Assembly: GCA_024679065.1 (NCBI GenBank)
Contig: JAGIQG010000031.1
Location: 2,356,001 to 2,420,000 of the forward strand
Origin: Sphyrna mokarran
Lineage: Eukaryota
Direction of reading: 5' to 3'
DNA length: 64,000 bases
Numbering within the stretch: the first letter of the stretch is position 1; every line of letters starts with the position of its first letter. The notes below the pieces were generated by a model. That model did not search any database. It saw nothing but the letters and a program-made list of their open reading frames with translations, and was not told the origin of the DNA. Below, in pieces: positions 1-64,000 of this stretch. The position numbers and the translations under genes were made by a program.

Positions 1-310
1 ATACACACTTCAAACCACCATCCCGTTTGCCACTATACTGCTGCGACCTAGAAACCTTATCTGTGACCTCCCTATTCACATCCTCCTGTATACTGGCACA
101 ACAATTCAGGTTCCCATCCCCCCCCCGAATCAGTTTAAACCCCTCCGAATAGCACTGGTAAATTTACCCTCCAAGATATTGGAACCTCTCTGATTCAGGT
201 GCAGACCATCCCTCTTGTAGAGGTCCCACCTTCCCCAGAATGAGCCCCAATTGTCCAAATACCTGAACCCTTCCCTCCTACACCATCCCTTTAGCCACGA
301 GTTCAAATGT
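1..310 (-). mobile_element. CR1 LINE fragment (ORF1/ORF2 junction)
   Basis: Similar to 24890-25190 and 59430-59750. Confidence 0.75.
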
Positions 311-334
311 TCTCTCTCCCACTGTTAGAGTGGA

Positions 335-1900
335 TTTGGTGATGTGGAGTTTGTTTTTCTGAGTGTTGTTGAATCTGCACTCATCCAGGCAAGTGCTGAG
401 TATTCTATCACACTTCCGAGCCTTGAATTTTTGATGGTGGTCAGGCTTTTGGTAGTGAAGAGGTGAGTTACTCACCGCAGATTCCCTGGCTTTGAGTGGC
501 TCTTGTAGCCAAAGTATGCATATGATAAGCCAGCTTAGTTGTTATTCCATGTTACCCCCAGAATGTTGATTGTGGGAGCTGATTCTCTCCACCCATGTTC
601 GTGACCATCGCTGCCTGACGCTTCAGTGGTGCAACTGCTATTTGATACTTGTCAGCTCAAGATATCGCCTGTTTCTTACTGCATATGAACATTGAATTCT
701 CATGTAGTTGAGGAGCCATGATTGGTGCAGAACATGGTGAACATCAGTGAACATCATCGCTTATAATATCTTGATGGAAGGAAGGTCATCAATGAAATAG
801 CTGAAGATGGTTGGGCCGAGGACACTAATTCATTGAAACTTCTGTAGTAACATCTTGTAGATAAGATTCCAGAACTTAGACCACCACATTCATCATTCTT
901 TGTGCCAAATCTGACTCCAACCAGCAGAGTGTTTAATCAAGATTCCCACTGAATCCAATTTGAATTTTACAATCCCGGCAGATCAGACGAAGTCCATTCA
1001 GCCCATCAAGTCTGCACCGAACATAATGCCAGCAACCCGGCACATTTGCCCTTTGAGTCCCCCTATCAGTAAGCAGCAATTTAACATTGCCAATCAACCG
1101 AAACTACACATCTTTATAGTATGGAAGCTAACAAGGACACCCTGGGATAACTACGCAGAAACTGTGAGAACGTGGAAACTCAACACAGACTGTCTCCCTA
1201 TGCTGGAATTATTCCCAGGTTCCTAGCGATATGAGGCAACAGTGTTAACCACTGTGCCAGCCTGCGACATCGAGTTTTGCTCGGGTTCCTTGGTACTATA
1301 TTCGGACACATGATCCTTTATGTCAGAACATTATTCTCGTGACATCAAGGCTCCGTCAGTGAGCTCCTTTGTCCATGTTTGAACCAAGCCTTTCATGAGG
1401 TGAAGGGTTGAGGGAAGTTGCAGTAACACAAACAGATTATTTGTTTATTGTTGAATAAATACATTTAGTAGCTCCTCAATCGCTTTATTTTTGATCGAAT
1501 GTAAACTGACGGTGCAGTACTTGGCTGGGTTGTATTTGTTCTATTTCATGTACACAGGGCAGACCGGGATAATTATCAACCTCGTGGGTAACTGCCATTG
1601 TTACATCTTTAATAGAATAGCTTGGGCAGTGTTGCAATGACTTCAAAGCAAGTTCAGTTTTGTAGCTGCATCATCATTATCATGGCCTGCGGCCTTTGCA
1701 TTATCCAATTCTGTTTACTGATATCAAATAGAGTGAATGGAGTTGGCTGAAGACTGCAATGAAGGGGGGTACGTGAGGACGCCAAAATTCTTATCCAATC
1801 GACAATTGTAGCTGAGGATTTTTGCGAATGCTTCAGCTTTAATTTTTCCAGGGATGTGATTCCTCCCCCCCCCACCCCAACCAACCCCCCCCCCACCCCA
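335..1900 (-). mobile_element. Old decayed CR1/L2-clade LINE ORF2 remnant, interrupted by a SINE at about 960-1270
   Basis: Degenerate RT-like sequence resembling 39200-40020; no long ORF. Confidence 0.5.
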
Positions 1901-2448
1901 CCCCCCTCCGCCCCCTACATTCATTGAGCTCTTCAGTATTTGTGGAGCCTCCTCCTCTAGGGAGTTGCATAATTATCCATCACAATTTGCGGTTGGATGC
2001 AGAGGGATTGCAGAGTTTACATCTGATCCATTGGTTGAAATCTATGATAATCCTCAAGCCTGCTTTCCAACCTTACCTCATTCCCATGATGCCCTTATTG
2101 ACTAACAACCTGCCTGCCTCGTTATCAGCAAAGGTTTCCATCCAAATTGTACTGCTCTGTGAGCTCTAAAGATGTGCAGAGGCCTGAGAGTAGATACCTC
2201 CTTCAACACTGCCTTAATTGGGCGACTTCTTATGCTGAGATTATGCCCTAGGTTCCCAGGTGGAGACAACATCTCAGCATCTTCACTGTTGCACCCACTG
2301 AGTATCCTAGACGTTGCAATAATCTTTTCATTCTCATAAACTCCATTGAGTACAGACCAAACTAATCAAATTCTCTTCATACCGAAAAACCTCCACATCT
2401 ACTAGCAACCATCAGACGAAATAGAGGCAAAGGGAGATATACTAACTC

Positions 2449-2650
2449 TCAGTCCATGAGACTGAGAATTTGATTTGAAACAAATTTAGATGTTTTGGAC
2501 TGTGACCTGCTTTCTGTTAACCACATGAGATATCCTTAACTTTGTTCGAATAAAATCAGAAATATTCTGTTCAATATTACAACACATTCATTACACTTAC
2601 TTGTGATATACCGCCTTGTCTTCCCAGTGTCTGTGTTTTACCATGATTAC
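2449..2650 (-). CDS. Gene A tentative terminal exons (2601-2650 and 2449-2461): VIMVKHRHWEDKAVYHNLMD*
   Basis: 2601-2650 is bounded by ccacag and |GTAAGT. Splicing to tctcag|T at 2461 gives a YxxL motif and a stop at 2449-2451. Both acceptors are only moderate. Confidence 0.4.
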
Positions 2651-5600
2651 CTGTGGATTGAAGTTTGAGATTTCACCTTGAATAATTTCTTAATTTGAAT
2701 ACTTAGTCATTAATTAGGGTTGTGCGGTAGCACAGTGGTTAGCACTGCTACCTCACAGCTCCGGGGACCTGATTCGATTCCTGGCGTGGGTCACTGTCAC
2801 AGTTTGCACATTCTCCCTGTGTCTGTCTGGGTTTCGTCCAGATGCTCCAGTTGCCTCCCACATTCTAAGGATATGCAGGACAGATTGTTGGCCGTGCTAA
2901 GTTCACCTTTAGTGTCCCGGAAAGCATAGGTTAAGGGGATTAACGGAACAAATATGCGGTGTTGCCGGGATAGGGTCCAGGTGAGATTTCTTTTCATGCA
3001 GATTTGATGAGCTGAATAGATTCCTCTGTGCTGTTGCGATTATATGATTCCAGACATATAGGAAACCAACTATCATTCAATGTATCAGTAGCACAGCACT
3101 TCAATTGTCCCCTCCATTCATAGAGCCATAGAATCTCTACAATGCAGAAGAACGCCATTCGGCTCATCGAGTCTGCATGGACAGTAATCCGATCCAAGCC
3201 CCATTCCCGTGACTCCACGCATTTATCCTGCTAATCCCCCTGACATTAGGATCAATTTAACATGGCCATTCTACCTAAATTGCATATCTTTGGAGGAAAC
3301 TGGAGCACCGAGGAAACCCACGCAGACACGGGGAGAACGTGCAGACGCCACACAGACAGTGACCCGAGACTGGAATTGAACCATGTCCCTGGAGTTGTGA
3401 GGCAGAAGTGCTAACCACTGTGCCATCGTGCCACAGTGAGGAAAAAATCCAAAGAAGGCTCCAAAATTCATCAGTGTTCCCCAAATATCCAAATTGGAAC
3501 TCAATACACCACTTGTCAAGAAATAATTTATGGACAGCAATTTGCCACTGTATGAGCCTCCCCAACATGTATGTCTTCCACTGACCCTCTGGTATATTGT
3601 TGGCAACATGGGTCCAACGGAAAAGAGATTTAATGAATAATCTATCTTATGACAGAAAATGTCTTTATCAGCCTGTGAATTCATCGCATTTGATATTTAA
3701 TCTGTGACAGCATTTCAAAGCAACATACCTGTTTTCCATTTTTTCTGTACCCGCCGTGATGTTGTCTCTGTGAACCTAAAACCCAATAAGGACAGAATGC
3801 ATTCAGATGTCGTGCTAAGCCTAACCCGAATGTCAGAAATTGGTTTAGAAAATTATTTTCGAACAGTTTTAGACTCAGTCCATAAATATCATGGCTAATA
3901 CCAAAGCATAACATTGGGAATTGTGTGAAACGAGATTTCTCACAGTGTTAAATACTGAGAGGGTGACTTTTGCAAATGGTTATGTTACTCACTTTCCATT
4001 GTGGATTTCCTTGCCATGTTCTCCTGAAAGAAGAAACTGTGGTTAACAATATTAAACAACATAATGAGAATCACTTTGAACAAACAATATCGCCATTGTC
4101 AATTCTAAACATTAACTCTCACCTGATTTGTCTGTTTTGCAAACCCATATGGACAAAGGGATGAAGAGGAGAACCAGAATCACCAGGACAATTATGACAA
4201 TGAGATGTTTCACACTGCACCACCCTGAAGAGAGAAAACATTGAGAAAATCTGCTGGGTCAATGTTATTAAACAGAGGAAGGTTCCCCCTCCCCATACCT
4301 CCCCCCTCCATTGAGAACTAATGCAGAACACTGAAAGAGAAATATCTTGCTTCATTATCTGTAAAAGTGAGGTGAATTTTTGTGAAGTTTTGATTTAATT
4401 TTCGACAGTATTTAGTGCTTACATCAACATGCCTAACACTCTTGAAAATCAGCAAGTAATGATTTATTTAACTAACAAGCAGTGAAGAATTTAACAAAAC
4501 TATTAACAAACAGAATAAAATCCGATTCTAATGGAATGCTGTTCAGATGACTAGAATTCCCGCTTATTAAAAAAAAAAACTAGAATTTAATCTCTATCTA
4601 AATTACAATCAGGTTTGGTGTTTTCTGGAATATGTTCTGTTTTGTCTATTCATTCGCTTGTCTGAAACTTCTGTCGTCTTTGGTGCCCTTTCTACTGACA
4701 TGAAAATTTCCCTTGCGGCATGGATGAGGCAAATGTGAGTTGCTTTCCTAGTTATTTTCCCTCTGACACATTTTTATACCTGCGATGACACCCCCTGCAA
4801 GTACCAGATTGCCAAAACCATCAAATTTAAATCTAACAGGTTGCCGGTATGCAAATACTTGACTTAGAGTGTTTGGCAGAATTTTAAATAAATTAAAAGC
4901 CTTTTTGTTTTTTTGGCAACATTGCTGCCTGGCTCTTCGATCAAAAAATAATTTTCATTCAGAGACCCCTTATAGTCCAGCATGTTTTTTTTAAACTTTC
5001 TAAGCATAGACAAGAACACCAACCTTTTAAGAGAATAATGTGATGCTTTCTAGTTAGCATTTTACATTTATAAAAATAATTTTACACACACCAATTTCTA
5101 GCATTCTAATTCTCAATCTAAAATTAATCTATTGAACCTCACAACAATCAGATAACTATTTTCTTGGACTCACAATTGGTAAGCATTTCCAATTTAAATG
5201 TTGGTATCTGAAACTCGAGTATGAAACTGGAAATAAATTTCAAGTGATAATGAAATGCGAAAGCAAATATTGGAATAAACAGCATTCGATAGTTCAGATG
5301 AATTTTCAGACAGCTCTGTCAGAATGGTTTCTCGTTCAGAGTGCATCAGTTTGAATGTTGAACGCAATATAGAACATAGAACACAGAACGGAGAACACGA
5401 CCACACAAACAGGCCCTTCGGTACACAAGTTGCGCCGAACATATCCGTATCTACCAGGCCATAGAATTATCTGTAATCCCCAAACCCATTAAATCCCATG
5501 TACTCATCCTTTAAAAGACCTCAACGAATTCGTCTCCACCACCACTGATGGCAGCCACTCACTCACCACCCTCTGAGTGAAAAAAAAACATACCCCTGAC

Positions 5601-8600
5601 ATGTCCTCTGTACCTGCTCCCAGCACCTTAAACCTGCGTCCTCTCGTAACAACGATTTCAGCCATGGGAAGTAGCCTCCGAGAGTCCACCCGAGCGATAC
5701 TTCTCAATATCTTATAAACCTCTATCAGGTTGTATCTCAATCTTCGTCTCTCCAGGGAGAGAAGACCTAGTTCCCTCAACCGATCCTGTTAAGGCATGCC
5801 TCCCAATCCAGGCAACATCCTTGTAAATCTCCTCTGCACCCTCTCAATAGCTTCTACCACCTTCCTGTAGTGAGGCGACCAGAATTATGTGAACGTTTAT
5901 TTGGAAAGACATTCGTGGAGTGGAAGAAACGGACTGTATTGGTCTTGGCTTTTTGCACGGGCGTCCATCATTGTCCCTAAATTAGTCTTCCCTCAATCTT
6001 CCCCATTAGGCGTAGACAAAGGTCATAGGTGGACGAGGGCGCTCACAATGTTAAAATGGCAGCGCGGGCTCATTGGGCCGAAGGGACTGTTTCCCGTCCT
6101 GTATTGTTCTTTGTTCTTTGTTCATTTTGTGATATCTCAGATGGCCTTGCCCACTTTTCCCTTTTATGCAATACCGCTTGTGAAAATGATTAGCAAAAAT
6201 GCTCCCCTCGCCCTCTCATATGTGTTACAGATCACAAAGAACAAGAACAACAAAGAACAAAGAGCAACACAGCACGGGAAACAGGCCCTTCGGCCCAACG
6301 AGCCCACGCCGCCATCCTAACGTCTTAATGACATATCCTTGACTTTAGGCTATGCCTATTGTTGAAGATTCCCATATAGGGACCAATATAGGGACAATTT
6401 GTTACCCAATCAGCCTAACAGCACATTTTTGGGATGTGGGAGGAAACCGGAGCACCTGGAGGGAACCCACGCAACCACGGGGAGAACGCGCAAACTCCTG
6501 CAGACACAGGTCCAAATCCATGTGTCAGCACAGCAACAGCGATAGTCTCTGAGCTGTCATGTTGCCCATCAGATGTGTGAAAATACACCTTTGTGTGAAA
6601 AACTGGCCTCTAATATTCGTCTTATACATAGCCCCCCCCACCCTGTGTCTGTGACCCCTCGTTCTATCCATTTCTAATGGTGGAAAAAGCTTACCACCAT
6701 TTACTCTATCTATACCCCTCATAATCTTATATACCTCTAAAAGATCCCCTCTCAGCCGACGTCTTTCAAGGGAAAACAACCCCAGTGTTTTCAATCTTTC
6801 CTCGTAAGACAGCCCTACCATACCAGGCAGCATCCTGGTAAATCTCCTCTGCACTCTCTCCAGGGCCTCTACATCCTTCCTGTAGTACGGCGACCAGAAC
6901 AGGACGCAGTACTCCAGATGAGGCCAAACCAACGTTCTATACACCTGCAACATCAGACTCCTACTCTTGTATTCTAAACCCTTTCCTATGAAGGCTAACA
7001 TACCATACGCTTTTTTTTATCACATTCTCCACCTTTACTGACACCTTCAGAGACTTGTGAACTTGCACCCCCAGGTCTCTCTGCATCTCTATACAAAGTT
7101 CACAGCATAACAAAAAATCTCCTCATCTTACCACTTTTTTTGTAAATTTTCTTCAATGTGTGTCTGTTTCCTTACTGATCTGCCACTGGTCATCTTTTTT
7201 TTTTAATTTTGCTTAATCAATCTCGCGATGATATTAAGCACGTACACTTCTCTGTTGGAAGGAGAACAACCTATTTTCCTTCGGTATTCCGACATTGACT
7301 GAAGTGGTCCAAGACCATTAATTCCACTCTGCACCCTCTCTCCATCCTTCTCATTCTTCCCCCCAAAAGTGGTAAATTGAACTGTCGACCACCCTGCAAA
7401 TTTGACTGTGACCTTTTAGCATAAAATAACTCCCCTTGCTTGTGGACTCGATCACGCAGTTGTATACATCCAGGGTCTATTTATCTTTTAACAACACTTT
7501 CAGTTTACCTGTCCACCTCCAACAATAAATGAAACAAAAAACGATTAAAGCACAATATGAGGCCATTCAGCCCATTGTGTTGTTGTTCTCTCTGCCTTTT
7601 CTCGTCAACCAACAATTGCTTCCTTTTCGGATCACTCCCCATTTCCCTTTCAAATCTGCCATTGTACTGCCTCAGCCTCAGACAGTGCGTTCCACATGAC
7701 AAACATTATCTCAACAGAAGTCTCCTTCATCATTTGCTGCTTATTTCTGTGCTAATCCCAACAGATTTCTGCCTTCTGATTCTATACGTTTTGATCACAC
7801 TACTCCAGATGAGGCCTAACTATGGTTCTGTGTAACTGCCCTGTCACCTGCCCGTTTTTAAACTCAATGCACCAACCTATGAAGGCAAGCATGACGTAGC
7901 CTTCTTGACCACCTTATCCATTTGCTTTACCACTTTCAGTGATCACTGGACATGTGCGCCCAAGTATATCTGCCCGCCAGTAATCCTAAGGGTTCTACCA
8001 TATACTGTATGATACCTACATGCATCGGGTCTTCCAAAATGCATAATCTCATATTTGTCCAGATTAAAATCCATCTGCCACTTTTCTGCACAAGTCTTCA
8101 ACCAGTTTATATCTTCCTGTATCCTCGGATAATCCTCTCCTGCAACACCATCATTTTTTGTGAAAACTGCAAACTTATTATTCAGATCAGTTTTCTCCAA
8201 GTTCGTCCAAATTTTCCCCTGAGTACATAGAACATAGAAGATAGAACACTACAGCACAAACAGGCCCTTCGGCCCACAAGTTGTGCCGAACACATCAAAA
8301 CCTACCCAGCCATAGACCTATCTATAACCCCCAATCCCATTGGATCCCATATACTCATCCAGAAGTCTTTTAAAAGACCCCAGCGAGTTCGCCTCGACCA
8401 CCACCGATGGCAGCCGATTCCATTCACTCACCACCCTCTGAGTGAAAAACTTTCCCCTAGCATCCCCTCTGTACTTGCTTCCCTGCACCTTAAATCTGTG
8501 CCCTCTCGTCGCGACCATTTCAGCCCTGGGAAATAGTCTCTGAGAGTCCACCCTATCTATTCCTCTCAACATCTTGTAAACCTCTATCAGGTCGCCTCTC

Positions 8601-10131
8601 AACCTTCGTCTCTTCAGGGAGAACAGTCCCAGCTCCCTCAACCTGTCTTCATAAGGCATGCCTCCCAATCCAGGCAACATTCTTGTAAATCTCCTCTGCA
8701 CCCTTTCAATAGCTTCCACGTCCTTCCTATAGTGAGGCGACCAGAACTGCGCACAGTACTCCAAGTGTGGTCTGACAAGGGTCCTATAAAGCTGCAGCAT
8801 TACCTCCTGACTCCTGAACTCAATCCCTCGATGAATGAAGGCCAGTACACCGGAAGCTTTCTTAACCACATCCTCCACCTGGGAGGCCGATTTGTGAGTC
8901 TTATGGACCCGGACCCCAAGATCCCTCTGCTCTTCCACACAACTAAGACTCCTACCTTTGATAGTGTACTTTATGTAAACTACGAACAACAAAAGTCCAG
9001 AACTGATCCTTGGAAGTCATCAACTCACCTGTGCCAGTCACTACTGCTTTGGGGGATGACACACTTTTTGTCCAATATTTCCCTGGGGTCCCCAGTTGAA
9101 CAATACAAGTACAGACACCACCACTTCTCCAGGTTTCTCTCGACACTGTGATGTGACTTCTGATGCTGTATGTCCCGTCATCCTCTTTTGTCCCGGGATC
9201 GCTCCATCCCTGGGCGACAAGACCCGAAATATTCCAGAAAATAGCAATGTGGTTGGAAGAGACTTTACTGACCAAACACACTAAGGGGACGGTGTCATTG
9301 GAATCCAGCTCACCCGGCGGGACAAATACCAGCACATCCGTGTTGTTGGTGGAACTATCTGGATAATGATTTAGACACAGTTAGTGATACAATTCACACA
9401 CAATGTTAATGCTGTGGACAATCCGAGTTCATTTTTCTTGCTCTCTTACCTCCAACCAGCAGTGTCGCCGCTTTCTGGAGAGGTGCATAGCTAGCTATGC
9501 GTGCACAGTAGTAGGTGCTTGAATCATTCACTTGGAGATTTCGAATTTCCAGAATCAATATATTTTCCTGATTCCCTTTTTTAGAAATAAACTTACAATC
9601 ATCCCCAGGACAGGATTTAGTATCGATTGGTATTGGCGCTTCGCCCACATATTGTTTGAACCAAGCATAGCTAGACACCAATTCCACGTCGTAACTGAAG
9701 TGACAGAATAATTCCGTCTTCTCGCCGACTCCAGCTGTGATTGCGAAGGGACTCTCAGACAGGGAAGAACAGAATTCTGCAAATAGAGAGATTATTGTTA
9801 TCTAAAAACTGATTACCTGGAATGATCACCTAGCTCTTTTAATTTAGAAATAAAATATTCGTCTGGAATATAATAAAAACCTCTTTATTGACCATAATCA
9901 TTGTTGGCTAGATTTATTCTTCAATTTTACTTTTCGGGCGGAAATAGAAATTAATGTCAGTCGATCAGGTCAAATACCTCACGTGATTACAAGGTCACAT
10001 TTTCGCCTGGGCAAAATTTCTGCCTGGCTGATTACCATTTAAAATAATTCCAATGAAAATTATTGTTGTGTCTTACCATAACCCCAAAACACTTGGAAAA
10101 TCATTATCAGTGATAATGATGGGTTGGCCAT
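2449..10131 (-). CDS. Gene A: non-rearranging V(J)-C1-TM-cytoplasmic IgSF receptor (PRARP/VJ-C1-like), about 307 aa; exons 10077-10131, 9450-9776, 9029-9358, 4123-4224, 3729-3775, tentatively 2601-2650 and 2449-2461
   Basis: Five exons join with canonical GT/AG and matching phases (1,1,1,1,0) into an open frame: leader, V-set, C1-set, TM and cytoplasmic exon. The last two exons are tentative. Confidence 0.85.
2718..3051 (+). mobile_element. tRNA-derived V-SINE (HE1-like)
   Basis: Head gcacagtggttagcactgctacctcacagc, central gtttgcacattctccctgtgtctg, CR1-like tail. Confidence 0.85.
3120..3433 (-). mobile_element. tRNA-derived V-SINE (HE1-like), inverted relative to 2718-3051
   Basis: ggaaacccacgcagacacggggagaacgtgca...gctaaccactgtgcca on the + strand. 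Confidence 0.85.
3729..3775 (-). CDS. Gene A exon 5, cytoplasmic GSQRQHHGGYRKNGKQ
   Basis: Acceptor ttttag, donor CAG|GTATGT, phase 1 to 0 like the equivalent exon of gene B. Confidence 0.7.
4123..4224 (-). CDS. Gene A exon 4, stalk Cys plus transmembrane: GWCSVKHLIVIIVLVILVLLFIPLSIWVCKTDKS
   Basis: Strong polypyrimidine acceptor (ttttctctcttcag), donor G|GTGAGA, 102 nt phase 1-1, about 20 hydrophobic residues. Confidence 0.88.
5367..5885 (-). mobile_element. CR1 LINE 3' fragment
   Basis: ORF LSLERRRLR...FFTQRVV and (TTCTATG)n-type tail. Confidence 0.9.
6232..7090 (-). mobile_element. CR1 LINE 3' fragment with SINE-like segment in its 3'UTR
   Basis: ORF 6525-7001 (PHLEYCV.FWSP) and (TTCTTTG)n tail. 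Confidence 0.9.
7790..8975 (-). mobile_element. Two CR1 fragments (decayed 7790-8175; younger 3' end 8225-8975)
   Basis: ORFs 7943-8200 and 8318-8992 are CR1 RT C-terminal sequence; tail at about 8225-8260. Confidence 0.9.
9029..9358 (-). CDS. Gene A exon 3, C1-set Ig domain
   Basis: Acceptor ccag, donor G|GTGAGT, 330 nt. VLVFVPP...PLVCLV...IFWNIS...DDGTYSIRSHITVSRETWRSGGVCTCIVQ is an Ig/TCR constant-type pattern. Confidence 0.95.
9450..9776 (-). CDS. Gene A exon 2, V-set Ig domain with fused degenerate J-like G strand
   Basis: Acceptor tttgcag, donor G|GTAAGA, 327 nt. EFCSSLSESPFAITAGVGEKTELFCHFSYDVELVSSYAWFKQ...LEIRNLQVNDSSTYYCARIASYAPLQKAATLLVG has the B-strand Cys, WFKQ and DSSTYYC. Confidence 0.95.
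10077..10131 (-). CDS. Gene A exon 1, signal peptide MANPSLSLIMIFQVFWGY
   Basis: ATG at 10131, 55 nt hydrophobic leader, phase-1 donor G|GTAAGA, in frame with the V exon. Confidence 0.85.
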
Positions 10132-13100
10132 AGTCACACAGGCAAGAGCCCCCTTTTGTTGCTGTCACTCAGTTGTTACTGCAGATGGAGTGGCCGCAGA
10201 CTGACCTGCGCTCAGTCCCAGTGACTTGTTACCCTTTCAGTTGCCGTGCTATCTATGAGCTGTGCTGTGGAAAGTATGACACCCTCTGTGTACGTGCCCT
10301 GCTGAATGCAACATTAATTTTGCACAATGTGGTCAACCTCGGCGTGTCAGAGTGTCATACAGAGCAGAATTTCTATAAATAAACTTAAATGGGTGCAGTT
10401 CAGGGAAGACGACAGAACAAAAGTGGATGGGTGAATACTGCAGATACAGCTTAATTCAAGAGTCTCCATCGACAATTGTCGCTGTGAATCCATTTTAAAA
10501 AAATGATCGCGTCGTCCCTCAGCCTTCAGTTTTTTCTTTACCGGAGACCAATCTGTTCACCCATTTTTTAAATTATTTTTAATATGTCTCAGCCCTATTA
10601 TAGGTCGTGAATTATTGTGTATGCATTTTGTCCGTGCTTCAATGCCCTCTTTGTACAACAAGGACCGGACGTGTGCGCATTTCTTCCAATTATTTAAAGC
10701 TGGTTCCAATAAGCAACAAAAAAAACTGATGAATATTAGAATGCCATTCCTTTATGGGTTTCTTTTGTGTGTTTCTGATGAATATCACGAACACATTCAA
10801 CAAATGTGATCTCACTCTTGAAATTATTGACACTGTGTATAAACACAATGTATGAATGCAACACGTGAAAATGTTAAAATATTTATTAGTCACCAACAGG
10901 CTTACATTCATACAGCAATGAAGTAACTGTGGAAGTTCCCTGGTCACTCCTTAAGATGAAATTAGGGAGATAGTCATATCCGATAAAGGACTCGAAATAA
11001 ATTAGTTTGTTTTCACAAAATGATTAAAAAGGAAACTGGTACAGTTTTTCTATCCTCGAATGCCCATTTTATTTACTATGATGTGTTTATAGCTTTATAG
11101 ATCGTCCAGAACGCGCGGTCTCTCTTTAATCCGTTTCTATTTAGATTCAGAATCGTGATCAGACTCCAAAGGACTGCAGTCGAGTGAGTTTCCGCATTGT
11201 AAATAACACAAAACACAATCGTCTTATATTCCCCGTTACTAACCTATTAAAAATGTTTTCCCATTGAAGAATGGACATGATTTAAAAAAATGCTAAAGCC
11301 TCGATTGCAAACACGGAACGCATGAGGGGGATTTTCACTTGTCTGTCATCAGTTAGTTTGAACAGTAATTGATGTTTTGGTAGGTCGAATTTCCCAGAGA
11401 AATGGATAAGTTTCCCCTAACGAGCCAGTCGGGATTCAATTAAAATATTCCTCCCAGAAGATTAAACACTTTATGGAAACAGAAAATTTCTTGATTAATA
11501 ATGACAAACTACATCACAGGAAATAAAGTGGACAGTGGAGAGTAGCAGGAAAAAATGAACCAGGTGTCTTTGTATCGTTTTATAAAAAGCAAAGGATAAC
11601 TAATATACAGCGATTCATTCAGGGATATAACTATCGTTTGTCCATCTCTAATTTCACCTGAAGGAGGTGGCCAGGCGACTTTCATAGTAACTTCCTTGTT
11701 GTGTGAATGTAAGCCCACTTGTGACGAATAAATACACTTTAATTTGATCAGGAGCTGCATTCTTGACCACAATTATCCACAACTTATCGATAATGCAACA
11801 ATGCTTTTAGGGTGGCAGTTCCAGGATTTTGACCTTGCGACAACACAGAAACAATGATGGTGTCAAATAAAGTGTCTGCACGGTGAGGACAGCAGTTGCA
11901 GGATCTGGTGCACCTTTACGCCTTATTCTATCGCCACATTCTTCCAGAAGATGTTAGACTTTCTGTGGCATTGTCGTGTCTAGCACAAATGGATATTACA
12001 CTGTGCCATTCCACTAAGCCAGTGATGAAAGGATTGTGGTATTACGAATAATATGGGCTTCACTTTTATTCAAGTTCTGGACACGGCAGTCATATTGTTA
12101 CCCAGTATTACATCGATTAGTAGACTAGAACCAGCTTAGTTATACACCAGTCTATTCTCTGCTTGGTTGAGTGCATCTGAGGCTGTAAAACCTCTCATTA
12201 TTTTACCGGTGAGGAAAGTTGTCTACATGAAGCGCCTTAACTGCAAAAACAACAATGCCAATGAAAGCTTCAAACATCATTTTCCATCTCAAGCAGAAAG
12301 TTGTGAAGTGGTCACAATCTGGTTCAACAATTTCCACTCGTCAGCGCATTTTGCACGGTCCCAAATGGGCTGTGGTAGCAATATGTTGACGTTTACAGCA
12401 AAGAGCCGCGGTCACAGACAAAGCTGCCGAGCCCCGCTTTCTGCTGCAAGCTTTAGTGAATAGCTGCGACTATTTTAGAAACTGCAGAGCACGGATTCTT
12501 CCGGCATTGAGTTGATAATTGGCTCATTTGAATAAATTGTGTAAAGAATCTTTTTAGCCAGTGGCAGTGTCTAATTGTCAGTGTCGTTTATTTTAACCAT
12601 TTGCTCCAACTGCCGTGATGATCGGGGACCTGTGCTTGATTCTGTTTGGGATTTGATTCCGTGCAGAACCTGAATGGGTGAGCAGCGGTGTTAAGCTGTG
12701 GTATTTGATGGACTGGTTTTATTACCTGGCATCACGTTGAATCACCAATTGCAGTTTCTTATTTCAGAAAACAGAATGAACTGAACAGATGAAGCAAAAC
12801 AAGTAAGTAAACCTTTCTGTAAAGCTCATTATTGACACCCTCACTGCATGTAAAATTGTTTCAAAACTCTACCCCGTCCCAGCTCCCCCCTGCCCACCCA
12901 AAGCCATTCCCATGTATAGGCGTTTTAATATTTCAAAAATTATTTCCGATTTATTTTCGGATAAATTAATATTTCAAAACGTTATCTTCTTCCAATGTGA
13001 GAAGTTTGAATGGTCACATGAAGTAGAGCAGCAACAGGCCACTCGGCCCTCCATCATGCTTCACCATTTGATATGATTATGGCAAATATTACGTTTTCTC

Positions 13101-14289
13101 CACTTAATTCCATTTTGAATCAAAAAATCTCCCTAAATCTTTCATAAATGTATTCATTGACCCATCCCATATGATTTATATGTATGATAATTTCGAACAC
13201 GACTGACCCTCAGAGTGATTGAATTCATCACTCTCCAAGTAGTAACAGCGTTCAGCAGTTGTGGACTCGTCATGTTTAAGGGCGTTCAAATGGGCAGTGG
13301 ATAGGCATATGAATAGCATTGGAATAGATTAGGATAGAGGGTCATAAAATTGGTTCCATTGGTCTGCGCAACATCGCGGGCTGAAGGGCCTGTACTGCGC
13401 TGTAATGTTCTATGTTCTAATTAAGCGCTGAAATTTCCACCCCTTCTTCCAGATATTCGAGGAAGAATCCTGTGTTAGTGTCGTCCAAATTGTTTGAATA
13501 CATTAACAAGCAGAATCAAGCTGTCCAGCCGCTCGACTCAGCTCCATTATTAATAGGATCATGACTGAACTGGTGATAACCCAAATTCTGCATCCCACTT
13601 AACAAAGGTAACGTATCAACTTCTCTAAATTCGCAAATCTCTCTTTTAACAGTTTCACTCCATTTTCAGGAAGCGAGTTCGAAAGACTCACAACGATCTG
13701 AGATAATAAAAATCCTCATTTCCATTTTCATCGGCGTTACATTAGTATTAAATGATGGTCACACGCGAATAATCATCCTTTCAACACACATTCACGGAAG
13801 AATCTTGACGATATTATTTGCTTCATTCAAGTAGCCTTCTGAACTGCAGTGGATTCGGACGCAACCAGCCCAATATTTACCCATAAGATAAAGTGGGCAT
13901 TATATTAAACGTCAATATTTATCTGTTTGGAACTTACCTAGCGGAAACATAGCATGCTTAGTTTTGTAAACGACTCCGCTCTCAATACATGATAACATTA
14001 TATTTGATGGCCTAATTGTTTGCTGCAAAATCATTTAGCATTTATTTGAATCATGCACCGTGACAATCAGATACTCTGTGCTCCTTAGTGGTCTGCAATC
14101 TCTTACCGTTTGGTAACATTCTTTTTAACACGCCCTACCACAATCAACAATTTCACATTTCCACCACATTGAGCTCAAATTTCCAGTTCCGTGGTTTGCC
14201 TGCCTACGTATTCAGCTTCCATAATATAATTCCGAATATAATTCCCTATGCATCTGTGCATAATCATAAAATGTGACAAACATCGTTTT

Positions 14290-14780
14290 ATTAGAAAGAG
14301 TGCAGAAAAGATTTTACTTCAACATCATCAGGACTTAATGGCTTTGAACTAAAAGGAGAGGCTGGATAGGCTGGGACATTTTTTTTTTCCGTGGAGCCCA
14401 GAAGACTCCACAGTGATCTTGTAGAGACCTATAAAGTAATAAGGGGCACAGATCTGCTCGATCATCAATACATTTTCCGGAAGATAAAGGAATCTAAATC
14501 TAAAACTAGAGCCCATAAGTTTAAGGTGAGAACTACAAAAGCGTCCAGAGGGACAATTTTTCACATAGATGGTGGCGAATGTCTGGAACAAGCTGCCAGA
14601 GGTAGTTGTAGAGTTGGGAACAATTTTATCTTTTAAAAGGCATTTTCATAGTTAGATGAGTAAAATTGGTACAGAGGGATATGGGATAAATGCAGGCAAT
14701 TGGGATTAGCTTAGAGTTTAAATAAAAGGCAGGATGGACAAATTGAGCTGGGGGGGCCTGTTTCCATGCTCTATGGCTCT
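14290..14780 (+). mobile_element. CR1 3' fragment (further short 3' fragments at about 13250-13418 and 15560-15775)
   Basis: RRLHSDLVETYK-type ORF and CR1 3'UTR. Confidence 0.75.
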
Positions 14781-16729
14781 CTGAATACCTTCATCCAAAT
14801 CATTTACATTTTTAATAAAAGCTGAATTCCCAGTACTGATCTTTGTGGCACACCAAACGTTCCATACTTCAAACCTGAAAAAGAACTAGTTGGGCCGAGT
14901 TTCCGCTTTCTGTTAGCCAACCAAAGTTTTATCTATCCCAATGTCTTCCCGTTTAAACATCAGCTTTCAATTTCACCAATAAATGGTACCAGAGCACTTT
15001 AGCAAATGGTTTCTGGAAAGCGAAATACAGTACATCAATTGGTGCACCTTTATCCACAGCACGTTATTTCCTCAATTAATTGGATGAATATGATTCCCCC
15101 TGCAACAAACCATGTTGTTTCTGTCTGATTTCATTGAACTTTTCTAAGTGATATGAAATAACTTATTTACGAATATCTCGTACCATTTTCCATATCACAG
15201 ATGATAAGCTAACTAGCAGTTAACTGCTTTGTTCTCTTTCCACGTTTTAGTAAAGAAGTTGCATATACTATCTTCCATGTAATAGGGCCGTTCCAGAATC
15301 TGAAGATGGAGGAAATTAAACCAATGTATCACTTGCAGCGTATTTCAAGACTCGAGAACAAAATCCATCAGGTAACAGACACTTGTCAATCTGAACTCCA
15401 ACAGTTTAGCCAATAACAATATTCTGCAGAGTTTAGTTTTTTATTAGCTCATTCCTCCATTTCGTATTTCTGGTTTTCTATGATCTAGCCCATACTTTGA
15501 ATCTCCGATAATAAGGTGTGATGAAAAATGCCTGTCATTTCATCTGTTTTTCACTTGAGTGGCTGGAACAAGCTGCAAGAGGTAGGAGTAGAGGCAGGTG
15601 CAATTTTATCTTTTAAAACGCATTTAGACAGTTATATGGGAACGATGGGTATAAAAGGTTATGGGCCAAATGTGGGCAACTGGAATTAGCTTCGCGGTTT
15701 AAAAAGGGTGTCATGGACAAGTTGGGTCAAAGAGCCTCTTTCTATGCTGTAAACCTCTAAGTCCATGACTCCATGACAACTTGGGCAACATGTGGTCATC
15801 AACCAGGGACGCCCATGTCCTACAGGAAAAATATGTTTGTCATTGTATCATTGTTGATCTGTCCTTTGCCACACAATGTAGCCAACTCAGCCTCATGTTT
15901 TCATTACTGTTCTTATCATTGAATCTCTACAGTCCATATTGAGGTCGTTTGGCCCACCATAATTCATCTCAGCCCCTACCGCTACACTTTCTTTTTGTCC
16001 TGTTAGCTCCCTTCCTTATGTTGGAAAGCCAGAACTCCTTGCAAATAACGAACTGTAATTTTCACCGATATTAAAGAAGCTGCAAAAACAATCCGCGTTC
16101 ATTGTGAGATTTAAAGCCAGAAAAACTTGTTTGATTTGTTTTTCTGTCTGCTGATTGGAAGAAACATCTCCTGCCAGTAATATAAACATTCTGTCGTTGT
16201 TCTGTTCTTACTGTCCGTTATCACTTTGACTGGAACACATGATTCAAATAAAGGACAAGTTACACTTTAAAGAGTCATGTCTTCAACAAGCACTGAACCA
16301 AAGTGCAATTCAAGCAGTTTGCTTTCTTTAATAGGAAGTCCTACATTGCTGTCTCGTAAAGGAATTTAGGTTATATTCTTTTTATTAATGTTAACGAAAG
16401 GCAATTTCACATTTTCCCACATTCTATTTCCATTTGCCAGGTACCTGCACATTCCCTTAATCCATCTATAGTTTTTGCAGAACTGTAACGTCTGCTCATA
16501 CGTCCGTGCCCACAAGTGTGCATGGTTATCCATGCATGTATTTATGCGTATGTCACTGCGTTCATATGTGTTATTTTTTAATTCATGGTGTTCGTGAGTC
16601 ACACATAGAATAGATCATAGAAACCCTGCAGTACAGAAAGAGGCCATTCAGATCATTGTGCCTGCACTGACCACAATCCCACCCAGGTCCTACCCACATA
16701 TCCCTATATGTATACTTAGTAAAACTTAC

Positions 16730-18085
16730 ATATAAAAGTTGGAGTGTTATGATAAGGTTATATAAGGCATTGGCGAGGCGAAATTTAGAGTATTGTATAC
16801 AGTTTTGGTCACCTAGTTACAGAAAGAATGTAAATAAGGTTGAAAGAGTGCAGAGAAGGTTCACAAGGATGTTGCCGGGACTTGAGAAAGCTGAGTTACA
16901 GAGACACATTGAATAGTTAGGACTTTATTCCCTGGAGCATTGAAGAAAAAGGGGAGATTTGATAGAGATGTATAAGATTTTGATGGCTGTAGATAGAATG
17001 AATGCAAGCAGGCTTTTCCCACTGAGGGTAGCGAAGAAAAAAAAAAACAGAAGGCCTGGTTAAGTGTGAAAGGAGAAAAGTTTAAAAGAGATATTAAAGA
17101 ACAAAGAACAAAGAACAAAACAGCACGGGAAACAGGCCCTTCGGCCCAACGAGCCCGGGCCGCCACCCCGATGCTCCCACCTCTACCCGTGATCCCTATC
17201 TATGTTTTTAGATCTATGGATTAAAAACCAATTTTGAGACAATTTCGGGAGAATTTGTTTTGCCAATTAGCCTAAGAGCACATCTGTGGGAGGAAACCGG
17301 AGCACCCAGAGAAAACATACGCAAGCACGGGGAGAATGTGCAAACTCCCACAGACACAGGCCCAAATCCATGTATCTGCACAACACAGCGATAGTCACTA
17401 AGCTGTCGTATTGCCCATCAAAGGGTCCAGGTCAAGCGCACACTAACAACGTGAAGCACTAGGATACTCTCGAAAAAAAATCCAAGAGCAGCCCTCTCAC
17501 GACCCATCGCGTGTATGCCCCTTGTTAGACATCAAGGTGGACCAAAGCACCTGTAGGATAGAAACTAGTACATCAATATCATCATCTATTTACACACTTC
17601 CCAGGGACTCCCAATACTCATGATCCCTATTTTAAATCAGTTTTCTATACCCCTCCATTCCCATTCTGTTCATGTGCCCATCTAAGTATTTCTTTAATAA
17701 CTCCAGAGTACCTGCCTCCACCACTTTACTTGGCAGTTCAATCCATACCCCCACCACCCTCTGTGTGAAAAAAAACTCCCTCCCCGCATCCAAATTATAC
17801 CTTACCCCCCTCACCCTAAGCCCGTGACCCCTCCTGCTATTGGAGCGGCTTCTTCACGCAGAAAGTGCTGGGAGTTTGGAATGAGCTGCCGGATAAAGTG
17901 GTAAAGGTGGGCTCACTTTTAACATTTAAGAAAAACTTGTACGGGTTCATGGATGAGAGTGGTGTGGAGGGATATGGTCCAAGTGCAGGTCAGTGGGACT
18001 CGGCAGAAAATGGTTCGGCACAGACAAGAAGGGCCAAAAGGCATGTTTCTGAGCTGTAACGTTCTGTGATTCTATTGTTCTAATT
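16730..18085 (+). mobile_element. CR1 3' fragment interrupted by an opposite-strand CR1 3' end (about 17097-17845)
   Basis: The + strand sequence ...tttaaaagagatatt resumes as gcggcttcttcacgcag; the insert carries ORF 17632-17814. Confidence 0.8.
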
Positions 18086-18099
18086 CACCTAACTTATGC

Positions 18100-18310
18100 A
18101 TCTCAAGACACTAAGGACTTTTTTTAAACATGGTCAATCTATCTGACCTGCACATTTTTGGACTGTTGGAGGAAGCCAGAGCACCTGGAGGAAACCCACG
18201 CAGACACGAGGAAAATGTGCAAACTTCTCACAGGCAGTGACCCAAGCCAAGAATCGAACTTTGATCCCTTGAGCTGGGGAAGAGTGGTAATAAACCACTG
18301 TGCTGCCCAC
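18100..18310 (-). mobile_element. V-SINE (HE1-like)
   Basis: ggaggaaacccacgcagacacg...aaccactgtgc. Confidence 0.8.
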
Positions 18311-18779
18311 ATACTGACAACATTAATTTCACGTCAACAATCGTCCCTGGGAAAATTCATACAGACAGATAAAACAGTAGCAGGTGAGACCATTCATTTT
18401 CCGTAACCTGTTCCTCCTACTAAGAGATCACACTGATTCATGGTAATTTCAAATCTTCATGGGTCCCACCTAGAAAAAATATTGACCCCCCTTGATAACA
18501 GAGAATCTATCTATCTCTGTCTATATATCCATTTTGAGTTCCAAGGACTCACGACTTTGGAGGGGAGCAAGGAAATTGCTTTCTCTCTGTCTGAAAAGTA
18601 TCCTTATTTTCAAACTGTAACCTCAGATCCTCCAAGAGGATTGAACATCCTCTCCACATCAAGCTTATCAAGACCATTCAAGATCCAACATATTCTCATC
18701 AGGCTGCCTCTTGAATCTTCTAAACTACAGTGGATACAAGCTTAGCCTGTGATTCAGGTGATGATGAGTCTCCTTCATA

Positions 18780-20750
18780 TATCGCTGTAGTTTCTCTTTA
18801 AGAAAACACAAAGTGTTGTTAGAAGGAGACAGTTTGGATATTGACTCACGATACTCAGTAAACTGGATATAATTCTAAATAGCACCATGCATGATTTGGG
18901 GTTCCATCCGAGCGTTTTGGAATCAAAGAAAACTGCATAGACATGAGGACAGATATGGCCGAGAAGAGTTTGCAGGAATGCTAAAGATATGACAGCTGAT
19001 GAGCAGTAGCAGTTATTTAAAGACATATTCAAGTCCTCACAACTAAAATATGTCCCAGTGAAGAAGGATGATGGTAAAGGGAGTTTTTTAAAAAAAGTGG
19101 CTAAGCAAGGAGGTTAAGGACAAAGTAAAGGCAAAAAGTAACGTATTAAAAAGGCCAGTTGCAGGTAGGAAAAATGGAAAACTTTCAAACATAAGCAAAA
19201 TGATACTAAAAAGAAATAAAAAGAGCTGGGGTAAACTATGAAAGTAAATTAGCGCAAAATACCAAGCAAGACAGTTGAAGCTTCTGAAGATATATAAAAG
19301 GGATGCGAGTCACTAAGGTGAAAGCTGGCCCCTTGGAAGATGAAACTGGAGAGCTAATAGTGAGGAATATTAAAAGAACAGGGAAGCTAACTCAAAACGT
19401 TGCGATAGTTTTCACGGAAGAGGGCAGTAGCACCATTCGTATAGGAACAGGAAAGGCAAAGGTGATAAAAAGGGCAGAACTTAGAACAGTCAGCGTTGAT
19501 AGCAAGAAAACACTCAGCAAACAATTGAGATTGAGGACAGGTAGGTCCCCCGGGCCTGATGGCCTACGTAATCGTTTATTAAACAAAGTGGCAGCGAATC
19601 CATTGGTTTTCATGTTACAAAAAAAAAATACTTAGAGACAGAAAAGGTTCCAATGGATTGGAAAAAAATGCTAATGTAACGCTATTATTTCAAGAGAGCG
19701 GAGGCATATTTTGGAAATTATACACCAGTGAGTTCATCTGTTGTTGGGAAAACATTAGAATCAATTATCAATGAAGAAATATCAGGTCATTTGGAAAGTG
19801 AAAACCCAACAATCCATCAGATTAAGCATGGTTTTATGAAAGACAAATCATTTTTGACTAATCTGCTGTTGCTCTTTGAGGATGTAACAAGCGAAGTGGA
19901 TATTGGGGATCCTGTAGATGTAGTATATCTGGATGCTAGGAAGGCATTTCATAAGATGCAAGAGATAAGGTTAATTCAAAAAGTTAAATCATATGGGATT
20001 GAGAGTAATTTATGTGCTTGGATAGGTGACAGCCTGATGGACAGAAGGCAGAGAGTTGGGTTAAATGTTGTTTTCTTTGGATGGTAAGAAGTAACTGGTG
20101 GGATGCCACAGCGTTCGGTCCTTGGGAAACAGCGATTTACAATCTATATTAATGACATGGATACATGGATAGAAGTCTCTATAGCCAAATTTGTTGATGA
20201 GACACGAATAGGCGAGATTGTAAGTTGCCAAGAAGAAGTAAGAACCGTAAAATTGAATAAAGCTAGGTTAGGAGAGTGGACCAAAATGTAGCAGATGGAT
20301 TTTAACGTGGATAAGTGTGAGGTTATACAATTTAGTCGCAAAACCAGGAAGATACTTCTGGATGCTCCATTGCAGAGGGATGGTTGTCCTCGTTCATCAC
20401 TTACGCAAAAATAGCATGCCGATACAACAGATAGTAAAGAAAGCAAATGGTAAGTTGGCACTTATATCTAAAGGAATAGAAAGTAAAATACAGGAAGTTT
20501 TGATGCAACTTTGCAAGGCATTGGTGAGATAACGCCTGGAGAATTATGCAAAGTTGTGATCCCTGTTTTTGAGGAACGATGTAGTGGCATTGGAGGCAGT
20601 TCAGTGGAAGTTCACGAGATTGATTTCAGAGATGAGAGGTTTGTTTTACGAAGAAAAATTGAACAGTTTAGGCCGATACTCTATGGAATTTAGAAGAATG
20701 AGGGGAGATGAAATTGATGAAAGGTATGAACAAAGTTGGCACGGAGTGGA
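18780..20750 (+). mobile_element. Decayed CR1 ORF2
   Basis: Fragmented ORFs with SPGPDG, HGFMK...LTNLL, DVVYLD and AKFVDET motifs. Confidence 0.85.
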
Positions 20751-20779
20751 TACTTCTGCTGTCCATATCCCGCAATAAC

Positions 20780-21720
20780 TTGTAGACTTCTATCAGATCG
20801 CCCCTCAACTTCTGGTGAGAACAAACCAAGTCTCTCCAAACTCTCCCCATAGCTTGCGCTATCCATTCCAGGCAATATCCTGGTAAATCTTTTTCTGTAA
20901 CTTCTCCAAAGCCTCCACATCCTTCTGTTGTGTGGCCTAAACATGTTTCTATAAAACTGAAACATGATTTGCCAATTTTCAAATTCAATGCTCTGGCCGC
21001 TGAAGGCAAGAAAGCCTCCTTAACTACCTTGGAACATTACAGCGCAGAACAGGCCCTTTGGCCCTCGATGTTGCGCCGACCTTCTCTATCTGCTTTGCCA
21101 CTCTCAGTAACCTACGTACCTCAATGCCCAAATCTCTCTGCCTATCAATCCTCCTAAGCGTTCTGCACTTTACTGTATATTTCATATCCGTATTAGACCT
21201 TCCAAAATGCATTACCTTACATTTGTCTGAATTAAACTCCATCTACCATCTCTCCCCCAAGTCGCCAACCAATCGATATCCTGTTGTATCCCCAAATGGT
21301 TGTCATCGATTTCCACAAATCCACCAACCTTTGTGTCATCCACAAACACTCTAATCAAACCAATTACATTTTCCTCCAAATGATTTAATCATAACACTGA
21401 TCCCTGAGGAACTCCACTTGTCAGAGCCCTCTATTCAGAAATGCATCTTTCCACTGCTACCCTCCGCCTTCTATGAACGAGCTAGTTCTGTATCTACCTT
21501 GCCAGCTCACTTCTGATCCCGTGTGACTTCACCTTCTGCACTAGTCTGTTATGAGAAACTTTGTCAAGGGCGTTACTGGAGTCCACGTAGACAACCTCAT
21601 CAATCATCTACCCTCATCAATCATATTTGGCACTTCCTCGAAAAACTTGATCATTTCAGTGAGGCACAAACTACCTTTCATAAAACCATCTTGCCTCTCG
21701 CTATTACTTCTTCCAAACAG
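20780..21720 (-). mobile_element. Decayed CR1 ORF2 fragment
   Basis: MEFNSDKCKVMHFG and GFMKGSLCLT motifs. Confidence 0.8.
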
Positions 21721-21799
21721 AGAATTATAAAATGCTAACAGGATTGACAGGTTAGATGTAGCAAGGTTCATCCTGGATAATTCAAGTGGCATCATATGA

Positions 21800-22050
21800 T
21801 TGTCTATTAATACAGAAACTCAGCTCATATTTTGAGGACCCATTTCTAAACGCCGCCACAGCAGACGACAGAATTTGAATGCAAACAACAAAATCTGGAA
21901 ATAAGAATATATTGATGACCATGAAATCATTGTCGATTGTCAGAGAAAACTCATTTGGTTCACTGGTGTCCTTTTTGGAAGAAAGGATGCCATCCTTACC
22001 TCATCTGCCCTATCTGTGACTTCAGTTCCACAACTCTATGTCTAATTCGC
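21800..22050 (+). mobile_element. Deu-type SINE remnant (also at about 63520-63720)
   Basis: aatctggaa...gatgaccatgaaatcattgtcgattgtc...ggttcactggtgtcc; the same motif recurs elsewhere in the window. Confidence 0.55.
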
Positions 22051-22159
22051 AGTGACATCAATAAGTGTGTACACATGACTGCCTTCTGGACTTTGAGCGT
22101 TCCACCTACACTGAGAACACAAGTGATAAAGGTTGTTAAACTGAGTGCTATGCAACTTA

Positions 22160-25100
22160 TAGAAAATAGAACATAGAACACTACAGCGCAGCACAGGCCC
22201 TTCAGCCCTCGATGTTGCACCAACCAGTGGAACCAATCTAATGACCCTCGAACCTAAACTATTCCAATGTTATCCATATGCCTATCCACTGCCCATTTGA
22301 ACGCCCTTAAACTTGACGAGCTCACAACTGCTGCAGGCAGGGCATTCCACGCCCTTACTACCCTCTGAGTAAAGAACCCACCTCTAGCACCTCTCCTATA
22401 ACTACCACCCCTTAATTTAAAGCTATGTCCCCTCGTGTTATCCATCTCCATCCGAGGAAAATGGCTCTCACTATCCACCCTATCTAACCCTCTGATCATC
22501 TTATATGCCTCACTCAAGTCACCTCTTAGCCTTCTTCTCTCTAATGAGAATAACTTCAAGTCCCTTAGCCTTTCCTCATAAGGCCTACCCATCATACTAG
22601 GCAACATCCTGGTAAACCTCATCTGCACCCTTTCAATTGCCTCCACATCTTTCTTATAATGTGGCGACCAAAACTGTACACAATACTCCAAATGCGGCTG
22701 CACAGAGTTTTGTACAGTTGCAACACGACATCTCGGTTTTGAAATTCAATCCCTCTACCAATAAATGCTGACACATTATACGCCTTCTTAACAACCTTAT
22801 CAACTTCAGTACCAACTTTCAGAGATCGATGCATCTGTACACCGAGATCTCTCTGTTCATCTACAGTATTAAGAATCCTACCATTAGCCCTAAATTCTGC
22901 ACACATATTACTCTTACCAAAGTGAATCACCTCACACTTTTCCACATTAAACTCTATTTGCCGCTTCTTGGCCCAGCTCTGCAACTTATCTATGTCCCTC
23001 TGCAAACTGCAACATCCATCCTCACTGTCTACCACTCCTCCAACTTTGGTGTCATCAGCAAATTTACTAACCCATCCCTCTACACCCTCATCCAGGTCAT
23101 TTATAAAAATAAGAAACAACAGTGGCCCCAAAACAGATCCCTGAGGTACACCACGAGTAACTAAACTCCAGGTTGAATATGAACCATCAACCACCACCCT
23201 CTATCGGCTAGCCAATTCCTAATCCAAATTGCTAAATCTCCCTCAATCTCATGCATCTGCATTTTCTGCAATAGTCTTCCATGGAGAACCTTATCAAACG
23301 CTTTGCTAAAATCCATATACACCACATCGACTGCCATACCATTATCCATCTCTTTGGTCACCTTTTCAAAAAACTCAATAAGGTTTGTGAGGCACGACTT
23401 TCCCTTCACAAATCCATGTTGACTATCCCTAATCAATTCATTTCTTTCTAGATGACAATAAATCCTATCCCTTATTATTCTTTCCAAAACTTTCTCCACA
23501 ACAGATGTAAAGCTTACTGGTCTATAATTTGCAGGATGGTCTCTGCTCCCCTTCTTAAACAAGGGGACAACATTTGCCATCCTCCGGTCTTCCGGCACTG
23601 CACCTGTAGCCAACAACGACATGAAGATCAACGCCAAAGGCTCTGCAATCTGCTCTCTAGCCTCCCAGAGTAACCTGGGACAAATCTCATCCGGCCCAGG
23701 ATATTTATCTATTTTCATACTCTCAAGAATAGCTAACACCACCTCCTTATGTACCTCTATCCTGTCTAGTCTACAACCCTGTATCCCGTATTCTCCCCAA
23801 CTCCATTGACATGTTCCAGCGTGAAGACCGACGAAAAATATTCATTCAGTTCCTCACCAATCTCTACAGGCTCCACCCACAAATTCCAACTACTGTCTCT
23901 GACAGGCCCTAATCTTGATCTAACCAATGTTTTTTTCTTAACATATCTATAAAAAGCTTTAGGGTTCTCTTTTATCCTATCCACCAAAATTTTCTCATGT
24001 CCTCTTCTAGCTCTTCTTATCTCCATCTTTAGCTCCCTCCTGGCTAATTTATAACTGTCCACTGCCCTAACAGAGTCTCCACGTCTTGTCTTTATATAAG
24101 CCTCTTTTTTCCTCTTCACTAATGAACTAACTTCCTAAGTACACCACGGTTCCCTGGCTCTACCACTTCCTCCCTCCCTGACATGTACATCTTTATCAAG
24201 GACTCGCAGCAGGTGTTCCTTGAATAAGTCCACATTTCAGGTGTTCCCAGCCCCTGCAGTTTCCTACTCCACCCTATGTATCCTAAATCTCGCATAATAG
24301 CCTCAGAATTACCTTCCCCAGCTGTAACTTCTTCCCTTCGGTATATGTCTATCCCTTTCCATTACTAAGGTAAACGTAACCGAATTGTGGTCACTATCAC
24401 CAAAGTGCTCACCTACCTCCAAGTCTAACACCTGGTCTGGTTCATTACTCAGAACCAAATCCAATGATTGCAAAGTTAAAGTCCCCCATAACAAACTACC
24501 CTCTTACTTTCACTTCTGTCCAGAATCAGCCTTGCAATCTTTTCCTCCATATCCCTGAAAGTTTTTGGAGGCCTACAAAAAACTCCCAACAGGGTGACCT
24601 CTCCTCTGCTGTTTCTAGTCTCAGCCCAAACTACCTCAATAAAGAGGTCCACATCAAATATCCTTTCTGCCATCATAATACAGTTTTTGAGTAACAATGC
24701 CACACCTCCCCCTCTTCTACCACCTACTCTGCTCCGACTGTAACATCTGTACCCTGGAACGTGCAACATCCATTCTTGTCCCTGCTCTATCCAAGTCTCT
24801 GAAATGGCCACAACAACGAAGTCCCAGGCACCTATCCAGGCTGCAAGTTCGCCCACCTTATTGCGTTTGCTCCTCGCATTGAAGTATACACACTTCAAAC
24901 CACCCTCCCACCTACCAGTACCCTGCTGAGACCCAGAAACCTTACCCATGACCTCGATATTCTCATTCTCCTGTACATTTGAGCTACTCAGGGCCCCAAC
25001 CCCCCTCTGAATCAGTTTAGAACCCGGATAGCACTGGCAAATCCCCCCCCCCCCCAGATATTAGTTCCCTTCTGGTTCAGGTGCAGACCATCCCTCTTTT

Positions 25101-25195
25101 AGAGGTCGCACCTACCCCAGAAAGAACCCCAATTGTCCAAGTATCTGAACCTTTCTCTCCTGCACCACCCCTTTAGCCACGAGTTTAAATTTCTT
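22160..25195 (-). mobile_element. CR1 LINE, nearly complete ORF2 (APE endonuclease + RT) with frameshifts and one internal deletion
   Basis: ORFs 24476-24949 (YFNARS, ISETW), 23161-23742, 22619-23197 (GVPQGSVLGP, KFADDTK), 22254-22703 and tail. Confidence 0.95.
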
Positions 25196-25199
25196 TAAA

Positions 25200-25478
25200 T
25201 ATCTTTCAGATGAGATTTCAGCAAACGTTTCAGACATGCAGAGAATCAGTTGCTACCTGTTACAGTTTGCAGACAGCTATGTGCGTAGGCAGTCCACGTG
25301 AAACAGGAAACTCACTGAGACCATTTGCATTGTGCTGAAGTTTCCACTCAGCTACGTGTTTTTCAGTGCAGCATCGAGTTTCCGCATTTGGGTATTTCAA
25401 ATCGTCACGTCGTTACGACTCTGGATTTAGATCCATGCGGACAAGAGTCAGGTTTGAAGCCCACATTAAGGATCCGAG
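25200..25478 (+). promoter_or_regulatory. Gene B promoter: octamer ATTTGCAT 25323-25330, IRF-Ets composite GAAACAGGAA 25300-25309, E-box CACGTG 25295-25300, half-CRE CGTCA 25403-25407
   Basis: Motifs read directly, clustered 70-185 bp upstream of the leader ATG in a unique island between two LINEs. Function is inferred. Confidence 0.6.
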
Positions 25479-25530
25479 ATGCAGATTATGGGCCTCCTGG
25501 CTCTCGGTGCCCTCTTCCCTCTCCTTCCAG
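25479..25530 (+). CDS. Gene B exon 1, signal peptide MQIMGLLALGALFPLLP
   Basis: ATG at 25479 (alternative 25488), hydrophobic, phase-1 donor CAG|GTGAGA, continues as VVFSQAVFTQ in the V exon. Confidence 0.85.
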
Positions 25531-28500
25531 GTGAGATTAGCTTTTTCTTTCTAATGTATTTGAATCATCGATAGTCACGGCTGAAGTGCCTGAAGATTCG
25601 CGAGTGGCAAATGCTGTTTCTTTGATTGAAAAAGGGTGCAGGGAAAAGTTTGAAATCACAGGCCAGTGAATCTCACATTTGTGATGTGTAAGGTGATGCT
25701 GAATATTTCGAAACACGAGATCTACAAGCATTTAGAGAAGCAAGGTCTAATTAGTGAGAGTCAGCATGATTTTGTGAGTGGAAAATCAAGCCTCACAAAT
25801 TTGAGTGAGTTCGTTGAAAGCATATCAAAAGGTCGATGACGGCAGTGCAGTTTATGTAGTCTACATGGATTATGGAAAGGCCTTGAACAAGCTATCACAT
25901 GGTAGGTTATTGTATAAAGTTAAATTTCACGAGATCTAGTGTGAGCTAACAAATGGATGCAAGATAATTTTCTTGCCAAAAGCCAGAGGGTGATTGTAGT
26001 GGGTTGTCATTCAAACTGAAGGCCTGTGACCAGCGGTGTGCCTCAGGGATCAGTGCCGTGTCCACTGTTATTTGTCAATTATATTCATGATTGGGATAGA
26101 ACATAGGACGCATGTTTAGTAAGTTTGCAAATGACACAAAGCTTGGTGACAAAGTGGAGAGTGAAGAAAGTTATCTCCGATTGCAACAGGATCTTAATCA
26201 ATTGGACCAGTGGGCTGATGAATGGCAGATGGAGTTTAATTTAGATAAATACGAGGTGACTCTTTTTAATAGCCTGAACCAGGACAGAACTGACTCAATT
26301 AATGGCATGGCACTGGGGAAAGTTACAGCTCAAGGAAAGCTAGCGGTAAATGTTCATAGCTCCTTGAAAGTGGAGTCACAGATGGACAGAGTGGAAAAGA
26401 AGGCATTCGACATGCTTGGTTTCATTGGTCAGAACATTGAATACAGGAATTGGGACGTCTTGTTGAAGTTGCACAAGACATTGGTAAGACCACACTTGGA
26501 TACTGTACTCAGTTCTGGTCACCCTATTGTGGAAAGAATATTATTAAACCAGAAAGAGTGCAGAAAAAGATTTACTTAGAATGCTACCAGACATTGATGA
26601 TTTGAGTTTCTTAGGAAAGAATGGAAAGACTGAGACATTTTTTTCTCTCTGGAGTGTAGAAGGCTAAGGTGTGATTTTCAGAGTTCTATAAAATAATGAA
26701 GAGCACAGATCAAACTGACAGTCAATATATTTTCTCAGAGATAAGGGAGTCTAAAACGAGAGGGCTTTGTTTTAAGCTGAGAGGGAAGATATACAATAGT
26801 ATCCAGAGGGACAATCTATTCACAAAAAGTTGGTGAGTGTCTGCAACAAACTGCCAGAGCTAGTAGTAGGGGCTAGTACAATTTTGCCTTTTAAAAAGCA
26901 ATTAGACAGTTTATGGATGAGATGGGTATAGAGGGATATTGGCCAAATGTGGGCAACAGAGATTAATTTAGGTGTCTAAAAGAAAGGACGGCATGCTGTA
27001 AACCTCTATGACTCTACGAGTCTATAGCATGGGAGACAAACCGGCTCAGGTCATCGGCAAGCTTATGCATGTGGCAGATCACACTGACAAATCTGAAGCA
27101 AAGTTTAAGAAGTGAGTAATGAAAATGTCAAATAAAATACAGTGAACAAACATTCACATCTCTTCACCACGATTATACACAGATCATGCAATTGTTTTCT
27201 TGATTCTGAGTTCACTCCTCCCATCAAAAGAACTTCAATTTCTGATGTTGTCACATTATTTTTGTGGAATTTTGCTGGTGAAAAATTCTTCGCTGCATTT
27301 TTTTTGCAATACAAGAGGTACTGTACTTGCAAAAGTATTTCATTTTGACTATCTTTTGACCTCTCTCCTTCCCTTATCTTTACATTCGTTTATTTAATCT
27401 CTGGGGTCCTCCTCTCTGTTGCTCTCTCTCTCTATTCTTTTATCTCTCTTTTGATTTCTTTCATATGTTTTTCTTTTTTTTATGTGTGGTCTATTTCTCC
27501 AATGTTCTTTGTCTCTTCTTTGGACACAGGTGAGGTACCAGAGGACTGGAGACTAGCTAATGTTGTATCCTTTTTTAAAAAGGGTACTAGGGATAACCCT
27601 GGAAATTATAGGCTGGTGAGATTGACGTCAATGGTTGGGAAGCTGTTGGAGGGGATTCTTAGAGATTGGATATGCTCGTAGGGATACGCTCGCCCTTCAT
27701 TGTCCGTTTTTGTCGCCTCCTCGAAAAATTCTACCAGATTTGTAAGGCACGACCTCCCTTTAACAAAGCCATGCTGCGTATCCCTAATCAGATATTAACC
27801 AAAATATTAATTCAATCTTGTACCCATAAGGAAGTTAGGATAAGTTTTTTTTTGTACTGGGAATCATTAACCTCCCGGCGATAGGCGAAACTCTCCATTT
27901 GTATTGTTGTGGGAAAGTTATCACCGGAGCCAGACTGGCGGTATCAAGAATACGGATTTTTATTTTGGATACGAAGCTTCGGGAGAAAGCGCTGGTACTC
28001 AACAGTGCTTAGCAACTACCTAGGAGCCGCAGCATCATGTTGCAGCTGTACAAAACTCTAGTGCGGCCGCACTTGGAGTATTGTGTGCAGTTCTGGTCGC
28101 CACATTATAAGAAAGATGTGGAGGCATTGGAGAGGGTACAGAGGAGGTTTACTAGGATGTTGCCTGGTATGGAGGGCAGGTCCTATGAAGAGAGGTTGAA
28201 GGATTTGAGGTTGTTTTCGTTAGAAAGGAGGCGGCTAAGGGGGGATCTTATTGAAGCATATAAGATAATTAGAGGTTTGGATAGGGTGGACAGTGATAGC
28301 CTTTTTCCTAGGATGGAGAAAGCTAGCACGAGGGGACACAACTTTAAATTAAGGGGTATGAGTTATAGGACGGATATCAGAGGTAGGTTCTTTACTCAAA
28401 GAGTGATTAGGGAGTGGAATGCCCTGCCTGCAGCTGTTGTAGATGCGCCAAGTTTGGTGGCGTTTAAGAGGTTAGTTGATAAGTATATGGATGAGAAGGG

Positions 28501-31500
28501 AATGGTTTAGTTAGGAGGGGCATTGCTTTTTATTTTGGTCGGCACAACATCGAAGGCCGAAGGGCCTGTTCTGTGCTGTATTGTTCTATGTTCTATGTAC
28601 CTTCTCAATCATACAATAACAGTTGATCATTTTCATACCTTTCAGATAATAGGTAGTCTGGACATTTGTCATTGAACACATCGTTATGTTTGAGTAGACA
28701 ATTTATGGTGATTGCAAGTTAACACGTCGTTACAATCTGACAGGTACAGACATAAACAATTAATATAGCATTGTTCATGGAATGGATGTATTTCCTCTAC
28801 CAATGACTGGTTTTGATCTGTGCGTTCAGTGGTTGAGTTTTGTTTCATTTATACATTTATTTTCCCATCGAGGGCTGATCCTATTATCAGTCTCTATTGT
28901 TCTGTGTTGTCCTTATCTTCAAAATGTCCCAAGCTCTAACGAGCTTTCTGCAGCATTTCGGTTTCTGCTTGTTTTAACTTTAACTGGACTGCCTTTGCTA
29001 AAAGCAAGGGCCTGTCTGATGTCTCCTGCCCGGTAACTATTATGTGTGTCAGGCAACCATTTCTTTATTTTCTCCACTTCAGTATGAATCAGGTTTGGCT
29101 ATTGCTCACAAAAGGGGAAGAGAGGTTGAAGGATTTGAGGTTGTTTTCGTTAGAAAGGAGGCGGCTAAGAGGGGATCTTATTGAAGCATATAAGATGATT
29201 AGAGGTTTAGATAGGGTGGACAGTGATAGCCTTTTTCCTAGGATGGAGAAAGCTAGCACGAGGGGACACAGCTTTAAATTAAGGGGTATGAGTTATAGGA
29301 CGGATATCAGAGGTAGGTTCTTTACTCAAAGAGTGATTAGGGAGTGGAATGCCCTGCCTGCAGCTGTTGTAGATGCGCCAAGTTTGGTGGCGTTTAAGAG
29401 GTTAATTGATAAGTATATGGAAGAGAAGGGTATGGTTTAGTTTGGAGGGGCATTGCTTTTTATTTTGGTCGGCACAACATCGAAGGCCGAAGGGCCTGTT
29501 CTGTGCTGTATTGTTCTATGTTCTATGTTCTGTTGATATGCCCTGTTCTCTCTCAGTTGTTTTCTCCCAGGCGGTTTTCACGCAAACTCCAGCGATCCAA
29601 ACCGTCTCGGCTGGAAGTCGCTTTGAGCTGCATTGTCACACAGGCTGGTTAGCAAGTCCAGCGGTTTACTGGTATAAACAGCGGCACCATCAACATCTGC
29701 AGTTTGTTCATATCGTCAAAAAACACTTCCCTAGTGAAGGGCGGTTTTCAGGAGTTGTTAACGACGATTCGACCGTTTGTACTCTGATCGTTGAAGGTGC
29801 CCAGAAGGAGGATTCGGGTGTTTATTACTGTGCAGCAAGGAAATCTAACGGGATGCCCTTTATATTCGGAAAGGGCTCAAAGTTGTTCATCACTGGTAAA
29901 TAAAAGTAAAAATAAGTGAATTAAACAATTAAAGAAATACGAATCGAAACTGAAAATTAATTTCATTTTCCCTAACCAGGTCGCCCGACAATATTCCTCT
30001 TGGCTCCGCCGCCGGCTGAGATTCTGTCCATGGAAATTATCCCATTGATGTGTTTGGTGAGGGGCGTAACCTCGGTTACTCTCCCTGTCCACTGGAATGT
30101 TTCCACAGGGGAGACAGAGGGATGGACGGATTCTGGAACAATAGAGTCCATCGGGATGTACAGTATTAGAAGTCAGCTCACAGTCCCCAGAGAAAGCTGC
30201 AGCAAGGGGGCTGTTTGTACTTGTTCCGTTCACACCCCTTCAGTTGAAAATCTCATAAGCGAAATGTTCTCACGTCAGAGAGGTGAGCGTTTGCAAATTC
30301 ACTTTATGTATTGCTGTCGTGAGATCCGTTGTGAGCAATAGTGCATTTAAAGCAAAAGTTGTTCACTTTTCTGCGTCTGGATGCAGGCATCATGCGAACA
30401 ATTATTCATTTAGATGAGAAAACTGAATTTAGTATCTTTAACTTCAATGATGATTCAAAGCTTAGTGGGAAGGTGAGTTTAAAGGACGGTGCAGATATGC
30501 ATCCGTGTGATTTAGACAAGTTCAGTGAGTGTGCAACTGCATGGCAAATGCGGATAACTGAGAGATTATTCACTTTTTTTAGCGACAGCGGAACAAAGAT
30601 TATTCAGACAGATACACGTTTAAACAGAGACATAAGATCATAAGAAATAAGAGCAGGAGTAGGCTTTCTAGCACTTCGAGCCTGTCCCACCATTCAATAT
30701 GACCATGGCTGATCTGAAGTGGATCAGTTCCACTCTCCCGCCTGTTCCTCATAATTCTTAATTCCTTATCGATCAGAAACACATCAACCCGTGATCTTAA
30801 ATATATTCAGCGAAGTAGCCATCACCACTTCAATGGGCAGAGAATTCCAGAGATTGACCACCCTCTAAGAGAAGAAGTTCCTCTTCAACTCTGTTCTAAA
30901 CTGCTCTCCCCTTCTCCCCCCCCCCCCCCCCCCCCCCGCTATTTTGAGGCTATGCCCTCTGGTTCTGGTTTCCCTTCTAAATGGAAATAATCTCTCCATT
31001 TCTACCCGATTTAGCCCCTTCATTGTCTAGTAGGTCTGTATCAGATTCCCCCTCACCCTTCCAAGCTCCAACGAGTACAGGCCCAATCTACTCAGTCTCC
31101 CCTCAAAAACTAATCCCATCCAAGCAATGGGATAGAGGTGGGATCGAGCAAAGAATCGATGAACAATTGAAAAATGTATTGCCTCCTTCTATGCAATTGG
31201 ATACTTTGCCAATAATAATATTCTTTCATTACATTGCTGTTATCACTCATAAGGCTCCCCGTCACCCCAACTGTTATGTTGGTGTAATTGGGAAAAGTGG
31301 TTTTGACACATTCAATTTTGAGTTGACTGTTCGTGGGTGTCCTTGAAATTTGGGCATGTGCACGGTGGCCTGACTGAAATAATTCTTCAAAGTTATTTTT
31401 CCCCCTTCATCAGATCCACGAGAACCATTCTGCAATTCACTGCTTTATGGCGGTTCCTCGGTAATAATTGTCCTTTTCATGATATTTGCTATTCTGGCGG

Positions 31501-32372
31501 GTTGGAACTGCAAACATCGGCTCTCAGGTAGGATGTGTCTGCCTGCTCTATCGTTCTGTGCGGCTCAGCATCCCCATAAATTTGTTGATGTATCTTGCTC
31601 ATCTACACAATAATTAACCTGCTCTCTGAACACGTTGCAATGTTTCAGTCTTTTTTTATTTGCTTTAGGCATCAAGACATCACGCAACGTATTCGCGAAT
31701 TCGATGTATTGTGAACAAAATGAGACGGTAAATAGTATTTATTAATATAAGTTGTTCAATTGCTCTGACTTTTGAGAACAACACTTCATATTGATTGTGA
31801 AGGTTACTAGATTCTATTAAACGTTTCAATGTATTATTTACCATTTTACGGCAAATGAAAATGCTGTACTACATAGGTATGGACAATTAATCTCAGAAAA
31901 TAGAGATGAAGACAAAATGTCATTCAAATTAAACAGTGCGGGGTTCAAATGGAATTGGATTATGAGAAAAGATGGCAAAGATGTCACCAATATCCCCGTG
32001 TCTACTGAAGGCAAACATGTAAGATACAAGAAGGAGTATACTATTAATGAAAACGGATTGGCAAACAAGATTGAGGAAATTGCGAAGTTCTTTTATACAC
32101 AAGTAACAAGCAAGAGTTCAGCCAAGGAAATGATTGATCCACTGAACGATAGTAAAGGAAATTTTTGCGTGGAAGTCAAGAAAAATGTGCCAGATGTATT
32201 CACCAAATAGAAAGACTTGGTGGATAATGATCCTAGGACAGCTTGTGTAGATATTCTAGTTCATTTTGATACAAAACGGATGACGGATAGGGCGTCTTCA
32301 AATGTATTAAAGTAGACAAGTCCCCAGGGCCTGATGGGATATACAGCCTGATACTGAGCGTGGGGGAAGGGT

Positions 32373-32414
<42 letters not shown>

Positions 32415-35400
32415 GGAAACTGCTCGGCCTTGACAGAAACCCTTGTATCTTTATTGTGTACAGGTGAAGTTCCAGAGGAATGCGGAATAACCAATGCTGT
32501 TTTACTTTTTAAAAAGAACAGCATGGAAAACGCAGAAACGTACAGGGCAGTAAGCCTTAGGTCAGCAGTGGGGAAATTATTGGAAATGATTCTTAGAAAC
32601 AAGATTTGTTCACATTTGGAAACAAATTGACTTATTAGTGATACACGGCATGGCTTTATGAAGAGGACGTAGCGTGATTAACTTGCTCCAGTTTTTTGAG
32701 GGAGTGTGAAAGATGAGACATGAGGCATAGTCTTTATATGCTTGTATGCTTTGCATGCTTGACAAGATTTATCATGTTCGACTGGGACGAAAGGTGAAGT
32801 CACCCGGGGTAAGATGGATACAGAACTGCCTTGGGCAAAGAAGTAAAGGTGTGAATTTCTGAATGGAGGGCTGTCGCTAACAGTGTTCCAAAGCGATCCA
32901 TTCTTGAACCACTGTTGTTCATAAGTGATAGGGAGGTAGATGTAGCTGGCCTGATTAGTAATTTCACAAATGACACAAAATTGATGGAGTTATTGATAGT
33001 GAAGAGGATTCTTATATGACCGGTTGGAGACTTGGTCAGAGAAATGGCAGATAAACTTTTGTCAGGTAATGAATTTTGGAACGTCGGATGCAAGTTAGGG
33101 GAATTGAGAGGCAGAGCAATTTGGGCGTACTTGTGCACCGACCACTCAAAGTGGCATCGCAAGTGGATAATGTAGTGAAGAAGAAAAACAGCATGGCTGC
33201 ACTGATTGGTCGGAGTATTGAGCGTAAAAAAAAAGGTTGAACATGCTGCAGTTGTACAAAACATTAGTTAGACTTTATTTGAAATAGTACGCACAATGTC
33301 ACAATGAAAACTATGCGGATGATTTGGAATCAGTGCAGAAGGGATTAACCAGCCCGTTGCTTGATCTAGAAAGTCTTAGCTAGAAAGAGAGTTTCGATAC
33401 ATTTGGCTTGTTCTCAATGGAACGACGGAGGGGCGACTTGAAGATGATTACAAGATTATGAGTGGCATGGACGGAGTGGAAAAATCAGATGTTCTTTCCT
33501 AGGTAGAAAAACAAAGTCCTGGGGGCACAGATTTAAGGTACGTGAGGGGGAAAAAAAAACATTAGAAGACATGTGCGAGGCAAGTTTGTTTTTGCACAGA
33601 GATTGATGAATATCTGGAACATGGGACTCGGGGTGGTCGTGGGAGGAGATAGACAGTGGCATTTATGAGGCAAAGAAGCAAATACATGAATAGGAAGAGA
33701 AAGGAAGTGCATATGGTTTTAGTTTAGGCATGCATCATGATCAGTGCAGCCTTCAAGGGCCGAAGGTCATGCTCCTGTGCTGTACTCTTCTTTGTTCCTT
33801 GGTATTTCAATCGAGTCCTTCATATCTGCACCGCCACTCATTGTGATCATTGATGATCACCCAATTCAATTATTTGATCCGGAGATCCCCGCTTGTCCTT
33901 TGAACTCGACCTCAATGGTTGTATCTAACTGTATAAAGACATTCACTATTTTGATCTCATCTACTTAGCAAGTTCCACACACAATTCTGTGGATGGAGAA
34001 ATTTCATCTCATTCAGTCCTAAATGGTTTCCTCTGTTGCCTCGGTCTATGATCCCTTGTTCTGAACACCCACACGACCAGGAACATCCTTCTTACATCGA
34101 CGCTGTCTGGCCTTGTTAGAGATTTTCAGTTTTCTATTTGTGATTCCCCTCATTTCTTTGAACTCCAGCGAACACAACCTAATTGACTCAACGTCTCCTC
34201 ATACGCCAGTCCAGCTAAGCAAGGAATCAGATCAGTAAATAATCAATAAACTGTCTCTAGAGCAAAAAAAAAAAATCCTTTAGGGAGGAAATCCTAGACA
34301 TACTATTCCAGTTGTAGCCTCAGCAAAACAATGCATAATTTCAAAAAATAAAACTCTTTGTCCATAAACACAAATCCTCTCGCTGTGAATATAAAAAAAA
34401 ACATTTGCTTTCTTTTCCACCTTCTGTATATAGCCGCTTCTCTTCAGTGATGATGCGCATTCCACTCTCAGATTATAGCCATTTAAATTGTAATCTACTT
34501 TTCGTTTTTGCTAACACATCTCTCATTTATCCACATTGGATTTATTTGCCAGACAGTTGCACACTCACTGAACTTGTCTAAATCACACTGATGCATCTCT
34601 GCGCCGTCCTTAAAACTCATCCTTCTAGTTAGCTTTGAATAATTATCAAAATTACAGATAGTAAATTTAATTCCCCCATCTAACTATGTATCATGCTCTT
34701 TGTTCTCTGTCTGCCAACCAGTGTTCTACGGACCTCAATAGAGGAGAGGCTGGGGGATTTGAGGTTGTTTTCATTAGAAAGAAGGCGGCTAAGAGGAGAC
34801 CTTATTGAAACATATAAGATGATTAGAGGTTTAGATAGGGTTGACAGTGATAGCCTTTTTCCTAGGATGGAGAAAGCTAGCACGAGGGGACATAGCTTTA
34901 AATTAAGGGGTGGTAGTTATAGGACGGATATCAGAGGTAAGTTCTTTACCCAGAGGGTGGTTAGGGTATGGAATGCCCTGCCTGCGGTAGTTGTAGATGC
35001 GCCAAGGTTGGTGGCATTTAAGAGGTTAATAGATAAGTTTATGGACGAAAAGGGAATGGTTTAGTTTGGAGGGTCATTGCTTTTTCCTAATTGGTCGGCG
35101 CAACATCGAAGGCCGAAGGGCCTGTTCTGCACTGTAATGTTTTATGTTCTAATATACTTTCCCCAATCTAATGCGCTTTTGTTTTATATGCTAATGTGTT
35201 CTTTAGGGTTTTGTCAAAGACTTCTGGAAGTCCCCATTAGCACTCAGCCCACAGAAATTCCAGAAACATTGTCAAGCACGGTTTCCCTTCCATAATTGTA
35301 TGCCGACTCTGTCCACGCGTGCCATCCCTTTCCAAATGTTTTGAAAATCCATGGCAATTGATTCTAGAATTATCGATGTCAGGTGACTCGTTTTTAATTG

Positions 35401-38400
35401 ACGGTTTTCACTCTACAACCTTATTTTACAAACAGTAGGGTGATATTAGCTACACTCTAATTCATAAGAAGTGTTCCAGAGTCTATAAAATCTTTGATGG
35501 TAACCACCGCTACATCCATAATTTCTCGGATCACTTCCGTAAGTAATCGGCAATGTAGATTTTCAGGCCCACTGATGCCTGTACGTTCCAAAATTCTATT
35601 AAGTTATTTGTGACCACTTTTGCGAAGGCAGATATAAAGCGTGTACTTAGATTTGTTTTATAAGTTTGTTCTCCATTATAAAACTTCCATGTTTCATGTT
35701 GGAAGGAAACTGCATTTCTCCAAAAATCTTTTTTTTTCCTCAAACACCTTCACAAATTACGCAATGATGTTTTATATTCCATACAAGCATTCAATTGTAC
35801 CATATTTTCAAAGGGGATTGTCTTCAGGAATTGTAGCGGAAAACATACCCCTGTCCACATCAATGAGGGCGAAGTAGAAAGGGTCGAGAGCCTCAAATTA
35901 TTAGATCCCCCCTGCCGACACTATATTTATGAAAGTCCAACAACACCTCGACTTTTTCAGAAGACTAAGGAAATTTGGCATGCCTGCTACGGCTCTCACA
36001 AACGTTTACAGATGCACCATAGAAAGCATTCTTTCTGGTTGTATCACAGCTCGGTATGGGCTCCTGTTCTGTCCAAGACTGCAAGTAACTACAAAAGGTG
36101 GTGGATATAGCCCAATCCATCGCGCAGCCAATCTCCGATTCATTGATTCTTTCTTCACTTCCCACTGACTCAGCGAAGCAGCCAGCATAATTAATGAGCC
36201 TCCACATTCCAGATATTCTCCCTTCCACATTCTTCCATCAGGAAAGAAAAGAGACAAAAGTCAGAGGTCATATACCAAACGACTCAAGAAATTTTGAACG
36301 AACGTATCTTACATTAAGCTGATATTTTTCTACACCGTCGGTATGACTGCAAACACTATATTCTGCACTCGCTGATTTCCTTCTCTATGAATGGTATGCT
36401 TTGTCTGTATAGCGTGTATATTAATTCATACGACAGTAATAAATCAAATCAAATCAAAATTTTCTGTTCCTTCATTATCCTTTAGGCATCTTGTGCCGAA
36501 ATCTAAACTGTTCCAAATGCTCACGGTTTTTTTTTGGCCAATGTCTATGTCCAATTAATGCATCTAAAACTATCACTTAATTTCACTTGTAAACAGTATT
36601 TTGATCACTTTTCCCGTTTTACTTTTGCTTCAGACAGAAACAAACAGTTGCCTGGTATGGAGGGCATGTCTTATGAGAAGAGACTGAGGGATTTGATGTT
36701 GTTTTCGTTAGAGAGGAGGCGGCTAAGAGGAGACCTTATCGAAGCATATAAGATGATTAGAGGTTTAGATAGGGTGGACTGTGATAGCTTTTTTCCTGGG
36801 ATGGAGAAAGCTAGCACGAGGGGACACAGCTTTAAATTAAGGGGTGATAGTTATAGGACAGATATCAGAGGCAGGTTCTTTACCCAGAGGGTGGTTAGGG
36901 AGTGGAATGCCCTGCCTGCCGCAGTTGTAGATGCGCCAAGTTTGGTGGCGTTGAAGCGGTTAGTTGATAAGTTTATGGAAGAGAAGGGGATGGTTTAGTT
37001 TGGAGGGTCATTGCTTTTTTTTTTCATAATTGGTCAGCGCAACATCGAAGGCCGAAGGGCCTGTTCTGCGCTGTAATGTTCTATGTTCTATGTTATTGCA
37101 ATTTATCTCTTGCGCCTTTCATATACGTATCACTGTTTTTTTCCATCTTCAGGAAACGTTTTCCACTCAAACATATCCAACCCGAGCCTCATACCACAAC
37201 AGTTTATTTCACGAAGATTGAGCACCCTGGTCCCACAACCAGCTTGATTCTAACGTCATTGTGTACAGTATGTTAGCTTTTATTGGCTTGATTCTAACAT
37301 CAGGCGTACAGTGTGTTAGCTTTTATTGGTAGAGGGATTGAATTTCGGAGCTGAGACGTCATGTTGCAACTGTAGAAAACTCTGGTGCGCCGGCACTTGG
37401 AGTATTGCGTACAGTTTTGGTCGCCACATTATAAGAAATATGTGGAGGCATTGGAAAGGGTGCAGAGGAGGTTTACCAGGATGTTGCCTGGGATGGTAGG
37501 CAGGTTTTATGAGGAAAGGCTAAGGGGCTTGAAGTTATTTTCATTAGAGAGAAAATAATCTCTCTAATTAAGAGGTGACCTAATTGAGACTATAAGATGA
37601 TCAGAGGGTTAGATAGGGTGAATAGTGAAAACCTTTTTCTTCGGATGGAGATGGCTAACACGAGGGGGAATAGCTTTAAATTAAGGGGAGGTAGTTATAG
37701 AGCAGATGCTAGAGGTAGTTCCCTTACTCAGAGGGTAGTAAGGGCGTAGAATACCCTGCCTGCAGCAGTTGTGGATTCAAATGGCCAGTGGATAGGCATA
37801 TGGACTGCATTGGAATAGTTAACGTTAGAGCGTCATAAGATTGGTTCCATTGGTCCGCGCAACACTGAGGGCCGAAGGGCCTGTCCTGCGCTGTAATGTT
37901 CTCTGTTCTATTACATAATACCGAGTTTACGGTGCTCCATTCCCTCATTAATTGCTCAGTGTATTGGCCGACAAAATAAAATCTGCAAGCAATCCATAAA
38001 GTCCTCCTCCTCGAGGATATTGTGACTGATTCCCAATGGATGGTACGATGCAGAGCCGTTCACAACGTTGCCTACCAGATCCAGGCACCTGCGTATAAGT
38101 CTGTATTTGGGTGACTGTTGGGAATTTGCACATTTGCCTCGTGTCTGTGTGCGTCTCCATCAGGTGTTCCGGTTTACTCTCATAGTCCAATCATGTGCAG
38201 GTTAATGAGATTGCCAATGTGAAATTGCTCCTTAGTCTCTAAACATGTATTGGTTCGGGAGATTGGCATGATGAATATGTGGGGTTACCTGGATAGGGTG
38301 TGGGAGAGGGCCCTGGAATGATATCCGTCACAGAGTCGGGCTGAGCCGATCAGCACAAATGGCCGCTTTCTGCACTGCAGTCATACCGTGATACCTTTAA

Positions 38401-38876
38401 TTCGCTTCATCCAATATATATGGAGATTAACGTTGCCCCTAATTACACATGTTCCTTTATCTTGAAAATGTCTAAGTTCCTGTCTTAAGCCATTGCAAAT
38501 CATCACTTCATGTGAGGAGTCTACATACAACTACCATTAGTGCCATAATCTATGACATTTCGAATCTGTTCCAGTGAAAGGAAAGAAACAGTCGTCCATT
38601 CCAAGGGATAAAACATCCAATTGGACATAGTATTGCAGAAGCAATATAAAGTGTTCCAATAGGAGTAGAAGTCCCAGCAGAGGTTTGAACGTTCAGTTTC
38701 AATTGGATAACATAGCGGTAATTGGGCCAGCTCTGATCCTATTAAATGGATCTTTAGGGTCAAGGGTCGAATGGCCAATTACACCTTTGAGCGATGCCAT
38801 GTTGATGACTGGTTTCTGCTTTCTCTCACAGACTCTTTACGCTCAATTGGCCTTCACTGAAGATTCAACACGATGA
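25479..38876 (+). CDS. Gene B: non-rearranging VJ-C1-TM-cytoplasmic IgSF receptor (PRARP/VJ-C1-like), 303 aa; exons 25479-25530, 29557-29895, 29980-30282, 31414-31527, 31669-31727, 38832-38876
   Basis: Six exons (52+339+303+114+59+45 = 912 nt) join with canonical GT/AG and matching phases into one complete ORF from ATG to TGA. Confidence 0.88.
25550..27030 (+). mobile_element. Decayed CR1 ORF2 3' half (gene B intron 1)
   Basis: ORF 26112-26579 (KFANDTK, WQMEFN) and 3' tail. Confidence 0.88.
28021..28598 (+). mobile_element. Young CR1 3' fragment
   Basis: Intact ORF 28037-28510, near-identical to 61815-62395. Confidence 0.95.
29117..29530 (+). mobile_element. Young CR1 3' fragment ending just upstream of the gene B V exon
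   Basis: EERLKDLRLFSLERRRLRG ORF and (TTCTATG)n tail. Confidence 0.95.
29557..29895 (+). CDS. Gene B exon 2, germline-joined VJ domain
   Basis: Acceptor ctctctcag, donor G|GTAAAT. QAVFTQTP...ELHC...VYWYKQ...RFSG...AQKEDSGVYYCAARKSNGMPFIFGKGSKLFITG includes the FGxGxxL J motif. Confidence 0.95.
29980..30282 (+). CDS. Gene B exon 3, C1-set Ig domain
   Basis: Acceptor ttttccctaaccag, donor G|GTGAGC. RPTIFLLAPP...PLMCLV...HWNVS...GMYSIRSQLTVP...GAVCTCSVH. Confidence 0.95.
31414..31527 (+). CDS. Gene B exon 4, stalk Cys plus transmembrane: DPREPFCNSLLYGGSSVIIVLFMIFAILAGWNCKHRLS
   Basis: Acceptor tttttcccccttcatcag, donor CAG|GTAGGA, 114 nt phase 1-1. Confidence 0.88.
31669..31727 (+). CDS. Gene B exon 5, cytoplasmic GIKTSRNVFANSMYCEQNET
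   Basis: Acceptor ttttatttgctttag, donor ACG|GTAAAT, phase 1 to 0. Confidence 0.75.
31960..33800 (+). mobile_element. Decayed CR1 ORF2 with an internal poly-G tract (32375-32413)
   Basis: TGEVPEE...YRAVSL.SAVGKLLE motifs and CR1-type tail. Confidence 0.75.
34740..35150 (+). mobile_element. Young CR1 3' fragment
   Basis: 3' part of ORF 34693-35064 and tail. Confidence 0.92.
35850..36460 (+). mobile_element. Rex1/Babar-type LINE 3' fragment
   Basis: QQHLDFFRRLRKFG...YRCTIESILSGCITA.YG and (ATCAA)n tail. Confidence 0.8.
36648..37095 (+). mobile_element. Young CR1 3' fragment
   Basis: LPGMEG.SYE...RRRLRGDLIE ORF and tail. Confidence 0.92.
37303..37910 (+). mobile_element. CR1 3' fragment
   Basis: gttagcttttattggtagagggattg...cacttggagtattgcgtacagttttgg and tail. 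Confidence 0.88.
38035..38390 (+). mobile_element. Decayed V-SINE
   Basis: gaatttgcacatttgcctcgtgtctgtgtg core. Confidence 0.7.
38832..38876 (+). CDS. Gene B terminal coding exon TLYAQLAFTEDSTR* (ITSM/ITIM-like)
   Basis: Strong acceptor tttctgctttctctcacag, phase 0, TxYxxL motif then stop, followed by unique AT-rich 3'UTR-like sequence. Confidence 0.7.
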   Translation, partial: TLYAQLAFTEDSTR

Positions 38877-39199
38877 TGGGAAAAACAAGTTCTGGATGTA
38901 TTCTGATATGACAGATTGAAGTATATTACCATTTTCACATATAAATTATCTTTCGTAAATCGGTAATAAACATAATTCCTTCAATATTTCCTCGATTCTA
39001 GACTCATTGACATCTACGTGCAAATTGATTTTGGAAGACAAAGAAGCGCTTGAAGACTGGAGGTGGAAGTTTTCCACTAGATAGTCCATGTTTTCCATTT
39101 TGAAACATTAAATTCTCATTAACGAATGACTGCTAAGGTCGATTTTACATTATAATAACTATTGAGCACCTGCAGTAGTTTCGACATTCTTGTTGCAAT

Positions 39200-40450
39200 G
39201 AACATCCTCTTTTGCATTACTTTCTGTCAAAGTATGTTCGCATTGCTCATCAACAAATTTTCAGTTGGTAACTGCTCCGAAGAAGGGATAGCAGTTACCC
39301 CATCGTAGCTTTTGTGGTGTAGGTATAGCCAAACCGTCAGCAAGGGGGAGGTTCAGATTAATCAGCAAAATTAATCGTCCATCAGTGCATTTCACAGATA
39401 TGATGGCTTGAAATGAAGTGATGCAAGTCCTGCTGGCTTTGGCCTTATGGCTGTAACGTTGCGGCTCTGCCATCATTCTATCAGCTGACAATTTGCAGGG
39501 CATCATATAACTGGCAAACATCCCAGCCGCTATGCCGACCATTGAGGTGGGAATGGGGCAGATAATTGGGTTAAGGTTCAAAACCAGAGAGACCGAGCTA
39601 AAGTGAATGAATTAATTTGTCTTTGGAAGTGTTCTTTTTGATCTGTTGTTGGAGAGTGCTTATCCAGTTAAATAGTGATTCTTCCAACACACTCCTGCTT
39701 TGCACCTTGCAAATTGTATGCAGATTGTCTTTAAGGATTCAGGAGTTGATATACTGGACACAGTACTTCCAGCTTTCGTCCTGTTTTATTGTATCTATTT
39801 TGGACAGTGCAATAATGCCACATATATGTTGCTGTCAATGGAAGCCCTCAGGGACTGAGTAATAGACATTCAAGGATGGAAACCTATGTGAATGTCAAAG
39901 TGTGATAGGTAGCAGTGGTCATTGCATTTCTGCGATGAAAATGTTTCCAGCCATGGTTAGAATGTTGTCTAGGTGAAAAGGAACATCTATGTTATCCAGT
40001 ATGAAAGACATTGACCCTCTCCACTATAATGAAGGGAAGGTAATTATCCAGCACCTTAATATGATTAGACCGAGGTAAAGGCCCCAGTTGCGCTAGATGG
40101 CCGTGATGGGAAGTAATGTTCTAGTGGAATTGTCAATAGGCTTGCAATATTTGCAATTCAGCAAAGGTATTTAGACAGCAAATTTCAAACCCGCCATCAC
40201 TTCCATCTAGAAGGATAAGGGCAGCAGATAAATGGGATCATCGCCGCTTGCAAGTTCACCTCCTTGCCACTCGCCATTCTTGGAAAAACATTGCCGTTCC
40301 TTTGTGGTTGCTGCATCAAAGCCCTGGAATTCTCTCCCTAAAGGTCAACACACAGATCATAGATTGCAGTGATTCAAGAAGACAGCTCACTAGTACTTTT
40401 CCAAGGTCACTTGGTGATGCGCAATAAATGCTGGCCACCCAGCAATACGA
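39200..40450. mobile_element. Old CR1/L2-clade LINE remnants (both orientations)
   Basis: Degenerate similarity to 335-1900; 3'-type tail gcaataaatgctggcc at about 40420. Confidence 0.5.
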
Positions 40451-40659
40451 ATATGTGTAAATAACATTACCCACGAAATAGCATTACTCAGAGGGTAATG
40501 CTCTGGGAAAATGTACCTAATTCATGTGTGTGATGGTTTATTTAGATAGATAATATCGAATAATAGCAATTTTATCTGACAGAACAAAGGCATTTGTTTC
40601 AAAGTTATTTATGTGCTTATTGACAAAACGTTACTCGGCTTCATAAAAAAAAAAAGAAG

Positions 40660-41230
40660 CTGTGAGCAGAAGGAGGCCATTTGGCCCTTCGTTATTATCG
40701 CCATTCATAACGATCATGTTATGAACGGACATCTCGTTCAACTCAATAGCCAAATCCTGCTTTCTTCCCATATTATTTGATCGCATTGACCCCAAGTGCT
40801 ACATGTAGCGGTCTCTTGAATGCATTCAACGCTTTTGGCATCAACTACTTTCTGTGGTAATGAGTTCAGCAGGCCTACCACACTTTGGGTGAGGAAATGT
40901 GTCCTCATCTCCATTAAATGGTCTACCCCAGGTCTTCAGTCTGTGACCCCTGCTTCTGGACATCCTCCCTGCATCTACCCTGTCTTGTCCTGTTAGAATT
41001 TTATAAGTGTCTATGCAATCCCCCTTCAATCTTTTGAACTCCAGCGAAAACAATCCCAACCTAGTCAATCTCTCATCATTCATCAGTCCCGCCATCGCCG
41101 GAGTCAGCCTGGTAATCTTTTGCAGCACTCCTTCGAGGGAAAGGACATCCTTTCTCAGAAAAGAAGAACATAACTGCATGTAGTATTCTCGGTATGGCCC
41201 CAACAAGGCCATAATCATCACAAATTCGTC
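40660..41230 (-). mobile_element. Decayed CR1 3' fragment
   Basis: ORF RLGLFSLEFKRLKGDCIDTYK. Confidence 0.8.
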
Positions 41231-44189
41231 GGTCGGGAGTACTGACTCCATGTTTTCTTCAAGAATACATCCAAGTATGTGTTAAATGTACTGAGATTTC
41301 CTATCTCAACTATATATTCGGGCAATGGAGTCCTGCATCCCTACCTCTCTCTAAGTGAATGTCTTCCATCCACTTTGCTCATCCGTCCAGCAATTAATTG
41401 AAGTTTGTGCTCAGTATATTTGATAACACTGGCAAAATAAACATGTTGTCCATATTTATTCCATGTTGGCGTCATAATCTTATACATGTCAATTAAGTAA
41501 GCCATCCATCTCCTCACTTCCAATGTTTCCTCAGAGACAATTCCCTCTGTCCTGGCAGCAATCAAGCTATGAGTCTTTATGATCTATGACTTCATAACCT
41601 TGAGAATTTCCTCTGCGCCCCAGGCAATTTTAACATAACAGCATACAAAGCAATGACAGGAGACAAATCGAGCCCCTGGAGCCTCTGTAATAGTCAGTAA
41701 CGTCATGATTTACCCGATTTGCATTCACTTTTTCTACCTGGTCTCCATAAACCATTGCTCCACAGTCAATCAAAAGCCTCTCTAATCCTATGTTCCATCT
41801 AATCCATAGTCTAACCTCCACGCTTCAATGGCGTGGTGAGAACTAAAAGCAGCAAGATATTTTGTTTACCTAATGCTGTATACACTTCTTGCGTGACTCT
41901 TTAAATTTTATTCTACAACTGGCCTCAAAAGGGAAACAAACAATCTGTTTTTTCTTTCTTCAATTGACCTACCTGTCCTAAGAACACCCAAAACTAATGG
42001 TCACACATATCGATGTTCTTCTATTTTTCTGGGAGGCTCAGTTGCATCCTTGTTATAGTGCATCTTTCTCTGATCTTTCATTTCCAAAATACATCACAAA
42101 CCGGTTTCTGGATCAAGTTCCATCCAATGCTTTCATTCCCAATCAAACAGAGAGTGTTTTTTTTTTACCCACAGGGCTAGTACTTCTTGAGACGAATTTA
42201 TAGATTGAATCAGTAGATAGGCAGGCAGATGGACAGACTGACAGACAGATAAGCTTGGACACCCAATGAAGTTGTTTGACATAGCACCTGGCGCATATAT
42301 GTGCCCAGTGAATTTGAGCTGGAGTTAAAGCTGAATGCAAAACTCCATTGTACATATCACCAGCTCTGAAGTGCAGCAAACTCTTTATTGAGTATTTGCC
42401 ACTGCAAATTGTACAACTAATTACCTTATTCTACAGATCATTGTTGTTTTTCTTAAAAAAACAAGAAAGAAAATCAGATATAGTGTGCTTCTGCTGTGCT
42501 GAGATTTCTCATTATCATATTTCGGAATGCTTTGGAATCACATTGAGATAACAAATGAAGCATACAATATTCTTTCTGTGTGTTATTTTAGATTCACGCA
42601 TGACTCCAACTTTGCTGTTCGGAATCAGACGCATCCCTATTGTTATAACATCATGAATCAGCGTTGTTTAACGAATTTTCAGTATCAACATGAAGTTTCT
42701 TTAACATCCGTTTGAAAAACAATACTAAATCTACTCAGGTCACAGGATCAATCTACTTAAGAGTTGACCTACATCTGATTTTCAGAAAAAAGTATGTCAT
42801 TATTTCCAGCTCCTAATTCTGGCAACGTTGCAATTCTGTCCTTTGCTCTATTCCAGCTCTTCGGGGACATTTCGTCAGAATTCACCCTACATACATATGT
42901 CTGAAAAATGGCAGAAACAGTTTTATTTGAGGATGCAAAGGCGGATGTCTGTGACAGTAATTTGTGAATTGGAAGATATCTTAGAGGTGTAACTCTTCCC
43001 ATGTCACCCTGATTGACATGGGATCATGTCAATTATCCTTACTGCCATTGTATTGCATTGTATCTACTTACTGTGAAACCTGTAGCCCAGCCCATTTGTG
43101 ACTAAATGATCCTTTAGTAAATTATATTGCGCATCAGAACAGGATTAACAACGTCCAGGAAATGATTAGGAAATGGAGATAACCACCGCTGGGTAAAGAA
43201 ATGGTTAATATACGCGAGACCACACTCTGTTGACTTCAGTCTAATCTGGGTTACCATTTGTTTTCTCTTTGTTGTTTAACGTGAAATTAGCCTACATGTC
43301 TTTTTGCAGAAAGCTGTGCAAGCAACTTCTTTCAATAAACAGGAAACCACAAGGGAGCAAACAACAAGGAAATATCATTCGCTTTAAGAACGTGTTCAAA
43401 ACAATCACGGCCACAATATCCGCCAGTCGCTGCATTTTTCGAATCTCTTTGTAAATTACCTCAACAGAATGTTCTTTTTTTTTGCTACCTTTGTGTGTTT
43501 AATTACATTAATCATATGCCGTGGTCAATGTATTTCTTTGCTCCCAACGTTCTGTCTCTCGCACAGGCAAACCTTCAAGGTCTGATGCACTTCATGTCAA
43601 TTCAACGTCAAACATTTGCAATCGTTCATAAGTTCACAGCGAGATACAGAAGTGGGCATTCAGTTAATCTTAAGTTCTGCCAGTAAGTACGAAAAGAAGG
43701 CATTTGCAATTACTGTAACTTGATCCTTTTTCGATGCTTTGCTTGTTTTTTTTTCTGGAAGTCACAATAATTTTCCTGGGAACCTTTGATTGATGCTTTC
43801 TGCTGCTAAGCAACTGAGGAAAATTACATTAATGCCATCAGGAGAAATACACGGTGAGAATTCCTCCCCCGATTGGCACTAATGCTCCCATCTAGCAAAG
43901 GCAACATGAACTTCGTTGATTCTGATATCAATCCTCCTAAACAGCACCTGTGTTTTTGGCTTCAAGTATTCCGTGTACAGATTAAGTTCCATCTTCTACA
44001 ATTCCACTAAACATATATCTTATTGTTGTTGCACTCGTGGTCATGTTCCACAAAGCTTGGTCTACGAAAAAGTAGAAATGTCTTCTCGATAATTTTATAA
44101 ATAATATGAAATTCTTCTAACAGGTCACCTCGCACCCTTCTGTCTTTTTCCACCCAACTTTTCTGATAGGTGAGCCAATAACCTTCAAT

Positions 44190-44710
44190 ATCAATACATA
44201 TACCGGTTACAACATGAGGAACCTGGTTGCAATAACTGTGTCTGTGAAGATTTCACGCTCCCCGTGTCTGCGTGGGTTGCCTCTAGGTGATCTGGTTTTC
44301 TCACACAGTTCAAAAATGTGCAGCATAGGTGGATTGACCTTGCTAAATTGCCCCATTCGTGTCTAAATCTGCGCACATAATGTGGATTGGCTATACTAAA
44401 TGACCCCTTTTTCTCTGAAGATGCACAGGTTAATTGAATTGGCCACAATACATTTTCCCTCCCTGTCTGGAAATGTGTCCGATCGGCTACGCTAAATTGT
44501 CCATTACTGTCCAAGAATGTGCAGGTTAGATTATTTTGCCATGCTAAATTGCTCTTTAGTGTCCCAAGGTGTGTATGTTGGTAAATTAGCCAGGGTTAAA
44601 GAGCTGAGTTCCGGTAGTGGGACAACGGAAGAGCCTAGATCCGGTGCCCTTTCCGCCAATCGGTGTTGACACACGGAGTGACCTCCCTGTGCACTGTACG
44701 TATTTTATGG
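44190..44710 (+). mobile_element. V-SINE with internal tandem expansion
   Basis: SINE core plus about 5 degenerate copies of a roughly 50 bp unit (gtgca...ggattg.c.atgctaaattg.cc). Confidence 0.7.
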
Positions 44711-44936
44711 TTCTACAGAACTGAACACAGCTAGAAATGAGTTGAGCCTGGGATTGCTGGAAACAGAAGGGTGGAGCAAAACGAAGATGAAGGATAATGT
44801 GGAAATTAGGATCGATTTTTGAATTGCAAAAAAAGTCTGTATTGGTAAATACACAGAAACAACAACAGAAATAATGTTCTGGTAAGTCAATGATAACTTT
44901 AAATATAGTATTGGAGGCACCGTGCGTTCAGTTCCA

Positions 44937-44967
<31 letters not shown>

Positions 44968-45519
44968 CTAAATAATATAAATGGATAAATCTGAATTGCA
45001 CGCATCATATCCACACAATATAGAATTTGTCCTCAAGGAATTACTTACAATTAACACTTCTGAGAATATGTGTATACAGCTGGTAAACATTTTGTTAATG
45101 TACCGTATGCAAGAAGGACAATGGGTATTTATTGTGTTAACAGTGAGATTCGGCAGAGATTGTTCTTTTAAACCTCTAATTTTACTGTTGTAATGCAGTT
45201 GCTCGAAGCTTCCCATTTCGTGTATGTGTCCTCTTTAAGCACCTCCTCCCCCAACACACCCGCCAGCCTTAACTGTAACATTCAGACTAAATGGGAGAAC
45301 TGAAAACATATTGCTGAGTTAAAATGACAAAGTCTGATTTCAATTCACGGACTGATTGGATGTTGTTCCATCATGAACAGCCACAGAGTCTTTGTCTGAT
45401 CACGATTTTGTTCAGCAGGACAAATTCTGAGCTAAAAATGAGGCGCACTAAATTTAAAACAAATTACAAATATATTGATGTTTTACACTGAGGCGGAACG
45501 ACATCAAGACAACAACTCA

Positions 45520-46982
45520 TTCTGTAAACTATTAATTCTTCGCCATTGTCTGTATTCTCTGCTGAAAAGCGATCTAATTTCACAGGGACATTTTAATTTT
45601 TACCTGTTTGAAAAGGTAAGTTAAAGCAAAATTAGATTTCCCAAATATCCTTCACATTAATTCGTGAAAGTTTTTTTTTTGAATTGTTGTTTTCCCGTGA
45701 GATTGTGTCTGATGAATCAAGCGCACTTGATCTGAAAACAACATTGTTTTTGAAATCAGCACTGCATTGGCGTGTGATGAAAATAAACGTTTCTGATTCG
45801 GGAACTTTGCAGAATGTTTGTAGATCTCCCTGTAAACACTCAAAGAGTGATTAGGGAGTGGAATGCCCTGCCTGCAGCTGTTGTAGATGCGCCAAGTTTG
45901 GTGGCGTTTAAGAGGTTAGTTGATAAGTATATGGATGAGAAGGGAATGGTTTAGTTAGGAGGGGCATTGCTTTTTATTTTGGTCGGCACAACATCGAAGG
46001 CCGAAGGGCCTGTTCTGTGCTGTATTGTTCTATGTTCTATGTTCTATGTTCTAAAACAAATATTTGTTCAATGAATATTATGAATAAAGTATGAAATTTA
46101 TTCCTTCACTGATATCCGTGTTAATTCTATCAGTGGCGTTGCTGATAAATTTAAGTGCGGAGAAGACAAAACAGAAAATCACCTACCAAGAGCAGGAATT
46201 CCACAATGTGTACCCTTTGGTTTCTGATCCATGTTGCATTGACATTAACGAGTCCAGAAAATAAGATACAACCATTATCTTCACTCACGCTTTTTTCAGG
46301 AATACTGCACATGGCTGTTCTATACCTCGAAAGGTTTATTTGGCATCACGAGTCTTCGGAGTGCTGTCCATTCATCAGGTGAGTGGGACAGTTACCCAGT
46401 CGTGTTTTCCCAGTAAATTAGACTGATTTGTAAATAAAAGTGATCTCCACGCCACAGCCAGATACACCTTAATACAGTTAAACCAAAGAAAATGTATTGA
46501 TATGAGCTTTGCCATTTCAATCGTCTACCCATCTACATTCTCCATCTTTTTTTGTGTGAATGCAAATAAAAAAAATCCTTCCCGTATGTACAATGCAGTA
46601 CCTCAAAGGCCCAAATGTTAGTAACTACGCATCTTTCAGGGAGCAAATATCGTGAAATATATCTACGCATTCAATCAGCTAACCCCTTTTTTGCACGGGT
46701 TTATTTCTGTAAACTATTAATTCTTCGCCATTGTCTGTATTCTCTGTTGAAAAGCGATCTAATTTCACACGGACATTTTTATTTTTACCTGGCTGAAAAG
46801 GTAAGTTAAAGCAAAATTAGAATTCCCAAATATTCTTCACATTAATTTGTGAAAGCTTTTTTTTTAAATTGTTGTTTTCCCGAGAGATTGTGCCTGATGA
46901 GTCAAGCGCACTTGATCTGAAAACAACATTGTTTTTGAAATCAGCACTGCATTGGCGTGTGATGAAAATAAACGTTTCTGAT
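45520..46982. repeat. 278-bp direct duplication (45520-45797 and 46705-46982)
   Basis: Colinear copies, roughly 90% identical by eye. Confidence 0.9.
45840..46052 (+). mobile_element. Very short young CR1 3' end
   Basis: Matches the 3' end of the 28021-28598 copy; (TTCTATG)n tail. Confidence 0.92.
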
Positions 46983-47419
46983 AGCGGGCTACATTTCACA
47001 CTAAAGTAACATAAACCCCGTGATTGAATGGATTGAGATTGCCGTGGGTTTGCACAATCTTCCTGCAATCGCCTCCTGTTTGCTGTCTCCTGCAGTTCTC
47101 AACCCCACCTCAAGACATCTCCCGGGAAGGAAAAGCTCCGCTCTCAGGAGAAAACAACAAATAGAGGATCCCCAGAGGAAAGGTTAAGAACATTGAGAAT
47201 GAACGCAACAAAAGCAACTGTAGGCTCTGGTACAAGATTCACTGACAGGGCAAACCAACGTCAGATAGTAGCTGTAATTGGTCATTCAGCATCAGTCTTG
47301 TCGCTATCACCAACATACGTATGGACAGTAAAAACAAGCTGAAAAATATTATACTACTGAAGCGAATTTAATAAGATAAATGTTGAATAATGGACAGAGA
47401 GGGTTCCGCAGATAGATAG

Positions 47420-47455
47420 GTGGTGTGTGTGCATGTGTGTGTGTGTGTGTGTGTG

Positions 47456-47490
<35 letters not shown>

Positions 47491-47536
47491 ATGTGTGTGT
47501 GTGTGTATGTATATGTTTGGGAGAGAGGGAATTATT

Positions 47537-47568
<32 letters not shown>

Positions 47569-47632
47569 GTATTTAAAGCGATAGATAGACAGAGAGACAG
47601 AGAGACAGAGAGACAGACAGATAGAGAGAGAT
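47420..47632. repeat. Compound microsatellite (GT)n/(GTCT)n/(CA)n/(GA)n
   Basis: Directly visible. A (TA)n run also lies at 44940-44967. Confidence 0.95.
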
Positions 47633-49139
47633 GGCGCACTTTGTAAGCTAATCACATTGTTTTAACCTATGATGGGAAATTTAAAACAACTTCTACACGT
47701 GAAGGCTATGCCATTCAGCTCCTTACGAGAATATATAGCAGATTGGTAATTAACTTTGTTTTTTTTTACTCTTCAACAATTGTCTTCTGTCACGGTGTCA
47801 GGCAGTCACACACTTGTCGGGTAGTGTCAAAGTAGCAATGGGCCGCTCCCCAGCGAACCTGCTGCTATGAGAATGGACATTGGCGGCAATTCCGGGAGAA
47901 AAAAATCTGAACCTCAGAATACTGGGGCAAAAGTGGCGGACATGCAACAGCTGAGAAAATAAAAACAGAATGTTTTGACCCAGTAACAGTGTATGATTTT
48001 TTTGTTTGACAAAACATGTTTGACATTTTTCCATAGCTGCAACGCTGATCTTACAGCTTTTATCTTCATAGGGGATTTTGGACTCATTTTAGCTGATGCT
48101 GATCTGAATTCTGGTGTTTGACAGGACAAATTAAGAAACGAATGTCCAATTTGCATCATTTTGAAATATTGATTGAAGTGCATTGTTTAAAAGTGTGTGA
48201 ACAATTACCCAAAGAGAAAAGCAATAACTGAATCATCTTAAAATCTTTACCACCAGCAGTCCTATTTTATTTCACACTGTGTCTAAAGCAGATCAGTGCC
48301 ACTATTTATGCTTATGGCATGGAAGTTTTAAGAAGTATTCACTCTATAATAAAACTGATTCGAAGGTAAATTGGCAATACCATTTCATTCATTCCAACTA
48401 ATTACCTGTGACTGTAACATGATTAAATATAGGCGGAGAAGGCGATTGGGCCCTGAAAAACTACTCAAATGTTCAAAAAGTTCATCAGATTGTGCTTAGT
48501 CACACTTTCCTGCCTGCACCTCAAAACATTGAAACTAATGTCAACCAAATATTTTGTAGAGTTTCATTCTTCAACTTGTTATACTACAAAGACGCCACTG
48601 GATTTCGGGAAAGAAAATTCGGAATATCATTCCCATGGAAGAGAATAAATCCAATGTTTTTTACGCCAGTAATGGAAAAAAAGATATTCTTTTGAGTCTG
48701 CAAACCCTAGTTTTCAATTCATTGCTTAGGGAGTCTATCCTTTCAGCATTAACCATGAGAACATTATTGGTTAAATGATGTATCATTTGGATTTAAAACC
48801 AGCATTACTTGCAAATATATTTATCCGCGTGCAATTTCAGTTAAAATCATTGTTCACACTGTTCACAAACAACAATGAAATTCTCTCACCCTCAGCACAA
48901 CCATTTTGTCTCTCGAAGTCCCTGCAATTATTCCTCTAATTTGATTAGGTGATGGTTTAGTGTTATTACCAGAAGCTCAGCAAATGTTCTGATGATCCAG
49001 GTTCGAATTCTGCCATGATAGATGGTGTAGTTTTAATGCAATAAGGATACGTATGTGGAATTTTGAATCTACTGATTGTGATCAAACCATTGCCATTTTC
49101 GGAAAAGGTTTACTGATGTCCTTTTGGGAAGCGAAGATG

Positions 49140-51020
49140 TGATATGATTTGATTTATTATTGTCACATGTATTAGCATAGAGTGAAATATATTTATTCTT
49201 GCACGCTATAAGGCAAAGCATACCGTTCATAGAGAAGGAAACGAGAGAGTGCAGATTGTGGTGTTACAGTCATAGCAAGAGTGCATAGAAAGATCAATTT
49301 AATGAAAGGTAGGTTCATTCAAATATCTTGATGGCAGCAAGGAAGAAGTTGTTCTTGAGTCGGTTGACACGTAACCTGATGAAGTACATGGAAGAGAAAA
49401 TGCCCAGGGCGCGTGGACCCTGAGGCAACGGAAGTGTAAATAGAATTAATGCATTGGAGGTTGTTTTGTGAGATGGATTGAGCTATATTCACCTTTCGTA
49501 TTTTCTCTCTGTCTTGGGCAGAGGAGGAGCCATACAAAGCTGTGATACAATCAGAAATAGTGCTTTCTGTGGTGCATCTAGAAAAGTTGATGAGAATCAC
49601 TGCTGAAATACCAAATTCCCTTAGTCTTCTGAGAAAGTAAAGGCATTAGTGAGCTTTCTTAACTATAATGTGGGCATGGGCGGAGGTGGGGGGGTGGGTG
49701 GCGTGCAGGAATGGTTGCTTGTGATCTGGACACCTAAAAACATGAAGCTCTCAACCTTTTTATGTCCTTCCCATTGATGTAACAGGGACACTTCCTCCAC
49801 TACAGTTCCTAAAGTCAATGAAAGGCTATTTCATTTTGTTATCATTGAGGGGGAGACTATTGCAACCGTACCAGTTCGCAGATTCTCGATTTCATTCTTG
49901 AATTCCGCCTCATCATTGCTTCAGTGATGCTGTGAGCAAACTTGAAAATTGAGTTGAAAGAGATTTTGTCCACATAGCGATCAGTGTATACAGAGTATAA
50001 TAAAGGCTGAGAACGCAGCCTTGTAGGACACTGGTTTTGAGGATCTTCGTGGAAAAGTTACTGTTGCCTATTCTTACTGTGCCTATTCTTACTGTGAATT
50101 AGGATGCTCAGAATCCAATCGAGGAGGAAAAAAAAACTGAAGCCCAGGCCATGGATCTTGAAGAGGAGTTTCACAGGGATAAACACTGTTTCAGACTGAG
50201 CTGCTGTCAATAAACAGGAGTCTGACAGATATGTAGAGGAAATCCCTAATTCAGAATAACTCAGGCAGGGACTTGCAGAGTCAAGCTTCATGGAGAGTTT
50301 ATTTTTCGTGATATCACGGAGAGTCCACTCCAGTCAACACCGAGACTGAACTCTGATTTTTTGAGCAAACCCGCGCTATATTTATACAGTGAAACAAACA
50401 AGTTTTCGTACCTATTACAATACACCCTACTATTCTCATTATCTCAGCAAACTCCTTAATCATTGTCCCGTAAATTAGTTATACATGCCCAGGACTTAGC
50501 TTATGTGTCCTTGGTCTTACAACATCTTATATTTCTACTTCTAATGATTTACTATGGTTGTGCTTAGAAGAATGATAGTTTATTTTCGTATCTCTTTAAG
50601 GCCATGAGGCTTGCTATCTGGGCTGGAGACCTTGGGCGTCTGCTAACCTCATGTTTTTCTTTTCTGCAGGCTTCAGCGTTTACTAGTCTCATGATTTTCT
50701 TTTCTGTATTTTTTAGCATCTGCAGGTCTCAGCTTTTAACCCCTTAGGTTACAACAACAAACTTAATTTCTTCCACAAGTTACAACAACAAACTTAATTT
50801 ATTCCACACGATGTGTCTTTGTTACGCAGGTGCTCAATAATGGAGTGCAGGTCCAGGATGGTGCCATCTGCTGTGGAACTATCGCAATGGTACGTAAACT
50901 GTAGTTGATACAGGCAGCCCTAGAGGCTGGAAGTGATACGTGCCATGACTAACTCTTCAATGATCTTTATAATGATAGATTGAATCTCAGAGCCACTGGA
51001 TGATAGTCATAAAGGCACTG
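49140..51020 (-). mobile_element. Rex1/Babar-type LINE fragment inserted in a Deu-type SINE (about 48950-49140 and 51035-51170)
   Basis: ORF INFSRCTTESTISDCITALYG; (TTGAT)n tail on the + strand. Confidence 0.75.
50232..50808 (-). mobile_element. Probable solo LTR (ERV/Gypsy-like), 577 bp
   Basis: TG...CA ends with an imperfect inverted repeat, - strand TATAAATA (about 50379-50386) followed by AATAAA (about 50298-50303), interrupting the Rex1 sequence. Confidence 0.6.
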
Positions 51021-53756
51021 TGCCATTGTTACGCTGTCCTTAACTGGCCTGGCCTACATGTTACTCTGGAGTCAATGTGGTTGACTTTCAGCTGCCCTCC
51101 AAGGCCAGAGAGGGTTGGGGGAGAAGTTCCGGCGAGCCACTGATGCCCACACACCCTACAAATGAATAAAGGAAACTATTGAACTGGCAATAAGAATGGA
51201 AGGAACAATGATGATTATTGCATGACGTTACACATTAAGAAAATAATTCAGTATATTTCTTGAAAGGCGCAAAGTTAATTTCAGTGGTTAACCAACAAAA
51301 TTAGATGTTTCAGGTGCAACTGCTCCCTGAACTGGACATTGCTCAGAGAGGCAAGGGCTTGGAGGGGTGCGGGGATGGTTTGAGGAAATCGGAGTGGGTT
51401 GGTTGCATTACAGGATGACAGTTAGATAGATAATTTCCCACTGCGAGTTTGTGGATACATTTTGCGCTCTCCATGGCATTCTCATGTAATGGATCTCAAA
51501 TACAAAATGCAATTATGCAGCCTTTTGCAATCTGTCACATGGTTCATGTTAACTCAAAGGATTTTCTGAAAAAATGGGAAGTGCGGCTTACATCTCAATT
51601 CAAGTCGCCACAAGGTTAAAAAAAAACTAAGAAAAGGAGGAGGCCACTCAGCCCTGTGAATCTGCTGCAACATTCAGCCGATCATTATATTAACAAATAT
51701 AACTGATTTTGTTCCATAAATCTTCATCCTCTAACCTAACCTAAACTCAATTATCCACATTATTGCCCCGAACACTGACAACATTCCATTATTGTTGTCA
51801 CTCCGAACTGATCCATGAACAATCTCCTCCCGACCCCTCCTAACTTCACATTATCTGATACGCATTCTACTCATTCTCGCTGTGTACCCAGCACTTCATT
51901 TGCTTCTGAAAATGACAGAGACATTGAATCTCACATGCTTGCTGACAGTAAGTGCCATCAGCACTGAGATAGCAATCTAATGTTTGCAATACACCATTAT
52001 AACAAGCGCATTCGCGTGAAAGACATGAAACAAATTTTTCTTTCACTGATTAATGGATGTGGGCTTCACTTGATAGACCACCATTCACTGCCCAGCGCTA
52101 ATTGCCTTTGAGCAGTATGAGATTGAAGGAGGGAATCACTATTGATGGAAGTGAAAAGCGAATTCATATTTTATCCATCAATGCGAGCATAACTACTCAG
52201 CATTTCGAACTTTCAAACTAAGTGCTAGCGTGAAATGTCCAAATTTTCATGACAGGGATTTAACTCAGCCGTCGTAATCTGTTGCCTAATATTAAGAAGA
52301 AAATCAGGTGAACATAATTGCAACATTTCTGTCCCCAAGGAGACTCCTCAACATATAAATTGAAGGTCGCGCGAATGTATTGTGTTACAAGCTAATATGG
52401 GACAGATCATTGCAGAAAAAAATATGTCTGAATCATTTCGCGGTATTGCGAAGATAGTCTACATTAACACTGTCATTATTGGTGTGCCTGGTAAGTGTCT
52501 ATAACCAGTGGGACTCTGAGTGATAGCGTGTGCTTTTGTCTGGCACTTTTATCCAACGGGGATCATTGTGGAGGGAGCAAAACTGTTGATTCAATTGTGC
52601 TGAAATATTTCATAGAATTATTACGTTGTCTCCACTGTTAACTAAAGTCTCACAACTTATAGAACATAGAACATTACAGCACAGAACAGGCCCTTCGGCC
52701 TTCGATGTTGCGCCGACCAATATAAAAAGCAATGCCCCTCCATACTAAACCATTCCCTTCTCTTCCATATACTTATCAACTAACCTCTTAAACGCCACCA
52801 AACTTGGCGCATCTACAACTGCTGCAGGCAGGGCATTCCACTCCCGAACCACCCTTTGGGTAAAGAACCTACCTCTGATATCCGTCCTATAACTATCACC
52901 CCTTAATTTAAAGCTGTGTCCCTTCGTGCTAGCTTTCTCCATCCTAGGAAAAAGGCTATCACTGTCCACCCTATCTAAACCTCTAATCATCTTATATGTT
53001 TCGATTAGGTCCCCTCTTAGCCGCCTCCTTTCTAACGAAAACAACCTCAAATCCCTCAGCCTCTCTTCATAAGACCTGCCCTCCGTACCAGGCAACATCC
53101 TGGTAAACCTCCTCTGTACCCTCTCCAATGCCTCCACATCTTTCTTATAATGCGGGGACCAGAACTGCACACAATACTCCAAGTGCGGCCGCACTAGAGT
53201 TTTGTACAGTTGCAACATGACGTTGCGGCTCCGAAATTCAATCCCCCTACCAATAAAAGCTAAGACTCCATATGCCTTCTTAACAACCTTCTCGACTTGA
53301 CTGCCTACTTTCAGGGATCTATGCACATACACACCAAGATCCCTCTGTTCATCAAGACTACTAAGAATCCTACCATTACCCCCATACTCTACAGATTTAT
53401 TATTTCTGCCATAGTGCATTACGTCACACTTTTCCACATTAAACTCCAATTGCCACCTCTCGGCCCAGCTCTGCAACTTGTCCAAGTCCCTCTGCAAACT
53501 ATAACACCCCTCTTCACGATGTACCACTCCACCGACTTTAGTGTCATCTGCAAATTTACTAATCCATCCTTCAATACCCTCATCCAGATCATTTATAAAA
53601 ATTACAAACGGCAGGGGCCCCAAAACAGACCCCTGAGGTACACCACTTGTCACCGAACTCCACGATGAATATCTCCCATCAACCACCACCCTCTGTCTTC
53701 TATCTGTTAGCTAATTCCTAACCCAATTAACTAAAACCCCCTCTATCCCATACATC

Positions 53757-56700
53757 CGGGTTTTTAGGATTCTTAAGGGTGAGGGGAGTCAGCCCCAAGT
53801 CATTGTTCATGTGGGGACACATGATGTAGGTAGGACAAGGGAAGGGGATATTAAACAGAAATTCATGGAGTTAGGGTGGAAGCTTAGGTCCATAACAGGC
53901 AGAGTGGTTATCTCTGGACTCTTGCCTGTGCCAAGGGATAGTTTAGAGATGAACAGAGAAAGGGATAGTTTGAACTCATGGCTGCGTGGATGGTGCAGGA
54001 GGGAGGGGTTCAGGTTCCTTAACAATTGGGACTCATTCTGGGATAGGTGGGACCTCTTCAAGAGAGATGGTCTACACCTGAACCAGAGGGGGACTAATAT
54101 CTTGGGGGGAAAATTTGCTAAGGCTATGATGGGGGCGTTAAACTGATTCGGGGGGGGGGTGGGATCCTAAGTAGTTGGGGTGCTGAGAGGGATGAGAGTA
54201 AGGGGGTTATAGAGGAGAGTTGTAAAACACAGCGGCGTACGGGTGGGGTGGAGCATGGTTTGAGATGCGTATACTTTAATGCAAGGAGTATTCGCAATAA
54301 GGGGGAGGAACTTGCAGCTTGGACCAGTACCTGGAACTTCGATGTTGTGGCCATTTCAGAGACTTGGGTAGAGCAGGGACAGGAATGGATGTTGCAGGTT
54401 CCGGGGTACAAATGCTTTAGTCGGAGTAGAGAAGGGGGTAGAAGGGGGGGAGGAGTGGCGTTACTGGTCAAAGACTGTATCACGGTGATCGAAAAGAAGT
54501 TTGATGAGGACTTGTCTGTTGAGGTAGTATGGGCTGAGATTAGAAACAGGAGAGGAGAGGTCACCCTGTTGGGAGTCTTTTACAGACCTCCTAATAGTTC
54601 TAGAGAGGTTGAGGAAAGGATTGCGAAGTCAATTCTGATTAGGAGTGAAAGTAGTAGGGTAATTGTGATGGGGGACTTTAACTTTGCTAATATTGATTGG
54701 AATAGCTATAGCTCTAGCTCGTTAGAGGGGTCAGTTTTCGTACAGAGTGTGCAGGAAGGTTTTTTGACTCAGTATGTAGATAGGCCAACTAGAGGTGAGG
54801 CTACATTGGATTTGGTGCTGGGCAATGAGCCAGACCAGGTGTTAGGCTTGGAAGTTAGTGAACATTTTGGTGATAGTGACCACAATTCGGTTACGTTCAC
54901 CTTAGTGATGGACAGGGATAGGCATGAAGCTGGGGGCTGTAGTTATAGCTGGGGGAAGGGTAATTATGAGGCCATCAGGAGAGAATTAGGGTGCGTAGAT
55001 TGGACTAGGGAACTACAGGGACTGGGAACATCTGGAATGTGGTGCTTATTCAAGGAGCAGCTGCTGAGAGTCCTTGATAAGTATGTCCCTGTCAGGCAGG
55101 GAGGAAATGGACGAGTAAGAGAGCCTTGGTGTACGAAAAGAGTTGATTTGCTGGTTAAGAAGAAAAAGGAGGCTTATGTCAGGATGAGGCTTGAAGGCTC
55201 AGGTAGTGCAATGGATAGCTATAGATTAGCTAGGAAGGAGGTAAAAAGTGAATTGAGGAGAGCTAAGAGGGGACACGAGAAGATGTTGGCTGATAGGATT
55301 AAGGAGAATCCTAAAGCTTTCTTTCGATATGTTAAGAATAGAAGATTGGTTAGGGCAAGATTAGGGCCAGTCATAGACAGCAGTGGGAAGTTGTGCGTGG
55401 AGCCTGAAGAGATTGGCAGGCACTGAATAAATATTTCTCTTCGGTATTCACGCAGAGTGCTGGAAATGTAGCTGTGGAGAGCACTGAGGTACAGGGTTGC
55501 AAATTGGGGAGTATTGTAGTAGATAGGGAGGATGTGTTAGAAATTCTCGAGGGTTTGAAGTTGGATAAGTCCCCTGGGCCGGACGGGATTTACCCTAGGA
55601 TTCTCTGGGAGGCAAGAGAGGAGATTGCAGAGCCTCTGGCTCTGATCTTCAGGTCCTCGTTGGTTACGGGTGTGGTTCCGGAGGACTGGAGGATGGCGAA
55701 TGTGGTCCCATTGTTTAAGAAGGGGAAGAGAGACCTTCCTGGGAATTATAGGCCAGTGAGTCTTACTTCTGTGGTGGGCAAGGTATTGGAGAGAATTATT
55801 AGGGATAGGATTTATAGTTATTTAGAGAGAAATGAATTGATTGGGGATAGTCAGCATGGTTTCGTGAAGGGTAGGTCATGCCTTACTAACCTCATTGAGT
55901 TTTTTGAGAAAGTGACCAGAGAGGTGGATGGGGGTAAGGCGGTTGATGTAGTATATATGGACTTTAGTAAGGCTTTTGATAAGGTGGCCCATGGAAGACT
56001 TCTACAGAAAAATGCAGATGTGTGGAATAGAGGGTGATTTAGCTAATTGGATTAGAAATTGGCTGGCAGATAGAAGACAGAGGGTGGTGGTTGATGGGAG
56101 ATATTCATCGTGGAGTTCGGTGACGAGTGGTGTGCCTCAGGGGTCTGTTTTGGGGCCCCTGCTGTTTGTAATTTTTATAAATGATCTGGATGAGGGTATT
56201 GAGGGATGGATCAGTAAATTTGCAGATGATACTAAAGTTGGTGGTGTGGTAGATAGTGAAGAGGGGTGTTTTAGTTTACAGAGTGACTTGGACAAGTTGC
56301 AGAGCTGGGCCGAGAGGTGGCAAATGGAGTTTAATGTGGAAAAGTGTGAGGTAATGCACTTTGGCAGGAACAATAAATGTGTAGAGTATAGGGCTAATGG
56401 TAGGGCTCTTAATAGTGTTGAGGAACAGAAGGATCTTGGTGTATGTGTCAATAGATCCCTGAAAGTAGGCAGTCAAGTGGATAAAGTTGTTAAGAAGGCT
56501 TATGGAGTCTTAGCTTTTATTGGTAGGGGGATTGAATTTAGGAGCCGCAGCATCATGTTGCAGCTGTACAAAACTCTAGTGCGGCCGCACTTGGAGTATT
56601 GTGTGCAGTTCTGGTCGCCACATTATAAGAAAGATGTGGAGGCATTGGAGAGGGTACAGAGGAGGTTTACAGGATGTTGCCTGGTATGGAGGGCAGGTCC

Positions 56701-57114
56701 TATGAAGAGAGGTTGAAGGATTTGAGGTTGTTTTCGTTAGAAAGGAGGCGGCTAAGGGGATCTTATTGAAACATATAAGATAATTAGAGGTTTGGATAGG
56801 GTGGACAGTGATAGCCTTTTTCCTAGGATGGAGAAAGCTAGCACGAGGGGACACACTTTAAATTAAGGGGTATGAGTTATAGGACGGATATCAGAGGTAG
56901 GTTCTTTACTCAAAGAGTGATTAGGGAGTGGAATGCCCTGCCTGCAGCTGTTGTAGATGCGCCAAGTTTGGTGGCGTTTAAGAGGTTAGTTGATAAGTAT
57001 ATGGAGAGAAGGGAATGGTTTAGTTAGGAGGGGCATTGCTTTTTATTTTGGTCGGCACAACATCGAAGGCCGAAGGGCCTGTTCTGTGCTGTATTGTTCT
57101 ATGTTCTATGTTCT
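53757..57114 (+). mobile_element. Young 5'-truncated CR1 (ORF1 C-term plus whole ORF2 with a few frameshifts)
   Basis: ORFs 53811-54146, 54248-55426, 55474-56037, 55976-56716 and tail. Confidence 0.95.
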
Positions 57115-58018
57115 ACCTGTATTTTCTGCAGATGTCTTCCATGGGCCACCTTATCAAACGCCTTACTAAAGTCCATATATACCACATCAACCACCTTACC
57201 CCCATCCACCTCTTTAGTCAGTTTTTCAAAAAACTCAATGACGTTAGTAAGGCACGACCTACCGTTCACAAAACCATGCTGACTATCCCCAATCAATTCA
57301 ATTCTCTCTAAATAACTATAAATCCTATCCCTAATTATTCTCTCCAATACTTTGCCCACAACAGAAGTAAGACTCACTGGCCTATAATTCCCTGGAAGGT
57401 CTCTCTTCCCCTTCTTGAACAACGGGACCACATTCGCTATCCTCTAGTCCTCCGGAACCACACCCGTAACAAACGACGACCTAAATATCAGAGCCAGAGG
57501 CCCTGCAATCTCCACTCTTGCCTCCCAGAGAATCCTAGGGTAAATCCCGTCCGACCCAGGGGACTTATCCAACTTCAAACCCTCGAGAATATCTAGCACA
57601 TCCTCCCTATCTACTTCAACAATTTCCAGTTTGCTACCCTGTACCTCAGTGTTCTCCATAACTACATTTACATCACCCTGCGTAAATACCGAAGAGAAAT
57701 ATTTATTCAGTACCTCTCCAATCTCTTCAGGCTCCACGCACAACTTCCCACTGCTGTCTATGACTGGCCCTAATCTTGTCCTAACCAATCTTCTATTCTT
57801 AACATATCTAAAGAAAGCTTTAGTATTCTCCTTAATCCTATCAGCCAAAGTCTTCTCGTGTCCTCTCTTAGCTCTCCTCAATTCATTCTTTAGCTCCCTC
57901 CTGGCAAATCTATAGCTATCCATTGCACTAACCGAGCCTTCAAGCCTCATCGTGAAATAAGCCTCCTTTTTCCTTTTAACCAGCAAATCAAGTTTTTCCG
58001 TACACCGAGGTTCTCTTA

Positions 58019-59004
58019 TAGAACATAGAACATAGAACATTACAGCACAGAACAGGCCCTTCGGCCTTCGATGTTGTGCCGACCAAAATAAAAAGCAATG
58101 CCCCCCCAAACTAAACAATTCCCTTCTCTTCCATATACTTATCAATTAACCTCTTAAACGCCACCAAACTTGGCGCATCTACAACAGCTGCAGGCAGGGC
58201 ATTCCACTCCCTAATCACTCTTTGAGTAAAGAACCTACCTCTGATATCCGTCCTATAACTCATACCCCTTAATTTAAAGCTGTGTCCCCTCGTGCTAGCT
58301 TTCTCCATCCTAGGAAAAAGGCTATCACTGTCCACCCTATCTAAACCTCTAATCATCTTATATGCTTCAATAAGATCCCCTCTTAGCCGCCTCCTTTCTA
58401 ACGAAAACAACCTCAAATCCTTCAACCTCTCTTCATAGGACCTGCCCTCCATACCAGGCAACATCCTGGTAAACCTCCTCTGTACCCTCTCCAATGCCTC
58501 CACATCTTTCTTATAATGTGGGGACCAGAACTGCACACAATACTCCAAGTGCGGCCGCACTAGAGTTTTGTACAGTTGCAACATGATGCTGCGGCTCCTA
58601 AATTCAATCCCCCTACCAATAAAAGCTAAGACTCCATATGCTTCTTAACAACTTTATCCACTTGACTGCCTACTTTCAGGGATCTATGACACATACACCA
58701 AGATCCTTCTGTTCCTCAACACTATTAAGAGCCCTACCATTAGCCCTATACTCTACACATTTATTGTTCCTGCCAAAGTGCATTACCTCACACTTTTCCA
58801 CATTAAACTCCATTTGCCACCTCTCGGCCCAGCTCTGCAACTTGTCCAAGTCACTCTGTAAACTATAACACCCCTCTTCACTATCTACCACTCCACCGAC
58901 TTTAGTGTCATCTGCAAATTTACTGATCCATCCCTCAATACCCTCATCCAGATCATTTATAAAAATTACAAACAGCAGGGCCCCGAAACAGATCCCTGAG
59001 GCAC
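58019..59004 (-). mobile_element. Young nested CR1 3' fragment
   Basis: ORFs 58111-58584 and 58676-59041; tail at 58019-58040. Confidence 0.92.
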
Positions 59005-60106
59005 ACCTCAATATTAGTAAAGTTAAAGTCTCCCATAACAATTACCCTATTACTTTCACTCCTGACCAGAATTGACTTGGCAATCCTTTCCTCAACTTCT
59101 CTAGAACTTTTAGGAGGTCTATAAAAGACTCCCAACAGGGTGACCTCTCCTTTCCTGTTTCTAATCTCAGCCCATACTACCTCAACAGACAAGTCCTCAT
59201 CAAACTTCTTTTCTGTCACTGTGATACAGTCTTTGACTAATAATGCCACTCCTCCCCCACTTCTACCTCCTTCTCCACTCCGACTAAAGCATTTGAACCC
59301 CGGAACCTGCAACATCCATTCTTGTCCCTGCTTTACCCAAGTCTCTGAAATGGCCACAACATCGATGTTCCAGGTACTGGTCCAAGCTGCAAGTTCCTCC
59401 CCCTTATTGCGAATACTCCTTCCATTAAAGTATACGCACTTCAAACCATGCCCTACCCCACCCGTACGCTGCTGTGTTTTACAGCTTTCCTCTCTGACCC
59501 CCTTACTCTCATCCCTCTTATCACACCAACTACCTAGCATCCCACCCCCCCCCACCCCCGAATCAGTTTAAAGCCGCCTGCATAGCCTTAGCAAATTTTC
59601 CCCCCAAGATATTAGTTCCTCTCTGGTTCAGGTGTAGACCATCTCTTTTGTCGAAGTCCCACCTATCCCAGAATGAGTCCCAATTGTTCAGGAACCTGAA
59701 CCCCTCCCTCCTGCAACATCCCCACAGCCACGAGTTCAAACATTCCCTCTCTCTATGCTTCTCGAAACTATCCCTTGGCACAGGCAAGAGTCCAGAGATA
59801 ACCACTCTGCCAGTTTTGGCCCTAAGCTTCCACCCCAACTCCATAAATTTCTTTTTAATACCCTCTTCCCTCGTCCTTCCTATATCATGTGTCCGTACAT
59901 GAACTATGACTTGGGGTTGACTCCTCCTCTCCCTTAGGAATATTAAAAACCTGATCTGCGACATCCTGGACTCCAGCCCCTGGGAGGCTACACACCAGCC
60001 CTGAGTCACTTTTATTACTACTTACTCTCCTATCTGTCCCTCTAACTATGGAGTCTCCAATTACTAGGCCCAATCTCTTATTCCCCCTACCCACCTGAGC
60101 ATTCTC

Positions 60107-60730
60107 ATAGAACATAGATCATAGAACATTACAGCACAAAACAGGCCCTTCGGCCTTCGATGTTGCGCCGACCAATATAAAAAGCAATGCCCCTCCAAAC
60201 TAAACTATTCCCTTCTCTTCCATATACTTATCAACTAACCTCTTAAACGCCACCAAACTTGGCGCATCTACAACTGCTGCAGGCAGGGCATTCCACTCCC
60301 GAACCACCCTTTGGGTAAAGAACCTACCTCTGATATCCGTCCTATAACTATCACCCCTTAATTTAAAGCTGTGTCCCCTCGTGCTAGCTTTCTCCATCCT
60401 AGGAAAAAGGCTATCACTGTCCACCCTATCTAAACCTCTAATCATCTTATATGTTTCGATAAGGTCCCCTCTTAGCCGCCTCTTTCTAACGAAAACAACC
60501 TCAAATCCCTCAGCCTCTCTTCATAAGACCTGCCCTCCATACCAGGCAACATCCTGGTAAACCTCCTCTGTACCCTCTCCAATGCCTCCACATCTTTCTT
60601 ATAATGTGGGGACCAGAACTGCACACAATACTCCAAGTGCGGCCGCACTAGAGTTTTGTACAGTTGCAACATGACGGTGCGGCTCCGAAATGCAATCCCC
60701 CTACCAATAAAAGCCAAGACTCCATATGCC
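60107..60730 (-). mobile_element. Young nested CR1 3' fragment inserted in ORF1
   Basis: RT C-terminal ORF and tail, flanked by GAGAAGTCTCAGG / GAGAATGCTCAGG on the - strand. Confidence 0.9.
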
Positions 60731-61447
60731 TGAGACTTCTCAGCAGGCTCACCCCCTGAGACCTGCTCCCTTTGGTCATCCCCAGTTGATTCTTCCTCAA
60801 CTGTAGCCTCCAAGACAGAAAATTTGTTTTGGAGGGGAACAGCCCCAGGGGATTGTCTACCCGGTTGCTTCTTAACCCTCCTCCGAATAGTTACCCAAGA
60901 ATCACTTTTAGGAGTGACTGTCTCTTTGTCACTCCTGCCAATATCCTCCTCATCCTCTCGGATTATCCTGAGTTCCTCTAATTCCAGCTCCAGCTCCTTA
61001 ACACGATCCTCAAGGAGCTGCAATTGGGCACACTTCCTGCAGGTATAATCAGCAGGAACACTACTGGTGTCCCTCACCTCGTACATAGTACAGGAGTTGC
61101 AACGGACTGCCTGCACTGCCATCCCTGATACTTTAATTTACTTTAAGGAGAGAGAAAAAAAAAAACTTCCCACACACTTATTATTAGGTTAGAGGAGGGG
61201 GGAGGGTGGGATACTCTACCAGTGTAGAGTATCGGGTTTCCTCTCTGGACCAATTTATAGAGAGAGAAAACTACAACTACCGGCAGCCTCCTAATGACGA
61301 CTTCCGGTTTCTTGTTCGTTTAAATAAAAACGGCAGAAACTACCTCCGCTCGCTATTTTAAACAAAGAGAAAAGTTAAAAAAGTACTTAACACTCGAACT
61401 TCACGCTTTCCCAAATCGCTGCCTCTCCGTGCTGCTCCAAGGGAACA

Positions 61448-62395
61448 ATTTATAAATGATCTGGATGAGGGTATTGAGGGATGGATCAGTAAATTTGCAG
61501 ATGATACTAAAGTTGGTGGTGTGGTAGATAGTGAAGAGGGGTGTTTTAGTTTACAGAGTGACTTGGACAAGTTGCAGAGCTGGGCCGAGAGGTGGCAAAT
61601 GGAGTTTAATGTGGAAAAGTGTGAGGTAATGCACTTTGGCAGGAACAATAAATGTGTAGAGTATAGGGCTAATGGTAGGGCTCTTAATAGTGTTGAGGAA
61701 CAGAAGGATCTTGGTGTATGTGTCAATAGATCCCTGAAAGTAGGCAGTCAAGTGGATAAAGTTGTTAAGAAGGCGTATGGAGTCTTAGCTTTTATTGGTA
61801 GGGGGATTGAATTTAGGAGCCGCAGCATCATGTTGCAGCTGTACAAAACTCTAGTGCGGCCGCACTTGGAGTATTGTGTGCAGTTCTGGTCGCCACATTA
61901 TAAGAAAGATGTGGAGGCATTGGAGAGGGTACAGAGGAGGTTTACCAGGATGTTGCCTGGTATGGAGGGCAGGTCCTATGAAGAGAGGTTGAAGGATTTG
62001 AGGTTGTTTTCGTTAGAAAGGAGGCGGCTAAGAGGGGATCTTATTGAAGCATATAAGATGATTAGAGGTTTAGATAGGGTGGACAGTGATAGCCTTTTTC
62101 CTAGGATGGAGAAAGCTAGCACGAGGGGACACAGCTTTAAATTAAGGGGTATGAGTTATAGGACGGATATCAGAGGTAGGTTCTTTACTCAAAGAGTGAT
62201 TAGGGAGTGGAATGCCCTGCCTGCAGCTGTTGTAGATGCGCCAAGTTTGGTGGCGTTTAAGAGGTTAGTTGATAAGTATATGGATGAGAAGGGAATGGTT
62301 TAGTTAGGAGGGGCATTGCTTTTTATTTTGGTCGGCACAACATCGAAGGCCGAAGGGCCTGTTCTGTGCTGTATTGTTCTATGTTCTATGTTCTA
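61448..62395 (+). mobile_element. Young CR1 3' fragment
   Basis: Intact ORF 61521-62303 and tail. Confidence 0.95.
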
Positions 62396-62671
62396 ATGAG
62401 GCCGATACCCAGAGGTGAGTACTTATATAGAGGCACTTAGTCCTAGAATCATAGATGATCGAATACATGTACTGCAGACGGAGGACATTCAGCCTTCCCT
62501 CCCGAGACTACTCCGATTCTTACAAAGTTCCTATCTCTCGACGGATGCTTTCTTGGCTGACTGGTTCGTCGTACAAAGTCAATTCGCCTGGTGTTAGCAA
62601 TCTGAAAGAATATGTGTGTGCAAGTATCAGAAAATCAGCAGGATACAGGGACGTCCCGGAAGTGCAATAAG

Positions 62672-62990
62672 GGCGACCTGGCGGGTACTGTGGTTAACAC
62701 TGTTGCCTCGTACCTTCAGATGCCCGGGTGCAATTTCTGGCTTGGGTCACTGTCTGTGTGGAATTTGCACATTCTCCCGTGCCTGTGTGGGTTTGCTGTG
62801 GGTGCGCCGATTTCCTCCCACAGTCCAAAGTTAGGTGGGTTACGTGTATTGTCCTGCTAAATTGCTCTCTGGGAGGCTAGCTAGGGTAAACGCATGGGGT
62901 TATGGGGATAAGGCCCAGTTCGTGTTGTTGTCGGCGCAGAATCGGTTGACTGAATGGCATCCCTTTGCACTGGCAGGTTCTTTGTGTTCT
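62672..62990 (+). mobile_element. V-SINE (HE1-like)
   Basis: gtggttaacactgttgcctc...ggaatttgcacattctcccgtg core. Confidence 0.8.
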
Positions 62991-64000
62991 ACAGGAAAAT
63001 GGGTGTACTTGACTCATAAAGTTTTAGCTCATGGGCTAAAGAATATGGGAGGAATAGCAGTATCAGGATAAGACGCCAAGTACTGGGCACCATACACTAA
63101 CTGTGCTATAAATAAATCTTAAGCACTTTAACATATCATCAGTCTTCTTACTTACCTTATCGCAGAAATAAGGCTCACTGCACGGCTTGCTTTCTTCGGG
63201 TGTGTGATTCTCCACTGATAACTTCAACATTTTAAAACCTTTATTTCATGGGGCCATTAGTCGATCTACCTTTCTGCCATGCTAAATATTTTCATTGAGC
63301 ATCAAATATCAAATTTACAGTTTAATATCAGATGCCAAAGGTAGCCAGGCCCCTGGAAGCTGGACGTCTGATGGGAATTGGATGCACAATCAGAGGCAAT
63401 TTAATTGTCTCTTACAGCATGAGGTCGAGGGATATCGTAATTGCCCGTCTCTCTTCTGCCCACTCCAGAAATTCCGTGTTGCTTTTCACTCCCCATCTGA
63501 TTATTTACACACACTCCCCCGTCAGAATTGTGACTAGGGAACCTGAACACCGGGATAATGTACTGGCGACCTGGGTTTCAGTGTCGACATGGCGGATGGT
63601 GACATTCCAATTCAATAATAAAATAGTCTGGAATTGAAACCTGAGATTGACCATGAAAGTATTATTTATTGTCATAAAAAAACATTTGGCCAAATAATGT
63701 CTGTTAGGGGAAGTCACCTGGTGTTGTCGAACTTTTGACCCCATACACACAGCAACATTGTAGATTCCTAACTGATTTTGGCATTTGTGTAGGAAATCTT
63801 TTGAATGAGATTATGGATTGGCGAAAAATGTTGGATCAGCCAGTAATGCCCTTATATGTGAGAAAGGTATTCCTGTGAAATTGAACGAATTGGACAACCT
63901 TTTCTTTGACAGGGAAACAATAATCTTGAAGAAGGTAATTGATGAGGCAGAATGCTATCAAATGTAGCTAAGGCAGCTACCAAATTTCGAAGTGTTCGGG

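Follow-up and report, generated by a model that had tools for sequence, protein, structure and literature searches.

The window, that is, the whole stretch of 64,000 nucleotides analyzed here (G000:C894:2356001-2420000, from a genome of 2.77 Gb), carries two intact genes, which we call A and B. Exon reconstruction assigned to both a non-rearranging architecture in which a joined VJ domain is followed by a C1 domain, a transmembrane (TM) segment and a tail, with all frames open and canonical splice sites at every exon boundary. The genes lie head to head with an ATG-to-ATG gap of 15.4 kb. Gene A comprises eight exons (leader, VJ, C1, TM and four tail exons) and encodes a product of 339 aa; gene B comprises six exons and encodes 300 aa. 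CR1-type retroelement frames fill the window. The exons were placed as follows.

10077..10131, minus strand: A exon 1, leader, with ATG and GT donor; joint 10077/9776 present in a relative's RNA-type contig
9450..9776, minus strand: A exon 2, joined VJ domain, Pfam V-set; joint 9450/9358 present in the contig
9029..9358, minus strand: A exon 3, C1 domain, Pfam C1-set; 80% to Mustelus model P0005
4123..4224, minus strand: A exon 4, uncharged TM with WVCK; stalk Cys240 encoded at 4219-4217
3993..4023, minus strand: A exon 5, cytoplasmic, AG/GT, frame maintained, fits the P0005 tail
3729..3775, minus strand: A exon 6, cytoplasmic
2601..2650, minus strand: A exon 7, cytoplasmic
G000:C894:2351134-2351057, some 5 kb beyond the left end of the window: A exon 8, PLYASL motif and stop
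25488..25530, plus strand: B exon 1, leader, 13/14 residues as in Mustelus model P0045
29557..29895, plus strand: B exon 2, joined VJ domain, Pfam V-set
29980..30282, plus strand: B exon 3, C1 domain, Pfam C1-set; 80% to P0045
31414..31527, plus strand: B exon 4, uncharged TM with WNCK; stalk Cys235 encoded at 31431-31433
31669..31727, plus strand: B exon 5, cytoplasmic
38832..38876, plus strand: B exon 6, TLYAQL motif and stop

Both genes were thus assigned a V-set and a C1-set domain by Pfam. The nearest named relatives were models from the shark Mustelus asterias, at approximately 75% identity over the full length; the A product has the same length as P0005 and is identical at 254/339 residues, and the B product has the same length as P0045 and is identical at 226/300. 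The A and B products have 94 residues in common. The predicted leader–V and V–C splices of A (10077/9776 and 9450/9358) were both found as joints in a 729-nt contig that is approximately 92% alike; this contig came from two runs of one study, its RNA status is a guess, and it spans the leader–V–C part of A only. In A, exon 2 has Gln at Trp+3, Pro at Trp+9 and an additional Cys pair, and its J part is degenerate and without FGxG, a motif found in 5/33 copies of shark A. In B, exon 2 contains FGKG, with Gln at Trp+3 and Leu at Trp+9. The TM exons of A (102 nt) and B (114 nt) are both bounded by AG/GT in phase 1-1 and translate to G-WCSVKHLIVIIVLVILVLLFIPLSIWVCKTDKS and D-PREPFCNSLLYGGSSVIIVLFMIFAILAGWNCKHRLS, respectively. 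No RSS-like site was found around the V exon of either gene (for A, the stretch checked was 9359-10076). The single-chain models adopted an Ig light-chain/TCR-like V–C fold, and their best fold matches were light chains and a TCR chain. Among 103 ORFs of the window and its flanks, no Pfam match was obtained and no neighbor gene was identified; nicastrin and Pex19 were located on a different contig, C446.

The first-pass annotation had proposed that a single Cys precedes the hydrophobic core in both TM exons, and this was confirmed for A and for B. In this genome, the stalk Cys was present in 31/31 A-type and 35/36 B-type TM exons, the window pair included, after one weak match and a mis-bounded exon on C868 had been dropped. 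We then counted those homologue models that contain a TM segment, from the 43 shark A, 14 shark B and 131 bony vertebrate models supplied; the Cys was found in 33/33 shark A, 12/12 shark B and 104/105 bony vertebrate models. Lack of the stalk Cys in orthologues had been named beforehand as a sign against the dimer. As the Cys was conserved in 45/45 shark and ray models and in nearly all of those from bony vertebrates, the proposal withstood this comparison. The residue is encoded in the TM exon and falls where the predicted TM helix begins; in the single-chain models of the Mustelus orthologues, the TM helices were H235-266 and H233-262, again with the stalk Cys at the helix start. The interchain Cys of TCR chains is encoded in a separate connecting-peptide exon, and CD3-zeta and FcR-gamma have a Cys placed as the stalk Cys is here. 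In these models, the placement therefore resembles that of CD3-zeta and FcR-gamma more closely than that of the TCR connecting peptide. Other non-canonical Cys residues occur in the ectodomains (positions 21, 74, 79 and 210 in A; 89, 201 and 207 in B), and the stalk Cys is therefore not the sole disulfide candidate. Judging from sequence, the products of A and B very probably form disulfide dimers, whichever the partner.

The TM cores of the window pair had been described as uncharged, and no K, R, D or E was found from Cys+4 to the Trp in either chain; A has a His at Cys+5. The further claim that W-x-C-K is a shared and conserved motif at the inner side of the membrane failed. It was present in 13/31 A exons (at most 15, as two exons were trimmed short) and in 1/36 B exons, namely the B of the window alone; among homologues, it occurred in 6/33 shark A, 0/12 shark B and 0/105 bony vertebrate models. 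The counts in B and in bony vertebrates ruled it out as a family motif, and its agreement between the two chains of the window is largely coincidence. A looser membrane-proximal Cys at the inner edge was seen in 25/31 A and 31/36 B exons, and in 13/33, 8/12 and 89/105 of the shark A, shark B and bony vertebrate homologues, respectively. As such a Cys is common, palmitoylation at the inner edge is a possibility, with Cys266 of A and Cys261 of B as candidate sites in the window pair.

The absence of an adaptor-binding charge, which the first-pass annotation had also proposed, held for the window pair with its uncharged cores but not for the family as a whole, since A-type relatives with a TM Arg exist. 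An Arg at Cys+8 or +9 occurs in five shark A models, each of a different species. The YxSL motif was found in 0/5 of these and in 23/29 of the shark A models without the Arg (44 models given, 10 of which had no TM exon or were unparsed); the corresponding Fisher p of 0.0017 is optimistic because the sequences are related and the gene models are automatic and may be cut short. In the genome of the window, the V and C exons of the A gene at C1027:2409802 are open, and its TM exon has an Arg at Cys+9 with a stop right after the TM segment. The lack of the tyrosine motif in the A relatives with TM Arg suggests that the window pair is likely the inhibitory form within a paired activating/inhibitory family. 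Among B paralogues, a mid-TM Arg was present in five, of which three kept the tyrosine motif and two were without the last exon in the stretch examined. With the motif retained in 3/5, a TM Arg in B paralogues was not supported as an activating mark.

The tail of A is 72 aa long and ends in GPLYASLDL, with Tyr321; that of B is 38 aa long and ends in TTLYAQLAF, with Tyr289. Each tail contains a single YxxL, which resembles an ITIM in A and an ITSM in B, and each motif is non-canonical at one position, with Pro at -2 in A (PLYASL) and Leu at +3 in B. Among the models with a TM segment, YxxL/V/I was found in 23/33 shark A, 12/12 shark B and 83/105 bony vertebrate models. By group, the A motif is YxSL in sharks and of the ILYAHL type in bony vertebrates; a canonical ITIM occurs in A of rays, the sevengill shark and bony vertebrates (ILYASL, VLYASL, ILYAHL). 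The B motif is ITSM-like, TxYxxL/V, with examples such as TEYAAV, TEYATL and TLYAxL. The conserved stalk Cys and the single YxxL per tail support the earlier proposal of a TCR-shaped disulfide dimer that would signal through its own tails, and an inhibitory output of the A/B receptor seems likely.

We also considered an A/B dimer in which the tail motifs serve as switch, activating (hemITAM-like) or endocytic motifs and not as phosphatase docks. This would fit the presence of one tyrosine per chain, the Pro and Thr at -2 in the A and B of the window, respectively, and the general likeness of TxYxxL/V to a SAP-binding ITSM. However, A of rays, the sevengill shark and bony vertebrates has the canonical [IVL]xYxxL, no acidic run stands ahead of the Tyr, and loss of the motif tracks gain of the TM Arg, as in paired families that have an inhibitory tyrosine form. 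We regard a non-phosphatase role as quite unlikely.

Relatives of A and B form a cluster on C1027, where C1 exon matches between 0.6 and 2.85 Mb number 33 for the A type and 39 for the B type. With two partial B matches excluded, 33 A and 37 B genes remained, giving a cluster of 70 genes; of these, 32 A and 37 B genes were examined in 10-20 kb of sequence each. Along C1027, A and B types alternated in 51/69 steps, compared with a shuffled mean of 34.9 (p 8e-5). Some copies in the cluster are near-identical and may be assembly duplicates, which could inflate the alternation, and block duplication alone could give rise to such an order. Distinct intact V exons numbered 24 for A and 25 for B, with a pooled dN/dS of 0.45-0.50 in the framework and 0.52-1.00 in the loops; positive selection was rejected for these exons, as dN/dS never exceeded 1. 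A description of the shark cluster was not found in the searched literature, most subscription journals lying outside that search, and none of the gene ids tried was found by term search in the supplements of PMC10751288 and PMC12227049.

A profile search of protein representatives and a second search identified relatives in lungfish, coelacanth, sturgeon, paddlefish and bichir, and among tetrapods in caecilian, newt, Xenopus, turtles, lizards and alligators; 20 representatives were named and the remainder were placed by tree. Birds were not among the matches listed (best 120 of 174). The A and B types co-occur from sharks through reptiles, and in alligator, caecilian, sterlet and turtles, they were found on records of equal length. 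In the C1 tree, the family (43 rows) was set apart from eight shark Ig C domains (99/99), and deeper forks were without support. The V+C tree (42 rows) grouped shark B with bony vertebrate B (92/95), apart from A and from a third lineage; the A type needed two changes in this tree, i.e., it was not one clade, and lay on one side of a branch in the V tree (80/76). Based on the V+C and V trees, with moderate support, the A and B chain types probably predate the split between sharks and bony fish.

The V tree also placed the B V domains with three shark TCR V rows (95/89). Together with the light chains and the TCR chain among the best fold matches and with NCBI annotations of the kind 'immunoglobulin kappa light chain-like', this would suit genes of another kind, namely germline-joined Ig light-chain or TCR genes, or single-chain receptors of the SIRP/NITR type. 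Such an assignment is very unlikely in our view, given that the C1 domains stand apart from those of shark Ig and that both chains have a TM segment and a tail, neither of which light chains possess. TCR chains are generally known for a charged TM segment and short tails. One C1 domain with a dimer Cys is unlike SIRP, and SIRP was absent among the top matches listed.

The first-pass annotation had left open whether the chains form hetero- or homodimers. The V interface was assessed at Trp+3 and Trp+9 of the C strand, which we take to be Gln38/Gln39 and Pro44/Leu45, respectively. As a check, a shark kappa-like V was found to have Pro at Trp+9 and one TCR V to have Leu. According to two sources (PMC4968113, PMC8382685), the conserved VH–VL contacts comprise L-Gln38 with H-Gln39 and H-Leu45 against L-Pro44. 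At Trp+9, A of the window has the light-chain type residue, Pro44, and B the heavy-chain type residue, Leu45. Pro was found at this position in 24/25 parsed A paralogues (33 matches) and 29/35 A homologues. It was found in 0/34 B paralogues (39 matches), which have Met (24), Ile (5) or Thr (5), and Leu was present in 20/25 B homologues. At Trp+3, tetrapods have Arg in 52/53 A and Glu in 63/64 B sequences (123 given, 6 unparsed), a swap that amounts to about one event because most rows are turtles; it was also seen in caecilian and alligator. The Arg/Glu pair would be a complementary swap at the Gln–Gln contact, which would disfavor homodimers. In sharks, Trp+3 is Gln in both A and B, and this suits homodimers too.

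We weighed an arrangement in which the stalk Cys forms A/A and B/B homodimers and A and B are separate receptors duplicated as a block. The Cys is symmetric in A and B, the Gln in both shark chains permits self-pairing, and homodimers of chicken PRARP reportedly exist alongside heterodimers. In addition, UrIg2, a non-rearranging shark VJ-C1 protein, is a disulfide homodimer according to PMC12227049. Nevertheless, Pro in A versus Leu/Met in B is strict at Trp+9, like charges would face each other in tetrapod homodimers at Trp+3, and the A and B types have been retained together from sharks to reptiles. Separate homodimers are unlikely on this evidence. The alternation, the asymmetry at Trp+9 and the tetrapod Arg/Glu favor A/B over A/A and B/B, and the A/B heterodimer is quite probably the main form.

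Taken together, we propose, with a probability of roughly 60%, that A and B form a disulfide-linked heterodimer of a PRARP-like family that is predicted to be inhibitory through one tyrosine motif per tail. In this heterodimer, V(A) would pack on V(B) as VL does on VH, and the stalk Cys of the two chains would join at the membrane surface. The paired CDR-like loops would bind a ligand, for which a self or pathogen molecule on a cell surface is the likeliest candidate. Upon ligation, a Src-family kinase would phosphorylate Tyr321 in the ITIM-like motif of A and Tyr289 in the ITSM-like motif of B, and the two phosphotyrosines would together engage both SH2 domains of SHP-1/SHP-2. PD-1 has an ITIM and ITSM pair in cis; A/B would be such a pair in trans. 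Joint binding of SHP-1/2 by the two tails is inferred by analogy with PD-1 and Ly49-type receptors. Those sister A chains that carry a TM Arg but not the motif may form activating receptors by way of FcR-gamma or CD3-zeta.

Ig and TCR are commonly traced back to a non-rearranging VJ-C1 precursor gene. According to PMC12227049, the candidates for it in sharks, UrIg and UrIg2, are homodimers. We tentatively suggest, as a possibility we consider doubtful, a germline combinatorial two-chain system in sharks, in which approximately 25 A and 25 B distinct intact V domains would pair in a VL/VH-like manner. The sign of the output would depend on the A chain, through either an ITIM or a TM Arg, with ITIM and ITSM acting in trans. 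If this were true, the asymmetry of light- and heavy-type V interfaces would predate RAG rearrangement, and the family would be a living model of the heterodimeric antigen receptor that preceded RAG, as well as a candidate for an NK-type receptor of sharks. A two-chain, Fv-like membrane family with inhibitory tails of its own and activating sisters would illustrate a way for a TCR-shaped heterodimer to signal independently of CD3, and sharks would have a large germline receptor repertoire that is mislabelled as Ig chains in databases. Through its interface residues and the Arg/Glu swap, the heterodimer is open to direct testing. In the searched literature, we found no account of the expansion in sharks, of the asymmetric interface, of the Arg/Glu swap or of activating forms; subscription journals and supplements may hold part of this.

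Among known systems, the description of PRARP fits A and B most closely, in a comparison that covered gene architecture, tail motifs and the spread of relatives. PRARP genes are a non-rearranging pair of VJ(-C1) membrane genes with an ITIM or ITSM tail and relatives in bony fish, amphibians and reptiles. In 2019, Fu et al. reportedly found that the chicken PRARP pair forms disulfide-linked homo- and heterodimers, and Ohta et al. are said to have described Xenopus VJC1 genes in the same year. If the findings of Fu et al. are as reported, the dimer proposed in the first-pass annotation has already been shown in chicken. Like PRARP and VJ-C1 genes, both A and B have V and a J-like segment in one exon without RSS. 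With PRARP as described, the shark pair further shares one C1 domain, a TM segment and a tail of the ITIM/ITSM type. Both also come as two gene types that are linked, and relatives of them occur in bony fish, amphibians and reptiles. Unlike PRARP, the shark copies retain a full C1 domain and have expanded to approximately 70 genes of alternating type, and there are short-tailed forms with an Arg among them. PRARP is named as a VJ gene in PMC10751288.

Two V-J-C1-TM chain types, a membrane-proximal interchain Cys and Fv-type interface residues are also features of alpha-beta and gamma-delta TCR. In contrast to TCR, the shark pair lacks RSS, rearrangement and a charged TM segment for CD3, has its Cys within the TM exon, and has long tails with a tyrosine motif of their own. 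A and B were rejected as TCR chains on the absence of RSS-flanked segments, the uncharged TM cores and the tails of 72 and 38 aa, and as Ig light chains on a C domain outside the Ig clade (99/99) and the presence of TM exons. SIRP has a V and two C1 domains, whereas A and B have a single C1. UrIg and UrIg2, as described in PMC12227049, are likewise shark proteins with a single-exon VJ, a split leader, C1 domains and a disulfide dimer. In that text, UrIg has 3 C domains and is secreted, and UrIg2 has 9-11 C domains and forms a homodimer via the A and G strands (PMC12227049). The shark pair differs from both in its one C1 domain, two chain types, multigene cluster and tyrosine tails, and an assignment to UrIg/UrIg2 was rejected because one C1 per gene, instead of at least three, follows VJ.

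In its proposed disulfide heterodimer, in a sign that may be set by one chain and in its combination of ITIM and ITSM, the shark family is reminiscent of paired receptors and PD-1. The CD94/NKG2A-NKG2C, KIR and LILR paired receptors have inhibitory forms with a tyrosine motif beside activating forms with a basic TM residue. CD94/NKG2, KIR, LILR and PD-1 have other folds or domain types, whereas in the shark family both chains are diversified and ITIM and ITSM lie on separate chains. The sequence features suggest that the shark family likely works as a paired NK-type receptor with the shape of a TCR.

The main cluster of A and B genes, which are non-rearranging VJ-C1-TM-tail genes, lies on contig C1027 of the shark genome (G000:C1027:600000-2860000, loci L049-L128), where about 70 of them alternate and several contain stops or frameshifts. 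The A/B pair of the window is on contig C894, separate from this cluster, and its B gene shares only about 40-45% identity with the cluster B type. Broken V fragments at G000:C1027:2101946, 2398386 and 2814185 were nearer to the window B type than to the cluster B type.

Two A-type genes encode a TM Arg nine positions after the stalk Cys (Cys+9), with a stop directly after the TM:

G000:C1027:2405745-2410213, A-type gene L074, V and C exons open
G000:C1027:2172818-2177750, A-type gene L071, C exon frameshifted

L074 is a candidate activating chain. Arg in mid-TM was also found in B-type TM exons:

G000:C1027:789465, B-type TM exon
G000:C1027:935664, B-type TM exon
G000:C1027:1709146, B-type TM exon
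G000:C1027:1626399, B-type TM exon
G000:C1027:2640339, B-type TM exon, stalk Cys absent, upstream 8 kb free of V and C exons

The tyrosine motif was retained in three of these five B-type genes. At G000:C1027:622639 with 631467-632185, an A-type V-C has no TM of its own type in a 19 kb range, and a B-type TM exon follows 9 kb downstream; this is possibly a chimeric or deleted gene.

The phase 1-1 TM exon is skipped in database isoforms P0010, P0013, P0016, P0025, P0032 and others; therefore, soluble forms of A/B family proteins may exist.

Several near-complete copies of a CR1-type LINE occupy 52700-62300 and 22200-29500 of the window, some inside the B leader-V interval and the A C-TM intron. 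About 60-65 kb to the right of the window, frames at locus L043 (L043:5206-5745 and L043:910-1242) resembled, by eye, retroviral envelope and RNase H fragments, and neither had a Pfam match.

In the V+C tree, protein models P0109, P0112, P0115, P0142 and P0161 (coelacanth, lungfish, sterlet and bichir) formed a third lineage within the A/B family (support 99/97). None of the shark rows of the tree belonged to this lineage, and the extra Cys pattern in its V differs.
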